From Candidatus Aminicenantes bacterium (GTDB taxonomy: Bacteria > Acidobacteriota > Aminicenantia > UBA2199): a stretch of 64,000 nt of DNA. Below are positions 1-64,000 of the stretch, piece after piece (within the stretch, counting starts at the first letter, position 1; each line of letters begins with the position of its first letter). The notes under the pieces were generated by a model. It saw nothing but the letters and a program-made list of their open reading frames with translations, was not told where the DNA came from and did not search any database. The DNA lies in NCBI GenBank assembly GCA_963732485.1, contig CAVSZS010000005.1, forward strand, positions 218,685-282,684. Direction: 5' to 3'. The position numbers were made by a program, and so were the translations under genes.

Positions 1-1022
1 TTTTCCTGCCGCTGCTCTGTGGCCCGGAGATCGCCGTCGCGGCCACCAAGTCCTTCAGCGCCCAGCTGGCCCTGTTCTACCTGCTGGCCGCCGGCCTGGA
101 CAGCGGGGCGCAGCCGCCGCAGCACAAGCTGGAGAAGATCCAGCGCCTCGTCGCCCGCACGCTGCAGGCCTGCGATGAGGACGCCACCGAGGTCATGCTC
201 AAGTTCTTCCTCAAACCATCCATCCATATTCTGGGCACGTCGCTGATCGGGCTGGCCCGCGAGGGGGCGCTGAAGATCCGTGAAGTGGTGCTGAACCACG
301 CCGAGGGCTACGATGCCGCCGAATTCAAGCACGGGCCGAACACCATCCTGGGCAAGAACACCCTGTACTCGTTCATGGACATGGAAAACCTCCTGTCCGA
401 TATGGCCGAGTTCTGCCGCGAGCAGTTCAGCGCCGGCGGCTTCAAGGCCGCAGGGGGCGACGAGGCCGCCAGCCGTTTTTTCAACCGCGTGCGCGACTTC
501 AAATTCGCTGATTTCAGCGCCGGGTCCCTGGACGACCCGTTGCCGGGCGCGGGCGCTGCCAATGGCGAAGATTCCCGGCCGCAGGAGCTGCAGCGCCGCT
601 TCCGCGAGCAGGTGAACGCCGAAAAGTATTTTTCCAATTATCCGCTGATCTTCGTCTGTCCGCCGGACGAGCGCGACGTACGCATCACCATCTCGCAGAT
701 TCATACGCACAAGATCCGCGGCGCCGATGTCGTGCTGATCGCCGAGGACAACGCGGAACTGGCCAAGGCGCTGGAAGGGAAACCGGCGCTGAAGGTTCTT
801 GGCGGAGGGACAGGCGCGGACGATTATTTCTGCAAGTACATCCGCGTGCCCTCGAGCGGCGACGCCAACATGTTCGTCTTCCAGGCGGCCGTCGTGCTGC
901 AGCTGCTGGCGCTCAAGATGTCGGTAGCCAAGATGAAATACCTGAACCGCGCCCATATCGAGAACCACGGCGTTCATCCCGACGTGCCCAAGAACGTCTC
1001 CAAGTCCATTACCGTGGATTGA
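1..1022 (+). CDS. glmS: Glutamine--fructose-6-phosphate aminotransferase (GlmS), C-terminal SIS domains, 5'-partial; carries a ~95-aa insertion
   Basis: The frame starting at nt 3 reads through from the window edge (FLPLLCGPEIAVAATKSFSAQLALFY...). It has the SIS motif VAATKSF, the EFKHGP motif and a C-terminus ...PKNVSKSITVD matching the GlmS end (..NLAKSVTVE in E. coli). An extra Gly/Ala-rich segment lies between EFKHGP and LIFVCPPDE. Confidence 0.7.
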   Translation, partial: FLPLLCGPEIAVAATKSFSAQLALFYLLAAGLDSGAQPPQHKLEKIQRLVARTLQACDEDATEVMLKFFLKPSIHILGTSLIGLAREGALKIREVVLNHAEGYDAAEFKHGPNTILGKNTLYSFMDMENLLSDMAEFCREQFSAGGFKAAGGDEAASRFFNRVRDFKFADFSAGSLDDPLPGAGAANGEDSRPQELQRRFREQVNAEKYFSNYPLIFVCPPDERDVRITISQIHTHKIRGADVVLIAEDNAELAKALEGKPALKVLGGGTGADDYFCKYIRVPSSGDANMFVFQAAVVLQLLALKMSVAKMKYLNRAHIENHGVHPDVPKNVSKSITVD

Positions 1023-1068
1023 GGCGCCGCATCCTTCCCCGGGGCCAGCGGCTGGCGCCGGCGGGTTC

Positions 1069-2523
1069 CTAGAACCTGAGATAGATGAAGGGGTTGCCGG
1101 GAAGGGACATCACGGCCAGGAGGCTGACGGCGAGAACCGCCGCCAAAGAGGCAAGCGCCAGCAGCCGCCAGCCCTGCCGCAGCCAACCGCTCCGGGCTCC
1201 GGCCAGGCGCTTTTCGATCCTGGCCTGCAGCACGGGCAGCATGGAGAACGCGACGGCCAGTCCCGCGGCCAGGGCGAGCAGGAAACGGCTGTCGAGGTGC
1301 AGGAGCGGGGGGGGTCCCCCGCCGGCGCTGGCGCTGGCCCCCAGCATGGACCGCCAGAACCCGGCCGCCTGCGAGAAATCGGCGCTGCGGAACAACACCC
1401 AGCCGAAACCCGCCACCAGAAGGACATAGGCGGTCTGCAGCGGCGGCCACAGGCTCTGCAGATGCTTTTTCAGGGCCTGGCGCTCCAGCATGATGAAGAT
1501 GCCGTGATACACCCCCCAGGCGATGAAGGTCCAGGCGGCGCCGTGCCAGAGGCCGCACAGGAACATGGTCAGCAGCATGGACGGGTAGTAGCACCAGGAA
1601 TCGACGCGGATGCCAAGCCAGCGGTCACCCTTGATGCGGCGCGAGATGGCGTAGGCAACGGGCAGGAAAACGAAATCGCGCAGCCAGGAGGAAAGCGAAA
1701 TATGCCAGCGGTTCCAGAAATCGGTGATCGACCTGGAAAGGTAGGGAGTTTTGAAATTCTCCATGAACGTAAAGCCGAACATGCGGCCCAGCCCGATGGC
1801 GATGTCGGAATATCCCGAGAAGTCGAGAAATATCTGCAGCGTATAGCCGGCTGCTCCCAGCCAGGCGAGGGGCGGCGTCAGTCCCGGGGCGGGGATGGCG
1901 AAGATGGCGTCGACGGTTCCGGCCAGGGTGTCGGCCAGCAGCACTTTCTTGCCCAGGCCGATGATGATGCGGCGCAGCCCCTGGAAAACTTGGGCCCGGG
2001 TGACCCGGCGCTCGGAGAGCTGCGGGCGCAGGCGCGAGTAGCGGTTGATTGGGCCGGCCAGAACGGTGGGAAAAAATGAAATGAACAAGGCCGTATGGAC
2101 GATGTTGCCTTCGGCCGGGACGGCGCGATTGTATACTTCGATCAGATAGGCCATGGCCATGAACGTGAAGAAAGAGATGCCCAGGGGCAGGCGCCAGACG
2201 GGGAGGGCGCTGTCGGCCATGCCGGCGGCGATGGCATGGCCATACTTGCAGGCGGCCAGCAGAGAGAGGTTCAGGCCCAGGGCGGCGACCAGCACGGCTC
2301 TCCGTTTTCCCTGCGCTTCGGCCCGATCGATCCCCAGGGCCAGGAAATGGTTGGCGAGCGCGGAGCCCAGGAGGAGCAGCACCAGCCAGCCCTCACCCCA
2401 GGCGTAAAACACCAGGCTGGCCAGGAGCAGGAATGCGTTCCGGGGCTCTTTTTTCAGGAACAGGGAGACCAGCAGCACGGGCGGCAGGAAAAAAAACAGA
2501 AAAGCCGGTGATGGGAGGGTCAT
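1069..2523 (-). CDS. MBOAT family membrane-bound O-acyltransferase (AlgI/DltB-like)
   Basis: 484 aa, multi-pass membrane protein with a conserved His (WHISLSSWLRDFVF...) and overall AlgI/DltB-like layout. Confidence 0.85.
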   Translation of the reverse strand: MTLPSPAFLFFFLPPVLLVSLFLKKEPRNAFLLLASLVFYAWGEGWLVLLLLGSALANHFLALGIDRAEAQGKRRAVLVAALGLNLSLLAACKYGHAIAAGMADSALPVWRLPLGISFFTFMAMAYLIEVYNRAVPAEGNIVHTALFISFFPTVLAGPINRYSRLRPQLSERRVTRAQVFQGLRRIIIGLGKKVLLADTLAGTVDAIFAIPAPGLTPPLAWLGAAGYTLQIFLDFSGYSDIAIGLGRMFGFTFMENFKTPYLSRSITDFWNRWHISLSSWLRDFVFLPVAYAISRRIKGDRWLGIRVDSWCYYPSMLLTMFLCGLWHGAAWTFIAWGVYHGIFIMLERQALKKHLQSLWPPLQTAYVLLVAGFGWVLFRSADFSQAAGFWRSMLGASASAGGGPPPLLHLDSRFLLALAAGLAVAFSMLPVLQARIEKRLAGARSGWLRQGWRLLALASLAAVLAVSLLAVMSLPGNPFIYLRF

Positions 2524-2596
2524 GGCGTTTTCTCGCGATCGAGTCGCCTATTATAACACAAATTATTCTGGGGCGTCCTTGCGCCCGGGAGCGGGC

Positions 2597-3052
2597 CTAG
2601 CGCAAGGTGAAACCCAGCCCCCACGCCGGGGCGGCCCCGGCCGCAGTTGCGCGGACCCGTACGTCGAATTGATAGCCGAAACGGGCCCCGATCTTTTTGA
2701 AACGCGGCCGGTCCAGCGCCAGCTTTTCCAGCGATCCCGGGGCCAGGGTCCTGCCGGCCGTCGACACGTCGAAGAGGGAGACGGTCGCTTGCAGCGCTTC
2801 ACGCCCCGAGCGGTTTTCCAGGCGGAACTCGATGCCTTTCAGCGCCAGCAGCGTTTCGATGCGCAGGCGACAGTTCCCGGCCGTGCCGGACCAGAAGGCA
2901 GGATCGCTGCCGTCGCTTGGCACGGGTTCGAAAACCACGCGGACGGGCGTGTCGCGGGGCCCGGTTAAAAGCCGCGCCTCAGCGCGGTTCAGTCTGGGGA
3001 ACAGGCTGGCCAGGGAGAAAATGCCGAGGAAAACGAGCGCCGTAACGAGGCC
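2597..3052 (-). CDS. Periplasmic-domain ORF lacking its own start; probable frameshifted 3' continuation of the upstream membrane protein
   Basis: The 2597..3244 ORF has a junk-like N-terminal part that overlaps the end of the 2979..5054 ORF in another frame. From PGLVTALVFLGIFSLASLF (TM helix) onward it looks protein-like (RVVFEPVPSDGSD..., FGYQFDVRV). No in-frame ATG lies in the credible part. Confidence 0.3.
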   Translation of the reverse strand, partial: GLVTALVFLGIFSLASLFPRLNRAEARLLTGPRDTPVRVVFEPVPSDGSDPAFWSGTAGNCRLRIETLLALKGIEFRLENRSGREALQATVSLFDVSTAGRTLAPGSLEKLALDRPRFKKIGARFGYQFDVRVRATAAGAAPAWGLGFTLR

Positions 3053-4847
3053 GGGCCGGCGCGGGAGGGGCGCGCAAGGCTCGCGGGCGCCAGGGGAGCA
3101 GCGCCAGCACGACCAGCAGCAGGAAGGCCGCCAGGAATATCGTGTTGGGCAGGTAACCCTGGTTGTCGACCTTGATATAGGAGGGCAGCAGCGCCGGCAG
3201 GTGGATGCGGCTGTTGCTCCATTCCTGGAACAAGCGGCCGGCACGGATCAGGGTATCGTGGGTGGTCGGCTGGTAGAGGGTGAAGGGCGCCAGCGCCTGA
3301 TAGGCGGTGACGAAGAGCGGGTACAGGGGAAGGATGAGCACGGCCCTGCGCATGGACCGATTGCGGCTTTCGCGGTAATAGATCACGGCGAACATCATCA
3401 GGGCCCAGGCCGCAGGCGCCAGGTAGCGTCCCTGGGGGCAATAGCCGGCGCGGATGGTGGAGAAGGCGTGGTTGAGGATGAACAACCCGGCCGGCAGGGC
3501 AACGAGCAGGTGCAAGCGGTAGCGCCGGAAATTCTTCAGGGCCAGCAGCAGCCCGGGAAAGGCGAAGAAGTAAAAAGGATTGTACGGCAGCAATCCGTCA
3601 CGCTGGTCAAAGAAATAATCGAGCAGGGTCTCCCAGCGCGCCTGCAGCGGGATCTTTCTCAAAATGGTATCGACGAGCGCCTGCGACTGTTCGGGATTGA
3701 GCATGCCATAATAGATGGAGTTGGGGGAGAAACTGCCGTAGGCCGTGTACAGGTACAAGAAGAAGAGGGCCTGAAAGAGCAGCGGAAAGACAAGCAGCAG
3801 CAGGGCCCGGCGAAACTGCTTTCTCCACAGCCAATAGCCGCAAAAGCCAATGGTGATCGGGTAAATGAAGAGGGCGTACTTGACTCCCCAGAATATGGAA
3901 CTGCCCAGCAGCAGGCCGGCCCAGAGGCAGCGGCTGTCCTGGCGGCGGCATTTGAAAAGCAGGATATAGAGGGCGCCAAGCACCAGCAGCATGGCCTGGA
4001 CCTCGGGGAAAATATGGAAGGAGTAGAAAAAGACCGGGGCGCCCAGGCTGAAGACCAGCGTGGCGAAAAAGGCCAGGCTGCGCGAACGCCAGAGCCGCAA
4101 GCCGAACAGGTAGGCCAGCACGGCCAGCAGGGCGCCGAACAGCCCCAGGTAGGCGCGGAGCAGAAAATAGAGCAGCGGCGGCGATAGTTTGAAAAAAAAG
4201 AAAGGGGCCACGGTCAGCGCCGCGCCGGGCAGGTGGTAGGAATAGATCTTCTTGTAGCCCTTGCCCCAGGTGCCGTGGGCGGGGAGCTTCCTGACGTCGA
4301 GAAATTCCTTGTAGCCGTCGCGGTAATACTGGTTGAAGACGTTGAGGTCTCCGTCGCGGGCCAGGGACTGGCCGATGGCCAGGTAATGCGGCTCGTCGCC
4401 CACCAGGGCCACTCCCCGCTGCGTCAGCAGGGCGGCGGCCAGGACGAACAGCAGTTCCGCGCCCAGGAAAATGGCCAGCATCCTTTTTTTCAGGGACAGG
4501 GCATTGAAACGGCGCAGGAATTTCAGCGGCCAGCGCCGCTCCCGGGCCAGGATGTACAGGGCGAAGATCGCCGCCAGCAGCGACAGGTTGCGGATGCGCA
4601 AGGAGAGGTCGAGGCGATCCCAGTAGAACAGGCGCAGCGGCCAGGCCAGCAGGCCAGCGGCAAAGGGAACGAAACAGGCCCGGCAGGAGAATGCCGGCGA
4701 CGGCAGCGCCCGCCGGCGGATGGTGAACAAAAAAAGCAGGAGCAACGGCAGCAGCCAGGGGGCCCCGGCGGGGCGCAAGGCGATCAGCGAGGCGAAGCCG
4801 GCCAGGATGGCCAGGTCGATGACCGGGGAAAGCTGTTCTTGCCGCAT
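2979..4847 (-). CDS. Polytopic membrane protein, possible GT-C fold glycosyltransferase (ArnT/PMT-like)
   Basis: More than 12 predicted TM helices. A loop motif VGDEPHYLAIGQSLARDGDLNVF resembles the DE-containing first periplasmic loop of GT39/GT83 enzymes. The upstream part of the 691-aa ORF overlaps the neighbouring gene, so the start is placed at the MRQEQLSPV Met. The C-terminal 40 aa are low complexity, so the true end may lie in the 2597 frame. Confidence 0.4.
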   Translation of the reverse strand: MRQEQLSPVIDLAILAGFASLIALRPAGAPWLLPLLLLFLFTIRRRALPSPAFSCRACFVPFAAGLLAWPLRLFYWDRLDLSLRIRNLSLLAAIFALYILARERRWPLKFLRRFNALSLKKRMLAIFLGAELLFVLAAALLTQRGVALVGDEPHYLAIGQSLARDGDLNVFNQYYRDGYKEFLDVRKLPAHGTWGKGYKKIYSYHLPGAALTVAPFFFFKLSPPLLYFLLRAYLGLFGALLAVLAYLFGLRLWRSRSLAFFATLVFSLGAPVFFYSFHIFPEVQAMLLVLGALYILLFKCRRQDSRCLWAGLLLGSSIFWGVKYALFIYPITIGFCGYWLWRKQFRRALLLLVFPLLFQALFFLYLYTAYGSFSPNSIYYGMLNPEQSQALVDTILRKIPLQARWETLLDYFFDQRDGLLPYNPFYFFAFPGLLLALKNFRRYRLHLLVALPAGLFILNHAFSTIRAGYCPQGRYLAPAAWALMMFAVIYYRESRNRSMRRAVLILPLYPLFVTAYQALAPFTLYQPTTHDTLIRAGRLFQEWSNSRIHLPALLPSYIKVDNQGYLPNTIFLAAFLLLVVLALLPWRPRALRAPPAPARPRYGARFPRHFLPGQPVPQTEPR

Positions 4848-4861
4848 GGGACGGCCGGGCC

Positions 4862-6832
4862 TCAGATGAGCCTTTCCTCGATGGCCTGGGCCAGGTCGAT
4901 GGTCTTCATCCCCTCGCGGCCGGTCTCGGCGATGGCGTCGTGGAACATGATGGAGCAGAAGGGGCATGAGGTGACGACGGTGTCGGCCCCGGTTTTCTCC
5001 GCCTGCTCCAGCCGGCAATGGCTGATGCGCTTGCCGCTCTTTTCCTCTTTCCACATGCCGCCGCCGCCGGCGCCGCAGCAGAAGCTGGTCTTCCTGTTGG
5101 CCGCCATCTCCCGGGGGCGCGATCCGCTCAGGCTGCGCAGGACCTGGCGCGGCTGCTCATAGACCTGGTTGTAGCGGCCGAGGTAGCAGGGGTCGTGGTA
5201 GGTGAGCGGCGCTCCCGCAAGCGGGGCGACGCGGATGCGGCCCTGGGCCAGGAGCTCGTGCAGCAGCTCGCTGTGGTGCAGCACGGTGTAGACGCCGCCC
5301 AGCGCGGGATATTCGTTCTTCAGCACGTGGCAGCCGTGCGGGCAGGCGCTGACGATCCTTTTGAACTTGTAGCGGCCCAGCGTTTCGATGTTCTGCCGCG
5401 CCTGCATCTGGAAGAGGTATTCCATGCCGCTGCGCCGCGCCGGGTCGCCGCAGCATCCTTCCTCGTTGCCGAGGATGGCGAAATCGCAGCCGGCGCGCTG
5501 CAGGATCTTCACCAGCGAGCGGCTGATCTTTTGCGAGTGCTGGTCGTAGGAGCCGGCGCAGCCCACCCAGAGCAGGATGTCGGTCTCGCCCTTGTCGGCC
5601 AGCAGCGGCACCTGCAGGTCCTTGGCCCAGTCGCCGCGCGTGTCGGCGTTCAAGCCCCAGGGATTGCCCTGGTTCTCCAGGCCGCGGTACAGGGCCTGGA
5701 ATTCCTCGGGGAACCTGGATTCCATCAGCACCCCGTACTGGCGCATGCCCATGATCTTGGCGATGTGCTCGTTGAGCATCGGACAGACCTCCATGCAGGC
5801 GCCGCAGGTGGTGCAGTCCCATACCTCTTCCTCGCTCACCACTTCGCCGAGAAGCTTTTTGAGGCCAACCGGGTCGTTGCGCAGCTGGCTTTCCGAATCC
5901 AGCAGGTGGTGCTTCAGCTTGTCCAGCAGGGACTTGGGCGACAGGGCCTTGCCCGACTGGAAGGCCGGGCAGACATCGTCGCAGCGCCCGCACTCGGCGC
6001 AGGAGAAGAGGTCGAGCAGGTCCTTGCGCGTCAGGTCGGTCAGCTGCGGGGTGCCGAACTTCTCCTGCTCCTCCAGGTTGACCAAGGGGATCTCGGCCTT
6101 GACGCCCAGGTTCTTGAACCACAGGTTGAGCGGGCCGGCCAGAAGATGCAGATGCTTGGAATACATAATGAAGACGCCGAAGGCCATGATGACCAGGATG
6201 TGCAGCCACCAGAGTGACTTCAGCCAGAAGCGGACGGCAACCGCGGAGATGGCGGAAGCCGGCGGCAGCAGAAGGGCCGATGCCCAGTTGGCCAGGAAAT
6301 CGCCCCGAATCGCCCCCAGGGAATAGGCCTTGAACGCTTCATAGAAAATGAAGCTGACCATGAGGATGAGGATGAAACTCAGCACGGTCAGTGACTGCCA
6401 GGAGGGGCGCTCCAGGCTTTTGACGCGGACGATGTAGCGACGCACAAAGAAATAGAACACGGCCAGGATGATCAGCGCGGCGAACAGATTGGCCGCGAAA
6501 AGCAGCAGTGAGTTGAGCGTGCCGTGGCCGAACAGGCTGAAGCCGTCGACGAATCCCTCGGCGACGTGGTTGAGGGTGACCCCCATGAAAACCAGGAAAC
6601 CCCAGAAAATGAAGCCGTGAAAAAATCCGGTGACCGGCCTTTGCGCAATGACCGGGGTCTGCAGGAACACGCGATAGACCATTTCCCACAAGCGCCGCAG
6701 CGGGCGATCGCAGCGGGCGACCTTTTGTCCGCAGGAAATCAGGCGGTATTTCCTGAGGAATTCTTTACCTGCCAGGCCCAGGGCCAGGGCGGCGGCGGCG
6801 ACAAAAAGGATCTTCTCGATGATCGAAAGCAT
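4862..6832 (-). CDS. Membrane-bound Fe-S oxidoreductase: NarI/HdrE-like cytochrome-b membrane domain fused to an HdrD/DsrK/GlpC-like subunit with two ferredoxin motifs and two CCG domains
   Basis: The N-terminus has about 5 TM helices with conserved His. Two ferredoxin motifs are present (CAECGRCDDVCP and CTTCGACMEVCP), plus two Cys-rich CCG domains (CAGSYD..CCGDP; CPHGCH..DPCYLGR..CCGAGGGG). Confidence 0.65.
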   Translation of the reverse strand: MLSIIEKILFVAAAALALGLAGKEFLRKYRLISCGQKVARCDRPLRRLWEMVYRVFLQTPVIAQRPVTGFFHGFIFWGFLVFMGVTLNHVAEGFVDGFSLFGHGTLNSLLLFAANLFAALIILAVFYFFVRRYIVRVKSLERPSWQSLTVLSFILILMVSFIFYEAFKAYSLGAIRGDFLANWASALLLPPASAISAVAVRFWLKSLWWLHILVIMAFGVFIMYSKHLHLLAGPLNLWFKNLGVKAEIPLVNLEEQEKFGTPQLTDLTRKDLLDLFSCAECGRCDDVCPAFQSGKALSPKSLLDKLKHHLLDSESQLRNDPVGLKKLLGEVVSEEEVWDCTTCGACMEVCPMLNEHIAKIMGMRQYGVLMESRFPEEFQALYRGLENQGNPWGLNADTRGDWAKDLQVPLLADKGETDILLWVGCAGSYDQHSQKISRSLVKILQRAGCDFAILGNEEGCCGDPARRSGMEYLFQMQARQNIETLGRYKFKRIVSACPHGCHVLKNEYPALGGVYTVLHHSELLHELLAQGRIRVAPLAGAPLTYHDPCYLGRYNQVYEQPRQVLRSLSGSRPREMAANRKTSFCCGAGGGGMWKEEKSGKRISHCRLEQAEKTGADTVVTSCPFCSIMFHDAIAETGREGMKTIDLAQAIEERLI

Positions 6833-6901
6833 GGCGGCCTCCTCGTAAGCGCTTGCTATTTTCGTGGTCCCCGTGGTTTCTGGCGGCGGGGGCCGGCATG
6901 G

Positions 6902-7477
6902 TCACTCGTCCTTCAGCCAGGCGAAATCGGGAAAAAACGGCCTTTCCAGGTCGAGATGGCCGGCCAGGGTCTTGCTTTCATTGCCGCCGATGAGGAACTT
7001 CACTTTCTTGATCTCGCGGAAATTGTAGCAGATATTATCGACTATGAAATAAATGAATTCCAGCTCCGCCGAAGTGCCGCCGGGAAAGGCGCTGGCCAGG
7101 GGCTCGGTAAAATCCAGCAGCAACATCTCGCGGGCTCCCAGGTAATGCAGGCTGCGCAACTGCACGCCGCCCGGCACCGGGGTGATATGGCCCGTGTCGC
7201 CGGCCAGCAGCAGGGCGATGAATTTTTTGTACAGCTCCTCGCGGATCTCGGGGACCTCGATCTCGCGGTAGACCGGCTGCAGGTACTGCGATGTTTCGCT
7301 GAGGAAGAAAAGCTTCACCTTGATGAACTCGGCGATGCCGCCGCCCTTGTCGACCTCGCGGTTCAGCAGCTCGGGCTCGAAGCCGGCCGGCTTTTTGCGC
7401 AGCAGCAGGACGGCGATCAGCAGGACTGCCAGCGTGGCGGCCGCGAGCACCAGGATCGTGCGCGTTTTCTTGGTCAT
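6902..7477 (-). CDS. GerMN domain-containing protein (membrane-anchored)
   Basis: 191 aa with an N-terminal TM anchor and GerMN-like sequence features. Its stop overlaps the amiC start (ATGA), which is a common amiC-gerM arrangement. Confidence 0.5.
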   Translation of the reverse strand: MTKKTRTILVLAAATLAVLLIAVLLLRKKPAGFEPELLNREVDKGGGIAEFIKVKLFFLSETSQYLQPVYREIEVPEIREELYKKFIALLLAGDTGHITPVPGGVQLRSLHYLGAREMLLLDFTEPLASAFPGGTSAELEFIYFIVDNICYNFREIKKVKFLIGGNESKTLAGHLDLERPFFPDFAWLKDE

Positions 7478-8628
7478 TTCAGGAGGCTATTGTAATAATA
7501 GATGAACTTGCTGATGCCGTTGTAAATGGCCATGGCGACCTTGTCCAGGAAATCCTCGTTCTGCAGTTTCTTCTCTTCACTGGCATTGGAGATGAAGACG
7601 GCCTCGATAAGGACGGCGGGCATGGCGGTGCGCATCAGCACCCGGAAGGGAGCCTGCTTGACGCCGCGGTCGCGCGTGCCCAGAAGCTCGTTCAGCTCAT
7701 TCTGGATGTATTCGGCCAGCTTGCTCGACTCGCGGATATGCTCGGTTTGGGCCATGTTCCAGAGAATCATCTTCAACTCGTCGTTCTGGATGGCCTCGCC
7801 CGGATCCTCCTTGTTCTGGTTCTCCTTCTGCGCCAGCTCCAGCGCTTCCGGGTCGGTGGCCTGCAGACTGACGAAAAAGGTCTCCGAGCCGTATGCCGAC
7901 TTGCGGAAGGAAGAGTTGACATGGATGGAAACGAACATCTGCGCCAGCTGGTTGTTGGCGATGGAAGCCCGGGTATTGAGCGAGACCTCGCTGTCCTTGT
8001 CGCGGGTCATGATGACGCGCAGGCCGGTCTTGGACTCGATCAGCTTCTTCAGCTTCAGGCTGATCTTCAGGGTGACGTTCTTTTCCTGCAGTTTGGAGCG
8101 GCCTACGGCTCCCAGGTCCTCCCCGCCGTGGCCGGGATCGATGCAGATCGTCTCGATGGGCTTGGGCTTTGTCACCGGCTGCGGTTCTTCCCGGACAGGA
8201 GGCGGAATTTTTTCGTCAACCGCCGGGACGGGGGGAGGCGGAGCCGGCGCCTTTGCGCTTTTGACCAGGTCGAACACCACGCGGAACGGTTTTTCCAGGA
8301 CAAAGTTCTTGCGCACCGCCGCCGCTCCCTTGTAGTGGACGGTGAGCACGCTTTCGTTGCCCTGGTACTCGCAGGTCACCCGCTCCAGCAGCTGCGAGTT
8401 GGGCACGGCGAGCGACGGCGTGCGGAATTCGGCGCGGCCGGCCAGGCGCATTTCCAGCCGGTCGGGACGGTCCTGCACCTTGTAGGTGAAGGAGCGGTCG
8501 GATTCGAAGACGATGCGCGTGTATCCATCGTGGTCAAACGAGCGGAAATCGATCCCGAGAGAGATGAGGAGCAGGGGAGCGACCAGGATGGCTACGGAAA
8601 ATATGCCGGCCTTTATGCTTTTTTTCAT
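7474..8628 (-). CDS. N-acetylmuramoyl-L-alanine amidase with N-terminal AMIN domain (AmiC-like)
   Basis: Signal peptide, AMIN domain, Pro-rich linker (PAPPPPVPAVDEKIPPPV), and an Amidase_3 catalytic domain (ICIDPGHGGEDLGA..., SIHVNS, ETFF). Confidence 0.85.
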   Translation of the reverse strand: MKKSIKAGIFSVAILVAPLLLISLGIDFRSFDHDGYTRIVFESDRSFTYKVQDRPDRLEMRLAGRAEFRTPSLAVPNSQLLERVTCEYQGNESVLTVHYKGAAAVRKNFVLEKPFRVVFDLVKSAKAPAPPPPVPAVDEKIPPPVREEPQPVTKPKPIETICIDPGHGGEDLGAVGRSKLQEKNVTLKISLKLKKLIESKTGLRVIMTRDKDSEVSLNTRASIANNQLAQMFVSIHVNSSFRKSAYGSETFFVSLQATDPEALELAQKENQNKEDPGEAIQNDELKMILWNMAQTEHIRESSKLAEYIQNELNELLGTRDRGVKQAPFRVLMRTAMPAVLIEAVFISNASEEKKLQNEDFLDKVAMAIYNGISKFIYYYNSLLK

Positions 8629-8649
8629 GGGGCTGGTTTGAAAGGCAAG

Positions 8650-8992
8650 TGGAGGCGGCGGGAATCGAACCCGCGTCCAATTAAGAGTCCATTAGAGATT
8701 CTACGGAAGTAGTTTGTTTTCAGTACGCCTGGCGGCCGTTAAAACAAACAAAATGAACCGCCTGCGGCCCTCTTTAAGTTTCGCTTCGCAGGACAGGAGG
8801 CGCTCCCTGCGACGCTAGCCCGCTAAGTGACGCCCTGGCCCTCCCGCGGGCGGGGAAAACCAGGACGGCAACGTATTATTTACGCTGCGAGTGCAAAGTT
8901 GTTTGCGGTTATTTTTTTGAGCAGTTTTGTGAGCTACTCGGCTCAGTCCGCCTCTCTAACTTCGTCAAAACTGTCGAAACCTTTACGCCCCC
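8650..8992 (-). ncRNA. ssrA: tmRNA (SsrA)
   Basis: On the minus strand the 5' end is GGGGGCGUAAAGGUUUCGACAG, the tmRNA consensus. The 3' end has a T-arm GGGUUCGAUUCC and an acceptor strand CGCCUCC-A that gives a G3:U70 pair (Ala identity). CCA is not encoded. An internal tag reading frame GCA AAC AAC UUU GCA CUC GCA GCG UAA at 8906..8880 encodes the tag (A)ANNFALAA. Confidence 0.85.
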
Positions 8993-9003
8993 AGCCTGGG
9001 GAA

Positions 9004-9080
9004 TGGCGGGGCCGACGAGACTCGAACTCGCGACCTCATGCGTGACAGGCATGCGTTCTAACCAACTGAACTACGACCCC
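9004..9080 (-). tRNA. tRNA-Asp (GTC)
   Basis: Minus-strand sequence GGGGTCGTAGTTCAGTTGGTTAGAACGCATGCCTGTCACGCATGAGGTCGCGAGTTCGAGTCTCGTCGGCCCCGCCA folds as a cloverleaf with anticodon GTC and an encoded CCA. Confidence 0.9.
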
Positions 9081-9099
9081 GCGCCATGTATGCAAAGCC

Positions 9100-9172
9100 T
9101 GGGCGGTAGAGGGCTTGAACCTCTGACACCCGGCGTGTAAAACCGATGCTCTACCAGCTGAGCTAACCGCCC
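9100..9172 (-). tRNA. tRNA-Val (TAC)
   Basis: Minus-strand sequence GGGCGGTTAGCTCAGCTGGTAGAGCATCGGTTTTACACGCCGGGTGTCAGAGGTTCAAGCCCTCTACCGCCCA folds as a cloverleaf with anticodon TAC. CCA is not encoded. Confidence 0.9.
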
Positions 9173-9215
9173 AACCCAAAGACTATTTATATAATAAAAT
9201 CGCCCATATGTCAAG

Positions 9216-9246
9216 TAAAAACGGCGGGACAACCGTTGTCCCGCCG
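9216..9246 (-). terminator. Rho-independent terminator downstream of the CsgG-like gene
   Basis: Minus-strand hairpin GGCGGGACAAC-GG-GTTGTCCCGCC followed by UUUUU. Confidence 0.6.
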
Positions 9247-9262
9247 TTCTCCAAGCGTCCCT

Positions 9263-9985
9263 TTAGTCCAGGTCGATCGAATCCTTGGTCTTTTTCTTGC
9301 GCTTTTCGTCCATCTCGTTGAATTTGTCCATGCAGCCGGCGTCCTCGCCCTCCACCATGGAGCATTCCAGGTATTCGGCGATGTAGAGGATGCAGGCGCG
9401 GATGGCCTTGCCGGTCGGGGTTTTCTTGTAGCTCTCGCCGCCGACCGAGAAGTTGCGCAGGCTGAGGCCGGCTCCCAGGGCAGAGCCCTTGGCGCTGGCT
9501 TCGATGGTGCGGGCGTTGGTGATCTCGCCGGTCTCGGTGTCGATGACCTTCAGGTCCACGGCGATGTAGGCCTTGTCCTTGCCGCCGCCCAGGGAGAGTC
9601 CCTTGAAGCGGACGCCGCCTTTCTTGCCCGAGGTGTTCTCCTCGTATGCGGACACGGTCGCCGCGACCAGGTACTGGGCCCCTTTCAGCTTCTTCATCTG
9701 CACCTTGGTCTTGTTGCTGACCCGTCCCGAGGCGCTCAGATCCTGTTCGCCGAGCACGGCGTCGATCTCTTTCCGCTCCAGCACGCTGAAGGCCTTGGTG
9801 CTCACCAATTCGGAAGCCAGCATGTCCTGCAGGTCGCTGGCCACGGAGCCGCTCCACCAGCCGGCGGCGGTCTGGTTGGTGAAACGCAGCACGCCGAGGC
9901 GGATCTTTTCCTTGGCCGCCAGAGGCTGGGAGACCAGTGTCAGCAGCAGCGCCACGGCCAGAAATGATAACAGCAATTTCTTCAT
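9263..9985 (-). CDS. CsgG/HfaB-family secretion or periplasmic assembly protein
   Basis: Signal peptide, then a CsgG-like N-terminal region (IRLGVLRFTNQT..SDLQDMLASELVSTKAFSVLERKEIDAVLGEQDLSASG). The C-terminal tail is charged and Cys-containing. Confidence 0.6.
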   Translation of the reverse strand: MKKLLLSFLAVALLLTLVSQPLAAKEKIRLGVLRFTNQTAAGWWSGSVASDLQDMLASELVSTKAFSVLERKEIDAVLGEQDLSASGRVSNKTKVQMKKLKGAQYLVAATVSAYEENTSGKKGGVRFKGLSLGGGKDKAYIAVDLKVIDTETGEITNARTIEASAKGSALGAGLSLRNFSVGGESYKKTPTGKAIRACILYIAEYLECSMVEGEDAGCMDKFNEMDEKRKKKTKDSIDLD

Positions 9986-10037
9986 TTGTCCTCCTGATAT
10001 TTCAGCTTATCTTACACCGTTATCAAGGCAAATTCAA

Positions 10038-11078
10038 CTATGGGAGGCCGGCTGCCCGCGTGATCTTCCGGATGCGGCAGGTCCAGCTCGGGATCACCCC
10101 CGGGATGCGGGTGGCCAGGGCGGCAACCGCCGGGCAGACGGCGCAGCGTTGCAGGTCGTCGCAGAGGCTGCAAAGAACCTTTTTTTCGCTGAAAAAATAG
10201 TCTTGGCGCAGCTCGGCATAGTTGGCGGCAATGGCGGCTATGGATTTTGCCGGGCGGGAGACGAATTCATCGAGCGTGCCCAGGCAGTATTTTGCGTAAT
10301 CCGGGTTCGCTGGAGCATGCCCCAGCAGGTCGTAGAACAGGGTGCAGCCCCAGACCGTGCGGTCGGGAAGCAGCGCCAGCCGGTCGTGGCCGGCCGAGCA
10401 GACGAAAACGCCTGACCTGCCGTCAGCGGCGAAGTTTTCCAGCGGCATCCTGCCGGTCTTTTGCCGCTGTTTTTTTGCCATGGCGGCCAAAAGGCCCAGT
10501 TGCGTTTCCAGGACCGCCAGGTCCTTTTTCGCCCAGGGGACGCACAGGTCCAGGGCGTAGCGCAGCCGGGTGTGGCCCCGGCGCAGCATCTCCTTCATGC
10601 TCGCGGCCAGCAGCGCCGCGGTCCGCGGCGTGAAAACGCTGTTGATGACATACCCCGCCGGGTAAATCCGTTGCAGGTTTTCCAATGCCGCTTCCACGGC
10701 GGCCACGCTGCCGGCGTCGCGTTTTTTCTGGGCCAGGCCATCGTAGCTCAGGAGCAGCTCGAACCGGTGTTTCTTCAAGAATAAAATGTGCTCAGGTTTT
10801 AACAGCGAGCCGTTGCTGGTCAGAGCGAAGCGGAACTTGCCTGCAGAGTTTTTAGAGGCATACGCGACGGTCTTTTTGATCAGCGGCCAGCTCAGGAGCG
10901 GTTCGCCTCCATAGAAGCCAAGTTGCGTTTCTCTGGCCAGTCGGGGCTGCAGGAGATCCAGGAACGCGGCAATATCTTCAAAGCGCAGCGTGTTTTTTCC
11001 CCGGGGTTGCGGGCAATAGGGGCAGGAAAAATTGCATGTGTCGCTCAGGACCAGGGTCAAAGAGGAGATCTCCCGCAT
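10038..11078 (-). CDS. Radical SAM enzyme with C-terminal SPASM domain (peptide/protein-modifying maturase-like, anSME-like)
   Basis: CxxxCxxC motif (CNFSCPYC) near the N-terminus, and a C-terminal cluster of 9 Cys (CSAG, WGC, KYC, CSLCDD, CAVCP, WTC) typical of SPASM auxiliary clusters. Confidence 0.8.
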   Translation of the reverse strand: MREISSLTLVLSDTCNFSCPYCPQPRGKNTLRFEDIAAFLDLLQPRLARETQLGFYGGEPLLSWPLIKKTVAYASKNSAGKFRFALTSNGSLLKPEHILFLKKHRFELLLSYDGLAQKKRDAGSVAAVEAALENLQRIYPAGYVINSVFTPRTAALLAASMKEMLRRGHTRLRYALDLCVPWAKKDLAVLETQLGLLAAMAKKQRQKTGRMPLENFAADGRSGVFVCSAGHDRLALLPDRTVWGCTLFYDLLGHAPANPDYAKYCLGTLDEFVSRPAKSIAAIAANYAELRQDYFFSEKKVLCSLCDDLQRCAVCPAVAALATRIPGVIPSWTCRIRKITRAAGLP

Positions 11079-11217
11079 GGCAGGGCCATTCTAGCAAGAG
11101 GCGCACATTCCTGCAATCCTTGTCTTGGACTGGTGGAACAGTATCCGCGGTCGCAGGTTTGTTGAAATAAATCAGTTTTTAAAATAGAATCGTTGCATAT
11201 CAATACGGAGGTAGATA

Positions 11218-11418
11218 ATGGACATAAAAAAAACCAACATGAACCTGCTCCTGGGCAAGATCAGGACCTATCTTGACACGCAGCCCGAAGCGAAAAAAAA
11301 GGGGAAACGGTTCATCGAATCTGAAAAGGCGCTGGCCAAGCTGGAACAGGTTTTCGCCGACAAAAAGGGCATGGTCAAAAAGGCACCCTGCAAGCTCACC
11401 CAAAGTGCCCTCGACTGA
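11218..11418 (+). CDS. Small Lys-rich hypothetical protein (66 aa), divergent from the rSAM gene
   Basis: Strong SD (GGAGG) 8 nt upstream of the ATG. It lies in an AT-rich island (11100..11460) unusual for this GC-rich locus. No recognisable family. Confidence 0.35.
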   Translation: MDIKKTNMNLLLGKIRTYLDTQPEAKKKGKRFIESEKALAKLEQVFADKKGMVKKAPCKLTQSALD

Positions 11419-11456
11419 ACCCTAGCAATCCCCCCGGTCAGTCGCCCGTCTTTCAG

Positions 11457-14400
11457 TTGTTCGCAACAATGAAATTAATCTTCTCGTTTGCTATTCTGCT
11501 CTGCCTGTTACCGGTTTGTTTGCTTGCCGCCGGTGATCCGCGAAATGCAGCAAGCCGCCACGTCCTGGACGTCTGGAAAAGCGAGCGCGGGCTGCCCAGC
11601 AATTCCATTCCTGCTTTGACGCCTGACCGCTCCGGGTATTTATGGCTCGGCACCCAGGACGGGCTGGTCCGTTTCGACGGCAGGAGTTTCACTCTGTTCG
11701 CCAGGGCGAACACTCCGGCCTTCCGTGACGATTTTATCAGGGCGCTCTATTTGGATCGCAGGGGAACATTATGGATCGGATCGTACCTGGGCGATCTGCT
11801 CAGCCTGAGCCATGGAAAATTCCGCAGGCATCAGTTCGGCAAGCGTGATATCTCCCGCCCCATTTATTGCCTGGCCGAAGATCGAAAGAGCAACTTGTGG
11901 ATCGGGACGAATTCCGGGCTTTTTTATCGCCCGGCCGGCGACAAGGATCGTTTTTTTGCGATCTCCGGCTTCGCGGGAAAAATGATCAAGGGCCTCGTGG
12001 AAGATGGCTCGGGCCGATTGTGGGTGGCAACGGCAACCAGCGGCTTGTATCGCCTGGAGCTGCGCCGCTGGCGGCATTTTCCGCTGAACGGCAAAGGGAT
12101 GGAGGCCGACATCACTACCCTCTGTCTCTCTCGTGACGACAGAGTTTGGATCGGCACCCGGGACGGACTTTACGGGATGCAGGGAGAGAACGTGTCCCGC
12201 CTCATCCTGGGCAAGGGGTTGAGCAATATTATCATCTGCCTGCGTGAAGACCGGCGCGGCGTGCTCTGGGCCGGGACCGAGAACGGCCTGTATCGCATCG
12301 CCAAGCAAAAAGCGGGCATGGCGGCAGACGCCCGGGCTACAGCCGCTGGTTTCATCTATTCCATTGGCGAGGATCGCGAAGGTTCGCTGTGGGTCGGGAC
12401 CCTGGGCGGCGGGCTGATCCAGATACGAGATGCGCCAATCACTTTTTATGCGAACCCGCCAGGGCCCGGGAATGGAATGATCTTCTGCCTGAAGGAAGAT
12501 GGATCCGGCGCCATGTGGAGCGGGGGCGCCGCGGGCTACTTGGGGCGCTGCGACGACGACCGTTTCCGGGAAGTCGCCTTGCCCTCCGGGAATCGGGGCG
12601 CTAACGTCCAGGCCCTGGAGCTGGACAGGGCGGGTTCTCTTTGGATAGGCACTTCGGCAGGGCTGCTGCGCTTTCAGGGCGGCGCATTCCAAAGCGTTCC
12701 CCGGCTCTTTTCCCGGGAAGACATCGATGTGCGCAGCATCTTGAGCGATCGCCGGGACCGCTTGTGGGTGGCGGGTTGGGGATACGGCCTGGCCTGCCGT
12801 TCCGCGGACGGAAAAAGCGAGTTGTATACCGTTGCCTCGGGACTCGGCGATGACCGCATCAATTGCCTCCTGGAGGACCAACAGGGAAATTTGTGGATCG
12901 GCAGTGAATCGGGTGTCCGCGTCGGCAGGTTTGAGAAGGGCATGGCTTTTCGTCCGCGGCTGGCACTCGCCGGCTGCGAGGCCGTGTCGGCTTTCGAGGA
13001 CAAAGACGGTGTCATATGGATCGGCACGTACAATTACGGCCTGAAGGTTCACAAGGCCGGCCGCTGGGGTTCGCTGACCGTCGATCAGGGGCTTTTCGAC
13101 AACCGGGTATATGCCATTCAGGAAGATGCCGGCGGTTACCTCTGGTTTTCCAGCGAACGCGGCATCTTCAAGGCAAAAAAAACAGAATTGGAAAATGCGG
13201 CCTTTGATCCGCGGCAAAGGATTCACGGCCGGCTTTTCGATGAAAGCGACGGCTTGAGCAGCCGGATATGCAACAACGGAAGTCCCGCGGGCTGGAAGGA
13301 CAAGAGCGAACGAATGTGGTTCGCCACCCTGAAGGGAGTGGCCATGGTCGATCCGCTGATCACGTTGCGGAATGAAATGGCGCCCCCGGTGCTGCTGGAA
13401 GATGTCGTGGTCGATCACCGCAGCCTGCCGCTAGCGGGCTCTCGCGCCGCGACAACGCTGCGTCTGGCGGCGGGCAGCAAGCGCTTCGAGCTCAAGTACA
13501 CGGCACTGAGCTTCATCCGTTCCGACAGGGTCGAATTCAAGTACAAGCTCGAAGGCTATGACAAGGAGTGGGCTTCCGCCGGCAGCCGCCGCGAGGCGTT
13601 CTATAACGACCTGCGCCCCGGACGCTACAACTTCCGCGTGATCGCCGCCAACGCCGACGGGGTCTGGAACATGGCCGGGGCCTCCTTCGCTTTTTTCCTG
13701 AAGCCGTTCGTCTACCAGACCTGGTGGTTCATGGTCCTGGCCGCCCTGGCCTTCGCGGTCCTTTCGGCGCTGTCGTGGCAGCTCCTGAAAAAATACCTGC
13801 ATGCCGTCACCTTCTGGAAGAAAAAGACGCACCTCGGCCATTTCAAGATCCTGGAGCCCATCGGCACGGGCGGCATGGCCATGGTGTACAAGGCGCAGGA
13901 TATTCTGGACAAGAAGCGCATCGTGGCCCTCAAGGTGCTGAGGGAGGAAAATTTCCACGACGAGCTGCAGAAAAAGCGCTTCCAGCACGAGTCGCTGATC
14001 ACCGAGCAGCTGGACCACCCGCATATCGTGCGCATCTTCGAGCGCGGCGAGACCGATGATTGCCTGTATATCGCCATGGAGCTGCTGCACGGGCGGCCGC
14101 TGGCCCGGCTCATGCGCGAGGAAGGAAAGCAGGAGACGGCCGTGGCGCTGGACATCCTGCTGCAGGTGGTTGACGCCCTGCGCGCCATCCATGGCCAGAA
14201 CATCGTCCACCGCGACCTCAAGCCGGAGAACATCATGATCAGCGAGCGGCGCGGCCGGCCCCACTACGTCACGCTGCTCGATTTCGGCCTGGCCATCACC
14301 CCGGCCCAGTCGCGGCTGACCGTATCGGGCGTGGTCATCGGCACCGTGCGCTACCTGCCGCCGGAACGGATCAGCGACGGCATCTCTTCAGCGGCCGGGG

Positions 14401-14675
14401 ACATTTATTCGGCCGGCATCATCCTCTACGAGATGCTGACCGGCTCCAAGCCCTTCTGGTCGGAGGCGACCGGCGAGGTGATCCACCGCATCCTGGAAAC
14501 CTACCCCCTCGCCGCCCGCGTGATCAACCCCGCCATACCCCGCGAGCTGGAAGCGCTGATACAGGCCATGATCGACAAGGACCCGGCGCGGCGGCCGCTG
14601 CTGGCCACGGTCGAGAAGGAACTGCTGCGCCTGGCAGCGGGGCTTCCGCTCCCAGAAGAAAACAGGGAGGGCTGA
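11457..14675 (+). CDS. Membrane Ser/Thr protein kinase with periplasmic two-component-regulator beta-propeller (Reg_prop) repeats and Y_Y_Y domain
   Basis: Signal peptide, then many W/GL-containing Reg_prop repeats (LWIGTxxGL..). The Y_Y_Y-like region (FKYKLEGYDKEW) is followed by a TM helix (WWFMVLAALAFAVLSAL). A Hanks kinase follows (GxGxxG GTGGMAMVYKA, VALK, HRDLKPENIM, DFGLA, APE-like PPER). Confidence 0.8.
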   Translation: MFATMKLIFSFAILLCLLPVCLLAAGDPRNAASRHVLDVWKSERGLPSNSIPALTPDRSGYLWLGTQDGLVRFDGRSFTLFARANTPAFRDDFIRALYLDRRGTLWIGSYLGDLLSLSHGKFRRHQFGKRDISRPIYCLAEDRKSNLWIGTNSGLFYRPAGDKDRFFAISGFAGKMIKGLVEDGSGRLWVATATSGLYRLELRRWRHFPLNGKGMEADITTLCLSRDDRVWIGTRDGLYGMQGENVSRLILGKGLSNIIICLREDRRGVLWAGTENGLYRIAKQKAGMAADARATAAGFIYSIGEDREGSLWVGTLGGGLIQIRDAPITFYANPPGPGNGMIFCLKEDGSGAMWSGGAAGYLGRCDDDRFREVALPSGNRGANVQALELDRAGSLWIGTSAGLLRFQGGAFQSVPRLFSREDIDVRSILSDRRDRLWVAGWGYGLACRSADGKSELYTVASGLGDDRINCLLEDQQGNLWIGSESGVRVGRFEKGMAFRPRLALAGCEAVSAFEDKDGVIWIGTYNYGLKVHKAGRWGSLTVDQGLFDNRVYAIQEDAGGYLWFSSERGIFKAKKTELENAAFDPRQRIHGRLFDESDGLSSRICNNGSPAGWKDKSERMWFATLKGVAMVDPLITLRNEMAPPVLLEDVVVDHRSLPLAGSRAATTLRLAAGSKRFELKYTALSFIRSDRVEFKYKLEGYDKEWASAGSRREAFYNDLRPGRYNFRVIAANADGVWNMAGASFAFFLKPFVYQTWWFMVLAALAFAVLSALSWQLLKKYLHAVTFWKKKTHLGHFKILEPIGTGGMAMVYKAQDILDKKRIVALKVLREENFHDELQKKRFQHESLITEQLDHPHIVRIFERGETDDCLYIAMELLHGRPLARLMREEGKQETAVALDILLQVVDALRAIHGQNIVHRDLKPENIMISERRGRPHYVTLLDFGLAITPAQSRLTVSGVVIGTVRYLPPERISDGISSAAGDIYSAGIILYEMLTGSKPFWSEATGEVIHRILETYPLAARVINPAIPRELEALIQAMIDKDPARRPLLATVEKELLRLAAGLPLPEENREG

Positions 14676-15040
14676 TGGTTGAGGACAACGAGGCGACCAT
14701 GGAATTACCCGCCTGGCTGAACGGCATCGATGTGGCGGTCACGGTGTGCGATCGCCAGGGGGTGATCATCGCCATGAACGAGCGGGCTGGCAAAACATTC
14801 GCCGCCGACGGCGGCCGGGCGCTGATCGGCAAGAGCCTCATGGCCTGCCATCCCGAAGCGGCGCAACGGAAGATCCGCGTCCTCATGGAAACCGGGGCGA
14901 GCAACAGCTATACCATTGAAAAGAACGGCGTGAAAAAACTGATCCACCAGGAGCCCTGGTACCGGGACGGCGAGATGGGCGGCCTGGTGGAAATCTCCAT
15001 CGTCATCCCTTTCAGCCTGCCCCATTTCGTGCGCGGCTGA
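14675..15040 (+). CDS. Stand-alone PAS domain protein
   Basis: 121 aa with a PAS-like core (GIDVAVTVCDRQGVIIAMNERAGKTF). Its start overlaps the kinase stop (ATGA), so it is translationally coupled. Confidence 0.6.
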   Translation: MVEDNEATMELPAWLNGIDVAVTVCDRQGVIIAMNERAGKTFAADGGRALIGKSLMACHPEAAQRKIRVLMETGASNSYTIEKNGVKKLIHQEPWYRDGEMGGLVEISIVIPFSLPHFVRG

Positions 15041-15070
15041 AAGGGATGTTCCGGAACGGTCGCCAGCGGC

Positions 15071-17116
15071 TTAGTCCGCTACCCGGCCGATGTGCTCGGC
15101 GAACCAGCCCAGCACCGTTCGCCACCACAGGCGCGCGTTCTGCGGCTTTTGCACGAAGTGGTTCTCGTCGGGGAAATACAGCATTTTCGATTCGACGCCG
15201 CGCCGCTGCAGGGCGGTGAAGAGCATCAGGCCCTGGGATACCGGCACGCGGAAATCGTTCTCGCCGTGCACGACCAGCATGGGCACTTTGAACTTGTCCA
15301 CGTGGTTGGCCGGGTTCCACTTTTCGTACAGGGCACTCTCCCAGGGGGTGCCGCCGTATTCCCATTCCTCGAACCACAGCTCCTCGGTGGCATAATACAT
15401 GCTGCGCGCGTCGAAGATGCCGTCGTGAGAGACCAGGCAGCGGAAGGGGTACTTGAAGGCGTCGCTGTGGCCGGCCATCCAGTTGACCATGAAGCCGCCG
15501 TAGGAGGCGCCGGCCGCGACGATGCGCTTGCCGTCGATGAAGGGGTAGTTCTCCACCAGGTACTTCTGGCCGTTGACCAAATCGACGAAGGGGGCGCCGC
15601 CCCAGTCGCCGGAGATCGAGTCGGTGAAGGCCTGGCCGTAGCCCGGGCTGCCGTGGAAGTTGATGGCCGCCACCACGTAGCCGGGAGACGCGAACAGGCT
15701 GTGGTTCCAGCGGTAGTGGAAGTCGTCGGTCCAGGCGTTCTGCGGGCCGCCGTGCACCAGGAACACCAGCGGGTATTTCTTGCTGGCGTCGAAAAACGGC
15801 GGCTTGAGCAGCATGCCCTCGACCATCTCGTCCTTGGCGCCCTTGAAGCGGAAGGTTTCGACGCGGTTCAGCTCGATGTCCTTGAAGAGCTCGCGGTTGA
15901 CGTGCGTCAGCTGCGTCTGGCGGCGGCGGCGCAGGTCGAACAAGAAGATTTCCTGCGGCATGGCCACGCTCTGCGCCAGGTAGACCAGGGCATTGCCGTC
16001 CGGGGTCAGGCGCAGAGAATTGGCGTTGACGGCGGGGACGATTTTTTCTATCTTTTTCGAGGCGATGTGCAGCTTGAAGATCGGCTCGTAGATGCTCTCC
16101 GAGGCGATGAAATAGATGGCCCTCTCATCGGCGCTGAAAATGAAGGCGGCGATGGTGTTGGCGAAGTCGGCCGTCAGGTTCCGCCGGGCCCCGGTTTTCA
16201 GGTCATAGAGGATAATGTCTTTCTTGTCGGCTTCAAAACCGGCGCGGCGCATGGAAAGATACGCCAGGTAGCGGTTTTTCGGCGAGAAGACCGGGTTGGC
16301 GTCCGCGCCCTTGTTGTCGGCGCTGACATTCTTTTCCTCGCCGCCGTTCAAGGCGCGCAGGAAGACGTCGTTGTTGGTGGAGACGGCCACGACCGGGTCG
16401 GTGTTCCTGACATAGGCGAACCAGGCGTTGTCGGCGGAGAACAGGAAGTCCTGGCCGCCGCCCAGGTCCAGCGGCGGAGTGTCGAACTCGCCCGGCGTCA
16501 GGTTGGTGAATTCGTCGCTGCCGGGCCGGTGCCGGAAGACATGGCTGCGCTTGCCGTCGCGCCAGGAATCCCAGACGCGGAACATCAGGCCGGTCAGCAG
16601 CTTGGCCTTGACCTTGGAGCTTTCCGCCTCCTTGTCCAGGGCCAGGGCCTCGGCGAATGATGCCGCCCGCGGGTCGATATCGCGGGCGAAGGCGATGGTC
16701 TTCTCGTCGCCCGACCAGATGAAGTCGCTGACTCCGCCGGGAACCTGGGTCACGGGCGTGATCTGGGCGGGACGGTTCAGGTCGATGGCGAATACCTGGG
16801 GGTCGCCGGCGCGGGTGGAAACAAATGTCAACAGGCCGGAGCGCAGAAACCTGGGATTGGAGCTGTTGCCTTTGCCGTCGGTTACCATTTTTTGTTCACG
16901 GCCCTGCATGTCGATCGCGTACAGGTCGGAATGTGACGTGTTGGCAGCGATGTCCGGGGTGCGCACGGCGAAAACGACCCAGCGGCCGTCAGGGGATATG
17001 GCCGGCGCCGACAGGCGGCCGGCGGCGAACATGTCCTCGAAGCTCATGGCCCTCTTCTGTCCCCAGAGGGCGGCGGTCAGGAAAAGGCACAGGAAAAGCA
17101 GGCCTGATTTCTTCAT
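15071..17116 (-). CDS. S9 family serine peptidase (prolyl oligopeptidase / acylaminoacyl-peptidase type) with N-terminal beta-propeller
   Basis: Signal peptide and TolB-like propeller repeats. The C-terminal alpha/beta hydrolase carries the GASYGG nucleophile motif. The start is set at the ATG preceded by AGGAGA. Confidence 0.8.
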   Translation of the reverse strand: MKKSGLLFLCLFLTAALWGQKRAMSFEDMFAAGRLSAPAISPDGRWVVFAVRTPDIAANTSHSDLYAIDMQGREQKMVTDGKGNSSNPRFLRSGLLTFVSTRAGDPQVFAIDLNRPAQITPVTQVPGGVSDFIWSGDEKTIAFARDIDPRAASFAEALALDKEAESSKVKAKLLTGLMFRVWDSWRDGKRSHVFRHRPGSDEFTNLTPGEFDTPPLDLGGGQDFLFSADNAWFAYVRNTDPVVAVSTNNDVFLRALNGGEEKNVSADNKGADANPVFSPKNRYLAYLSMRRAGFEADKKDIILYDLKTGARRNLTADFANTIAAFIFSADERAIYFIASESIYEPIFKLHIASKKIEKIVPAVNANSLRLTPDGNALVYLAQSVAMPQEIFLFDLRRRRQTQLTHVNRELFKDIELNRVETFRFKGAKDEMVEGMLLKPPFFDASKKYPLVFLVHGGPQNAWTDDFHYRWNHSLFASPGYVVAAINFHGSPGYGQAFTDSISGDWGGAPFVDLVNGQKYLVENYPFIDGKRIVAAGASYGGFMVNWMAGHSDAFKYPFRCLVSHDGIFDARSMYYATEELWFEEWEYGGTPWESALYEKWNPANHVDKFKVPMLVVHGENDFRVPVSQGLMLFTALQRRGVESKMLYFPDENHFVQKPQNARLWWRTVLGWFAEHIGRVAD

Positions 17117-17254
17117 GGGGTTTCTCCTTGCTGAAATTTCGTCTGATCGCGGCGAACGGCTCGTTCGCCGGCCCCTTGCGGGCGATGAAAGCAAGCCGCG
17201 GGAGCCGTTGCCGGCCCCCGCGGCCCTAAAGGTCGCTGTGGGTCTGGAGCTTGG

Positions 17255-17947
17255 TTATTGTACCGTCTCGGCTTCTTCTCTGGGCTGGATCTTCAGGATG
17301 ATGTAGCGGTTGGAGGAAACCTTGTTGGTCACGGGATTGACCAGCTCGTATTTCCGCAGGGTGAAGATGTATTCCTTCTCGCCGCTGGCGCCGTTGATCT
17401 TGACGATCGACCTGTTGGTCACGGTCTTGCCGGCCAGCAGGTCCTGATTCTGGTCGATGTTGGTGGATAGGGCGATCATCTTCTTTTCATTCTCCACCTG
17501 GGTCTTCATCTGGGTGAAATTCGCCTGGTCGCGCTTGTAGTTGGCGGTTTCGGTCTCGGATTCCAATTCCAGCGCCACGATCTGCTTCTGGATTTCGGCT
17601 TTCTTGCCGCCGCGGGTTTCGCCCAGCTGGGTCTTCAGCTGGTCCAGTGCGTCCTTCTTGTCCCTGACCAGGAGAAGCTGGTCATCCTTTTTTTTCTTGA
17701 CGTCGGCCAGGTCCTGGATCATCTTGGGCAGGCCGAATTCCTCGCTGACCGCTTCTTCGCTGGAGATCAGTTCCCAGGATTTGAATTCCACGGCGAAGGG
17801 TTCGGCGGCCATGGCGGCCATGGTGTCGCGGTCCTTGGCCTTCATGGCCTGGAAATATTTGGAGAGCGTGATCTCCTCGGGTTTTTGACAGGATGTGGTG
17901 ACCAGGATCAGGAACAGTAAGGCGATACCGACCAATACTTTTTTCAT
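17255..17947 (-). CDS. Hypothetical lipoprotein
   Basis: Lipobox LVTTSC, charged coiled-coil-like middle region, no recognisable family. Confidence 0.5.
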   Translation of the reverse strand: MKKVLVGIALLFLILVTTSCQKPEEITLSKYFQAMKAKDRDTMAAMAAEPFAVEFKSWELISSEEAVSEEFGLPKMIQDLADVKKKKDDQLLLVRDKKDALDQLKTQLGETRGGKKAEIQKQIVALELESETETANYKRDQANFTQMKTQVENEKKMIALSTNIDQNQDLLAGKTVTNRSIVKINGASGEKEYIFTLRKYELVNPVTNKVSSNRYIILKIQPREEAETVQ

Positions 17948-18132
17948 GCAAATCCTCCTAATAAAATTTATGAATGGTTGCGGGATGCGCGAAACCTGCT
18001 TCCGCGCTTTGTTTTTGCCTGGTTAATGCCGTTTTGCTCATCCGCTGCCGATTATAAGTAATTTAAAATTTAAAATCAAGACAATTCAATAAATTTAATC
18101 AAAATAAGAATGCGGCCGGAAGAAGGAGGCGA

Positions 18133-19071
18133 CTAGTTGTCCAGGATGAAATCCAGGGGGTTGATCGGCTTTTCGTAGTAGCGCACTTCGTAGTGCAGGT
18201 GCGGGCCGTTGCTCCTGCCGGTGGTGCCGACGTAGCCGATGACGTCGAAACGCTTGACGCGCTGCCCCTCGCGGACATTGTAGCCGGAGAGATGGCCGTA
18301 GCGCGTGACGTAGCCGAAGCCGTGGTCGAGAATGATCATCTTGCCGTAGTAGTCGCGCGTCTCGGCCACCAGGATCACGCCGTCGGCCGGAGCGATGATC
18401 TTGTTGCCCAGCTGGGTGGCGATGTCAACGGCGCTATGGAACTCGTAGCGGCCGGTGAACGGGTGCAGACGGTTGCCGAAAAATCCCGTAAGGATACCGC
18501 GGGTGGGCATGATGGCGGGGGTGGCGGCCAGATGCAGCTTTTGCTGGTCGACGTACTTCTCGACCATCTTGAGCGAGTCCTCGATCTTGCGGGCCTTGTC
18601 GCGGATGTTGGGCGTCGCCGGCAGGGTGTCGCCGCGCAACGGCGTTCCGGGAACCAGGGAAGGCGAGGCCGGGAAATCACCGCCGCCGGGCAGGCTGGTG
18701 CCGGGACCGCCGCTGCCGACTTCGCGCAGCGCCAGGGGCGACGTCAGGCCGGTGGCCACCATGATCTTTTCCTTGTAGATCTCCATTTGCTTGAGGCGGC
18801 CGTTCAATACGTCGATGGTGGAGGACATGTCGCTGATCTTCTGCCGCTTCTCCCTGGCGTCGGATTCCAGGCGCACCATTTTCTGCTTGTCCAGGGTCAT
18901 GGTCAGGTAGTGGAACAGGATGAAGCCGAAGAACAGGACCAGGAAGGAAAATCCCAGGATTGCGTTGCGGATCAACTTGGATGAGACGGTAAATTCCTTG
19001 TTGGTCGAGGTGGCATCGGAAACGATGATGACTGAGTAGTTGCGGGCATTCTTGCTTGTTTTCACTGTCAT
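18133..19071 (-). CDS. M23 family metallopeptidase (LytM/EnvC-like)
   Basis: N-terminal TM helix, coiled coil, and a C-terminal M23 domain (HxxxD region FHSAVDIA; HLHYEV). Confidence 0.8.
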   Translation of the reverse strand: MTVKTSKNARNYSVIIVSDATSTNKEFTVSSKLIRNAILGFSFLVLFFGFILFHYLTMTLDKQKMVRLESDAREKRQKISDMSSTIDVLNGRLKQMEIYKEKIMVATGLTSPLALREVGSGGPGTSLPGGGDFPASPSLVPGTPLRGDTLPATPNIRDKARKIEDSLKMVEKYVDQQKLHLAATPAIMPTRGILTGFFGNRLHPFTGRYEFHSAVDIATQLGNKIIAPADGVILVAETRDYYGKMIILDHGFGYVTRYGHLSGYNVREGQRVKRFDVIGYVGTTGRSNGPHLHYEVRYYEKPINPLDFILDN

Positions 19072-19129
19072 GACCCTTTCCGGGCGCCCCTATTGTATAG
19101 CGGTCGAAACGCGTTGTCAACCATTGAGC

Positions 19130-19525
19130 TTACGCCGGGACGGCGATCTCCCTGACCTTGCTGGCGATGCGCTCCAGTGGCGTTCCGGGAGGGAACACGT
19201 CGCGGATGCCGATCTGTTTCAACTCCGCCATGTCGGCGGCGGGGATGATGCCGCCCAGGAACATCGGCGGCGGCGTGATCTTTTTCTCCCCGTACACGGC
19301 CATGATCTTGCGGCATAGCTGGATGTGGGCGCCGGAGAGAATGCTCAGGCCCACGACGGAAACATCCTCCTGGATCGCCGTGTTGACGATCGTTTCCGGC
19401 GACTGGCGCAGGCCGGTGTAGATGACCTCCATGCCGGCGTCGCGGAGATACTTGGCGACGATCTTGGCGCCGCGGTCATGCCCGTCCAGCCCGGGTTTGG
19501 CGATCAGTACCTTTATTCTGTGCAT
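19130..19525 (-). CDS. Methylmalonyl-CoA mutase-type B12-binding small subunit (split-type)
   Basis: The cobalamin-binding motif DGHDRG is present. Overall it matches the stand-alone MCM C-terminal domains (KVLIAKPGLDGHDRGAKIVAKYLRDAGMEVIYTGLRQSPE). Confidence 0.7.
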   Translation of the reverse strand: MHRIKVLIAKPGLDGHDRGAKIVAKYLRDAGMEVIYTGLRQSPETIVNTAIQEDVSVVGLSILSGAHIQLCRKIMAVYGEKKITPPPMFLGGIIPAADMAELKQIGIRDVFPPGTPLERIASKVREIAVPA

Positions 19526-19636
19526 GATATGGCTATTTTCGCCCAAAAAAATTAAAAAGTCAATGTTTTAACTTGACATTACGGATGAAAAAGTGATAAA
19601 GATTAGCGCAGACGGTTGTTTTCCAGGAGGAGCAGT

Positions 19637-20998
19637 ATGAGTAAAAAAGTGATTGTTTTGGCTGATAATAGCTATACAATCCGCCGCATCGTCGAGCTGT
19701 CGTTCTCGGAGATCGAAAATATCGAGATCCGCAGTTTTGAAAACGGCTCCGGGATCAAGGAAAAACTGCTGCAACTGGCCCCGGCCGTGGTGATTGTCGA
19801 CGTCAAACTGCCGGAGTTCAACGGCTATGACGTGTGCCGCTTCGTCAATGAAACCCCGATCCTGAAAAAATGCCGCGTTTTCCTGATGAAGGGCAGTTTT
19901 GAGCCCGTCGACAACGAAATGCTCAAGAACCTCAAGTATGAGGACATCATCACCAAGCCCTTCGATTCCAACGCCCTGGTCGGCGTCGTCATGAAGATCG
20001 TCAACCAGGACGAGCAGGGCCCGGCGGCCGGATTCCCCGACGAAGGCCCCACGACCTTCCCCGAGGATTTTCCCGAGATCGAAACCGAAGTGCCCGAAAG
20101 CGAGGATATCAGCTTCTCCGATATCCGCGGCGAAATGGATGCCCCGCCGTCGTTCGAACGCCCCGCCGCCGCCGGCCCGATGCTGGAGCGCGACGAGATC
20201 CTGCCCTCCGAGGAGATCACCCAGGGCACGCAGCCGCTCAAGGACAATCTCATGCCCCAGGAAAGCGAGGAGACCATCCGCAATCCCTTCGAAGAAGAGC
20301 CGGCTTTCGAAGAGATCAACATGGCGTCCCCCGCCCCCGCGACCGCCACTCCCCTTGAATATGAGAAAGCGCCGCCAGCGGCTTCGCCCGCGGCCGCCGA
20401 TCACCGCGACGTCTCCGATGAGTTCCATGATCGCTTCCTGGAAATCGCCAACGAGGATACTTCCGAGGACCTGCTCAAATCATCCCTGGTCAATTCGCCG
20501 CTCGCTGATGCCGACGATCTGCAGTTCCCCGTCGAACTCAAGGACGAAGTGCCCGGCGTTGACGAAAAGCTGTCGCTGGAGTTTGAACAGACCGATATGG
20601 GCTCCCCGGCCAAGACCCTGTATGCCGGGCCGGGCAAGACCGATTTTTTCGGCGACGGCCTGAAGGCGCCCGCGGCGAGGGAGCTGGAATTGCCCGTGGA
20701 TAAAGTTCCGCAAAAAGAGCGCAGCCCTGAAAAAGTCAGGCCGGAAGCGCTTTCCCCTCAGGATGAGCTGGCGCGGCTGAGCGGCATGACCAAGCGGGAA
20801 AGCAAGCCCGAGCACCCGCCCGCGGCGGCGGGTCCTGTTGCGGACGCGCAGCGCTTCGAGCTGACCGGCAAGCTGGAAGACAAGCTGAACCAGACGATCA
20901 AGGAATTGCTCTGGGAGATCGTCCCGCCCCTGGCTGAAAAGATCATCAAGGAAGAGATAGACAAGATCAAGACCGAGTTGAACGACAGCGGCCTTTAA
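19637..20998 (+). CDS. Response regulator receiver protein with long acidic disordered region and C-terminal amphipathic helix
   Basis: The receiver domain has the phospho-acceptor Asp (VVIVDVKLPEFNGYD) and conserved Lys (KPF). About 300 aa of D/E/P-rich low complexity follow, then a conserved helical tail. The start is set at the ATG preceded by GGAGG. Confidence 0.65.
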   Translation: MSKKVIVLADNSYTIRRIVELSFSEIENIEIRSFENGSGIKEKLLQLAPAVVIVDVKLPEFNGYDVCRFVNETPILKKCRVFLMKGSFEPVDNEMLKNLKYEDIITKPFDSNALVGVVMKIVNQDEQGPAAGFPDEGPTTFPEDFPEIETEVPESEDISFSDIRGEMDAPPSFERPAAAGPMLERDEILPSEEITQGTQPLKDNLMPQESEETIRNPFEEEPAFEEINMASPAPATATPLEYEKAPPAASPAAADHRDVSDEFHDRFLEIANEDTSEDLLKSSLVNSPLADADDLQFPVELKDEVPGVDEKLSLEFEQTDMGSPAKTLYAGPGKTDFFGDGLKAPAARELELPVDKVPQKERSPEKVRPEALSPQDELARLSGMTKRESKPEHPPAAAGPVADAQRFELTGKLEDKLNQTIKELLWEIVPPLAEKIIKEEIDKIKTELNDSGL

Positions 20999-21018
20999 TA
21001 TTTTTTTGGAGTCTGAAC

Positions 21019-23632
<2,614 letters not shown>

Positions 23633-23649
<17 letters not shown>

Positions 23650-24382
23650 CCCGTTCCGTCTCATCCGGCTGGACCGCTGCCGCTCGACCAGCGACCATAT
23701 CAAGGAGAACTTCGCCCGGCTGGAGAAGGACCTGCCGCTCATGGTTTGCGCCGGCTCCCAGTCCGGCGGCCGCGGGCGTGAGGGCCGCAACTGGGCCTCG
23801 GCGCCGGGGCTCGGGTTGTACGCCACATTCGCCTTCCGCTTCCCCGACACCCGGGCACTGCCTCTCCTGTCCATCGCCGCCGGCGTCGCCGTGGCCGACA
23901 TGCTATGCGCCTGGACCGGAATGGAATTTGATCTGAAGTGGCCCAACGACGTTCTGGCGGGGGGCATGAAGGTCGCCGGCATCCTGTGCGAGAACATGGT
24001 GGCCGGGGAGAAGATCACCTGCCTGGTCGGCATCGGCATCAACGTCAATCAGTTGGCGGAGGACTTCCCGGCCGAGCTGCGGCAGCGGGCCGCTTCGCTG
24101 CGCATGCGCAGCGGGAAGGAATGGCCTCTGGGCGACGGCCGCGGCCGCCTGGCCGCCTGCCTGGCCGACTGGCTGCGGCGCCTGGGCGCCGGGGAGGCGG
24201 GCGCCGTCCTCGATCGCGCCCGGGCCTTGAGCCGCTCATTCCTGGGCCGGGAGATCCAATTCCGCCAGCAGGGGAGCGAGCGGCGCGGCATCTGCCGCGG
24301 GCTGGCCGACGACGGCGGCCTGGTCCTGGAAACGGCGGACGGCGAGGAAAAAATCTTTTACAACGGCGAGGTCATCGGCTGA
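23633..24382 (+). CDS. birA: Biotin--[acetyl-CoA-carboxylase] ligase (BirA-like, no N-terminal HTH)
   Basis: GSQSGGRGREGRNW motif, then the KWPNDV region. Confidence 0.8.
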
Positions 24383-24410
24383 ACGCGGCTCGCGAGCGGG
24401 TGGTCCGGCT

Positions 24411-25169
24411 TCAAACCTTGAAGATGACGTTCAAATGGCAGAGGGTGATCTCGTCCTCGGCCTTCAGCTCGTGCTTGACGCCGGTCTGCAGCTTGTTGCC
24501 GTTCAGGAACGTGCCGTTGATGGCCCCCGGCTCCTCGGAGAGGTAGAACTTGCCGTCCTTGAACTGGATCTTGGCGTGCTTGCGCGAGATGTATTTTTCC
24601 TCGTCCTCGTCGGTCAGGTCGATGTCGGGGACGAAGCCGGTCGTATAGTCGCGCCGGCCCAGGAAAGTCTGGGTTTTGGTCAGCTGCACCAGGCGGTTCG
24701 AGCGCTGGATGATCAGGTAGGCCTTGATCTCGCCGCCGATCTTTTCCGACGTCTGGTCTTCCTTTTTGGCTTCCTTGCCGGCCGCCTTTTCCTTCTGGGC
24801 CGGAGCGGCGGCAGCCTGCTCCATCAGCAGGGATTGGATCTTGATGTGCTTCTCGCTCAATTTTTTCAGGATCTTCAGGGCGATGTCCGGTGTCTGCTTG
24901 AGCATCTCGGTCAGGGATATGTAGGGGATCTTGATCAGGAACGAATCCTCGATGACCTCGACGGTGTAGATGGCGTTCTGCTCGCTGTTCAGGGACTCTT
25001 CGCCGAAGAAATCACCCTTGGTGAGCGTGGCCAGGATCTGGCCCTGGCCGTCGTGCTTCAGCTGCACCTTGCCCTTGTTGACGATGAAAAAGTCGCTTTG
25101 AATGTCGCCTTTCTTGTAGATGACGTCGCCGGCGGAATATTTACTGATGAATTTCTTCAATATGTCCAT
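24411..25169 (-). CDS. Cyclic nucleotide-binding domain / FHA domain fusion protein
   Basis: N-terminal cNMP-binding fold (GDFFGEESL..) and a C-terminal FHA domain (YISRKHAKIQFKDGKFYLSEEPGAINGTFLNGNKL). Confidence 0.7.
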   Translation of the reverse strand: MDILKKFISKYSAGDVIYKKGDIQSDFFIVNKGKVQLKHDGQGQILATLTKGDFFGEESLNSEQNAIYTVEVIEDSFLIKIPYISLTEMLKQTPDIALKILKKLSEKHIKIQSLLMEQAAAAPAQKEKAAGKEAKKEDQTSEKIGGEIKAYLIIQRSNRLVQLTKTQTFLGRRDYTTGFVPDIDLTDEDEEKYISRKHAKIQFKDGKFYLSEEPGAINGTFLNGNKLQTGVKHELKAEDEITLCHLNVIFKV

Positions 25170-25340
25170 TGCGCTTTGCCCGTTATTCTATAGAAGATAT
25201 TTTGCTTTGTCAATTTATCGGGCCGCGCATTTTTCTTTTTCCGGGCGGCGGCTTTCCTTGCCACGAAGGCAAAACTATTCTACAATCACCCCGCCGGCCC
25301 CGCGCGGCCGCGGCGCGACAAACGGTTTCTGTAGGACAAC

Positions 25341-27035
25341 ATGAAGGACGAATTCTCTTTCCTGTACCCCCCGCCCGGGACACTGCGCCGCGGCGATGCC
25401 TCCCTGGATATCCGCAGTGTGTGCTACCCCCTGGAGATCTTCAAGAAATTCGATTTCCTCTTCGAAACCTTCGGCGTAGGCAACCGCAGCCGCGGTCTGC
25501 AGGTCGTTTTTCAGGAGCCGCCCCGCTCGTCCCCGGCGAAGGGCCCCGGAGCGGGGGGCGAGGAGTATGCCATCGATTGCGGCGCGGGCCGGGTCGTGCT
25601 CAGCGCCTCTTCCCCGCGCGGCCAGTTCTATGCCCTGTCCACCTGGTTGCAGGTGCTGGCGTTCCACGGCGGCGCCGGCGTCATGCCCGCCTTCGCCCTG
25701 CGCGACGCGCCGGCCGTTTCTTTCCGCGGGGCCTGCCTTTCCGGTGAGCCGGGGACCCTTGCCGACCCGGCCGTGCTGCGGCGCGCCTTCCTGAAGCTGG
25801 CCCTGCTCAAATTCAATTGCCTGGCCCTGCCGGCCGCGCTGGCCGCGGAGGCGGGTTCGCCCGCAAGCGCCGCCCTGGCCACCCTGGCGCGAAAAACCGG
25901 CATGGAGATCCTTTTCCTGGACCCGGACCCCGGCGCACTCGCCCGCCTCGCTCCCGTTGGCGGCAGGTCCGGCGGCCTTCCCGCCGGCCCGGTACGCTTC
26001 CCCGAAGGCGCCGGCGGGGAAAAAAACTCTCCAGCCGCGTGGTTCGAGTTTTTCCTGGCGCATGGCCGCTCGGCCAAAACCGACGGCAGCGGCACGGCGG
26101 TCTGGGGCGACTTGTTCCTGAGCCACCGGGAATGGATACGCCGGATTCCCCGCGACGTCCTGGTATTGAACCGCGAGCAGGGGCACGAGCGGGGCGATTT
26201 TTTCAAGTCCGCGGTGCGGCCTTTCCAGGAGCACCATATCCGCCAGGTGCTCTGCCCGGCGTTGTGCGGCCGCGGCCGCTTCATCCCTGATGCCCGCGCC
26301 GCCATGGCCCGGGTCAATGCCGCCCTGGCGGCCGTTGAAGCGGGGAAACTGGCCGGGGTGTTGCTGGCCGCCGGCGAGAGTTCCGGGACCGACTGCCTGC
26401 CCGCAGGATCGGCCATGGTGCATTTCCAGGCCGGCTGCCAGCTCTGGAGCGGACGGCCGCCGGGGCCCGCCGCCTTCGGTCGCTGGGCGCTGGGCCGTGA
26501 CGAACCCGACCTGTTCCGCGTTTTTTCGTTCCTGGCGCAGGCCGAACAGCGGCTGCCCCACGCTCATGACCGCTATTTTTTCGAGGATCCCCTGCTGGCC
26601 CCCTATTCCCGGCAGGGCGATCCCCGCGAGATCGAAGCCCATTTCCGCAAGGCCGCCCTGTACCTGAAAAAAAGGCATGTCGCCGCCGATGAGCTGACCG
26701 GGTTCTTTGTTTTCGCCGCCAGGCTCTATGAAGCCATCGCCGCCAAGGTGCAGCTCTCCAGCCGCCTGGCGGCGCTGCTGGAGACGGCCGGCGGCGGCGA
26801 GACGATCCGCCAGCAGGCGGCATGGCTGCTGCGGGCCGTTGTTGAATTGCGGGGGCTTTATGCGGAATTGCGCGGCGGCTTGCTGCCGTCCGGGAGCCTC
26901 AAGGACTTCGACATCCTGGCGGAGCGCTTCACGCAGCTGGGCCGGGCCGCCGCCGCGCCCGACGCCAGGGGCGCCCTGCTGTCGGCGCTGCGGAACAACA
27001 TCCCGCTGAACGCGGCGGATACTTCCCGGCCGTGA
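25341..27035 (+). CDS. Hypothetical protein (possible degenerate GH20-like N-terminal segment, Ala/Leu-rich C-terminal half)
   Basis: 564 aa. RDAPAVSFRG weakly resembles the GH20 domain start (D.PRF.WRG), but the catalytic motif is not conserved. No confident assignment. Confidence 0.35.
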   Translation: MKDEFSFLYPPPGTLRRGDASLDIRSVCYPLEIFKKFDFLFETFGVGNRSRGLQVVFQEPPRSSPAKGPGAGGEEYAIDCGAGRVVLSASSPRGQFYALSTWLQVLAFHGGAGVMPAFALRDAPAVSFRGACLSGEPGTLADPAVLRRAFLKLALLKFNCLALPAALAAEAGSPASAALATLARKTGMEILFLDPDPGALARLAPVGGRSGGLPAGPVRFPEGAGGEKNSPAAWFEFFLAHGRSAKTDGSGTAVWGDLFLSHREWIRRIPRDVLVLNREQGHERGDFFKSAVRPFQEHHIRQVLCPALCGRGRFIPDARAAMARVNAALAAVEAGKLAGVLLAAGESSGTDCLPAGSAMVHFQAGCQLWSGRPPGPAAFGRWALGRDEPDLFRVFSFLAQAEQRLPHAHDRYFFEDPLLAPYSRQGDPREIEAHFRKAALYLKKRHVAADELTGFFVFAARLYEAIAAKVQLSSRLAALLETAGGGETIRQQAAWLLRAVVELRGLYAELRGGLLPSGSLKDFDILAERFTQLGRAAAAPDARGALLSALRNNIPLNAADTSRP

Positions 27036-27065
27036 GTGCGGCCGGGGAAGCGGTCCTGCGGACGG

Positions 27066-29147
27066 CTAGACCCCGTTACACTTCGACCAGCCGCAATTGG
27101 CGCAGGTGGGGCATTTTTCGTCGCTGACGCTGCTGCCGCAGATGGGGCAATTGAGGCCGTTCATATCCTGATGGTGGGTGTTGACCTTGCCGACGTGGGT
27201 TTCCAGCACCTTGGCGATGGCGTCGGGGATCGACTGGATCAGCTGGCCGTTGGAAAAGATCGGATCGGCGCCGCCGATGCCCTTGAGCTGGTTGACCACT
27301 TCCTCGGTTGAGATGCCGCTGCGCAGGGCCAGCGAGATCAGGCGGCCGATGGCCTCGGCGTCGGCCATGGTCGAGTAGCCGCTTTTGCCGATGGAGGCGA
27401 AGACCTCGAAGGGTTTTTTGTTGAAATAGGTGACGGTGATGTAGAGGTTGCCGAGGCCGGTGGAGATTTTGTGGGTGGTGGAGGGGATGGCTTCGGGGCG
27501 TCCGAGCGGCTTGGGTTTTTCCTCGCCGGCCTTGTTCAGCACCTGCACGGCCCGGCAGCCGTCGCGGTAGACGGTGATGCCCTTGATGTTCATGTCGAAG
27601 GCCTGCAGGTAGGCGGCGGCGATCTCTTCGCGCGTCGCCGTGTTGGCGAAGTTGATGGTCTTGGAAACGGCGCTGTCCACTCCTTCCTGGAATACCGCCT
27701 GCATCTTCAAATGATCGATGGGATCGATCTCCTGGGCGGTGACGAAGTAAGCGGGCGGGGTCGCCCCGGGATGCTTTTCCTGCCACTCCTTGAAGAGGGG
27801 ATGGATGTCGCTCATCTCGCTGTCCAGGATCTTGGAGATCACCTGGAAGGCGAATATCGGCTCGATGCTCGAGGAACAGCCCGCGATGCGCGAGATGGTC
27901 CCGGTCGGGGCGATGGTCAGCACCGAGGCGTTGCGCATCTTTTGCCCCTTGTAAACCGACTTCTCGATGTTGGGGAAGCTGCCGCGCGTCTCGGCCAGCA
28001 GGCGCGAGGCCTTGACCGCTTCCTCTTTCATGAACGAGATGATCTTGCGGCCCATGGCGCGCGCCTCCTCCGAGTTGTAGGCGATGCCCATGCGGATGAG
28101 CAGGTCGGCAAAGCCCATGACGCCCAGGCCGATGCGGCGGTTGGCCTTGGCCATCTTGTCGATCTGCTCCAGCGGGTAGAGATTGACGTCGATGACGTCG
28201 TCCAGGAAACGGATGCCCAGCTGGATGATGGCGCGGAATTTTTCCCAGTCCAGCCGTTCGGGCGCTTTTTCATCGTACATGTTGAGCAGGTTGATCGAGC
28301 CCAGGTTGCAGGCCTCGTAGTCGTGGAGCGGCTGTTCGCCGCAGGGGTTGGTGGCGCGGATGGGACCCTGGGGGGCGGTCGGGTTCAGCTGGTTGACCTT
28401 GTCGATGAAGATCAGGCCGGGGTCGCCGTTGCTCCAGGCCGAGTCGACGATCAGATCGAACACCTCCTGGGCGCTGGCCCGGCCGGCCGTGGAACCGTCC
28501 ATGGGGTTGACCAGGTCGTAGGGGGTTTTCTCCTTGATGGCCTGGATGAAGGCGTTGGTGATGGCCACGGAAATATTGAAGTTCTGGGCGGTGATCCCGT
28601 CGCGTTTCATGGTGATGAAATGGGTGATGTCCGGGTGATCGACGCGCAGCACCCCCATATTGGCGCCGCGGCGCGTGCCGCCCTGCTTGACGGCCTCGGT
28701 GCCGGCATCGATGACCTTGAGGAACGAGACCGGTCCCGAGGCGATGCCCTGCGTCTTGCGCACGAAGCTTCCCGCCGGGCGGATGCGCGAGAAATCGAAG
28801 CCGGTGCCGCCGCCTTCCTTGTGCACCAGGGCGGCGTTCTTCACCGTTTCGAAAATGCCGTCCAGCGAATCCTCGATGGGCAGGACGAAGCAGGCGGAAA
28901 GGCACATCTGGCGCTCGGCGCCGGTCAGGGTCGGAGAGTTGGGCATGAAATCCTTGCGCATCATGGCCTGGAAAAAATTTTCCTCCCACAGCTTTTTTTC
29001 GCCGCTGCTCCTTTCGGCCTGGGCGATGAAGCGGCAGACGCGGCGGAACAGCTCCGAGGGCTTGCTCTCCACCAGGGTCCCTTTCTCGTCTTTTTTGAAA
29101 TAACGGGCGCGCAGGATCTTCAGTGCGTTCTCGGGAAAGTTTTCCAT
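27066..29147 (-). CDS. nrdJ: Adenosylcobalamin-dependent (class II) ribonucleotide reductase
   Basis: 693 aa with class II RNR sequence features (NPCGEQPL, radical Cys region) and a C-terminal Cys-rich zinc-ribbon tail (CPICGSS..CPTCANCGWSKC). RBS AAGGAG is present. Confidence 0.9.
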   Translation of the reverse strand: MENFPENALKILRARYFKKDEKGTLVESKPSELFRRVCRFIAQAERSSGEKKLWEENFFQAMMRKDFMPNSPTLTGAERQMCLSACFVLPIEDSLDGIFETVKNAALVHKEGGGTGFDFSRIRPAGSFVRKTQGIASGPVSFLKVIDAGTEAVKQGGTRRGANMGVLRVDHPDITHFITMKRDGITAQNFNISVAITNAFIQAIKEKTPYDLVNPMDGSTAGRASAQEVFDLIVDSAWSNGDPGLIFIDKVNQLNPTAPQGPIRATNPCGEQPLHDYEACNLGSINLLNMYDEKAPERLDWEKFRAIIQLGIRFLDDVIDVNLYPLEQIDKMAKANRRIGLGVMGFADLLIRMGIAYNSEEARAMGRKIISFMKEEAVKASRLLAETRGSFPNIEKSVYKGQKMRNASVLTIAPTGTISRIAGCSSSIEPIFAFQVISKILDSEMSDIHPLFKEWQEKHPGATPPAYFVTAQEIDPIDHLKMQAVFQEGVDSAVSKTINFANTATREEIAAAYLQAFDMNIKGITVYRDGCRAVQVLNKAGEEKPKPLGRPEAIPSTTHKISTGLGNLYITVTYFNKKPFEVFASIGKSGYSTMADAEAIGRLISLALRSGISTEEVVNQLKGIGGADPIFSNGQLIQSIPDAIAKVLETHVGKVNTHHQDMNGLNCPICGSSVSDEKCPTCANCGWSKCNGV

Positions 29148-29185
29148 TCGGCTCTCCTTGCCTATAAATCTAGTTGATGCCCGAT

Positions 29186-29220
29186 TATAAAGCGCTAAAT
29201 GTAGCGTGTCAAGATGGTTT
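29186..29220 (-). promoter_or_regulatory. Predicted sigma-70 promoter of nrdJ (TTGACA-N17-TATAAT)
   Basis: The minus strand reads TTGACAcgctacatttagcgcttTATAAT about 40 nt upstream of the nrdJ RBS. Confidence 0.5.
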
Positions 29221-29240
29221 TTCAGAAAATTTTCTGAAAA
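29219..29240. promoter_or_regulatory. Perfect 22-bp palindrome TTTTCAGAAAATTTTCTGAAAA between divergent nrdJ and mraZ promoters
   Basis: Exact inverted repeat in the sequence, abutting the nrdJ -35 and 7 bp from the mraZ -35. Candidate shared operator. Confidence 0.4.
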
Positions 29241-29246
29241 TTTTTC

Positions 29247-29276
29247 TTGACAACCTGTATTTATATATATTATTAT
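29247..29276 (+). promoter_or_regulatory. Candidate mraZ promoter (TTGACA ... TATTAT)
   Basis: TTGACA at 29247-52 and TATTAT at 29271-76 with an 18-nt spacer. It conflicts with the upstream ATG at 29275, so the true start is more likely the ATG at 29287. Confidence 0.35.
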
Positions 29277-29277
29277 G

Positions 29278-29302
29278 TGGGAGAAAATGGGACAAAATGG
29301 GA
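29278..29302 (+). promoter_or_regulatory. MraZ operator: three TGGGA direct repeats with 5-nt spacers (10-bp periodicity)
   Basis: gTGGGAgaaaaTGGGAcaaaaTGGGAtaa matches the described MraZ binding-site architecture (TGGGN x3, 5-nt spacers) at the 5' end of mraZ. Confidence 0.55.
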
Positions 29303-29778
29303 TAAATGAACGCTTCAGGGGCAGCTATATCGCCACGATCGATGACCGTGGCCGGGTGAAGATCCCTGCCAAATATCTTTCCGTCCTGGACGGGGGCTTC
29401 GGCAGGGAAACCTACCTGACTTCGGTCAACGGCGACCATGTCCTTTTCTATCCCATGAAGGTCTGGCAGGAGATCGAGCGCAAGATCGCCGCCATCCCCA
29501 TGCGCGACCCCGAGATGGAGGAATTCGTCAGCCGCAGCAGCTACTGGGGCACGGAGACCGAAATCGATCCCAAGGGCCGCATCCTGATCCCCGCCGACCT
29601 GCGGGCCGCCAGCAAGCTGGAGAGCGGGCTGCTCATCCTGGGCAAGATCGACTACATGGTGATCTGGAACAAGGAGGTCTTCGAGGCGCGCTACATGGGC
29701 GGTCAGTTCAGCGACGAAAAACTGAACCGGGTCTCGAGGTTGCTCAATGAATTTTCCTCACTACCCCGTAATGAATAG
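29287..29778 (+). CDS. mraZ: Transcriptional regulator MraZ
   Basis: Two DxxxR motifs (DDRGRVKIP and DPKGRILIP). It is the first gene of the dcw cluster. The ATG at 29275 is an alternative start. Confidence 0.85.
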   Translation: MGQNGINERFRGSYIATIDDRGRVKIPAKYLSVLDGGFGRETYLTSVNGDHVLFYPMKVWQEIERKIAAIPMRDPEMEEFVSRSSYWGTETEIDPKGRILIPADLRAASKLESGLLILGKIDYMVIWNKEVFEARYMGGQFSDEKLNRVSRLLNEFSSLPRNE

Positions 29779-30631
29779 GGAGGTGCTGGAGATCTTCGCC
29801 GGCACCCGGAAGAAACTTTTTGTCGATTGCACGGTGGGCGGGGGCGGGCACAGCCAGCGCCTGCTCGCGGCTTTCCCGGAAGCCGGCCTGATCGCGATCG
29901 ACCAGGACGGCGAAAGCCTGGCCCTGGCCCGGGAGAACCTGCGGGAATACGGGGAGCGCGTGCGCTTCCACCAGGGGACCTACCTGCGGCTGTTCGAGGA
30001 CTTCGACTGCCGGCGCCTGGATGTCTCCGGGGTCCTGGTCGATCCGGGGATCTCCACCGTGCAGTTGCGGGACGGCCGGCGCGGCTTCTCCCATACCCAG
30101 GACGGCCCCCTGGACATGCGCAAGGATGCGAGCTCCGGCCTCACCGCCGCCGACGTGCTCAATTCCTTTCCCGAAGAGCGCCTGCGCGACATTTTTTTCA
30201 GTTTCGGCGAAGTGCCCTTTGCCCGGCGCCTGGCCAAAGCCGTGATCGAAAGGCGCCTGTTCACTCCCTGGAGCTCGACGGCGCAGCTGCGGCTTCTCAT
30301 CGAAGGCCTGACCCACTGGCATCCGCGCCGCGGACTGGTGCACCCGGCGGCCCAGGTTTTCCAGGCCCTGCGCATCTTCGTCAACCGCGAGCTCGAGGGC
30401 CTCGACGCCTGGCTGGAGAAGATCCCCGGACAGCTCCCGGCGGGCAGCCGCGTGGTCTTCCTCACCTACCATTCCCTGGAGGACCGGCTGGTCAAGCGCG
30501 CTTTCCAGGAACTGCAGCGCCGGGAAAAAGCCGGGCTGCTGCAACCCTTTCCCGCCAAGCCCGGCCATGACGAGATCGAGGAAAATCTCGCTTCGCGCTC
30601 TGCCAAGTTGCGGGCCCTGGAGGTCGCATGA
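29747..30631 (+). CDS. rsmH: 16S rRNA (cytosine1402-N4)-methyltransferase
   Basis: SAM-binding motif (DCTVGGGGHS), MraW family features, and a position directly after mraZ. Confidence 0.9.
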   Translation: MNFPHYPVMNREVLEIFAGTRKKLFVDCTVGGGGHSQRLLAAFPEAGLIAIDQDGESLALARENLREYGERVRFHQGTYLRLFEDFDCRRLDVSGVLVDPGISTVQLRDGRRGFSHTQDGPLDMRKDASSGLTAADVLNSFPEERLRDIFFSFGEVPFARRLAKAVIERRLFTPWSSTAQLRLLIEGLTHWHPRRGLVHPAAQVFQALRIFVNRELEGLDAWLEKIPGQLPAGSRVVFLTYHSLEDRLVKRAFQELQRREKAGLLQPFPAKPGHDEIEENLASRSAKLRALEVA

Positions 30632-30927
30632 ACAGGCGGCAGCGCTCCCGCTCCGCGATCCGCCTGGCCGTCCTCGCCTTCTTCATTTTTCTCGTGCTGT
30701 TCATCTACTCCAGCATGAACCTGATGAACGTCGACCTGGGCTACCGGCAGCATGAGCTGCTGCTGGCCGAGGGCCGGCTGCGTCTGGAAATCGATTCGCT
30801 GCTGGCGTGCAGGGCCGGCCTGCTGAGCCTGGAACGCATTGAGCGCATTGCCCGCGCGGAGCTGGGCTACCAGTATCCCGAGCCCGGACAGATCGTCACG
30901 GTCGTGGAGAAGGGCCATGAACGCTAA
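30628..30927 (+). CDS. ftsL: Cell division protein FtsL-like (small bitopic coiled-coil protein)
   Basis: 99 aa with a single TM helix (LAVLAFFIFLVLFIY) and a coiled-coil periplasmic part. It sits between rsmH and ftsI. Confidence 0.55.
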   Translation: MNRRQRSRSAIRLAVLAFFIFLVLFIYSSMNLMNVDLGYRQHELLLAEGRLRLEIDSLLACRAGLLSLERIERIARAELGYQYPEPGQIVTVVEKGHER

Positions 30928-32608
30928 TCGCCAGGAAAAAAAGCGCTTCTTCGCCCTGACCATTTTTTTCTTTCTCTGGATCTTCGCCATCAGCTTCAAG
31001 TTGTTCAACATGCAGGTGCTCGACTATACCACCTACATGGCCAAGGTCAAGGCCCAGACCCATCGCGTCGAGGAGCTTCATTCCAAGCGCGGCACCATCA
31101 CCGACCGCAACGGCGAGATCCTGGCCATCTCGCTGCGCTCCAAGTCGGCCTTCATCAGCAACAAGGACAGCGCGCTTTCCCTCGCCGCCTTTCGCGAGTT
31201 CTGCCTGCGGCTGCCGCTCTCCGGCGCCCAGAAGGTGAATGTCGCCAAGCGCATCCGCCGCGGAGAAAAATTCATCTGGCTGAAGCGCAAGCTGACCGAC
31301 GAGGAATACCTGAAGGTCAAGTCCCTGGCCGAGGTCGGGACAACGTCCGGAGCTATCGATTTTCTGGACGAGTATCGCCGGGTCTACCCGCAGCGCCAGC
31401 TCGCCGCCCACGTTCTCGGCGGCGTGGGCATCGACGAGCAGGCGCTGGGCGGCATCGAGACGAGCCTGAACTCCGAGATCAAGGGCCACGGCGGCAAGCT
31501 GAAGGTCCTCATCGACGCCCGCAAGCGCATCTTCCAGTTCAAGTACCTGGAGCAGCCGGTGCCGGGTCGCGACATCCACCTGAGCATCGACGCGCCCCTG
31601 CAGTTCTTCGTGGAACGGGAACTGGCGGCGGCGGTCGAGTTGTACCGCGCCGCCGGCGGCGCCGTGATCGTCATGGACAGCCGCAGCGGCCAGGTCCTGG
31701 CCATGGCATCCAACCCGAGCTACGACCCGGAGACGATCTGGAAAACCCCCCTGCCGGTCCTGAAGAACAAGGCGATTTCCTTCCTCTACGACCCCGGCTC
31801 CACCTTCAAGGTCGTGCTGGCGGCATCGGCCCTGGAGAACCGCGCCTGCGGCCGCCAGGAAACCTTCGACTGCCACAACGGCGTCTACGCCATACGCGAC
31901 CGGCAGATTATCGACATCCACCCCTACGCCCGGCTCTCTTTCGACGACATCATCGTGCACTCGAGCAACATCGGCGCCGCGCAGGTCGGCATGCGCCTGG
32001 GCGGTGACAGATATTCCCAAACCATCGGCCACTTCGGATTCGGCCGCCGCACCGGCATCCGGCTGCCGGCGGAAGAGAACGGCATCGTCAATCCGCCGCA
32101 AAAATGGAGCGGCGTCTCGCTGGCCTTCCTTTCCTTCGGCTACGAGATCGCGGTGACGCCACTGCAGATGGCGGCCGCCTTCAACGTGCCCGCCTCGGGC
32201 GGCTTTTTCGTGCGGCCGCAGATCCTGCGCGCCGGCCCGCCTGACGGCGAGCGCGAGCGCGTGCTCTCCGCAGGCAGCAGCGAGCAGCTGGCGGAGATCA
32301 TGACCGCCGTCGTCAGTCGCGGCACCGGCAAGAAAGCCGGCATCGCCGGCCTGGAGATCGCCGGGAAAACCGGCACGGCCCACAAGATCAAGACGGGGAA
32401 ATATGCCGGCAGCTACGTTTCCTCATTCGGCGGTTTTTTTCCGGCCCGCGATCCGCGCGTGACCATGTTCGTGATCATCGACGAGCCCGAAGGCCTGTAC
32501 TTCGGCGGCGACGTGGCCGCGCCTGTTTTCAAGTCCATCGCCGAGAAGATCATGCTCTGCCTCGGCATGTTTCACGATTCCGCGGCGCAAAACGAGATCC
32601 GCTTATGA
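30917..32608 (+). CDS. ftsI: Peptidoglycan D,D-transpeptidase FtsI (PBP3)
   Basis: N-terminal TM helix, PBP dimerisation domain, and transpeptidase motifs SxxK (GSTFK), SxN (HSSN) and KTGT. Confidence 0.85.
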   Translation: MNANRQEKKRFFALTIFFFLWIFAISFKLFNMQVLDYTTYMAKVKAQTHRVEELHSKRGTITDRNGEILAISLRSKSAFISNKDSALSLAAFREFCLRLPLSGAQKVNVAKRIRRGEKFIWLKRKLTDEEYLKVKSLAEVGTTSGAIDFLDEYRRVYPQRQLAAHVLGGVGIDEQALGGIETSLNSEIKGHGGKLKVLIDARKRIFQFKYLEQPVPGRDIHLSIDAPLQFFVERELAAAVELYRAAGGAVIVMDSRSGQVLAMASNPSYDPETIWKTPLPVLKNKAISFLYDPGSTFKVVLAASALENRACGRQETFDCHNGVYAIRDRQIIDIHPYARLSFDDIIVHSSNIGAAQVGMRLGGDRYSQTIGHFGFGRRTGIRLPAEENGIVNPPQKWSGVSLAFLSFGYEIAVTPLQMAAAFNVPASGGFFVRPQILRAGPPDGERERVLSAGSSEQLAEIMTAVVSRGTGKKAGIAGLEIAGKTGTAHKIKTGKYAGSYVSSFGGFFPARDPRVTMFVIIDEPEGLYFGGDVAAPVFKSIAEKIMLCLGMFHDSAAQNEIRL

Positions 32609-34062
32609 AATACCTGGATGAACTTCTTGGCAAGCACGAGTCCCTGGCCTGGCGCGGCGACCTGCACGTCGTTGTCAGCGGCATCGAGTTCGATTCGCGC
32701 CGCGTGCTCCCCGGTGGCTGCTACGTCGCGGTCAAGGGCTTTCGCGAGGATGGAATCGCCTATGTCGGCGATGCCGTCGCCCGCGGCGCCGCCGCCGTCG
32801 TCTCGGTCCACCCGCCCGCCGCGGAATACCCGCAGGTCACCTGGGTGCAGGTCAAGAACGACCGTCGGGCGCTGAGCGCCATGGCCAGCCGCTTTTTTGA
32901 CAATCCCTCGCGGAGCCTGAAGGTGATCGGCGTGACCGGCACCAACGGCAAGACGACCACCGTGGCCCTGGTCCAGGAACTGCTCGGCGCCGCCACCACC
33001 GCCGCCATCGGCACCCTGGGCATGAGCTTCGCCGCCAGCTCCCGGCCCACGAAACTGACCACGCCGGAGGCCCCCGAGCTGTTCGCCTTCATGGCCGATG
33101 CGGTCAAGGCCGGCTGCGCGAACCTGGTCATGGAGGTCTCCTCGGCCTCACTCAGCCTGAACCGCGTCGACGACATCGCGTTCTCCCAGGCGGTGTTCAC
33201 CTCCTTCTCCGGGGACCATCTGGATTTCCACGGCACCATGGAGAACTATTTCGAGGCCAAGCTCTCCCTGTTCAAAAAGCTCGGCAGCGACCATTGGGCG
33301 ATCATCAACGGCGATGACCCCATGGGGCCGCGCATCATCCGCGAGCTGAACTGCCGCTATGTCACGTTCGGTTTTTCGCCAACGGCCGACATCCGGCCGT
33401 TGAAATACGCATTCAGCATGGATGGCATCAAGGCCGTGCTGCAGACGCCGCGCGGCAAGATCGAGTTCCAGAGCCGGCTGCTGGGTCGCTTCAACCTGCT
33501 GAACATCATGGCGGCGGTCAGCTCGGCCCTGGTCAAGGGCGTCGGCGCCGACCGCATCAGCGACGCCCTGGCCGCCTTCATGCCGGTCAAGGGCCGGGCG
33601 AATATCGCCTATGCCGGAGATTTCCTGGTCGTGGTGGACTATGCCCACACCGACGATGCGCTGGAGAACCTGCTGCGGGCTTTCCGCGAGGTCACGCGGG
33701 GCAAGTTGCTGCTGGTTTTCGGCGCCGGGGGCTCGCGCGACAGGACGAAGCGGCCGCGCATGGCCCAGGTCGCCGGCCGCCTGGCCGACCGGGTGGTGGT
33801 GACCAGCGACAACCCGCGTCAGGAGGACCCGCAGGCCATTATCGCCGACATCGTGGCCGGCTTCGACCCCGGCTTCACGGCCTATCAGACCGAACCCGAC
33901 CGCCGGGCGGCCATCGGCCTGGCCCTGGACATGGCCGCTGCCGGCGATGTGGTGCTGATCGCGGGCAAGGGGCATGAGAACTACCAGATCTTCAAGGATC
34001 GCACCGTCCATTTCGACGACGTCGAGGTGGTGCGGGAAAAAATGGAGCCGCGCCATGCCTGA
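32605..34062 (+). CDS. murE: UDP-N-acetylmuramoyl-L-alanyl-D-glutamate--2,6-diaminopimelate ligase
   Basis: Mur ligase P-loop (GVTGTNGKTTT), the MurE-specific DNPR motif (VVTSDNPRQEDP), and its position in the dcw order. Confidence 0.9.
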   Translation: MKYLDELLGKHESLAWRGDLHVVVSGIEFDSRRVLPGGCYVAVKGFREDGIAYVGDAVARGAAAVVSVHPPAAEYPQVTWVQVKNDRRALSAMASRFFDNPSRSLKVIGVTGTNGKTTTVALVQELLGAATTAAIGTLGMSFAASSRPTKLTTPEAPELFAFMADAVKAGCANLVMEVSSASLSLNRVDDIAFSQAVFTSFSGDHLDFHGTMENYFEAKLSLFKKLGSDHWAIINGDDPMGPRIIRELNCRYVTFGFSPTADIRPLKYAFSMDGIKAVLQTPRGKIEFQSRLLGRFNLLNIMAAVSSALVKGVGADRISDALAAFMPVKGRANIAYAGDFLVVVDYAHTDDALENLLRAFREVTRGKLLLVFGAGGSRDRTKRPRMAQVAGRLADRVVVTSDNPRQEDPQAIIADIVAGFDPGFTAYQTEPDRRAAIGLALDMAAAGDVVLIAGKGHENYQIFKDRTVHFDDVEVVREKMEPRHA

Positions 34063-35446
34063 GCTCGCCATGGCCGAGATCGCCGGCGCCGTTTCCGGCA
34101 GCGCCGACCGCCGCTTCGCCGCGCTCTCGTTCCAGGGCTTCCAGTTCGATACGCGGGCCATGAAGGCCAACACGCTGTTCTTCGCCCTGCGCGGACCCAA
34201 GGCCGACGGGCACGATCATGTCCGCGACCTGCTGGCTGTCCCCGGGGCCGGCGCCGTGGTGCGCAAGGATTTCGCTCCCGGCAGCTTGCGCCTGCCGCTG
34301 CTGCGCGTCGACGACCCGCTGCGCGCCGCCCAGGACCTGGCCGCGTACGTCCGGAAAAAATATCGCGCCATCCGCTACGTCGGCATCACCGGCAGCGCCG
34401 GCAAGACCACGACCAAGGAGTTCGCGCACCAGATCCTCTCCCAGGGGCGCCGCTGCTTCCGGGCGCCGCAGAACTGGAACAACTGGATCGGCCTGCCCTT
34501 TTCGCTCCTGCAGCTCTGCGGCAGCGAGGAGGCCGCCGTGTTCGAGCTGGCCATGAGCGACCCGGGCATCGGCGAGATCGACCGCCTGGCGGGGATCCTG
34601 AAGCCCGACGTCGCCGTCCTGCTCAACGTTTTTCCGGTGCATCTGGAATTCCTCAAGACGCTGGCCAACGCCGCCCGCGCCAAGGGGGAGATCCTCGGCT
34701 ACCCCCAGGCCGACGGCTGCGCCTTCGTCAACGGCGACCAGCCGCTGCTGCGCCGGATCGCCCGCGGCCGCCGCGGGCGCATCGTCTTCTTCGGCAGCCA
34801 GCCGGCCCACAACCAGGTGCTATTGAAAAAGGTCGTGCGCCAGGGCGACGGCAGCCGGCTGCTCATCTCCTTCTTCGGCATTGATGAGGAGTTCACCGCG
34901 CCCCTGGTCAGCCGCACCCAGGTCGAGAACCTGTTCGCCGCCATCCTGGTGGCGCAGGCGCTGGGGATGAAGAACTTCGAGATTCAGGAGGCCGTATCCC
35001 GGCTGCAGCCCCTGGCGGGACGCGGCCAGTTCCGCCGCCTGGATCGGGTCACCCTCATCGACGAGACCTACAATTCCAACCCGGAAGCCCTGAAAAGAAC
35101 GCTGCAATGGGTGGACGGGGAATACGCCGGCCGCAAGGTCGCCGTGCTGGGCGATATGCTGGAACTCGGCAGGAATGAGCGGCGCTTCCACCGCGAAGCG
35201 GGCCGCTTTTTTGCCGGCCTGCATTTCGACCTGCTGCTGACCGTGGGCCGCCGCGCCGAGGCGATTGCGGCCGCCGCGCGCCAGGCGGGATTTCCGACCC
35301 GGCGCATCTCCTGTTTCCAGGACGCGCTCGCGGCCGGTGAATTCCTGCGCCGGGATCTCGAGCGCGACCGCAAAGCCGTGGTCCTGTTCAAGGGTTCGCG
35401 GGGCATGGCCCTGGAAAAGGCCATCGCGGAGTTCAGCCGTGGATAA
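34055..35446 (+). CDS. murF: UDP-N-acetylmuramoyl-tripeptide--D-alanyl-D-alanine ligase
   Basis: P-loop GITGSAGKTTTKEF and MurF domain order. Its start overlaps the murE stop. Confidence 0.9.
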   Translation: MPELAMAEIAGAVSGSADRRFAALSFQGFQFDTRAMKANTLFFALRGPKADGHDHVRDLLAVPGAGAVVRKDFAPGSLRLPLLRVDDPLRAAQDLAAYVRKKYRAIRYVGITGSAGKTTTKEFAHQILSQGRRCFRAPQNWNNWIGLPFSLLQLCGSEEAAVFELAMSDPGIGEIDRLAGILKPDVAVLLNVFPVHLEFLKTLANAARAKGEILGYPQADGCAFVNGDQPLLRRIARGRRGRIVFFGSQPAHNQVLLKKVVRQGDGSRLLISFFGIDEEFTAPLVSRTQVENLFAAILVAQALGMKNFEIQEAVSRLQPLAGRGQFRRLDRVTLIDETYNSNPEALKRTLQWVDGEYAGRKVAVLGDMLELGRNERRFHREAGRFFAGLHFDLLLTVGRRAEAIAAAARQAGFPTRRISCFQDALAAGEFLRRDLERDRKAVVLFKGSRGMALEKAIAEFSRG

Positions 35447-36812
35447 GAGAACGATCGCGGTATTGGGCTTCGGCCGGACCGGGCAAGCCGTGCTGGCCTA
35501 CCTGCTGGTCCATGAGCCGCGAACGCCGCTGCTCCTTTTCAACGACAGCGAGATCCTCGACCTGGAAAAGCGGCGCGCCTTCGAGTTGCGCGGCGTGCGC
35601 TTCCTGACCGGCGCCGCCGCCTTCGCCGAGCTTGCCGGCTGCCAACTGGTCGTCATGAGCCCGGGGTTCGACGGCCGGCAACCGCGATTCGCCGCGCTGC
35701 GCCAGGGCGGCTCCGAGGTGATATCCGAGATCGAATTCGCCTGCCGCCGCCTGCAGGCCCGCATCATCGCGGTCAGCGGCAGCAACGGCAAGTCGACCAC
35801 GGTCAGCCTGATCCAGCATCTGCTGACCGCCGGCGGCATGCGCAGCCGCCTGGCGGGGAACATCGGCACGCCGCTGATCAGCGAGGTTGATGACATTCCG
35901 CCCGGTTCCCTGGCGGTCCTGGAGCTGTCCAGCTTTCAGCTCGAGGAAATCGACCGCTTCCGGCCCGAGGTGGCGGTGCTGCTCAACATCACTCCCGATC
36001 ATCTCGACCGCTATCCCTCCATGGCCGAGTACAGTGCCGCCAAGTTCAACCTGTTCCGCAACCAGGAGCCCGACGACGTCATGGTGCTGAATGCCGACGA
36101 CCCCCTGCTGCGTGACGCCGCCAAGCTCGGCCGCGGCCGGCCCTTCTGGTTCTCCGCCAGCCGCCCCGGGATCAACGGAGCCCACATCGAGGGCCGTGAC
36201 CTCATCCTGGACATGGGCGGCGGGGCCAGCGAAACGGTCTCCCTGCGCCGAAATCCCCTGCGCGGTATCCACAACCTGGAAAACATCATGGCCGCGGCCC
36301 TGGCCTGCCGCGCCGTGGGACTGACGGCCGCCGCCATCGAGTCCGGCCTGGCCGGCTTCCGCGGCTTGCCGCATCGCATGGAGGACGCGGGGCGGGTCGG
36401 CGGCGTTGAGTTCATCAACGACTCCAAGGCCACCAATGTCGATGCGGCGCTGAAGTCCATCGCCAGCATCGACGGCGAGCTGGTGGTGATCCTCGGCGGC
36501 AAGGACAAAGGCGGCGATTTCGCCGCCCTGCTGGAGCCGCTGCGGCAACGGGCGCGCCGGGTATTGCTGCTGGGCAAGGCCGCGCCGCTGCTGGCGGCGC
36601 AGCTGGCGGAGCTCGGCGAGCGCCTGGCTTTCGTCCGCGACCTCGCGGACGCGGTCGCCACCGGCTACGGCGCGCTGCAGGCCTGCGGCGGCACCGTGCT
36701 GCTGGCTCCGGCCTGCGCCAGTTTCGATATGTTCGACAATTTCGAACAGCGCGGCGAGGTCTTCAAGGCGGAAGTAGCGCGCCTGCGCGAACGGGAGCAT
36801 GGACATGGTTAA
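35439..36812 (+). CDS. murD: UDP-N-acetylmuramoylalanine--D-glutamate ligase
   Basis: N-terminal Rossmann motif (AVLGFGRTGQA) and P-loop (VSGSNGKSTT). A GTG start overlaps the murF stop. mraY is not found between murF and murD. Confidence 0.85.
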   Translation: MDKRTIAVLGFGRTGQAVLAYLLVHEPRTPLLLFNDSEILDLEKRRAFELRGVRFLTGAAAFAELAGCQLVVMSPGFDGRQPRFAALRQGGSEVISEIEFACRRLQARIIAVSGSNGKSTTVSLIQHLLTAGGMRSRLAGNIGTPLISEVDDIPPGSLAVLELSSFQLEEIDRFRPEVAVLLNITPDHLDRYPSMAEYSAAKFNLFRNQEPDDVMVLNADDPLLRDAAKLGRGRPFWFSASRPGINGAHIEGRDLILDMGGGASETVSLRRNPLRGIHNLENIMAAALACRAVGLTAAAIESGLAGFRGLPHRMEDAGRVGGVEFINDSKATNVDAALKSIASIDGELVVILGGKDKGGDFAALLEPLRQRARRVLLLGKAAPLLAAQLAELGERLAFVRDLADAVATGYGALQACGGTVLLAPACASFDMFDNFEQRGEVFKAEVARLREREHGHG

Positions 36813-37911
36813 AGCCAGCGGCATCGACCGCACCCTGGTCGCCGTTTCCCTGCTGCTCATCGCCATCGGCTTCCTGATGATCTTCAGCACCACGACGGTC
36901 ATCGCCCGGGAAAAATTCGGCAACAGCTTCCATTTTTTCAACAAGCAGCTGCTGTATCTCGTCCTGGGGCTGGTGGTCTTCCTTTTCCTGATCCTGTTCC
37001 GCTCGCCCTTCTACCTGAACCCGCGCCTGGTCATGGCCATCATGGCCCTGGCCTTCACCGGGCTGTCGCTGGTCTTTTTCTTCGAGAAGGTCAACAGCAC
37101 CAGCCGCTGGATCCGCTTCGCCGGCTTGTCGATCCAGCCCTCGGAATTCGCCAAGATCGCCCTGGTGCTCTACCTGGCCATGATGCTCAGCCGCCATGAC
37201 GCCGACATCAACAACCTCAAGAACCTGGGGCTGCTGCTGCTGCCGGTGGCCTTCATGGAGGGTTTGATCCTCAAGGAGCCCGATTTCGGCAACTTCGTGC
37301 TCATCGGGGCGATCACCATGGTCATGCTGTTCATCGCCGGCCTGCGCCTCAAGTATTTCCTGGTTTTCTTCCTGCTGCTGGTCCCGCTCCTCCTGCTGCT
37401 GATCCAGGGCAGCCCCATGCGCAAGGTTCGCATCGACAGTTTCCTGAACCCGGAGAGTTACGCCGCCACCACCGGCTTCCAGGCCACGCAATCGACCTAT
37501 GCCATCGGCTCGGGCGGGCTGTTCGGGCAGGGGATCGGCAATTCCACCCAGAAGCTTTTCTACCTGCCCTATGCCTACTCGGACTTCGTCTTCGCCATCA
37601 TCGCCGAGGAGACAGGGTTCATCGGCGCCCTGGCGGTCATCGCGCTGTTCGTCCTCTATTACCTGCGCGGCATGGTCATCGCCCGCCAGTCGGACAACCC
37701 GCACACCTACCTGCTGGTGACCGGCCTGGTGGCCCTGATCGTGTTCCAGTCCATGATGAACGTCTCGGTGGCCGTCGGCCTATTCCCCACCAAAGGCATC
37801 CCGCTGCCCTTCATCTCCTCGGGGGGGACGTCGCTGCTCGCCTCGCTGATGATCACCGGCATCATCCTCAACGTCTCGCGCCAGCGCAAGGTGGTATTCA
37901 CCAATGATTGA
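36799..37911 (+). CDS. ftsW: SEDS-family peptidoglycan glycosyltransferase FtsW
   Basis: Ten TM helices and SEDS motifs (PSEFAKIALVLYLA, LPFISSGGTS). Confidence 0.85.
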   Translation: MDMVKASGIDRTLVAVSLLLIAIGFLMIFSTTTVIAREKFGNSFHFFNKQLLYLVLGLVVFLFLILFRSPFYLNPRLVMAIMALAFTGLSLVFFFEKVNSTSRWIRFAGLSIQPSEFAKIALVLYLAMMLSRHDADINNLKNLGLLLLPVAFMEGLILKEPDFGNFVLIGAITMVMLFIAGLRLKYFLVFFLLLVPLLLLLIQGSPMRKVRIDSFLNPESYAATTGFQATQSTYAIGSGGLFGQGIGNSTQKLFYLPYAYSDFVFAIIAEETGFIGALAVIALFVLYYLRGMVIARQSDNPHTYLLVTGLVALIVFQSMMNVSVAVGLFPTKGIPLPFISSGGTSLLASLMITGIILNVSRQRKVVFTND

Positions 37912-39289
37912 AAGCAGCCGCATCAAGAAGATCCACTTCGCCGGCATCGGCGGCTCGGGCATGTCGGGCATCGCCGAGGTGCTGCACAACATGGGCTTCC
38001 AGGTCAGCGGCTCGGACATCGCCGAGAACGACACCGTGCGCCGCCTGCGCGCCCAGGGCATGCGCATCGCCATCGGCCATGCCGCCGCCAACGTCGGCGA
38101 CGCCGGGGCGCTGGTCTATTCCAGCGCCATCTCCGAGGATAACGTCGAGGTCCTCGAGGCGCTGCGGAACAAGCTGCCGGTCATCCCGCGGGCGGAGATG
38201 CTGGCCGAGCTGATGCGCATGAAGTTCTCCCTGGCTGTTGCCGGCACCCACGGCAAGACAACCACCACCTCCATGCTGGCCGCCATCCTCACCCAGGCCC
38301 GCCTCGACCCCACCTACGTGGTCGGCGGCCGGCTGAAGATCGAGGGCAGCGGCGCCAAGCTGGGCTCTTCGCGCTACCTGGTCGCCGAGGCCGACGAGTC
38401 GGACGGCAGTTTCCTGAAGCTCTATCCCAGCATCGCCGTGGTGACCAACATCGAGAACGACCACCTGGAGTTTTACGGGCGCATGAAGAACCTGGTCCAG
38501 GCCTTCCGCCAGTTCGCCGACAAGGTCCCATTTTACGGCGCGGTGATCCTGAACAACGACGACGCCAATGTGCGCAAGATCATGCCGCAGATCCGCAAGA
38601 AGATCGTCACCTACGGCTTCGGCGCCGGCGCCGACCTGCGGGCGCTGCGCGTGCGCTGCTCGAGCTTTGCCTCCAGCTATGAGCTGCTCGTGCAGGGACG
38701 CAGCATGGGCACGGTGCGCTTGAGCGTCGGCGGCCGCCATAACGTGGCCAACTCGCTGGCCGCCATCGCCGCCGCCCTGGAAGTCGGGGTCGACCTCGAG
38801 ACCGTCATGGCCAGCCTGGCCCGCTTCACCCTGCCCGAGCGCCGCTTCCAGGTCCTCTATTCCAGCCCCGGGCTGCTGGTCGTCGACGACTACGCCCATC
38901 ATCCCAGCGAAATCAAGGCCACGCTGCGGATGCTGCGGGCCGGCTCCCGCCGGCGGGTGGTCGCGGTCTTTCAGCCGCACCGTTTCACCCGCCTGCACCT
39001 GCTGATGCGCCAGTTCGCCACGGCGTTCCGCCGCGCCGACGTGCTGGTGATCGCCAAGCTCTACACGGCCAACCAGGAGGAGATTGCCGGGGCGAACAGC
39101 CGGGCGCTGGCAGACAGCATCCGCGCGAGCGGCCAGCAGAACGTGTTCTACCTGGAGAGCTTCGAGGAGATCAGCGACTTCCTTGGCAGGGAATTGCAGC
39201 CGGGAGACGGCCTGGTCTTCCTTTCGGCCGGCAACCTCACCCGCCTGGCCCACGAGTTCGCCGCCGCGATGGAGGCGTTGAAAAAATGA
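37904..39289 (+). CDS. murC: UDP-N-acetylmuramate--L-alanine ligase
   Basis: HFAGIGGSGMSGIA N-terminal motif and P-loop GTHGKTTTT. It directly follows ftsW, with no murG between them. Confidence 0.9.
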   Translation: MIESSRIKKIHFAGIGGSGMSGIAEVLHNMGFQVSGSDIAENDTVRRLRAQGMRIAIGHAAANVGDAGALVYSSAISEDNVEVLEALRNKLPVIPRAEMLAELMRMKFSLAVAGTHGKTTTTSMLAAILTQARLDPTYVVGGRLKIEGSGAKLGSSRYLVAEADESDGSFLKLYPSIAVVTNIENDHLEFYGRMKNLVQAFRQFADKVPFYGAVILNNDDANVRKIMPQIRKKIVTYGFGAGADLRALRVRCSSFASSYELLVQGRSMGTVRLSVGGRHNVANSLAAIAAALEVGVDLETVMASLARFTLPERRFQVLYSSPGLLVVDDYAHHPSEIKATLRMLRAGSRRRVVAVFQPHRFTRLHLLMRQFATAFRRADVLVIAKLYTANQEEIAGANSRALADSIRASGQQNVFYLESFEEISDFLGRELQPGDGLVFLSAGNLTRLAHEFAAAMEALKK

Positions 39290-40089
39290 AAGACGCCCTG
39301 GGCGCTTCCCTGAAGTTCGAAACCGAGTTCTTCCGCAAGAGCAACAACCTGACCCTGACGCGCGAGAAGAAGATCCGCTCCATCCAGGTGCGCACGGTGC
39401 ACATGCTGCTGCTGCTGGCGCTGGCGGTGCTGGCCGGGCTGGTGATCTCGCGCGCGGCCGAATTCCTGCTCCGCTGGGACGCCCTGCAGGTGCAGCAGTT
39501 CCGCCTGCGCCGCCAGCCGCTGTTCGCCCGCGCCCGCGTCGCCGCCATCCTGGGGCAGTACGGCGGCAACATCCTGGCCATGGACCTGCAGGACCTGCAG
39601 GCGCAGCTCACGCAGGTGCCCGAGGTGGCCGGGGCTTCCATCCGCCGCATCCTGCCCGATACGGTGGAGATCGATTTCACGCTGCGCCGCCCCTTTTTCC
39701 AGAGCTACCGCAACGGGCAGTACCTGCTGCTGGATGCCAACGGCCTGGAACTCGGCCGGGAAAGGGAATGCCCGGCCGGCCTGGTGGCGCTGCGCGCCGG
39801 CGACCGTGCCGCCGTCGAGGCCATCGCCGCTCTGTCCCGGGAGCTGCGGCCGCTCGGCGACCAGATCGAGTACGTCGCCTACGACGAGCCCCACGGCATG
39901 GTGCTGAAGCTGCGGGCCGTACCCGAGATCATCTACCCCGGGGATGGGGATTTCGCCGCCAAGATCCGCCGCTATTTCAGGATCAAGGAAAGGCTGCCGT
40001 TCGCCGCCGCCGCCATCCGCAGCGTCGACCTGCGCATTCCCGGGCGCATCTATTTCGCATTCGAAGAGCAATTACAGGGGAAGCCATGA
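39286..40089 (+). CDS. ftsQ: Cell division protein FtsQ/DivIB (POTRA domain)
   Basis: Single TM helix, POTRA-like region, and position upstream of ftsA. Confidence 0.6.
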   Translation: MKDALGASLKFETEFFRKSNNLTLTREKKIRSIQVRTVHMLLLLALAVLAGLVISRAAEFLLRWDALQVQQFRLRRQPLFARARVAAILGQYGGNILAMDLQDLQAQLTQVPEVAGASIRRILPDTVEIDFTLRRPFFQSYRNGQYLLLDANGLELGRERECPAGLVALRAGDRAAVEAIAALSRELRPLGDQIEYVAYDEPHGMVLKLRAVPEIIYPGDGDFAAKIRRYFRIKERLPFAAAAIRSVDLRIPGRIYFAFEEQLQGKP

Positions 40090-41306
40090 AAAGCAATTAC
40101 CTGGTCGGCATCGACATCGGCACCAAGAAAATCTGCACGCTGATCGCCCAGATCAAGGCCGACGGCGAGAAAGAGGACGTGGAGATCATCGGCTACGGCG
40201 TGACCGAGTCGCGCGGCCTGCGCAAGGGCAACATCGTCAACATGGAGGCCACGGTCGAGGACATCAAGAAGTCGATCAAGGACGCCGAGCTGACGGCCGG
40301 CGTCATGATCGAGTCGGCGTATGTCAACATCTCCGGCAAGCACGTCCAGAGCATCAACGCCAAGGGCAGCATCAACATCACCGGGCGCAGCAAGGAGATC
40401 AGCCGCGAGGACCTGGAGCGGGCCATCACCCACGCCAGCGCCATCATGCTGCCGGCCGACCGCGCCGTGCTGCACGTGCTGCCCCAGGAGTACATCGTCG
40501 ATTCCCAGGATGGCATCAAGAACCCGGTGGGCATGGTCGGCACCAACCTCGACGTCTACATCCACATCATCACCGGTTCGCTGACCGCGACCAAGAACCT
40601 GCTGCTGTGCCTGAAGAAGGCCAAGGTCAACGTCCTGGGGACGGTGCTGTCGCACATCGCCACTGCCGAGGCGGTGCTGACCTCGGACGAGAAGGAGCTC
40701 GGCGTGCTTTCCATCGACATCGGCGGCGGCACCACCGACATCGCCGTCTTCGAGAAGGGCTCGATCAGCTACTCGGGAACGATCCCGCTGGGCGGCGACA
40801 ACTTCACCACCGACCTGTCCATCGGCATCCGCACCGCCATCGACCGCGCCGAGAAGATCAAGCGCCGCTATGGCTGCGCCATGGACCCCAACCTGAAGGA
40901 CGAGACCATCGAGGTGCCGTCGATCAGCAGCAAGAAGCCGCGGCAGATCTCCACCTCGATCCTGATGAACATCCTCAAGCCCCGGGCCTACGAGATCTTC
41001 GAGATGGTCAAGATGGAGATCGAGAAGGAGGGGCTGCAGAACTCGATCAACGCCGGAGTGGTGATCAGCGGTGGCACCGCGCTGCTCGACGGCATCCTGG
41101 ACGTGGCCGACGGCATTTTTTCGATCCCGGTGCGCATCGGCTATCCCCAGGGTGTCGGCGGCCTGATCGACAAGGTCAACACCCCCGATTTCGCCACGGC
41201 CGTCGGGCTGATCAAGTACGGCTTCGCCGACATGAAAGACAAGGGCTACATTCGCAATAAGCCGAAGAACGTCATGCAAAAATTCAAGGATTACTTCGGA
41301 ATCTAG
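40086..41306 (+). CDS. ftsA: Cell division protein FtsA
   Basis: Actin-like ATPase motifs (VGIDIGTKKI, DIGGGTTD) and a C-terminal amphipathic tail. Confidence 0.9.
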   Translation: MKSNYLVGIDIGTKKICTLIAQIKADGEKEDVEIIGYGVTESRGLRKGNIVNMEATVEDIKKSIKDAELTAGVMIESAYVNISGKHVQSINAKGSINITGRSKEISREDLERAITHASAIMLPADRAVLHVLPQEYIVDSQDGIKNPVGMVGTNLDVYIHIITGSLTATKNLLLCLKKAKVNVLGTVLSHIATAEAVLTSDEKELGVLSIDIGGGTTDIAVFEKGSISYSGTIPLGGDNFTTDLSIGIRTAIDRAEKIKRRYGCAMDPNLKDETIEVPSISSKKPRQISTSILMNILKPRAYEIFEMVKMEIEKEGLQNSINAGVVISGGTALLDGILDVADGIFSIPVRIGYPQGVGGLIDKVNTPDFATAVGLIKYGFADMKDKGYIRNKPKNVMQKFKDYFGI

Positions 41307-41315
41307 GAGGGACAC

Positions 41316-42542
41316 ATGGACGACAACGACATCAAGATCACTTTTGGCCGCGAAAAGAAACGCGGGGCGGTGCTCAAGGTCATCGGCGTGGGCGGCGCCG
41401 GGGGCAACGCGGTCAACCGCATGATCGAGGAGGACCTGAAGGGCGTGGAGTTCATCGCCGTGAACACCGACCTGCAGGTGCTGTCGACCATCACGAAGCC
41501 GGCTTTGCAGCTGCAGATCGGTGACAAGATCACCAAGGGGCTGGGAGCGGGATCGAACCCCGAGATCGGCGAGCAGGCGGCCCTGGAGGACACGGGCCAG
41601 ATCATCGAGGTCCTGGAGGGGGCGCACATGGTGTTCATCACCGCCGGCATGGGCGGCGGCACCGGCACCGGCGCCGCGCCGGTCATCGCCAACCACGCGT
41701 CGACCATGGGCATTCTGACCGTGGCCGTGGTCAGCAAGCCCTTCCTCTTCGAGAAGGAGCGCAGGATGCGCGTGGCCGAGGACGGCATCCGCAAGCTGAA
41801 GGAGAACGTCGATGCCATCATCGTCATTCCCAACCAGAAGCTGCTCGAGCTCGGCGACGCCAATATCACCTACAAGAACGCCTACAAAAAGGCCGACGAA
41901 GTCCTGCTGCAGGCCGTGCGCGGCATCGCCGACATCATCTCCTCCACCGGCGTGCAGAACGTCGATTTCGCCGACGTCAAGGCCACCATGGCCATCCGCG
42001 GCGTCACCCTGATGGGCACCGGCGAAGCCAAGGGCGACAACCGCGCCGAAGAGGCCGCCAACCGCGCCCTGAACTCGCCGCTGCTGGACAACCAGTCGAT
42101 CGGCGGCGCCACCGGCATCCTGTACAACATCACCGCCTCGGCCGGCCTGACCATGAGCGAGATCGAAAAGATATCCGAGCTGATCACGCGCAATGCCGAC
42201 GCCGACGCCACCATCAAATTCGGCGTCATCGAGGACGCGGACGCCGGCGATACCCTGCGCGTGACGGTGATCGCCACCGGCTTCAAGGAAGGGCGCCACG
42301 AAGCCCAGGGACGCGCCAAGGCGCCGACCCCCACCTATGTTCCCATCGAGCCGGCCTACCGCCAGCCGACGCCGCAGGCGCAGATGTTTCTCGGCCAGGG
42401 CCGCCCGGGAAGCTCGGGGGTCGACCTGCGCAACTACGTGAATGACGGCAATATGCCCAACATGACCCACGGCCCCGAGAACTTCGAGGACCCGCTGGAC
42501 GTGCCGACCTTCCAGCGACTGAATCCGATCAAAAAGAAATAG
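41316..42542 (+). CDS. ftsZ: Cell division GTPase FtsZ
   Basis: Tubulin signature GGGTGTGAAP, and the GVGGAGGNAVNRM motif. Confidence 0.95.
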   Translation: MDDNDIKITFGREKKRGAVLKVIGVGGAGGNAVNRMIEEDLKGVEFIAVNTDLQVLSTITKPALQLQIGDKITKGLGAGSNPEIGEQAALEDTGQIIEVLEGAHMVFITAGMGGGTGTGAAPVIANHASTMGILTVAVVSKPFLFEKERRMRVAEDGIRKLKENVDAIIVIPNQKLLELGDANITYKNAYKKADEVLLQAVRGIADIISSTGVQNVDFADVKATMAIRGVTLMGTGEAKGDNRAEEAANRALNSPLLDNQSIGGATGILYNITASAGLTMSEIEKISELITRNADADATIKFGVIEDADAGDTLRVTVIATGFKEGRHEAQGRAKAPTPTYVPIEPAYRQPTPQAQMFLGQGRPGSSGVDLRNYVNDGNMPNMTHGPENFEDPLDVPTFQRLNPIKKK

Positions 42543-42638
42543 GAAGGCGGAAGCACCCAGGCCCGGCCCCGGCAACCTCCCCGGGGCCGCGGCCGCGATC
42601 CGTCCCAGTCGAACCGGCACGGGCGGGGAGCCGTTTCG

Positions 42639-44108
42639 TTAGTTTCGACTTTTCCGAAAAACAAAATAGTAAAGCGGCATGCCCAGCAGCAGGGTCAGGA
42701 TCGCGACTATGGATTCACGCGGACGTTCGAGAAAGGAGAAAACGAGCATCAAGACGCTGGTCGTGATGAAGAAAATCGCCGCCAGGGGAAAGCCGATGAG
42801 CCGTCCTGCCGACATTCCCCGCTGCCGCAGCTTGAACAAGCCAAGCACCGCCAGGATGGGGAAAATGCCGAGCGCAAAGCCCAGGTAGGTCAGCAACTGA
42901 TCGAAGGTGCCGATCAAAACCATGGCGCAGGCGATCAGGCCCTGGAACAGGATCGATTTCGACGGCACATGGTAGCGCGGATGCACATCGGCCGCAAAGC
43001 GGAAAAAGAGATTGTCCTGGGCCATGGAAAAATATACGCGCGGCCCCAGCATGATGTAAGCGCTCAAGGAAGAGAAGAGGGCGAATGCGATAAAAACGGA
43101 GACGACCTGCTCCAGCGAGCGTCCGAACAGCTTTGCCGCCGCCAGGCCGGCGATCGAAGCGGTCCCGGAAATTTCACCCCGTGGCAGAGCATAGACATAC
43201 AGCAAGTTCATGGCCAGGTAGAGGACCACGACCACCGCTGTCCCCAGAATGAGGGAACGGGGCAGATTCTTTGTCGGCGTCCGTGCTTCCGACCCGATAT
43301 ATGCCGATGCGTTCCAGCCGCTGTAGGCGAACATGATCCACAGGAAGGAAAGCCCGATGCTTTTGCATTGGGCCAAACTGAAGCTCAGCTCCCCTCCCTG
43401 GAATAAATGCCCGATGTTCCCTTTTCCGAAAGCGAACCCGGCTGTCACGAACAGGATGATGCCGGCGATCTTGATGAGCGTGAGCCCGTTTTGGATGCGG
43501 GCGCCGAAGCGGACACCGCGGCGGTGCATCAGGGTGAAAATGACGATGACGGCCATGGCGTATGTTTTTTTGGCAATGGTTCCGGCGCCGGGCCCTGAGA
43601 CGATTCCGATATTCAGGATGACGGGGAACGCCCGGGCCATGTATTCGACGAACGCGAGCGCTGCCGCGGCGATCGGCGCCGAAAAACCGACAAAGAATGA
43701 GATCCAGCCGCTTAAAAATCCGGCCAGCGGGTGGAACAGCCGCGAAAGGAACGCGTACTCCCCGCCGGCCTGGGGAAATGCCGCGGCCAGTTGCCCGTAG
43801 CAGACTGCCCCGCAAAGCGCTCCCAGCCCGCCGATGAGCCACAATGCCATCATCAGCAACGGATTGGGCAATTCCACGAGCAGAAATCCCGCCAAGGTCA
43901 GGACCCCGGCGCCGATCATGTTGGCGATGACGATATTGGTCAGCGAGAACAGCCCCAGTTCCCGCTTCAGCCCGTTGGGACAGGCGCCCGGGTTTCCGCT
44001 CTGCCCGGGCTGGGGGCATTCCCCGGCGCATTCCGTTGCGGCCGTGTCGCTCACCGCTCCGGACGCTGAGCGGCCCTCCATTCGTGAGAGCGCTGGGTCC
44101 GCGGTCAT
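42639..44108 (-). CDS. APC superfamily amino-acid/polyamine permease
   Basis: 12 TM helices and APC N-terminal motif (LGLFSLTNIVIANMIGAGVL). The first ~45 aa are Cys/Gly-rich and may lie upstream of the true start. Confidence 0.8.
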   Translation of the reverse strand: MTADPALSRMEGRSASGAVSDTAATECAGECPQPGQSGNPGACPNGLKRELGLFSLTNIVIANMIGAGVLTLAGFLLVELPNPLLMMALWLIGGLGALCGAVCYGQLAAAFPQAGGEYAFLSRLFHPLAGFLSGWISFFVGFSAPIAAAALAFVEYMARAFPVILNIGIVSGPGAGTIAKKTYAMAVIVIFTLMHRRGVRFGARIQNGLTLIKIAGIILFVTAGFAFGKGNIGHLFQGGELSFSLAQCKSIGLSFLWIMFAYSGWNASAYIGSEARTPTKNLPRSLILGTAVVVVLYLAMNLLYVYALPRGEISGTASIAGLAAAKLFGRSLEQVVSVFIAFALFSSLSAYIMLGPRVYFSMAQDNLFFRFAADVHPRYHVPSKSILFQGLIACAMVLIGTFDQLLTYLGFALGIFPILAVLGLFKLRQRGMSAGRLIGFPLAAIFFITTSVLMLVFSFLERPRESIVAILTLLLGMPLYYFVFRKSRN

Positions 44109-44746
44109 CGGCTCATGTCAATGCGGAATATGGATATGAGGAAATTATTCTCCTTGAGGAATGTCTCTTGCCGCTCCAGGGCGTATCCGGCTGCGTTCAT
44201 CTGCTGGATGAGGGCTTCCGCGGTCGTGCTTTCCCGGCCGGTCTCGTGGATCGATAGCCACTCTCCGATCGCCAGCCTGCCGCCGGGCTTCAGCGCGGGG
44301 CGGGCGCGGCGCAGCAGCGCCACCGGGTCGGTGAAATGATGGTATGAGGAGACGATCCATATCAGGTCCAGGCGGCCAACCGGCAGCTTCGGATCGGTCA
44401 CATCGCCCAGAACAATTTCAACATTTTCCAGCCCCCAGCGCTGGCAGCGCCGGCGCAAATGTTCCAGGGCATCGGCATCGATATCTTCAGCATACACCCT
44501 GCCGCTGGTGCCGACACGCACCGCCAGCTGCACGGCATAACGGCCGCGGCCGGCGCCGATTTCCGCTACCGCCATGCCCGGTCGGACGCCGATGGCGTCG
44601 AGCACCTTGTCCGGAGGCTGCAGGCGGTTCAGCCGGGCTTCATTGGCGTTTTCCGGGGTCAGCACATCGGTGGCCCGGCCGTGCACCACGAAACTCAACC
44701 CGATCAGAACCAGAAGAACAAGCGGAAGTATCCTTGAAACTCTCAT
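44105..44746 (-). CDS. Class I SAM-dependent methyltransferase with signal peptide/TM anchor
   Basis: Motif I VAEIGAGRGRYAV. The start is set at the ATG with a perfect GGAGGA RBS. Its stop overlaps the permease start (ATGA). Confidence 0.7.
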   Translation of the reverse strand: MRVSRILPLVLLVLIGLSFVVHGRATDVLTPENANEARLNRLQPPDKVLDAIGVRPGMAVAEIGAGRGRYAVQLAVRVGTSGRVYAEDIDADALEHLRRRCQRWGLENVEIVLGDVTDPKLPVGRLDLIWIVSSYHHFTDPVALLRRARPALKPGGRLAIGEWLSIHETGRESTTAEALIQQMNAAGYALERQETFLKENNFLISIFRIDMSR

Positions 44747-44833
44747 TTGCGATCCTCCATTTCTTTCTTGGGGCGGTGGCCTGGGGGAAAAGGCGTGCCG
44801 GGAGAAGCGCATCCTCCCGGCACACACTCTCTC

Positions 44834-46606
44834 TCAGTTACCGCAGCTTCCCGTTCCGGCCTTGGTGCATGACTTCGCCTGGGCAAAAGCGCCCGTGATG
44901 CCCTCGGGGGTGACGATGAAATGATCGCCGGGAAATTCGGCCAAACAGAAAGGGACGTCGTAGCCGGCGTTCTTGGCTTCCTTGGCGAACTCCTGGTAGC
45001 GCACTTCGCCGTTGACGGCGTGCATCGGGAAGACGGAGCGGGCTGCCAGCCGATCCATGGTGTAATAAACGCCTTTTTTCACGGCCACGATATCGCCGAA
45101 GCCGCAACCGCTCACCGGCGCGAACAGGATGTCGGCCTTGAGCCCGAGGTCGGCCAGGAAGTCGATCTCTTTCTTGAACGGCCCTGAAAAATCGCGCTGA
45201 CGGTTGGCATGGTCGCCGGGATGGAAAAGGGTGACCCCGTCCACCTTGACGAAATAGCCCTGGCCGCTGTCGTTGGATTCGATGGGGATGATCTCCAGGC
45301 CGTTGATCTCCTTCTTTTCCCGGTTGGGCAGCAGGGTGTAGCCCTCGGCATTCTCTGGCTTGAAGCCCATGATATAGGTGATCTTGGGCAGGGTCTTCCG
45401 CCAGGTGAATATCGCCGGCAGGTAATGGTCGTTATGGGCATGGGATGCGAACACGGTCACGTCCAGGTCCCGCAATTCCAGGGGGTTGATGGCGCCGTTG
45501 GCCAGGGCCGGCTCATCGGGGAGAGTGTCACCCTTCCAGTAATCGAAAACCAGGAAATGGTTCCGGGTCTTCACCGCCCAGCCCGAATGGCCCAGGTACC
45601 AGACCACGGCCTGGCCGGCGGCCAATGGTTCGCCCAGCCAGGGGCGGTCTGCGACCTTGCTTTTCCCGTCGCTGGCGGCGCCCTTTTCACGCAGCAGCGA
45701 GGAAATGGCCTTGTGCTGATAGCGATCGGCATAGTACAGCGCGGAATTGCCGGCATTGTCCATTTGGCTGACATCAACCCCTTTCTCGATCAGCATGGCG
45801 CAGATCTTGCCGTAGCCCCTGGCCGCGGCCAGGTGCAGCGGCGAGAGCAGGCTCTCTTTGTGCGTGATGTTCAGCCTGGCTCCGGCAGCGAGCAGCATGG
45901 CCGCGACTTCCGCGCTTCCCCTTTTCGTGGCCATGTCCAGCGGCCAGAAGCCATTGTCGCTCAGGGCATTGACATCGGCGCCCTTGCTGATCAGCAGCGA
46001 AACAACCTGCGGGGAACCGTGCCGGGAAGCGAAATGCAGGGCGGTGGCGCCGAGGCCCGTCTTCAGGTCCACCGCCATCCCTTTTTTCAGCAGCAGGTCG
46101 ACGATCTCCGGCGACTCGCCGCCGGCCGCTTCATGCAGCAGGGTGAACCCCTCACCCCGGCAGAGCGTGACATCGGCCCCCTTCTTCAGCAGGAGCTTGA
46201 ACACCTCGGTCTTGCCCGCCCACAGCGCGTAGTGGATGGGAGCAGCGTCGTGCGTGGTCTTGAGGTTGACCTTCGCCCCCTTGGCGATGAGCAGCTCGGC
46301 CACCTTCAGGTGCCCGCCTTCGGCGGCGTAGACCAGCGGCGTCTCTTTCTGGATGTTCAGCTCGTTGACGGCGCCGCCCTTGGCGATCAGGAACCTCACC
46401 ACGTCCAGGTGGCCGCCCTGCGCGGCCCAATGGAGCGGCGCTTTTTCATTGTGGCCCTTGGCGTTCACCAGGGCCGGGTCCTTGGCCAGCAGCTCCCTGA
46501 CTTTGGCCAGGTCGCCCTTGAGCGCCCTCTCGTGAATCTCGGCGCACCAGCCTGCTGAGGCCAGCAGCAGCAACAGCCACAACAACAGAACTTTGACGTG
46601 TTTCAT
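44834..46606 (-). CDS. Secreted ankyrin-repeat / metallo-beta-lactamase-fold fusion protein
   Basis: Signal peptide, about 8 ankyrin repeats (..PLHWAAQGGHLDVVRFLI.. repeated), and an MBL domain with HAHNDH and HPGDH motifs. Confidence 0.75.
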   Translation of the reverse strand: MKHVKVLLLWLLLLLASAGWCAEIHERALKGDLAKVRELLAKDPALVNAKGHNEKAPLHWAAQGGHLDVVRFLIAKGGAVNELNIQKETPLVYAAEGGHLKVAELLIAKGAKVNLKTTHDAAPIHYALWAGKTEVFKLLLKKGADVTLCRGEGFTLLHEAAGGESPEIVDLLLKKGMAVDLKTGLGATALHFASRHGSPQVVSLLISKGADVNALSDNGFWPLDMATKRGSAEVAAMLLAAGARLNITHKESLLSPLHLAAARGYGKICAMLIEKGVDVSQMDNAGNSALYYADRYQHKAISSLLREKGAASDGKSKVADRPWLGEPLAAGQAVVWYLGHSGWAVKTRNHFLVFDYWKGDTLPDEPALANGAINPLELRDLDVTVFASHAHNDHYLPAIFTWRKTLPKITYIMGFKPENAEGYTLLPNREKKEINGLEIIPIESNDSGQGYFVKVDGVTLFHPGDHANRQRDFSGPFKKEIDFLADLGLKADILFAPVSGCGFGDIVAVKKGVYYTMDRLAARSVFPMHAVNGEVRYQEFAKEAKNAGYDVPFCLAEFPGDHFIVTPEGITGAFAQAKSCTKAGTGSCGN

Positions 46607-46631
46607 GTTTCCTCCTTATTTACGTTCATGT

Positions 46632-48170
46632 TCATTGGTGTTCAGCAGAATTTATTAATGCCAACCTTCCCAGCATGAGGAAGGTCGGCGGAGACTGAAA
46701 CGCATCCTTGCTCAGAGGAAAATCCGTTGTGCCAGGGAATCCATGCGGCCCCGTTTCAGCCATGAAGCCAAGGTTGCCGGATTTGTCCGGAAATAATTCG
46801 AACCGCAAACAGGCTCCGAAATATGTTGAATAAACCAGTTGGCCTTTCGTAATATCGATAATGGAAACAAAGGCTTTCCTGCGACCTAAAAAAGATGAAT
46901 TGAATAATTGATCCGAAGCCGGATAAAAGGAATCCAAGGCGTTCCCGGAAAGGGGAAAATCGGCCGAGTTTGTCGTGCCTCCAATAACTACGCGATCCTT
47001 GTCGAGAAAGTCCGCTGCGGTGATGGTATCGAATTGGCTGCCGCCCAATAGCGTTGAGTATTGCAGCGTCATATCATCCGAATTGAAAATCGAAAAGAAG
47101 CAATCCCTTTCCCCCTTGTTTTTTTTGCTCACTGCATTTTCAGTGACCGGAAAATTTTCCGCGTTGGTGCTGCCTGAAACCAGCAATCGGTTCGGGGCAG
47201 CCCAGGTGATACTGGCGCTCGCATAACCTCCATCCCCCAGGTAGCTTAAATAGAGAACTTTTGTTCCGGTTGGATTGATTTTTGCCAGGAAGTGATCGAG
47301 ACCGTTTTCAAATCCGCCTACTTTGGGTCTGATAAGATTCTTTCGAATGGCATTATCCGTAACCGGGAGGTCGGCCGCGACAGTAAAGCCGGTTGCATAA
47401 ATATGATCCTTGTTGTCGATTGTCAGATCGGTTATCGTCTCATATACTCCGTTTCCCAGAGATGTGGAAAACAAAAGCTTGTCACCAGTGGGGCTGAATT
47501 TGGCGATGAAACAGGCCTGTTTGGTATAGTTGCCATGAATGACACCTTCTGTAGCAGGAAAGTCGGGGGAGCAGGTGGCTCCACCAATGACGATATTTCC
47601 TTTGGAGTCAATTTTGATGGAATGCGCCGTGTCTTCCACTTTCCCGCCAATATATGTGGCAAAAACGATATCACTTCCTGATGGATTCAATTTTGCAACA
47701 TAAACGTCACCGGCCCATTCGCCCTCTCCGTTAAAGCTGGTGTCGCAGACTCCGGGAGTCACGGGAAAATCAGAGGAATGGGTGCCTCCCACCACATAGA
47801 CATACCCCTCGCCGTCGATCGTGATCCCGGTGTGATGCTCTCTTTTTGTGCCGCCGATCAGCGTGGCGAATACCACGTTGCCTTCGGGGCTGAATTTGGC
47901 CACGAAAGCGTCCGCTTCGCCCTTGAGTTCTCTTTGAAACGCACCTGCCGTGGCCGGGAAATTTCTGTCCCTGGTATTCCCCGAGACGTAGATAAACCCG
48001 TTGGCATCGGTGACGACATCGAACGCCGGGAAAAACCTGTCCGTGTGCGAGAGATAGGTGGCAAACCCGAGACCATAGGACATGACGCCTGCCAGCTTTC
48101 CGGCTTGCGCCGGCACGATTCCTTGTCCAAGACAAATTCCGATTAGAATGGCAACAACTTTTTTTAGCAT
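46632..48170 (-). CDS. Secreted beta-propeller repeat (SBBP-type) protein
   Basis: Repeated units of the form DxxGNIYVTGxTxSxDFPxT (e.g. DANGFIYVSGNTRDRNFPAT). A signal peptide is present. The gene lies in a lower-GC segment. Confidence 0.6.
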   Translation of the reverse strand: MLKKVVAILIGICLGQGIVPAQAGKLAGVMSYGLGFATYLSHTDRFFPAFDVVTDANGFIYVSGNTRDRNFPATAGAFQRELKGEADAFVAKFSPEGNVVFATLIGGTKREHHTGITIDGEGYVYVVGGTHSSDFPVTPGVCDTSFNGEGEWAGDVYVAKLNPSGSDIVFATYIGGKVEDTAHSIKIDSKGNIVIGGATCSPDFPATEGVIHGNYTKQACFIAKFSPTGDKLLFSTSLGNGVYETITDLTIDNKDHIYATGFTVAADLPVTDNAIRKNLIRPKVGGFENGLDHFLAKINPTGTKVLYLSYLGDGGYASASITWAAPNRLLVSGSTNAENFPVTENAVSKKNKGERDCFFSIFNSDDMTLQYSTLLGGSQFDTITAADFLDKDRVVIGGTTNSADFPLSGNALDSFYPASDQLFNSSFLGRRKAFVSIIDITKGQLVYSTYFGACLRFELFPDKSGNLGFMAETGPHGFPGTTDFPLSKDAFQSPPTFLMLGRLALINSAEHQ

Positions 48171-48317
48171 TCGATCCTCCGTTTATTTCTGCTCCTCGTT
48201 TCCGACATTCTCTTGTGCTCTTCCCGGGGCGTCGCCTGCTCTAGAGACGCGGTGGCGCTTTTTTTGTCTACACCTGTTCCGTTCAATATTGGCCTCCTTT
48301 TCTGGAAAGTTATTTAT

Positions 48318-49946
48318 TTAGTTGTTAAATGGATATACCTTGTATTGCTGATCCCTGAAAACGAGCAGCCCGAAGGGAGAAATACGGATGCCGGAAGGCT
48401 GGAAGCCCGGGGCACAGACCGTCTCGCTCTGCCGGTCGGGCCGGATCTCGCGGATGGTGAAAACGGCACCGTTGGCGAAAACGACATGGAGGTTGTCGCC
48501 GCCCTGCTGGTAGGTGTAGGGAGCGGAACTTGCCTGCAGCCGGCTTTCCGTTAGTCTTTCCATATCCAGCCGGAAATAGTCCCGGTTGACCCGGTAGACC
48601 ACGCCGCGGGATTCGTAGCCGCCGATCCGGCGCGGGCTTTTTTTAAAATTCCCCTGCCGCCGCAGCAGCAGGGTCAAGTCTTCCCCGGCCCGGTACAGGC
48701 TCATGCCCGAGGGTTCGAAAAGCAGGATCCGGTCGCGCCAGACGCTCAACGACTTGCTGTTGGCCAGCTCCTGCGTCCGGCCCGCCGTGTCCAGCCTGTA
48801 CAGGCGAGGCGCGCTGAAAATAATGAAACTCGGCGGGGCGCCGTCCAGGTAGAGGACATAGCTGATGTCCGGATCGTAGAATTCGCCGGCGATGTGAATT
48901 TTTTGGACATGGCCATTCTCGATCCGCAGCAGCATCGCTTTTTTCAGTTTCGGGTTTTGCAGAAGCAGGGAGTAGGTCCTGCCCCGGCTGGAGCCGATCT
49001 CTCCGGGATAGCCCCCGGCGACGAACCAGTCCGCTTCGAAGGTGTAGAGCGTTTTCAAGTCGCCGGTCCGGAGGTCGAGAGCGCTGAGGCGCATCTCGGC
49101 GCAGGCCTTGTCGCGCCGCGGCTCGCGGGTCAGGCAATACAGGGTGCGGCCGTCAGCGGTTTCCCGCAGCGCGATCAGGCAGCCGCGGAAGTGCCGCCGG
49201 CCCTGCTCCACCGTGATCTCGCTGTACCGGCACGAGTTCTTGAGGATAAGCCCCCCGGATGTCAGGTAGAAGTTCTTGATGCCGGCGGGAGCGGTGAGCA
49301 GCGCATGCCCGGCGATCAGGCCGCTCAACAGGAGCACGCCGGGAAAGAACCTCCTGTTAAAGGTTGACACCGGTTTGATGTCGTAGCGCTGGAACAGGAC
49401 AAAGAAGAAAAGCGGGAAGATCAGCCCGACGGCGCCGGCCTGCCGGATGGCCTGGCTGATGTCGCGGCCGCTGTCGAGGAGCGTTATAAGGAGGACCTGG
49501 CCGACGGCGAGCAGGCAGACGACGAAGAAGGCGCTGACGAAGTTTTTGAAGCTGATGGAAAAGGCGATCGCCAGCAGGAAAAAGCCGGCGTAAAGAACGG
49601 AAAAATCGGCAGGCGAAAGGAATGACGGGAACTGCCAGGCCCGGTGCAGGCCCAGATAGATCAGCAGCAGCAGCGACGCGCTCAGCAGGCGCGGCAGGAC
49701 CTTCAGCAGCAGCAGCCGGCTGCGGGACAGGGGCAGAGACAGCATGTATTCCCCGGCGTTTTCCTGCCTTTCCCTTTCGAACAGGGACCAGCCTGTGAAG
49801 GCGGCGTAGAGCAGCAGGAAAATTTCCAGGGCCGGGACCAGGTACGCATCCTGGTCGCTGAAGCGGATGCCCGCGATCAGGGCGGCCAGGACCGCGAAAA
49901 TGACCGCGCCGTCCTTGAGCACGCGCTTGGCTTCAGTGGCGAGCAT
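48318..49946 (-). CDS. ABC-2 type transporter permease with large C-terminal extracytoplasmic/soluble domain
   Basis: The N-terminal ~230 aa have 6 TM helices. A ~300-aa non-membrane domain follows. Its start overlaps the ABC ATPase stop. Confidence 0.6.
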   Translation of the reverse strand: MLATEAKRVLKDGAVIFAVLAALIAGIRFSDQDAYLVPALEIFLLLYAAFTGWSLFERERQENAGEYMLSLPLSRSRLLLLKVLPRLLSASLLLLIYLGLHRAWQFPSFLSPADFSVLYAGFFLLAIAFSISFKNFVSAFFVVCLLAVGQVLLITLLDSGRDISQAIRQAGAVGLIFPLFFFVLFQRYDIKPVSTFNRRFFPGVLLLSGLIAGHALLTAPAGIKNFYLTSGGLILKNSCRYSEITVEQGRRHFRGCLIALRETADGRTLYCLTREPRRDKACAEMRLSALDLRTGDLKTLYTFEADWFVAGGYPGEIGSSRGRTYSLLLQNPKLKKAMLLRIENGHVQKIHIAGEFYDPDISYVLYLDGAPPSFIIFSAPRLYRLDTAGRTQELANSKSLSVWRDRILLFEPSGMSLYRAGEDLTLLLRRQGNFKKSPRRIGGYESRGVVYRVNRDYFRLDMERLTESRLQASSAPYTYQQGGDNLHVVFANGAVFTIREIRPDRQSETVCAPGFQPSGIRISPFGLLVFRDQQYKVYPFNN

Positions 49947-50754
49947 ATTCGCCTCCTATGAAGGCCCGCAGAATTTCCGCCAGGTTCAGGTGTTCGACGC
50001 CGCCCAGGCGATGGATCTCGGGCACGTAGGGATAGACGTACATCTCCAGGGTGTTCTGCCATTGCCTGGAAAAGACGACCGGGACACCGTCGGGGACGGT
50101 GGCGCCGAAGAATTTGACGAACGATCGCCTCAGCGCGTCCACGTTCGCGTCCAGGATGATCCTGCCTTTTTCCATGACCAGCACCCTTTCGGGAATGCCT
50201 TCGATCTCGAGTGCGGACTGCGAGGCCATGATCACGGTCAGCTGCTTTTCCTCAATGAGACGCAGGATGGCTGTCAGAAAAATTTCGCGCAGGTGGGGAT
50301 CGAGAAAATGGACCACGTCATCGACAAAAAGGTAGTCGGGCGCCGCGGCCAGGGCCAGCGACAGGAAAAAAACGGTTTTTTCGCCCTTGGAGAGGGAAGC
50401 GACCTTCCGGCCGGGGGCGAGTGACAGTTCGTCTACGACCCAGTCCGGGGAGCGGCCGTAGAAGTGGGCGTGCATCCGCGTCGCCTCCTTAACGCTCATG
50501 CTTTCGTACAGGCTGATCGAGGCCGGGATGTAGGCGATCTTCCTGCGCGAGCGCGGGTCGGCCCGGCGGCCCGCGTAGCGGATCGACCCATGGCTGGCGC
50601 CCAGGACCCCGGCCATGGCCCGGAGCAGGGACGTCTTCCCGGCGCCGTTGGCCCCGGCCAGGAGGATGCTCTCTCCCTTGTTGATGGACAGGCTCAGGTC
50701 ATCGACCGCCCGGATTTTTCCGAAGCGGACGCAGAGTTTGTCAATGGCGATCAT
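49933..50754 (-). CDS. ABC transporter ATP-binding protein
   Basis: Walker A GANGAGKTS, signature LSKGEK, Walker B LFVDD. Confidence 0.85.
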   Translation of the reverse strand: MIAIDKLCVRFGKIRAVDDLSLSINKGESILLAGANGAGKTSLLRAMAGVLGASHGSIRYAGRRADPRSRRKIAYIPASISLYESMSVKEATRMHAHFYGRSPDWVVDELSLAPGRKVASLSKGEKTVFFLSLALAAAPDYLFVDDVVHFLDPHLREIFLTAILRLIEEKQLTVIMASQSALEIEGIPERVLVMEKGRIILDANVDALRRSFVKFFGATVPDGVPVVFSRQWQNTLEMYVYPYVPEIHRLGGVEHLNLAEILRAFIGGEYARH

Positions 50755-50778
50755 GGGGGCTCCTGATTCCGGAAGGCT

Positions 50779-51369
50779 TCATTTCTGTTCCTCCAGATAG
50801 TAGCGGAGAACGAGCTGCCGGGCCCGTTTCAGGCGTTTGGACACGGTGCCGTGGCCGATGCCCATGGCGGTGCCGATCTCCTGGCAGGAATGTTCGCCGT
50901 ATTCGCGCATGACCAGCACGTCGCGCAGCCGGCGCGGCAGGCGGGTGATGGCCCGGCGGACGCTGCGGATCTCCTCGGTCCTGCGGGCGAGGTCTTCCGG
51001 GGTCTGCCAGCAAACGGCGCTGAATTCGGACAGGGGCTGCAGCGGTCCGCGCACTTTGCGGCGGCGCATCTGGTCCAGGCAACTGTTGCGGGCGATGCAC
51101 AGCAGCCAGGCCTGCACGTGCTCGGGGTTGTCGCGGCCGTAGCTGGCCAGCGCCTTCACGTAGGTGTCCTGGGCAAGATCGCGGGCATCGGCGGCATTGC
51201 CCATGAAACCCAGGCACAGGCAGAACACCCGGTCCAGATAGGCGGTCAGGTCGTGCCTGCCGTCGGCGGTTGTTGCCGCGTCATGCTTCCGGGATTCCAC
51301 GGCCCGCGGGCGGGACCCTGCGCCGGCGACGGCGGGAAACAGGGAAACGGCAAGCTGGGCCTGCATCAC
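50779..51369 (-). CDS. ECF-family RNA polymerase sigma factor
   Basis: Sigma-70 region 2 (DLAQDTYVKAL..) and region 4 HTH (SCQEIGTAMGIGHGTVSKRLKRAR). Its start overlaps the GntR stop. Confidence 0.75.
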   Translation of the reverse strand: MMQAQLAVSLFPAVAGAGSRPRAVESRKHDAATTADGRHDLTAYLDRVFCLCLGFMGNAADARDLAQDTYVKALASYGRDNPEHVQAWLLCIARNSCLDQMRRRKVRGPLQPLSEFSAVCWQTPEDLARRTEEIRSVRRAITRLPRRLRDVLVMREYGEHSCQEIGTAMGIGHGTVSKRLKRARQLVLRYYLEEQK

Positions 51370-51785
51370 TCGCCTCCTTCCTGCGGGAACATCTCGTCGA
51401 GAAGGCGGCGGATCTGCTGGCGCGAGAACCCCATTTCGATCGCCCGCTCCGTGAATTTCAGGAATTCCTCGCGCAGAATATCGGATTTGTTCAGGTCCAG
51501 CTGCTCGCTCTTCTCGACCCAGAACCCCACGCCCGGCCGGCCGTTGACGATCCGCTCCTGGGTGAGCTCGCGATAGGCGCGCGCCACCGTATTGGGATTG
51601 ATCTTCAGGAAAGCGGCCAGGTCGCGGATGGACGGCAGGGGCTGGTTTTCGCCGATGATGCTCCTGGCGATGGCCTGCTTGATACTTTTTTTGATCTGCT
51701 CGTATACGGGCGTCGGCGAGGCGAAGTCGATGATCAGTTCGTTCAGCAGCATTTTACTCACTGTATCACAATAATAATACAGCAA
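51366..51785 (-). CDS. GntR-family (YtrA-like, short) transcriptional regulator
   Basis: wHTH motif LPSIRDLAAFLKINPNTVARAYRELTQE. The protein is small with a short C-terminal helix pair, typical of the YtrA subfamily found with ABC transporters. Confidence 0.75.
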   Translation of the reverse strand: MLYYYCDTVSKMLLNELIIDFASPTPVYEQIKKSIKQAIARSIIGENQPLPSIRDLAAFLKINPNTVARAYRELTQERIVNGRPGVGFWVEKSEQLDLNKSDILREEFLKFTERAIEMGFSRQQIRRLLDEMFPQEGGE

Positions 51786-51937
51786 TACGGCATTGTCAAC
51801 ATTAAAATTTATTTTTTTTTATTAAAATCATTTTTATTCTGAAATTGAGTTAGCCGGGGGGGAATTCAGGTTGAAATCCGCAGGGATTTCCCGTACAATA
51901 TTCCCATGAATAAAGGCGAATTGCCCGCTGGAGAGGC

Positions 51938-53218
51938 TTGATGATCGTTGCTGACACCCTGGTCCGCCGCATCGGCCAGCTGGTCAACCCCGCCTCCGAC
52001 CGCGTCGCCCGCGGCGCCCAAGCCGATTCGCTGCGGGTGGAGCGCGACGTCTGCGTCGCGGGACGGCAGGGAAAGATCTGCTACATCGGCCCGGAAAAGG
52101 ATCTGGCCGCCCACTGTCGCCTCGAGCCCGGGGGCGTGGAGCTGGACGCAGGCAACGGGGTGGTCCTGCCCGGCCTGGTCGATCCCCACAGCCACCTGCC
52201 GTTTGCCGGCACGCGCCAGGACGAATTCCAGTTAAAACTGCAGGGCGTCAGCTACCAGGAGATCGCCGCGCGCGGCGGCGGCATCAAGGGCACCGTGCGC
52301 AAGACGCGGGAAATCGGGCACGACGAGCTGGTCGCGGTCTGCCGGCAGCGCCTGGACCGCATGCTGCTCAGCGGCACCACCACTCTGGAGGCCAAGAGCG
52401 GCTACGGCCTGGACCTGGACACCGAACTGAAGCAGTTGCGGGCGCTGCGGGCGCTGGACGGCCGCCACCCGGTAGCCATCGTCCCCACCTTCATGGGCGC
52501 CCATGAGATACCCGACGAATTCCGCGGCCGCGGCAGCGACTTTCTTGAGCACCTGCTGCAGGGCATCCTGCCCCAAGTGCGGCAAGAGCGCCTGGCCGAG
52601 TTCGTCGATATTTTTTGTGAGGAGGGATATTTTTCCTACGCCCAGGCCGAAACCTATCTGGGCCGCGCCGCCGCCCTGGGCTTCAAGATCAAGATGCACG
52701 CCGACGAGTTCACCTCCAACAATGCCGCCGAGCTGGCCGCCCGGCTGGGCGCCGTCTCGGCCGAGCACCTGATCGCCGTCACCCCGGCCGAGATCGCGGT
52801 TATCGCCGCCTCCGCGACCGCCTGCGTGCTGCTGCCCGGCGTATCCTTCTTCCTGCGCCTGGGGCGCTACGCCCCGGCGCGCGAGATCCTGGCCGCCAAC
52901 GGCATCGTCGCCCTGGGGACCGACTTCAACCCGGGCAGCTCCATGATCTCGTCGCAATTGTTTGTCTTTCACCTGGGTGTTTTCCAGATGGGCCTGACCA
53001 TCGAGCAGGCCCTGAATGCCGTGACCATCAATGCGGCGTACGCCGTTGACCGCCAGGGGCGGGTCGGCTCCATTGCCACGGGCAAGGAAATGGACCTGCT
53101 GCTGCTCGACATCCCCGACTACCAGTACCTGGCCTACCACCCGGGCATCGATCCCGTGAGCGCCGTGCTCAAGGCCGGCAAGGTCGTGGTCCGGGACCGG
53201 CGCATCGTCGGCGCGTGA
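51938..53218 (+). CDS. Imidazolonepropionase-like amidohydrolase (HutI family)
   Basis: Metal-binding HxH (VDPHSHL), PTFMGAHEIP, FCEEGYF and TDFNPGS motifs typical of HutI. Confidence 0.7.
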   Translation: MMIVADTLVRRIGQLVNPASDRVARGAQADSLRVERDVCVAGRQGKICYIGPEKDLAAHCRLEPGGVELDAGNGVVLPGLVDPHSHLPFAGTRQDEFQLKLQGVSYQEIAARGGGIKGTVRKTREIGHDELVAVCRQRLDRMLLSGTTTLEAKSGYGLDLDTELKQLRALRALDGRHPVAIVPTFMGAHEIPDEFRGRGSDFLEHLLQGILPQVRQERLAEFVDIFCEEGYFSYAQAETYLGRAAALGFKIKMHADEFTSNNAAELAARLGAVSAEHLIAVTPAEIAVIAASATACVLLPGVSFFLRLGRYAPAREILAANGIVALGTDFNPGSSMISSQLFVFHLGVFQMGLTIEQALNAVTINAAYAVDRQGRVGSIATGKEMDLLLLDIPDYQYLAYHPGIDPVSAVLKAGKVVVRDRRIVGA

Positions 53219-54045
53219 GCGCGGCAAGGAGGCGCATGTTTCGCAAAACCGCGGTGGCCGGCCACTTTTACCCGGCCGACAAGGGCTCCCTGGAACGCCA
53301 GCTGCAGGGGCTGGTGCCTGCGGCCGGCGAGGGCAGCGAGCGGCGTCGCGTCCTGGGCCTGCTGGCCCCGCATGCCGGTTATGTCTACTCGGGCGCCTGC
53401 GCCGGTCAGGGCTATGCGCGGACGCAATTGACCGAGACGGTCATCATCCTGGGCGTCAACCACCGCGGCGCCGGGGCCGAGCTGGCCGTGGACGGCAACG
53501 ACTACTGGGAAATGCCCATGGGCAGCGTGGAAGTCAATTCCGAGCTGCGCTCGCGCCTGCTGGCCGGATCCAGATTGTTCCGCCTGGACAGCGAAGCCGG
53601 CCGCCTGGAGCACTCGTTGGAAGTGCAGGTGCCCTTCATCCAGTACGCCAGCCCGGCGTCGCGCATCCTGCCCATCGCCGTCGCCGCCGAAGGCCTCGAC
53701 GAGCTGCTGGCCGCCGGCGAGGAGATCGCCCGCCTGTTCAGCGCCGACGCCAGCCTGATGATGGTCGCTTCCAGCGACATGAGCCATTACATCCCGGCTG
53801 CCCGCGCCCGCGAACTCGATTTCAAGGCCATTGAGCGTCTGCTGCAGCTCGACGCCGCCGGCTTGTACCGCACCGTGCGCGACAACCGCATCTCCATGTG
53901 CGGCGTGGCGCCGGCAGTGATCATGCTCAGCGCCGCCCGCGCCGCCGGTGCTACGGGCGCCGAGCTCGTTTGCTACACCCATTCCGGCGCTGTGTCCGGG
54001 GACATGAACGAAGTCGTCGGCTACGCCAGCCTGGTCGTCTATTGA
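53215..54045 (+). CDS. Memo1-like protein (AmmeMemoRadiSam system protein B family)
   Basis: VAGHFYP, PHAGYVYSG and HSLEVQVPF motifs. Its start overlaps the HutI-like stop. Confidence 0.75.
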   Translation: MSAARRRMFRKTAVAGHFYPADKGSLERQLQGLVPAAGEGSERRRVLGLLAPHAGYVYSGACAGQGYARTQLTETVIILGVNHRGAGAELAVDGNDYWEMPMGSVEVNSELRSRLLAGSRLFRLDSEAGRLEHSLEVQVPFIQYASPASRILPIAVAAEGLDELLAAGEEIARLFSADASLMMVASSDMSHYIPAARARELDFKAIERLLQLDAAGLYRTVRDNRISMCGVAPAVIMLSAARAAGATGAELVCYTHSGAVSGDMNEVVGYASLVVY

Positions 54046-54050
54046 GCGCC

Positions 54051-55358
54051 ATGAACGCGGAACAGCGGACACCAACAACGGCGGCGGGCGACGGACCATT
54101 GATCCTGGCCCGGGCCGATCATCCCGTTTCGCGGCGCCACATCGACGCCGACGCCCTCAAGATCATGTTCCGCCTCCAGAACCTGGGCTTCACCGCCTAC
54201 CTGACCGGCGGCGCGGTGCGCGACATGATGCTGGGGCGCACGCCCAAGGATTTCGATATCGCCACCGACGCCCGCCCCAACCAGATCCGCAAATACTTTG
54301 CCAATGCCTTCATTATCGGCCGTCGCTTCCGCCTGGCGCACATCCGCTTCCGCGGCGGCAAGGTGATCGAGGTGGCGACGTTCCGCAAAGACCCCGGTCC
54401 CGCTGCCGCGGCCGGCATGCCTGACGGAACCGTCCCCCAGGATGGGGCGCCGCAGCACGCCTTCGGCACGCCGGCGGAGGACGCATGGCGCCGGGACATC
54501 ACGGTGAATGCCCTGTTCTACGACCCGGCGACAATGACGGTCATCGACCATGTCGGCGGCGTAGCCGACCTGCGCCAGGGCCGCATCCGCATCATCGGCG
54601 AGGCGCGCGAGAGATTCCGCGAGGACCCGGTGCGCATCTGGCGGGTGATCCGCTACGCGGCCCGGCTCGGGTTCGCGATCGATGCCGAGGTCGGGGCCGC
54701 CATACGCGCCGAGCGCGGCCTGCTGGCCGGCTGCTCGGAAGCCCGACTGTACGAGGAGTTTACCAAGGACCTGCTGGGCTCGGGAGCGCAAGCCGTCTTT
54801 AGCCGGCATCGCGAATACGGCGTGCTGCGCCTGCTGCTCGGGACTATCGGCGCGGCGCTCGAGGACGATGCCGCCATGTTCGCCGCTTCCAGTTCCCTGC
54901 TGGCCATCGCCGATGGCGAGAAGGAAGCCGGGCGGGCTCCCGGGCTGGACGAGCTTATCGCGCTGCTGCTCTGGCCCTGGGCGGCGCCGCAGTTGGCCGG
55001 CGCCGGGCCCGATCCGTTCGTGGCCCTGAAAAAAGCGTTCCTCGGGGCGGGCATGGTGGTGGCCCTGCCCAAGAACATGCGCGCCCAGGTCATCGACCTG
55101 CTGACCCTGGCCGGCCGCATGACGCGCGCCCTGGGCGACGGGCACATGCGCTGGTCGGCGCGCCAGCGGCCCGGTTATGGACTCGCGTCGCGGTTGTGCT
55201 TCATGATCAGCCAGGGGCGGGTTCCGGAGGAAGGGGAATCGTTCGAACTGCTCTTCGCGAAGGCGTTTCCCGGCCGGCCTCCGCAAGGCAGCGGCCGGCC
55301 GCGGCGCCGGCGCCGCCGGAGTGCCCGTCCCCAAACTTCAGTGACGAGTGACAAGTGA
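54051..55358 (+). CDS. Poly(A) polymerase / CCA-adding enzyme family nucleotidyltransferase with Arg-rich C-terminal tail
   Basis: NTase head motif GGAVRDMMLGRTPKDFDIAT. The PcnB-like body is followed by an RRRRRR tail. Confidence 0.75.
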   Translation: MNAEQRTPTTAAGDGPLILARADHPVSRRHIDADALKIMFRLQNLGFTAYLTGGAVRDMMLGRTPKDFDIATDARPNQIRKYFANAFIIGRRFRLAHIRFRGGKVIEVATFRKDPGPAAAAGMPDGTVPQDGAPQHAFGTPAEDAWRRDITVNALFYDPATMTVIDHVGGVADLRQGRIRIIGEARERFREDPVRIWRVIRYAARLGFAIDAEVGAAIRAERGLLAGCSEARLYEEFTKDLLGSGAQAVFSRHREYGVLRLLLGTIGAALEDDAAMFAASSSLLAIADGEKEAGRAPGLDELIALLLWPWAAPQLAGAGPDPFVALKKAFLGAGMVVALPKNMRAQVIDLLTLAGRMTRALGDGHMRWSARQRPGYGLASRLCFMISQGRVPEEGESFELLFAKAFPGRPPQGSGRPRRRRRRSARPQTSVTSDK

Positions 55359-55437
55359 CGAGTAACCAGGAACAGCAAAATATCGTGGTAATGGGGTCGC
55401 TCTTCTCTCGTTACTTGTCACTCGTTACTTGTCACAC
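55340..55437. repeat. Long imperfect inverted repeat built from GTGAC(R)A heptad-like units (stem-loop)
   Basis: AGTGACGAGTGACAAGTGACGAGTAAC ...43-nt loop... GTTACTTGTCACTCGTTACTTGTCACACT, immediately after the pcnB-like stop. It can form a stem of about 27 bp with G:U pairs. Confidence 0.5.
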
Positions 55438-55461
55438 TGAGTTCCTCCTCGCACTAAAGGC

Positions 55462-55490
55462 TTGACGCTGGCAACCGTTTCCCCTATAAT
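55462..55490 (+). promoter_or_regulatory. Sigma-70 promoter (TTGACG-N17-TATAAT) giving a near-leaderless transcript for the downstream lipoprotein gene
   Basis: The -10 hexamer ends 11 nt before the ATG at 55502, and there is no SD. Confidence 0.45.
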
Positions 55491-55501
55491 TTTTTTTCAC
55501 C

Positions 55502-56866
55502 ATGAGATCCAAGAAGCTCCTTTTTCTGCTGGCCGTCCTGGCCCTTTCCTGGGGTTGCCGGCGGTCGCGCCCAGTACTGATTCCGGAAATTGGCCCGCCC
55601 CTCGTTCAGGAAGAAGTCTGCACCTGGACCGGTCTCCTGGCCGGGGAGGCTATCTTCCCCTGCGCAGGCGGCATCGGCTGGGTAGACGCCGCGGGCCGGA
55701 TCATCGCCTGGAACGTTGAATCAAAAGCCATTGCCGAAGTCTTCGCCGTACCTTTCGCGGTCAAGGTGCCGCCTTTTCGCCAGGGAAACTTCCTGCTGCT
55801 CCAGGACAAGGCCAGCGATCGGCTCCTGATTTATGACCTGGCCGCGTGCGCGGTGACGTTCGAAGCCCTGCATCTGGGCGCAACGCATATCCTCGGCGTC
55901 GATACCGACTGTTTGGTCTACCTCGAGGGCGAGAGTTTGACGGTGAATTTCTGGCGCCGCCCAGGCGTCGTTTTTCGTACGCCGGCAGGCGAAGCGCAAT
56001 TCTTTAATTGCCAATTCACTCCGGAGCGGGTACTGATCTCGGAATATGAGCTCCTGAACACGTTCTGGAAAAAGAGCGGCAGGTTCGAATATGAGCACTT
56101 GCCGCAGCCAGCTGTCTCCCCATTTTACCTGGATGGCGAACATATTTATTATGGCTCCATTGAGCGCTACCTGGTGAAGTATTCCATCGCAAAGAAGCGC
56201 CTCTCCTGGAAATTGAAGCTGGGCCAGATGCTGCAGCGGCAACCCGTTGATTTCGCCGGAACCATCATCGCCAGCCCCGCCGATAACAACGTCCTGCAAG
56301 TGAACAGGAAAGGCAGCATCCTCTGGTGGCAGGCGCTGCGCTCGACCATGAGCTTTGACCTGCTGCCCATGACCGAGAACCTGGCCGCCGTGCTGCTGAA
56401 CCGCGAGATCAAGTTCATCGACCCGCGGCGCAGGAAGGTGACCGTGTTCCAGGGCACGGCGCGGCCGCTTGGCCCGCCGCTGGCCTTCGGGGGCGACTTG
56501 TACTTCATGACGCGTGACAAAGAGCAGGCCTACCGCCTGTTGCGCGTCGGCAACCGCTACGGCGTCGATATCGCGCTGGAGCCGTCTCCGCACTGGGTCG
56601 GGCAATCGCTGCGCTTCAGCGTGCAGCCGCAGCACCTGCTCGAACCGCGCTGGGAATGTGTGATACTGGACGCCCAGCAACGGCCGGTGTTCAGCAGGAG
56701 CGTGGCCGGGGCGGAGAAAACCCCGCTGGTCTGGGTGCCGCTGCAGCCGGGGAAATACCTCATCCGCGTCCAGGCCCGGGGCACCAACCGCGATGCCCTG
56801 GCCGAAGCGTCGGTCCGAGTGCTTGACCCGCTGCAGGTCGTGCCCGCATTTTATCTGCACTTTTGA
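55502..56866 (+). CDS. Hypothetical lipoprotein
   Basis: Lipobox LSWGC. No family recognised. Confidence 0.5.
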   Translation: MRSKKLLFLLAVLALSWGCRRSRPVLIPEIGPPLVQEEVCTWTGLLAGEAIFPCAGGIGWVDAAGRIIAWNVESKAIAEVFAVPFAVKVPPFRQGNFLLLQDKASDRLLIYDLAACAVTFEALHLGATHILGVDTDCLVYLEGESLTVNFWRRPGVVFRTPAGEAQFFNCQFTPERVLISEYELLNTFWKKSGRFEYEHLPQPAVSPFYLDGEHIYYGSIERYLVKYSIAKKRLSWKLKLGQMLQRQPVDFAGTIIASPADNNVLQVNRKGSILWWQALRSTMSFDLLPMTENLAAVLLNREIKFIDPRRRKVTVFQGTARPLGPPLAFGGDLYFMTRDKEQAYRLLRVGNRYGVDIALEPSPHWVGQSLRFSVQPQHLLEPRWECVILDAQQRPVFSRSVAGAEKTPLVWVPLQPGKYLIRVQARGTNRDALAEASVRVLDPLQVVPAFYLHF

Positions 56867-56885
56867 CCGGGACCGTGGAGGCGCG

Positions 56886-57380
56886 ATGAAAAAGAAATGG
56901 CTGCTGGGCCTGACCGCCGGGCTGCTGGCGCTGGGGGCCGTCGCCCAGGAAAAGAATGTGTGCGTCCTGGAGACCGAGAAGGGGACGCTGGTCTTCCGCC
57001 TCTATCCCGAAGTGGCGCCGCGCACCGCGGCGCGCATCGGCGAGCTCGCCGACAGCGGCTTCTACGACGGCATCCTTTTCCACCGTGTGGTGGCCGATTT
57101 CGTCGTCCAGGCCGGCGATCCGACCGGGAGCGGCGAAGGCGGCTCGGGCCAGGCGATCCCCGCCGAGTTCTCGCACCTGCACTACATCCGCGGCTCGGTG
57201 GGCATGGCCCGCGACGACGACATCCATTCCAACGACAGCCAGTTCTTCATCTGCATCACCGACCAGCCTCACCTGGACGGCAAATACACCCTTTTCGGCC
57301 AGGTGATCCAGGGCGAGGACGTGCTGGATCGCATCCGCCAGGGCGACAGGATCCTGCGCCTGCGCACGCGCCGGGAATAG
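56886..57380 (+). CDS. Secreted cyclophilin-type peptidyl-prolyl cis-trans isomerase
   Basis: Signal peptide, then a cyclophilin core (FHRVVADFVVQAGDPTGSGEGG, SQFFIC). GGAGG RBS. Confidence 0.85.
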   Translation: MKKKWLLGLTAGLLALGAVAQEKNVCVLETEKGTLVFRLYPEVAPRTAARIGELADSGFYDGILFHRVVADFVVQAGDPTGSGEGGSGQAIPAEFSHLHYIRGSVGMARDDDIHSNDSQFFICITDQPHLDGKYTLFGQVIQGEDVLDRIRQGDRILRLRTRRE

Positions 57381-57381
57381 G

Positions 57382-58327
57382 ATGTTCGCCCCCCTGGCCG
57401 CCTGGCTGCGCCGGCAACAGATCCGCTTCAGCGAGAACGCGGCCATTGCCCCGCACCTCTATTTCCGCATCGGCGGCACGGTAAGCCTGCTGGTTATTCC
57501 CGCGACCGCGGACGAACGGCTGGCTGTCTTGCGCGAGCTCGCCGCGGCCGGTACATCCCGGCCTGGTCATCGGCGGCGGCTCCAACATCGCCTTCGCCGA
57601 CGGGCTGACGCGGGCCGCCGTCGTGCTGGCGCCTGTTCCCGCGCCGCCGGCCCCGCCGCTCGCGGCGGCGGACGGTCGCTCGCTGCAGGTCGACGGCGGC
57701 ATGCGCAACCAGGCGCTGCTCTCCTGGTGCGCGGCCAACGGCGCCGGCGGGCTCGAGTTTCTTTCCGGCATTCCCGGCACCCTGGGCGGGGCGGCCGCCG
57801 TCAATGCCGGCGCCTTCGGAGGCTCCATGGCCGACGTGCTGCTGGGGGCCGATATCGTCGACGAGAGGGGAGAGGTGCGCGCCGTGGACGCCGGCTACTT
57901 CTCCTTCCGCTACCGCGACTCGCGTTTCAAGCTCGGCAGCGAGGCCCTGCTGGCCCTGCGCCTGGCCGTCACTCCCGGGGACGAGGCGCTGATCGCCCGG
58001 AAAATCCGCGACAACCTGGAGTATCGCGTGAAGCGCCATCCTTCCTATCGCCTGGCCTCGGCCGGCTGTTTTTTCAAAAACCCGCTGTCCGGGGGCGTCA
58101 AGACCTCGGCCGGAAAGCTGATCGAGGAAAGCGGCCTGAAGAACACGGTGCTCGGGGACCTGGCCGTGGCCGCCGAGCACGCGAACTTTCTGCTCAACCG
58201 CGGCAGCGGCACCTTTGCCGACCTGCAGCGCCTCGAAGAGAAAATACGCGCCGCGGTGGCCGCGCGCACGGGAATCGTCCTGGAAAGGGAAGTGATCTAT
58301 GTTTCAGAGGACGGAAAGAAGTACTAG
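57382..58327 (+). pseudogene. murB: UDP-N-acetylenolpyruvoylglucosamine reductase (murB) interrupted by a +1 frameshift near 57550-57560
   Basis: Frame 1 encodes a MurB N-terminus (..FRIGGTVSLLVIPATADERLAVLRELAAAG). The next frame continues with PGLVIGGGSNIAFADG, and the 234-aa ORF (57623..58327) is the MurB C-terminal domain. The switch is at a TCCCGGCC run. Confidence 0.75.
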
Positions 58328-58606
58328 TTCGATCTCTTAGTGGTAGTGATAGTGGTTGTGATAGCCAGAGAAGAATGAATTCCAATGGCGGTGTCAATAA
58401 ATGAGATCGGTTGAAGGTAAACGGTTTACGGTGGACGGTCAGAAAAAGGAACACTAAGACTTAAATCCCAAATCCCAAGCACCAAATTCCAAATAAACTT
58501 CAAATTCCAATGACCCAATGACCCAAACGAAAACGCTGCCAAGGCAGGGTTTCCTTTTTAACTTTTCACTTTTCACGTTTCACTTTTCACATATTCTATT
58601 TAAGCT

Positions 58607-58638
58607 GAAAAAAAGGGAAAGGCGGCGGCGCCTTTCCC
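58607..58638 (-). terminator. Rho-independent terminator for the 58679..59317 gene
   Basis: Minus-strand hairpin GGGAAAGGCG-CCGC-CGCCTTTCCC followed by UUUUUUU. Confidence 0.55.
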
Positions 58639-58678
58639 GTCGAGAACGCGTTGAAATCTCAAGCCGGCGCGAACGCCG

Positions 58679-59317
58679 CTATTTGACCGCCCTGCGGCCG
58701 TCGCTTGAGCGGGTGGCCATCGTCCCGGGCTTGACTGAGTCGCCCGAAGCCAGGCGCGTCGCGGTCCAGGTGGCGCTGGTGATGTCCTTGTTGCCGACGG
58801 TCAGGCCGGCGAAGGTGGCGCTGCCCGTCATCTTGTCCTTGCCGTCGAACTTGCCGCTGATCTGGATGTCCCACGTATTGTATTCGATGGTGACGTCCTT
58901 GCCGGAGAGCGTGTAGGTGCCGGTGTCGGAGAAGTTGTCGATGAAGGTGCCGCTCTTCCTGTCGCCGCTGAAGATCAGTGTCCAGACCCAGGTGTGGGCC
59001 GGCGACGTGGAGGTGAAACTGAAATCCCATTTGCCGACAATCTCGTATTTGGTCTTCAGGACTACCAGAACCAGGACGGCGGCGATGGCGCCGACGGCGA
59101 CAATGCCGATGACGATGGGCAGGATGCTCTTTTTCCCTGGCTGGGTGCTGGCGCTCCCTTCTTCCTCAACAAAACCTGGGGTCTCCCCCGCCGCCTCAAT
59201 TTCCGTGCCGCCCTGGCCGGGAGCCTGGTCGGCGCGCAACGGCATGGTCGACGCATGCAGCAGCGCAAGGAAAGTAAAAGCCACAAACAAGGCGATCGTT
59301 TTTTTGTGATTTTTCAT
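58679..59317 (-). CDS. Hypothetical secreted/membrane-anchored protein
   Basis: Signal peptide, a Gly/Glu-rich spacer, a TM helix (ILPIVIGIVAVGAIAAVLVLVVL) and a beta-rich C-terminal domain. No family recognised. Confidence 0.45.
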   Translation of the reverse strand: MKNHKKTIALFVAFTFLALLHASTMPLRADQAPGQGGTEIEAAGETPGFVEEEGSASTQPGKKSILPIVIGIVAVGAIAAVLVLVVLKTKYEIVGKWDFSFTSTSPAHTWVWTLIFSGDRKSGTFIDNFSDTGTYTLSGKDVTIEYNTWDIQISGKFDGKDKMTGSATFAGLTVGNKDITSATWTATRLASGDSVKPGTMATRSSDGRRAVK

Positions 59318-59394
59318 GATGGCAACTCCTCCTGTACGGCACTATATTAAATAGAAATATAATAAAGTCAACCGTATATCCTCCGAGCCGGCGC

Positions 59395-60130
59395 CTACAG
59401 GCGCGATTGGGCCAGGGTGATCGCCGTCACCCTGGCGCCGCCTTTTTTCAGCGCCGCGGCGCACTTGCGCAGGGTGGTGCCGGTGGTGGTCACGTCGTCG
59501 ATGAGCAGGATGCTCTTGCCGGCGACCTTGTTCCCGGGCGGCCAGGGCGAAGGCGCCGTCCAGGTTGGCGTGGCGCTGCGCCTGGCTCAGGCCCACCTGC
59601 GGCCCCGTGCTTTTCGTTTTGGCCAGAACCCGGGGCCAGAAAGCGATCCCCAGTTCGCGGGCCAGCACCACGCCCATGGCCCGCACCGGCTGGAAGCCAT
59701 GCCGGCGGTTGCGGTCGGCCGGAACCGGCACCACGGCGTCGAAGGGGCCGGGAAGCCTGGTGCGGACCGTCTCCAGGCACAGCTTCGCCAGCACGTGCTT
59801 CAGCGGCTCGATCTCCCCGTACTTGTAGAGGATGATGACCTGGCGCAGGGTCCCTTCGTAGGCGGCGCAGGAGAGGTGGCGGTCGAACGGCGGCGCCTGC
59901 AGCAGGCAGGCGCCGCAGGCATCGACCCCGTCGGGGACAAACTTGCCGCAAATGCGGCAGGCGTGGTCCGCGGCCGGAACGACCCGCTCCCGGCAATCCC
60001 GGCAGATGATCTTTTCCCGCGCCAGTACCAGGTCGTGACCGCAGATGCGGCAGCATGGCCGGTAAAGCCCTGTCCGCGCCAGTTGCAGGAGGGCGCCGCC
60101 GGCCCGGCCGAGCGCTTTTCCTATAGACAT
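59395..60130 (-). pseudogene. comF: ComF-family protein (double zinc ribbon + phosphoribosyltransferase domain) interrupted by a 1-nt frameshift near 59533-59540
   Basis: The 331-aa frame gives the zinc ribbons (CRICGHDL..CRDC..CRICGKF..CGAC) and ..NLDGAFALAA. The neighbouring frame then gives the canonical PRTase end GKSILLIDDVTTTGTTLRKCAAALKKGGARVTAITLAQSRL*. The switch is at GCCGCCCGGG. Confidence 0.7.
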
Positions 60131-60390
60131 CGCCGGCTGGGAGATTTCCGGCCCCGATCCGGCTCCAGCGGGCATGCAGGCGGGGGCAGGACCGGGAAGC
60201 GGACCAGGGTTTTCATGGTGTCTCCGTTTCGCCGCCGCGATCGCGCCGGAAACTGTCGCGCAACCCACGGCAATCCCCATTGTATGGCTTCGACCCATGG
60301 CTTGCAAGCGGCGCCCGTCCGTCCTTCTTGGCGCCATCGTCCAGTTTATGATAGAATTTCCCCTGCGGGCGAAAGCCAGGAGGAGTAGAT

Positions 60391-61410
60391 ATGCCGAAGA
60401 GCGCTTATGAGAAGGCCGGGGTCAGCATCGATCGCGGCAACCAGGCTGTCGAGCGCATCAAGTCCATGGTCAAGCGCATGGGCGTGCAGGAGATCGGCAA
60501 GTTCGGCGGCTTCTTCCCCCTGAAGGGCGCCATGAAGAACCCCATCCTGGTTTCCTCGGCCGACGGCGTGGGTACCAAGCTCAAGGTCGCTTTCATGATG
60601 AATGTCCACGACACCGTGGGCCGCGACCTGGTCAACCATTGCGTCAACGACATCCTGGTCTACGGCGCCCGGCCGCTTTTCTTCCTGGACTACCTGGCCG
60701 CGGGGCGGGTCGATCCCAAGGTGGTCGGCGCGGTCGTCTCCGGCGTGCTGGACGGCTGCCTGGACAACGAGATGGTGCTGCTGGGCGGCGAGACTGCCGA
60801 GATGCCCGGGTTTTACCAGGAGGGCGAATACGATATCGCCGGTTTCATCGTCGGCATCGTGGGCAAGGAGAACGTGGTGGACGGCACGTCCATCCGCAAG
60901 GGCGACCTGCTCATCGGGCTGCCGTCGTCGGGGCTGCACACCAACGGCTACTCCCTGGCGCGGCACATCGTTTTCGAAACACTCAACCTGAAGGCGAGCA
61001 GCACGGTCAGCGGGCTGGAACTGTCCATCGGCCGGGAGTTGCTGCGCGTCCACCGTTCCTACTTGAAGCCGGTCCAGCCGCTGCTTGCGGAAAAACTGCT
61101 CAAGGGCATGGCGCATATCACCGGCGGCGGGCTGCTGGAGAACGTGCCGCGCATCCTGCCGGAAAGCGCCGCCGTGGTCATCGAAAAGACCTGGCCCGTG
61201 CCGCCGCTGTTCTCCTTCCTGGTCCAGGCCGGCAGCATCGCGGAAACCGAGCGCTACCGCGTCTTCAACATGGGCATCGGCATGGTGCTGGTCATCGAGC
61301 CCAAAAAACTCAGCCGCGTCGAGGCGGTCCTGCAGGCGGCGGGGGAGGAGTACTTTCTGATCGGGCAGGTGACCGAGAACCGGGGCGGGGCTAGGGTGCG
61401 CATCCAATGA
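60391..61410 (+). CDS. purM: Phosphoribosylformylglycinamidine cyclo-ligase (AIR synthetase)
   Basis: PurM N-terminal and C-terminal domain motifs (GGFFPL.., DGVGTKL, HITGGG). Confidence 0.9.
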   Translation: MPKSAYEKAGVSIDRGNQAVERIKSMVKRMGVQEIGKFGGFFPLKGAMKNPILVSSADGVGTKLKVAFMMNVHDTVGRDLVNHCVNDILVYGARPLFFLDYLAAGRVDPKVVGAVVSGVLDGCLDNEMVLLGGETAEMPGFYQEGEYDIAGFIVGIVGKENVVDGTSIRKGDLLIGLPSSGLHTNGYSLARHIVFETLNLKASSTVSGLELSIGRELLRVHRSYLKPVQPLLAEKLLKGMAHITGGGLLENVPRILPESAAVVIEKTWPVPPLFSFLVQAGSIAETERYRVFNMGIGMVLVIEPKKLSRVEAVLQAAGEEYFLIGQVTENRGGARVRIQ

Positions 61411-61760
61411 AAACATGGGCGGCGGCGATCGTTCTGTTTCCGTTCCTGGCAATGGCTTTGCCGGCGGCCAGCATTTACGTGGTCAGCTACGAGAGCCAGG
61501 CCGACGTGAAGGTGTTCGTGGTCACGTATGAAAGCCAGGCCGATCTGTGCGTGCGCCGGGTGCGCTACGAGAGCCAGGCCGGCGATGCCGACGAATTCTG
61601 GCATTATGTGAAGTACGAGAGCCAGGCCGGCGTGAAGGTTTTTTTTGTAAACGTCGAAAGCCAGGCCGATATCAGGGTCCATTTCGTCCGCCATGACAGC
61701 CAGGCCGGCTGGCGCACCCAGAGCCCCTTCCAGGGCCGGCTGGCCGCGGGGGTCCGGTGA
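61407..61760 (+). CDS. Small secreted tandem-repeat protein (six ~14-aa YESQA[DG] repeats)
   Basis: Signal peptide, then repeats YESQADVKVFVV / YESQADLCVRRVR / YESQAGDADEFWHYVK / YESQAGVKVFFVNV / ESQADIRVHFVRH / DSQAGW. Its start overlaps the purM stop (ATGA). The repeat core GAGAGCCAGGCCG is nearly identical across copies. Confidence 0.55.
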   Translation: MKTWAAAIVLFPFLAMALPAASIYVVSYESQADVKVFVVTYESQADLCVRRVRYESQAGDADEFWHYVKYESQAGVKVFFVNVESQADIRVHFVRHDSQAGWRTQSPFQGRLAAGVR

Positions 61761-62572
61761 AGCGGGCGGTATTGCTTTCGTTCCTGGCCTTCGTCGCCAT
61801 GAACGTTTTTCTGCCGCTTCATGCGGGCGAGACGTTGACCCTGGCCTCGACCACCTCGACCCTGGATTCGGGGCTCTTTGACGCCCTCATTCCCCCCTTC
61901 GAAAAAAAATTCCATTGCACGGTGAAAATCATCGCCGTGGGCAGCGGCCAGGCCATCCGCCTCGGCCGTGACGGCAATGCCGACGTGCTGCTGGTCCATG
62001 ACCGCGAGGCCGAGGAGAAGTTCGTGGCCGACGGTTTCGGGGTGGAACGTCTCGATGTGATGCACAACGATTTCGTCCTGGTGGGGCCCGGGAACGATCC
62101 GGCCGGGGTCCGCGGCCTGAAAGCGGAGGATGTTTTCAGGAAGATCGCCAGCGCCGCCGCCCCCTTCGCGTCTCGCGGCGACGACTCCGGCACGCACAAG
62201 AAGGAGCAGCAGCTGTGGCGGGCGGCCGGCCTCGCCCCCACCGGCGCCTGGTATCTCGAGAGCGGTTCGGGCATGGAGGCCACCCTGCGCATCGCCAATG
62301 AAAAGCGGGCCTACTGCCTGGTCGACCGCGCCACCTGGTTGGCGCATCGCGGCGAGATCGACGCGCTGGTGCTCCTGGCGGAAGGCGATGGCCGGCTGTT
62401 CAATCCGTATTCGGTGATCGTCGTTTCCCCGGCGAAGTTCGCCTGGGTGAACGCCGGGCTGGCCGCGCGTTTCGCCGGCTTCATCCGTTCGCCCGAGGGC
62501 CAGGCCATCATCCGCGACTTCGGCAGGGAGCGCTTTGGCAGCGCCCTCTTTTTCCCCGATGTCGTGCGCTGA
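61757..62572 (+). CDS. tupA: Tungstate ABC transporter substrate-binding protein
   Basis: Signal peptide and the TupA/WtpA-type anion-binding motif TTSTLDSGLFD in a PBP fold. Confidence 0.8.
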   Translation: MKRAVLLSFLAFVAMNVFLPLHAGETLTLASTTSTLDSGLFDALIPPFEKKFHCTVKIIAVGSGQAIRLGRDGNADVLLVHDREAEEKFVADGFGVERLDVMHNDFVLVGPGNDPAGVRGLKAEDVFRKIASAAAPFASRGDDSGTHKKEQQLWRAAGLAPTGAWYLESGSGMEATLRIANEKRAYCLVDRATWLAHRGEIDALVLLAEGDGRLFNPYSVIVVSPAKFAWVNAGLAARFAGFIRSPEGQAIIRDFGRERFGSALFFPDVVR

Positions 62573-62584
62573 GACCCCGCTGCC

Positions 62585-63270
62585 ATGAGCTACCTTCTCG
62601 ACGGCCTGCGCCAGGGCGCGGCGCTGCTGCTGCCTCCCGGGCGCGAGATCCTGCAGGTCATCGCCCTGTCGCTGCTTGTCTCGGGGGCAGCGACGGCACT
62701 GGCCTCCCTGGCGGCCATCCCCGCCGCCCTGTTTCTCGCCCTGCGGGATTTTCGCGGCAAGCGCATCGTGGTCGGCTTGCTCAATACCGCCATGGCGGTG
62801 CCGGCCGTGCTTATCGGCCTGCTGGTGTACGGGCTGGTCAGCCGCCGCGGCCCGCTGGGGGCGCTGGGGCTGCTGTTCACCCCGGGGGCCATGGTCCTGG
62901 CCCAGGCGCTGCTGGCTTTTCCGCTCATCACCGCCCTGGCGCTGGCGGCGCTGAAAGGGGTGGCGCGCGAGACCCGCGACCTGGCCTTGTCGCTGGGAGC
63001 CGGCCGCAGCCAACTGGCCGCCGCCGTCATCCGCCAGGGACGCTTCGCCTTCCTGACCGCCATCATCGCCGGATTTTCGCGGGTCATCGGCGAAACCGGC
63101 ATGACGCTGATGGTCGGGGGCAATATCAAGGGGCAGACGCGTGTTCTGACCACGGCCATCTCCCTGGAAACGATGAAGGGGAACTTCGAAATCGGCATCG
63201 CCCTGGGCATCGTGCTGCTGCTGGCGGCGCTGGCGATCAATGTGGCGCTGCAGGTCGCGCAGGGGAAATA

Positions 63271-63271
<1 letters not shown>
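62585..63271 (+). CDS. tupB: Tungstate ABC transporter permease
   Basis: Five or six TM helices and an ABC permease EAA-like loop (LGAGRSQLAAAVIRQGRFAFLTAII). Confidence 0.8.

Positions 63272-64000
<729 letters not shown>

Follow-up and report, generated by a model that had tools for sequence, protein, structure and literature searches.

Genes split between two reading frames

The window, that is the whole 64-kb stretch of DNA analysed, carries approximately 53 genes, three of which are divided between two frames: murB (UDP-N-acetylenolpyruvoylglucosamine reductase), a ComFC-type comF, and a gene specifying a multi-pass membrane protein that is conserved in the Aminicenantes (Table 1). The initial annotation had called three frameshifts, and each was confirmed as a change of frame on the same strand at the place given for it, with no stop or start structure. 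All three run in the same direction, the downstream frame being the upstream frame +1. Since each lesion amounts to a net gain of one base (mod 3), a gene caller sees two pieces. No other frame switches or truncated domains were found among the ~53 genes of the window.

Table 1. Split genes, lesions and neighbouring CCCGG copies (window coordinates)
Feature	Coordinates	Strand	Basis
Membrane-protein gene (split, two frames)	2597..4847	-	translations, profile search, homologues
CCCGG near membrane-protein lesion (plus strand CCGGG)	3051..3055	-	alignment to L084, ungapped
Membrane-protein lesion, net -5 nt relative to L084	3062..3077 (approx.)	-	DNA alignment
murB (split, two frames)	57382..58330	+	translations, Pfam, 314-aa homologues
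murB lesion, one extra A, GGT[A]CAT	57553..57553	+	DNA alignment to L081 and L086
CCCGG 3 nt from murB lesion	57557..57561	+	conserved, ungapped in relatives
comF (split, two frames)	59395..60130	-	translations, Pfam, homologues
comF lesion, one extra C, GCCGCC[C]GGGAAC on the coding strand (G of plus-strand GGG)	59536..59538	-	DNA alignment

The N-terminal 57 codons of murB lie in the frame of nucleotide 57382 and the remainder in that of 57383, while intact orthologues are single 314-aa proteins. As sequenced, the locus presents a 340-aa ORF (57382-58404) without a Pfam match, and the product would lose the GGGSN part of the FAD domain. Removal of one base yields a protein with FAD_binding_4 (PF01565; residues 36-167) and MurB_C (PF02873; residues 204-307) domains, the former covering positions 3-137 of the 139 in the profile and extending across the junction. 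This repaired MurB shows 93% identity to a 314-aa homolog (P0001) over 100% of the length of the latter, and only in this form does it have the two domains in the order of its orthologues, with which it is then colinear.

In comF the upstream frame continues to a stop at 59342, and a possible alternative start lies at 60175. Intact orthologues are again single proteins, of 244-259 aa. The product as sequenced keeps DZR_2 alone; with one base removed it possesses DZR_2 and Pribosyltran domains, the second spanning the junction, and is 94% identical to its homolog P0243. The hallmarks of ComF/ComFC proteins, an N-terminal double zinc ribbon and a C-terminal phosphoribosyltransferase domain with LLIDDVxTTG, are thus found together only after the repair. 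The initial annotation had proposed, as a check, to take out a single C or G and see whether full-length MurB and ComF return; both are indeed restored by loss of one base, but the base concerned in murB is A57553, which is neither.

Intact homologues of the membrane protein are single polypeptides of 744-751 aa, and here too a full-length product returns once one base is taken out. Its upstream frame ends at a stop at 2979-2981, and the other frame holds the last transmembrane helix together with a C-terminal domain of ~150 aa. No Pfam family scored above threshold for this protein, and more than 100 homologues likewise lack a Pfam domain; its PMT/GT-C-like hit (PMT, PF02366; E=0.0083, 16.2 bits, below the 22.7-bit cut-off) is weak.

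The lesions at the DNA level

The three lesions are of three kinds: an added A off any homopolymer (murB), an added C in a short C-run (comF), and a complex change of net -5 nt (membrane protein). At the murB site a relative with 94.9% nucleotide identity (L081) reads GGCCGGT-CATCCCGG, and L086 agrees. Removal of the A gives AAAGHPGLVIGGG, identical at the junction to P0001, which reads AGHPGLV there; the T before it (57552) may just as well be the surplus one. The neighbouring CCCGG encodes the conserved Pro-Gly of HPGLVIGGG. Deletion of a C from this motif was considered as a repair and rejected, since it removes the universally conserved proline (GTSGLV versus GHPGLV). A scan of JGI metagenomes for same-species haplotypes of the murB junction found none.

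The extra C of comF lies inside CCCGGG (59533-59538), making this the sole lesion of the three within the motif. Relatives have FALAAGNKVAGK at the junction, L085 reading GCCGCC-GGGAAC and L086 TTCCC-GGCGG at the site of the lesion.

For the membrane protein an intact contig of the same species (L084) was available, with 98.3% nucleotide identity over 2259 nt of the gene, and the lesion is the only indel by which the two differ. It sits in a hypervariable GC-rich linker coding for Arg, Pro and Ala, which has 8-14 residues among relatives and contains short direct repeats. On its simplest reading, drawn from the alignment, the lesion would combine an in-frame length difference with the gain of a single C in a CCCC run (3067-3070, GGGG on the plus strand) situated 12 nt upstream of the CCCGG. 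The latter encodes Pro-Gly and is already in the correct downstream frame; L084 has CTCGG there, a substitution and not an indel, and the downstream frame is right from codon CTC/CCG CGC CGG onward (PRRPGLV versus PRRLGLV in P0242). Repair by deleting a C of CCCGG was discarded here as well, as it would lose the Arg-Arg that is conserved ahead of the final transmembrane helix. When JGI metagenomes were scanned for linker haplotypes, the L084 contig was recovered again and nothing else.

Relation to the CCCGG motif

The initial annotation had placed all three junctions on CCCGG. A coding-strand copy does occur near each site, and the comF base lies inside one, but DNA alignment to close relatives moved the other two junctions off the motif, the distances being 0 nt (comF), 3 nt (murB) and 12 nt (membrane protein). 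A systematic base-calling error specific to CCCGG/CCGG, for example one in which methylation displaces indels by a few bases, would account for this proximity, for the net +1 of every lesion, and for the CCCGGCCT that the membrane-protein and murB sites share. For a motif specified beforehand, the probability that all three sites fall within 12 nt of a copy is 0.0007, or 0.004 when sites are GC-matched. The motif was, however, picked after looking. When three GC-matched coding sites were drawn at random, 26-43% of the draws had some 5-mer in common within ±12 to 15 nt, and in 16-25% an 8-mer was shared by at least two of the sites. The 8-mer that the membrane-protein and murB sites share codes for Pro-Gly-Leu in each protein, and relatives conserve it without gaps.

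There are 403 copies of the motif (CCCGG/CCGGG) in the 64 kb, 384 of them in coding DNA. Within the window 383 of these 384 are clean, the reverse of what a systematic error would produce. Nor do the ~53 window genes include a C5 or N4 DNA methyltransferase, and CCGG is not avoided there, as it might be under restriction-modification (observed/expected 1.04). With one lesion of three inside the motif, lesions of differing kinds and CCGG not depleted, the suggestion of a motif-specific mechanism such as a methylated CCCGG is not supported, and such an error is quite improbable. The neighbouring CCCGG is best explained as a by-product, and not a cause, of GC-rich sequence coding for Pro, Gly, Ala and Arg; in such DNA a shared motif near frameshifts arises easily through chance and the freedom with which junctions can be placed.

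Origin of the frameshifts

The lesions are private to this assembly: the murB A is absent from L081 and L086, and the comF C from L085 and L086. The truncated products P0124 and P0245 both come from a single contig of 330,899 bp. No second disabling mutation was observed, each downstream part being open to its normal stop in the restored frame. For murB the dN/dS ratio is 0.30 downstream of the lesion and 0.41 upstream, so that no relaxed selection is shown downstream; in comF the three differences downstream give a selection test no power. The part of the membrane-protein gene downstream of its lesion has a ratio of 0.90 (3 synonymous and 7 non-synonymous changes). The same domain in intact pairs has 0.34-0.38, against which 0.90 is not significant; the difference from the upstream part is likewise not significant (Fisher p=0.056), and the domain is intrinsically less constrained.

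The step of peptidoglycan synthesis that MurB catalyses is essential, and its gene is normally present in one copy. In the same window murC, murD, murE, murF, ftsW, ftsI, ftsQAZ, an amidase and an M23 peptidase are all intact. From the essentiality of murB the initial annotation had argued for artefact over three true pseudogenes, and with private lesions and no further decay this is the best-supported reading. The three frameshifts thus likely arose independently of one another, as sporadic errors that left small indels in the consensus sequence of an Aminicenantes (Acidobacteriota) metagenome-assembled genome (MAG), probably one built from long reads. As judged from these sequence comparisons, they would have originated in sequencing or assembly instead of in the cell, and in the organism itself murB, comF and the gene for the membrane protein are most likely intact.

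Long-read relatives show the same type of error at other positions. L086 (contig_15763, 443 kb) carries ~20 insertions of 1 nt that are private to it over 12 kb of coding sequence, and the murB of L024 (MFD05942.bin.2.108) contains three 1-nt insertions, none of them at a homopolymer. For the MFD-LR MAGs, Nanopore reads alone were assembled with Flye and given a single round of Medaka polishing (PMC12313526), and Nanopore bins below ~40x retain indels that cause frameshifts (PMC9262707). Several observations count against consensus error. The lesions lie off long homopolymers, the classic error sites, and the 6-9 nt runs of the window are clean. A net change of -5 nt is untypical of a single-base error unless genuine differences between strains account for some of it, and comF and the membrane-protein gene, being dispensable in principle, could be genuine pseudogenes.

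An alternative, although an unlikely one, is that genuine frameshift mutations have recently made pseudogenes of one or more of the three genes in the sampled population. Its most plausible candidates would be comF and the membrane-protein gene, neither of which is essential; in the latter a slippage-type deletion in the repetitive GC-rich linker would fit the truly variable length of this region in relatives, its short direct repeats, the -5 nt that is unlike a simple one-base error, and the nominally high dN/dS. Against it stand the private nature of all the lesions, the absence of further decay, the non-significance of that dN/dS, and an essential murB amid an otherwise intact cell-wall pathway. 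Three fresh frameshifts among 53 genes, one of them essential, also far exceed the normal load of pseudogenes. It is highly improbable that the lesions are all real and that MurB, ComF and a conserved envelope protein were recently lost, a loss that would call either for some unknown way around the MurB step or for a lifestyle that is wall-deficient or dependent. The same holds for a weaker variant, in which GC-rich CCCGG contexts coding for Pro-Gly form a true hotspot of +1 insertion.

Programmed +1 ribosomal frameshifting or transcriptional slippage could restore the proteins in vivo, and the same +1 shift is needed in all three genes. Every one of the more than 100 orthologues per gene, and of the relatives at 90-98% nucleotide identity, is however single-frame. 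The frameshift sites are not conserved in orthologues, neither a slippery nor a stall element is conserved, and the sequence context is different at each of the three; this proposal was rejected, its probability being extremely remote.

If consensus error is the cause, the value of the finding is mainly practical, and new biology would follow only should reads prove the lesions real. The annotation of three genes, one of them essential for the cell wall, is then wrong, since it gives them as truncated or as an out-of-frame ORF of 340 aa. Repair or flagging is needed before metabolic conclusions (e.g. 'murB absent') are drawn.

Comparison with known systems

Errors of Nanopore base calling at methylation motifs (Dcm, Dam sites) recur at a large fraction of motif copies and are mostly substitutions. 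The window resembles such cases in having a short GC-rich, CCGG-containing motif near all three lesions, and differs from them in that a single copy out of 384 is hit and two of the lesions fall outside the motif. Bacterial frameshift pseudogenes are likewise conserved genes interrupted by a small indel, whereas here decay has gone no further, an essential gene is among the three, and the lesions are absent from a conspecific contig of 98.3% identity.

Consensus indels of long-read (Nanopore) MAGs, as revealed by IDEEL-type tests for truncated proteins, offer a close likeness to our reading of the window as carrying consensus errors. The window departs from them in having no long homopolymers at the lesions and one site of net -5 nt, and its source platform is one that we infer. 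It agrees with them in its private 1-nt insertions that split conserved genes and in a density of approximately one lesion per 21 kb, and sister assemblies of the clade with Flye-style names (L086, L024) share the error type. Frameshift indels in long-read MAGs are described in the literature as exactly such a problem (PMC9262707, PMC12313526).

Gene content of the window

The window (62.7% G+C) has a dense and ordinary gene map of about 53 genes, established from a codon-usage frame plot and Pfam scans, and the best matches of its proteins are in metagenome-assembled genomes (MAGs) of Candidatus Aminicenantes (Acidobacteriota). Besides the features listed below, it carries valS, a class II ribonucleotide reductase, a large Ser/Thr kinase and transporters.

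Features of the window, with their positions and strands
Feature	Position	Strand	Remarks
MBOAT-family acyltransferase gene	1069-2523		adjoins the membrane-protein gene
Membrane protein	4847 to 2597	-	frame changes between penultimate and last transmembrane helices
tmRNA (tag peptide ANNFALAA), tRNA-Asp(GTC), tRNA-Val(TAC)	8647-9173	-	only long non-coding stretch in the window
1072-aa protein, Reg_prop/Y_Y_Y beta-propeller repeats fused to Ser/Thr kinase domain	11457-14675	+	weak codon-usage signal
dcw cluster mraZ-rsmH-ftsL-ftsI-murE-murF-murD-ftsW-murC-ftsQ-ftsA-ftsZ	29275-42542	+	Pfam scans
512-aa SBBP beta-propeller-repeat protein	46632-48170	-	weak codon-usage signal
murB	start 57382, stop 58328-58330	+	split between two frames
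212-aa ORF between murB and comF	58679-59317	-	no Pfam family

The dcw cluster leaves no space for mraY (murF/murD interval) or murG (ftsW/murC interval), and ddl is absent; these three genes must be located elsewhere in the genome. murB lies 15 kb from the cluster, beside a cyclophilin gene. In the frame plot the codon-usage signal of the two beta-propeller ORFs is clearly below that of the rest of the window, and both could be recent acquisitions or genes of atypical composition. The 212-aa ORF keeps its position and length in contigs of two related genomes (L085, 1165-1803; L086, 6956-7594).

Frame switches in three genes

The three frame switches reported in the initial annotation exist: translation reveals them in murB, comF and the membrane-protein gene, each time in the same direction, the downstream frame being the upstream frame +1. 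The database homologues are single proteins of 314 (MurB), 244-259 (ComF) and 744-751 (membrane protein) amino acids, while the window's own shortened products are represented in the protein collection by P0124 (622 aa) and P0245 (262 aa), both from one contig of 330,899 bp. As had been proposed, removal of one base restores the Pfam domains of MurB (FAD_binding_4 and MurB_C, the former across the junction) and of ComF (DZR_2 and Pribosyltran), but in murB the base is A57553 (or T) and not a C of the CCCGG motif. The frame plot showed no further same-strand frame switch without stop/start structure in the window, and Pfam scans of the ~53 genes revealed no shortened domains in the others. The lesions were placed by aligning the DNA of the closest intact relatives to the window.

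The first frame of murB ends ...LRELAAAG, and the conserved ...PGLVIGGGSNIAF... follows in the next. Contig L081 (Logan ERR12035932; 94.9% identity over 2185 nt) reads GGCCGGT-CATCCCGGCCTGGT against GGCCGGTACATCCCGGCCTGGT in the window, and L086 is the same. The lesion is thus a surplus A at 57553 (alternatively the T beside it), outside any homopolymer; the CCCGG that lies 3 nt further on is conserved and shows no gap. With the A removed the junction gives AAAGHPGLVIGGG, matching AVAGHPGLVIGGG of P0001, an intact homologue of 93% identity. Removing a C of CCCGG, the repair first suggested, would lose a Pro kept in every relative. Owing to the high G+C, the wrong frame stays open past the lesion, for an ORF of 340 codons (57382-58404, plus strand) with no Pfam match; a gene caller may report this as a 340-aa "hypothetical protein", just the first 57 residues of which are MurB.

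On the minus strand comF reads ...NLDGAFALAA, then ...NKVAGKSILLIDDVTTTG... in the next frame. Both L085 (ENA, 90% nucleotide identity) and L086 have GCCGCC-GGGAAC where the window has GCCGCCCGGGAAC: a short C-run inside a CCCGG motif is longer by one C. The repaired product, FALAAGNKVAGK, is the sequence of the intact homologue P0243.

For the membrane protein (site 1), contig L084 (JGI 3300027800) shares 98.3% identity with the window over 2259 nt, which places it in the same species, and its version is intact (751 aa). The sole indel by which the two differ, of net 5 nt, is the gap in GCCTTGCGCGCC---C-C-TCCCGCGCCGG (plus strand, ~3062-3077). From CTC CCG CGC CGG CCC GGC CTC GTT (LPRRPGLV) the downstream frame of the window is the true L084 frame (VPRRLGLV), so the CCCGG at 3051-3055 is read in the correct frame; the lesion is 12 nt upstream of it, and against L084 it shows only a substitution. 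The length of this linker differs between relatives. Most simply, the two strains differ here by an in-frame length change, and the window carries in addition a surplus C in a CCCC run (GGGG on the plus strand, 3067-3070); it may also be a real deletion of 5 nt.

This protein, with many transmembrane helices and a C-terminal domain of ~150 aa past the last one, belongs to a large, well-conserved family (>400 homologues at E<=1e-20), the best-scoring members having ~745 aa and the named ones coming from Aminicenantes or Acidobacteria MAGs. No Pfam family scored above threshold, the weak PMT/GT-C-like match having E=0.008.

The CCCGG motif

The initial annotation had placed all three lesions on a common CCCGG, a coincidence considered unlikely by chance, and had suggested a motif-specific systematic error. 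The placement holds for comF but not for the other two genes. The window contains 403 copies of CCCGG/CCGGG (1 per 159 nt). For a motif named beforehand, three random coding positions would all fall <=12 nt from it with a probability of 0.0007 (0.004 after matching for local G+C); the motif was, however, picked only after looking at the lesions. In simulations with random triples of coding sites (local G+C >=75%), 26-43% of the triples had some 5-mer in common within +-12 to 15 nt, and 16-25% included a pair with a common 8-mer. The 8-mer common to sites 1 and 2, CCCGGCCT, codes for Pro-Gly-Leu in both proteins. Since the error does not recur at the motif (a lesion in one of 384 coding copies), a motif-specific systematic error is not the explanation. 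The window holds no DNA methyltransferase gene, its methyltransferases being RsmH and a small-molecule-type class I enzyme only, and CCGG is not depleted in it (observed/expected 1.04).

Artefact or mutation

On grounds other than this motif, the conclusion of the initial annotation is probably right, and sequence comparison points to assembly artefacts at all three sites. No relative examined, the conspecific L084 included, shares any of the lesions, and none of the three genes has a second disabling change downstream. Nor is this programmed frameshifting, since the site is not conserved. Less in keeping with artefact are the absence of the lesions from the long homopolymers that the window contains, the net -5 nt change at site 1 and the nominal dN/dS of 0.90 downstream of that site (3 synonymous, 7 non-synonymous differences), a contrast that is not significant in a domain intrinsically less constrained (0.34-0.38 in intact pairs vs 0.14-0.24 upstream). 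In favour of artefact, purifying selection acts equally on murB on both sides of its lesion, with dN/dS of 0.41 upstream and 0.30 downstream (19.5 synonymous, 16.5 non-synonymous differences). Without repair, MurB would be missing GGGSN from its FAD domain; the earliest start codon in the correct frame (GTG, 57623) lies past this segment. All other peptidoglycan and division genes of the window are intact. Three recent frameshifts among 53 genes, with an essential gene among those hit, also make an abnormal pseudogene load. True pseudogene status is possible for comF and the membrane-protein gene, and very unlikely for murB.

Comparison with related assemblies

L086 (ENA ERZ25039477, contig_15763, 443 kb; 90-95% identity to window 51-64 kb) is without both window lesions in its overlap (murB, comF). 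It has ~20 private single-base insertions in coding DNA over 12 kb (1-12630), which break an AIR-synthase-like gene, a beta-propeller gene and murB. In contig L024 (MFD05942.bin.2.108; CAVXTN010000005.1, 9000-13500) murB contains three non-homopolymer single-base insertions within 540 nt, jointly frame-restoring, and comF has further breaks. Both are related long-read MAG contigs, and their private insertions lie mostly outside homopolymers. L024 comes from a collection with a single genome for each GTDB species, and its genome presumably serves as species representative despite its errors. The MFD-LR catalogue was built from Nanopore data alone, with Flye as assembler and one round of Medaka polishing (PMC12313526); Nanopore bins below ~40x coverage keep frameshift-causing indels (PMC9262707).

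In analyses of this genome murB, comF and the membrane-protein gene should be treated as intact, or flagged. In type the window lesions (+A, +C, and probably +C again) match the errors in L086 and L024, at far lower density. They present nothing new: frameshifted gene calls are a well-known problem of metagenome assemblies.

Follow-up and report, generated by a model that had tools for sequence, protein, structure and literature searches.

A transmembrane receptor Ser/Thr kinase of Candidatus Aminicenantes recurrently associated with a radical-SAM enzyme and a RiPP-precursor-like small ORF

The window analysed here, a 64,000-nucleotide stretch of contig CAVSZS010000005.1 from a Candidatus Aminicenantes bacterium, carries a gene for a receptor Ser/Thr kinase followed by a stand-alone PAS gene, both exactly where a preliminary description of this DNA had placed them. 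A small ORF lies upstream of the kinase and a radical-SAM (rSAM) gene is divergent from the kinase operon (Table 1).

Table 1. Genes and features around the receptor kinase gene (positions within the window).
Feature	Position	Strand	Remarks
Radical-SAM enzyme, peptide-maturase-like	10038..11078	-	346 aa; Pfam Radical_SAM 3.2e-14
Candidate sigma-70-like promoter upstream of the small ORF	11162..11190	+	TTGAAA-17-TAGAAT, 10/12, consensus match only
RiPP-precursor-like small ORF	11218..11418	+	66 aa; preceded by GGAGG
Receptor kinase, longest ORF	11457..14675	+	1072 aa from TTG 11457
Predicted type-I receptor Ser/Thr kinase	11469..14675	+	1068 aa from ATG 11469
Signal peptide of the kinase, MKLIFSFAILLCLLPVCLLAAG	11469..11534	+	hydropathy peak residues 1-25
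Two seven-bladed Reg_prop beta-propellers	11556..13358	+	residues ~30-630 of the kinase protein
Y_Y_Y Ig-like beta-sandwich	13389..13700	+	residues ~641-744 of the kinase protein
Single TM helix, WWFMVLAALAFAVLSALSWQLL, then KKYLHAVTFWKKK (positive-inside)	13722..13793	+	hydropathy
Hanks-type kinase domain, all catalytic motifs	13845..14606	+	Pfam Pkinase 1.2e-51
Stand-alone PAS protein	14675..15040	+	121 aa from ATG 14675; more likely 113 aa, ATG 14699
cNMP-binding and FHA protein	24411..25169	-	cNMP_binding 1.1e-18, FHA 1.2e-11

The ATG start of the kinase gene was preferred because it is favoured by the orthologues and by the signal peptide, a region modelled as a helix over residues 2-18 followed by a low-confidence linker (AF2 model of the protein, pLDDT 82). 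The propeller region matches Reg_prop in 8 stretches of the ORF (Pfam, E 7.1e-61), with 13 blade motifs spaced by about 42 aa in the sequence and 14 four-stranded blades in the model. Y_Y_Y scores 52.4 bits against a Pfam cut-off of 26.6 (E 4.9e-14) and residues 641-744 are modelled as the strands of a beta-sandwich; neither another propeller family nor a missing Y_Y_Y was seen in the HMM analysis. Only one TM segment is predicted in the protein by hydropathy, at about residues 752-775, and the model has an unbroken helix over residues 752-787. In the kinase domain, the motifs GTGGMA, VALK, HRDLKPEN, DFG and PPE are all intact. PDB sequence matches were obtained with the BT4663 (4a2l, 1.2e-56) and BT3049 (3v9f, 3.5e-41) sensors and, for the kinase domain, with StkP, PknE and PknB (about 1e-37 to 1e-43); the PknB/Stk1 model scores best for this domain in NCBIfam. 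The propeller region of the model superposes on the BT4663 and BT3049 sensors (about 775 columns, E about 1e-49 and a target-normalised TM of 0.78 for the protein on 4a2l) and the kinase-domain model on PknB (TM about 0.9). Combined, the sequence and the model indicate that the gene product is a transmembrane receptor Ser/Thr kinase of type I (N-out, C-in), whose Hanks domain is predicted to be catalytically competent; the preliminary description had likewise joined such a kinase to a Reg_prop/Y_Y_Y ectodomain through a single TM helix. Homology links the periplasmic part to the sensor of Bacteroides hybrid two-component systems, with its double propeller and Ig-like domain, and the domain anatomy supports a predicted output by Ser/Thr phosphorylation instead of the His-Asp phosphorelay. 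A survey of this architecture, to which attention had been drawn earlier, found it not to be unusual: the fusion is present in 86 of the 120 best homologue clusters, always in the order ectodomain then kinase, and those fusion-bearing homologues that carry a name belong to Aminicenantes/Acidobacteriota, where the fusion is common yet unstudied.

The downstream ORF does encode a stand-alone PAS protein: PAS_4 was detected by Pfam at 26.9 bits (cut-off 23.1, E 5.9e-6) and the AF2 model (pLDDT 86) matches many PAS domains with a Foldseek probability of 1.0. The family is highly conserved, with 2640 homologues and a Cys-His-Pro (CHP) motif that begins the F-alpha helix and is invariant in the 120 best of them. 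The overlap of kinase stop and PAS start, from which translational coupling had been proposed, is literally present at the junction GGGAGGGCTGATGG, where TGA and ATG have one base in common and a Shine-Dalgarno-like GGGAGG lies 4 nt upstream. It exists, however, only in the longest-ORF reading. Among the 120 best homologues, 104 are 113 aa long and start at the equivalent of Met9 of the window protein, 24 nt downstream, and the close relatives P0123-P0125 start with MELPAWLNG; from this consensus length and start, the 1-nt overlap is probably not the functional start, which weakens the case for coupling. The view of the PAS protein as the partner of the kinase is weakened too. An adjacent PAS gene was recorded in 14 of 19 informative loci, the divergent L171 among these, but about 10 orthologous loci have a YgaP-like gene between the two; in L007 and L086 the PAS gene points the opposite way, and in L011, L092 and L003 it is missing or truncated. 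Because the adjacency is confined to one conserved synteny block, it is weak evidence of partnership. Nothing points to the carbohydrate response suggested earlier, as no SusC/D, PUL or glycoside hydrolase linked to the kinase was found among the ORFs scanned. As for an FHA or PP2C partner, the cNMP-FHA protein is real and, about 9.4 kb away, is no more than a candidate phospho-threonine reader, whereas the scanned ORFs included no PP2C gene.

The small ORF upstream of the kinase looks like a RiPP precursor in its sequence features. In an alignment of 21 unique orthologues, a leader of about 50 aa (MDIKKxNxNLLLGKIRTYL...EKALAKLE) has low entropy, Cys58 (11389-11391) is invariant and the tail is a hypervariable core of 8-10 aa, CKLTQSALD in the window; dN/dS rises from 0.22 in the leader to about 0.75 in the core. 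Its homologues form 99 clusters with 80 distinct cores, every one annotated as hypothetical protein, and no Pfam family was matched across these clusters. Relatives with 2-4 tandem cores were found (P0273, P0302, P0303, P0322, P0340), P0344 having two different cores. No signal sequence or double-glycine motif was found in the precursor. No terminator-like site was found on the + strand between the small ORF and the kinase gene, and the two are probably co-transcribed. The rSAM protein has a CX3CX2C motif (C15/C19/C22) and, in the orthologue alignment, a SPASM-like C-terminus with 8 invariant Cys in which the Pfam SPASM model detected nothing; it has no N-terminal RRE domain. Its best NCBIfam matches are RiPP maturases (PapB, nif11-type, CcpM and SCIFF), all far below cut-off (for PapB 5.5e-25, 88 bits against 340), and the nearest solved structure is CteB (5wgg, 1.1e-22, the alignment starting at CteB residue 96).

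This arrangement, with the rSAM gene divergent from a ~66-aa ORF followed by the kinase, is present in all of about 20 informative orthologous loci (the trio was recorded in the window, L001, L002, L004, L006-L011, L023, L086-L089, L091, L092, L106, L167, L172 and L173). It is also kept in L003, an acidobacteriotal locus with unrelated flanks and a kinase 40% identical. The small ORF is directly upstream of every kinase copy, tandem duplicates included: the duplicated unit in L002/L012 and L010 consists of small ORF and kinase, with one rSAM gene, and the copies have different cores, ectodomains about 48% identical and kinase domains about 76% identical. Ectodomain identity (52%) is far below kinase identity (79%); core identity correlates weakly with ectodomain identity (rho 0.34) but not with kinase identity (rho 0.13), the pairs being phylogenetically non-independent. 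For rSAM homologues that are distant but full-length (29-37% identity), a precursor of homologous style, ending in a Cys tail and multi-core in L098 and L102, precedes each gene. Each also adjoins a single-pass receptor whose extracytoplasmic part is a repeat scaffold, namely a Reg_prop/Y_Y_Y HTCS in L093, STK-TM-TPR in L094, L095, L097, L098, L099 and L101, and STK-TM-PD40 in L102. By comparison, none of 62 loci of more remote rSAM enzymes (L103-L165 except L106), from varied phyla in which Hanks kinases are rarer, has a Hanks kinase within 7 kb, and the cassette-type rSAM is absent from about 72 other Reg_prop sensor loci (L013-L085). In L171 the kinase and PAS genes occupy the equivalent syntenic position but rSAM and precursor are missing, which shows that the kinase can occur without them; other Reg_prop kinases, 37-38% identical, also lack both (L005, L169, L170). 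No exporter or leader peptidase is consistently found in the cassette across loci. The most consistently retained partners of the kinase are the 66-residue precursor gene and the rSAM enzyme, and not the PAS gene. The small ORF and the divergent rSAM gene had been overlooked in the preliminary description, and their recurrent association with the kinase is new here.

From the domain anatomy, topology, intact catalytic motifs, precursor-like small ORF and recurrent gene association, we tentatively propose that the kinase may be the signalling member of a conserved three-gene modified-peptide/receptor-kinase cassette. From gene neighbourhood, we infer a pathway of chemical modification, export, ligand-receptor binding and action on downstream targets. 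The rSAM enzyme would cross-link the precursor core at the invariant Cys, a thioether being expected because its closest characterised relatives, CteB and PapB, form thioethers. The modified peptide would then be released, reach the periplasm and bind the propeller ectodomain of the cognate kinase; the ligand would rearrange the ectodomain dimer, as proposed for BT4663, and switch on the kinase via the single TM helix. Cytoplasmic targets would be phosphorylated, the neighbouring PAS protein and the FHA protein being no more than candidates. For ectodomains of this type the sole characterised ligand is a glycan (heparin/heparan sulphate sensing, according to the BT4663 entry); here we suspect a peptide instead. 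If true, this would be a possible peptide-signal/receptor system built on a Hanks receptor kinase.

The converse relationship, in which the kinase regulates the peptide system and relays another periplasmic cue to production of, immunity or response to the modified peptide, has a modest chance of being right. Co-localisation would then be regulator-target linkage, as with the regulators beside many RiPP clusters. It rests on the same association data, fits a cassette without exporter, and would account for sensors (Reg_prop, TPR, PD40) and outputs (STK or HTCS) that vary as interchangeable regulators while rSAM and precursor remain constant; streptococcal RaS-RiPP operons, according to two reports, adjoin the Rgg/SHP quorum-sensing systems controlling them (PMC9389541, PMC13361665). 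However, the Hanks kinase has no DNA-binding output and the cassette no conserved transcription factor, co-transcription of the precursor is probably with the kinase and not with the enzyme, and the joint duplication of precursor and kinase, whose cores and ectodomains have diverged, is better fitted by cognate pairs.

The earlier reading, in which a periplasmic sensor of carbohydrates signals by Ser/Thr phosphorylation and the translationally coupled PAS protein is its substrate or modulator, appears unlikely. True homology of the ectodomain with the glycan-sensing BT4663 sensor, an intact kinase and a conserved PAS gene that is often adjacent speak for it, but the ORFs scanned contain no linked glycan-utilisation genes, the PAS gene, mostly behind the YgaP-like gene, keeps its adjacency within a single synteny block, and the overlap vanishes with the family-consensus start. 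It is quite improbable that the kinase is an orphan sensor whose neighbours merely reflect inherited gene order. Hanks kinases are numerous in Acidobacteriota, most loci belong to a single lineage (Aminicenantes) whose members share extensive synteny, and L171 uncouples the kinase from rSAM and precursor; against this stand the trio in the unrelated context of L003, the independent recurrence of receptor-kinase adjacency beside distant rSAM homologues in at least 4 different gene arrangements, and the kinase-free remote-rSAM loci. We consider very improbable a cell-envelope sensor that monitors peptidoglycan or envelope fragments as PASTA kinases do in a neighbourhood of cell-wall remodelling: the syntenic neighbours (Amidase_3, a GerMN protein, a CsgG/LpoB-like lipoprotein, an M23 peptidase and a periplasmic S9 peptidase) and the top-scoring PknB/Stk1 model suit it, but the kinase has no PASTA domain, the synteny is limited to closely related genomes and these neighbours are missing from L003, where the trio persists. 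Participation of the kinase in maturation, through leader binding in place of the missing RRE or peptide phosphorylation like that by class III/IV lanthipeptide synthetase kinase domains, is scarcely credible, since the kinase domain common to most associated receptors and its weak generic matches to LanL/LanKC kinase models are set against many cores without Ser, Thr or Tyr (e.g. CRKNQPAL), no lyase or cyclase domain, a histidine kinase instead in L093 and a large extracytoplasmic sensor for which a biosynthetic role has no need.

The proposed cassette can be compared with several known systems. BT4663 (PDB 4A2L/4A2M) and BT3049 (3V9F) have the same signal peptide, two seven-bladed Reg_prop propellers, Y_Y_Y and one TM helix, at 23% identity, but their output is HisKA-HATPase-receiver-AraC, and no PUL context exists here. 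A scissor-like movement was reported for BT4663 (PMC8534201), and by analogy the kinase probably signals by a similar dimer rearrangement. With PknB/StkP/Stk1 it shares a single-pass Hanks kinase (kinase domain about 31% identical) and an extracytoplasmic sensor, but relative to these and PknD the topology is inverted, the sensor being N-terminal with a signal peptide and the kinase C-terminal, and it scores 257 bits with the PknB_PASTA NCBIfam model (cut-off 450). M. tuberculosis PknD has an extracellular beta-propeller sensor, of a different propeller family. Like CteB (SCIFF) and PapB (ranthipeptides), the enzyme has an rSAM core, a Cys-rich C-terminal region and a substrate-like peptide with an obligatory Cys; unlike them, it has no RRE, its SPASM HMM is undetected, none of its scores comes near a curated family cut-off and the core has a single Cys instead of Cys-rich repeats. 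Streptococcal RaS-RiPP operons are also coupled to a signalling system (PMC9389541), there Rgg/SHP and here a Hanks receptor kinase. In the TOMM system kinase/cyclase fusion protein (TIGR03903), there is precedent for naming a Ser/Thr-kinase-domain protein after a RiPP system, but the RiPP class is a different one (cyclodehydratase) and there is no propeller ectodomain; membership of the kinase was rejected, its domain matching at 4e-43 and 147 bits, far below the cut-off of 705.75. In Staphylococcus agrBDCA and streptococcal comCDE, genes for a small variable-core precursor, its maturation enzyme and a membrane receptor kinase lie together, and precursor and receptor diversify as cognate pairs. 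The signals are perceived there by histidine kinases whose sensors are polytopic, and maturation is by the membrane peptidase AgrB or an ABC exporter, whereas the proposed cassette has a radical-SAM enzyme as its putative maturase and no response regulator; the genetic logic of precursor, maturase and receptor kinase would be the same.

In the window, an ORF of 1072 codons is followed by one of 121 codons, and in both the reading frame has the GC3-rich bias expected of genuine genes (the sequence is ~62% GC). The likely start of the first is the ATG at 11469, because the orthologues begin with MRFIFSF... or MKLIFSF.... In Pfam, its product matched Reg_prop in 8 stretches (7.1e-61), Y_Y_Y over the cut-off (4.9e-14) and Pkinase with 176 bits versus a cut-off of 31.7 (E 1.2e-51). 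The preliminary description had proposed a Reg_prop/Y_Y_Y ectodomain joined through one TM helix to a Ser/Thr kinase. The Pfam search upheld this ectodomain, as the propeller belongs to no other family and Y_Y_Y is present. The catalytic motifs GTGGMA (799), VALK (819), HRDLKPEN (914), DFG (938) and PPE (964) are invariant over 38 homologues; with every defining feature tested in place, the protein is a Hanks-type Ser/Thr kinase, for which phosphotransfer is predicted. Hydropathy indicated a signal peptide and a single TM segment at ~residues 752-775, then KKYLHAVTFWKKK, and the kinase domain is therefore placed in the cytoplasm and the propellers in the periplasm. A PDB sequence search returned the Bacteroides sensor BT4663 (4a2l, 1.2e-56) and also BT3049 (3v9f) and StkP, PknE and PknB. 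The AlphaFold model (pLDDT 82) consists of 14 four-stranded blades, a beta-sandwich (641-744), a long helix (752-787) and a kinase fold, and was superposed on BT4663 over ~775 columns (TM 0.78) and on PknB (TM ~0.9). Combined, the Pkinase match, motifs, hydropathy and model agree on a kinase attached through one TM helix.

How common this architecture is was assessed by a search of 5.8 billion proteins with the kinase, which gave 7971 matches at E ≤ 1e-10. Ectodomain and kinase were combined in 86 of the best 120 clusters; in the remaining 34, the output joined to the ectodomain is a histidine kinase, GGDEF or cyclase. The fusion is thus not very unusual; the view of it as rare was rejected, and it is a common, automatically annotated architecture. 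An N-terminal kinase, suspected in a class of ~1300-aa homologues, was ruled out, the order being ectodomain→kinase in all 86 kinase-bearing best matches. Full-length orthologues made up ~41 of the best 120 clusters (53-94% identity), under source names such as "Candidatus Aminicenantes", "Acidobacteriota", "protein kinase" and "two-component regulator propeller domain-containing protein". Among species-representative genomes, matches over the full length came only from MAGs labelled Aminicenantes and from one labelled Chrysiogenales, so that an Aminicenantes origin of the window is very probable. No account of the fusion was found in the literature, the coverage of which was incomplete, so that this absence is not proof.

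Genes and regions of the window discussed in the text
Feature	Position	Strand	Content
CsgG-family lipoprotein	9263-9985	-	CsgG family 1.9e-49; weak LpoB match
rSAM	10038-11078	-	radical-SAM gene; 346 aa
Small ORF	11218-11418	+	precursor-like; 66 codons
Kinase	11457/11469-14675	+	Reg_prop/Y_Y_Y-TM-Ser/Thr kinase; 1072 codons from 11457
PAS	14675-15040	+	121 codons from 14675
S9 peptidase	15071-17194	-	secreted; prolyl-oligopeptidase family; PD40 propeller; converges on PAS
B12-binding protein	19130-19546	-	stand-alone domain; divergent from the response regulator
Response regulator	19616-20998	+	~330-aa C-terminal region without Pfam match
cNMP-FHA protein	24411-25169	-	cyclic-nucleotide-binding (1.1e-18) fused to FHA (1.2e-11)
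Division/cell-wall (dcw) cluster	29275-42542	+	ORFs read as mraZ, rsmH, ftsL-like, ftsI, murE, murF ... ftsW, murC ... ftsZ
Ankyrin-repeat protein	44834-46606	-	secreted; metallo-beta-lactamase-fold (Lactamase_B_3) domain
SBBP protein	46632-48170	-	beta-propeller repeats; 512 aa; GC3 0.54 vs ~0.85 in neighbours; local GC dips to 0.54

Two genes beside the kinase had been overlooked in the preliminary description: a small ORF ending 50 nt upstream of it and, divergent from this ORF, a radical-SAM gene (rSAM). A GGAGG lies six bases ahead of the small-ORF ATG and a good sigma-70-like promoter candidate further upstream; the small ORF is probably co-transcribed with the kinase. The order rSAM/small ORF/kinase is identical in all ~20 informative orthologous loci, and in loci L002/L012 and L010 the unit of small ORF and kinase is duplicated in tandem behind one rSAM. 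The key case for the association is L003, a locus from an Acidobacteriota MAG, in which the kinase is 40% identical and the flanks are unrelated and where the three genes are retained. Downstream of the L003 kinase, in the slot taken by PAS in Aminicenantes, a 129-aa ORF (L003 9261-9650) contains LVDTGTA, a signature typical of retropepsin-like aspartic proteases, and has no Pfam match at 1e-3.

By its sequence, the small ORF has the traits of a RiPP precursor: its leader is conserved, its core varies, and some members have the core repeated. Alignment of 21 unique orthologues revealed a strongly conserved leader of ~50 residues (MDIKKxNxNLLLGKIRTYL...EKALAKLE), a hypervariable tail and a single Cys shared by all, with a dN/dS of 0.22 in the leader and ~0.75 around the core. 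The 99 database clusters, all named "hypothetical protein" and devoid of Pfam domains, contain 80 distinct cores of 8-10 residues from Cys to end, with the consensus C-[RK]-x4-[VAI]-[IML]-x0-3. In at least 11 members, a single leader precedes two, three or four cores in tandem (4 x ACKKGYPAIPP in protein P0273, 4 x GCSEKKRVID in P0340, two different cores in P0344), and multi-core precursors occupy the same rSAM/precursor/kinase cassette. No Pfam or NCBIfam model matched the small ORF, and a profile search with its alignment retrieved only 13 representatives, 2 of which are long unrelated proteins matching over short stretches.

The rSAM product matched Pfam Radical_SAM (3.2e-14), and its CX3CX2C cysteines (C15, C19, C22) are invariant, as are eight more Cys towards the C-terminus, including a CX2CX5CX2C. 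It is named SPASM-like only, since the Pfam SPASM model recognised neither the protein nor its C-terminal region alone. The best NCBIfam scores were with the peptide maturases PapB, nif11-type, CcpM and SCIFF, all far under the cut-offs (best 88 versus 340); judged by these models, no curated RiPP family includes either rSAM or the precursor. The closest solved structure is the thioether-forming CteB, to which the alignment begins at CteB residue 96, so that rSAM has no RRE domain; alignments start likewise at ~76-110 in RRE-containing maturases, and no PqqD-like (RRE) gene was present near rSAM. A reading as a sulfatase maturase (formylglycine) was discarded, as the cores have no C-x-P-x-R and the anSME match (8.5e-9) is weaker than that to CteB.

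A search of metagenomes with the rSAM alignment provided ten full-length distant homologues of 29-37% identity. In all ten, a small ORF lies directly upstream, with a similar leader pattern, NFxLLxxIxxYL...AxxAFxxI, and a Cys-containing tail; the precursor has two cores in locus L098 and four IRRVxGCPPP repeats in L102. Sequence methods found no connection between these precursors (L093-L102) and those of Aminicenantes; the link is drawn from position, leader pattern and rSAM homology. A single-pass receptor adjoins every distant rSAM with enough flanking sequence, be it kinase-TM-TPR (L094, L095, L097, L098, L099, L101), kinase-TM-PD40 propeller (L102) or a hybrid two-component system (HTCS; L093), and in each the repeat scaffold is extracytoplasmic. 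In L093 (1230-6601), the rSAM homologue and a Cys-tailed precursor (ORF at 837) are directly upstream of this HTCS, a classical Reg_prop/Y_Y_Y-HisKA-HATPase-receiver-AraC protein, which links the peptide system to this canonical architecture too. Among controls, a Hanks kinase was found within 7 kb in 0 of 62 more remote rSAM loci, this rSAM occurred in 0 of ~72 other Reg_prop sensor loci, and it was not beside the other Reg_prop kinases of 37-38% identity (L005, L169, L170). Combined, the distant and control loci indicate a specific association of rSAM and receptor, seen repeatedly and in four or more gene arrangements; no corrected statistic is attached to it, since the controls are taxonomically heterogeneous.

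The Pfam scan also took in 30 further window ORFs. The cNMP-FHA protein suggested as a nearby partner is real, if distant, and is the sole FHA protein among the ORFs scanned, and no PP2C phosphatase was detected among them. The S9 peptidase keeps its syntenic place in nearly every orthologous locus (exceptions L003, L004 and L171). Pro-rich stretches (AIPP|ANLL) stand at the end of many precursor cores or between them, and for this reason the peptidase could be the processing protease of the precursor, which is pure speculation. The CsgG-family lipoprotein adjoins rSAM in most Aminicenantes loci and does not in L003, L004 or L173; CsgG proteins are outer-membrane peptide channels, and by analogy a role in peptide export is conceivable. 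Further away, the dcw cluster, recognised only by the N-terminal sequences and the order of its genes, represents an ordinary housekeeping context, and the region of the SBBP protein may be recently acquired DNA.

What is established is that the kinase is a Hanks-type type-I receptor whose sensor is of the HTCS type, that the neighbouring small gene is precursor-like and rSAM thioether-maturase-like, and that the three co-occur recurrently. It is a serious possibility, falling somewhat short of probable, that the modified peptide is the ligand of the cognate receptor kinase. The rSAM would cross-link the Cys core, the peptide would reach the periplasm and be bound by the propeller ectodomain of its kinase, and a dimer rearrangement as in the signalling model for BT4663 (PMC8534201) would switch the kinase on. 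The kinase would then phosphorylate targets, PAS and the cNMP-FHA protein being candidates only. A pairing of ligand and receptor is favoured because the duplicated unit comprises precursor and kinase, and because divergence is much quicker in the ectodomain (52% identity) than in the kinase domain (79%). A further argument is that the repeat scaffolds exposed by the associated receptors all belong to kinds for which peptides or proteins are common ligands. Next to such a pairing, a role of the kinase as regulator of the peptide system appears unlikely. The mirror-tree correlation between ectodomain and core was weak (rho 0.34, 11 full-length units), is confounded by shared ancestry and was not relied on. 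Three points count against the peptide as ligand: the cassette has no conserved exporter or leader protease; in locus L171 the kinase occurs without the rSAM and precursor genes; and, to our knowledge, a glycan is the sole ligand described for a sensor of this type.

The latter point agrees with the carbohydrate-responsive sensor and coupled PAS partner proposed in the preliminary description, a model that we now regard as improbable. No SusC/D or glycoside-hydrolase genes are present in the kinase neighbourhood, which speaks against a response to carbohydrates. The small downstream protein is indeed a predicted PAS domain protein (PAS_4, 26.9 bits versus a cut-off of 23.1); its AF2 model (pLDDT 86) has a five-stranded sheet plus helices, and Foldseek gave a probability of 1.0 to many PAS domains, including those of Aer2, Aer, CitA and BvgS. 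A Cys-His-Pro invariant in the family, at the start of the F-alpha helix, is only a clue to a possible heme or metal site, and the sequence match to FixL is not significant (E 0.13). At the kinase-PAS junction GGGAGGGCTGATGG, the proposed overlap exists as TGATG, the A being shared by TGA and ATG, with an SD-like GGGAGG 4 nt upstream. However, a length of 113 aa and a start with M-x4-W-L-N-G are shared by 104 of the 120 closest PAS homologues, and Met9 of the window PAS (ATG 14699, with GAGG ahead) gives exactly this consensus start; three proteins of 81-88% identity (P0123-P0125) begin MELPAWLNG. The overlap therefore belongs to the longest ORF and not clearly to the gene.

Nor is the arrangement conserved. 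PAS is downstream in the same orientation in 14 orthologous loci, inverted in L007 and in L086, the closest relative (kinase 94% identical), missing or a 37-aa remnant in L011 and L092 (truncated in the latter) and absent in L003. A YgaP-like_TM membrane-protein gene (PF11127, 63-65 aa) lies between kinase and PAS in most orthologous loci (about 10; L001 11199-11545, L002 11124-11543; counterpart interval in the window 14676-14698) and is not present in the window, L004, L087, L171 and L173. With these inversions and the truncation, the interval from kinase to S9 peptidase looks like a rearrangement hot spot. Adjacency of kinase and PAS says little on function, because all PAS-containing loci form one extended synteny block (Fer4/CCG, GerMN, Amidase_3 ... 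S9 peptidase, lipoprotein, M23 peptidase, B12-binding, response regulator, ValRS), in which the B12-binding protein and response regulator are both kept. One point in favour of a PAS partnership is L171, where the kinase is just 38% identical and PAS is still found 24 nt downstream. The proposed coupling looks weak. The likelihood left is divided between envelope sensing, no linkage and a biosynthetic role, and a peptide-phosphorylating enzyme was set aside because many cores have no Ser, Thr or Tyr.

More tentatively, we propose an undescribed peptide-signalling system in which a short, Cys-initiated RiPP, cross-linked by rSAM and released from single- or multi-core precursors, would act outside the cell as cognate ligand of a Hanks kinase that is a type-I receptor; precursor-receptor pairs would duplicate and diversify like pherotypes, and sister systems would use TPR, PD40 or HTCS receptors. 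If true, prokaryotes would have a counterpart of the peptide/receptor-like-kinase signalling of plants, and a Reg_prop/Y_Y_Y sensor its first peptide ligand. We know of very few bacterial Hanks kinases with a known ligand, and the cassette adds interest because it points, for a bacterial receptor Ser/Thr kinase, to a possible ligand that can be tested directly: a candidate core of 8-10 residues starting with Cys is encoded beside the receptor, tandem paralogous pairs and the 80 distinct cores supply natural specificity variants, and rSAM represents an uncharacterised maturase family without RRE. Were the link real, it would define a new RiPP family and a new way of sensing peptides, by Ser/Thr phosphorylation, within the little-studied Aminicenantes/Acidobacteriota, with HTCS-type sensors re-used with other outputs for non-glycan signals. 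Were it not, it would still be useful to know that the fusion is common and auto-annotated and the PAS coupling weak.

No description of the rSAM/Hanks-kinase cassette was found in the searchable literature, whose incomplete coverage means that absence is not proof; the rSAM/precursor/receptor-Hanks-kinase cassette appears undescribed. The kinase protein is not a PASTA kinase of the PknB/Stk1 type, to judge from its NCBIfam match (NF033483, 256.6 bits versus a cut-off of 450), in which the kinase domain alone aligns. With the Bacteroides HTCS it shares the periplasmic Reg_prop double propeller and Y_Y_Y sensor. It is not an HTCS, because the outputs HisKA, HATPase_c, receiver and AraC HTH are absent and replaced by Pkinase, and its neighbourhood shows no linkage to a polysaccharide-utilisation locus of the kind that goes with a glycan-sensing HTCS. 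From systems of the agr/com type the cassette takes none of the components and yet follows the same logic, that of a precursor, a maturase and a receptor kinase.
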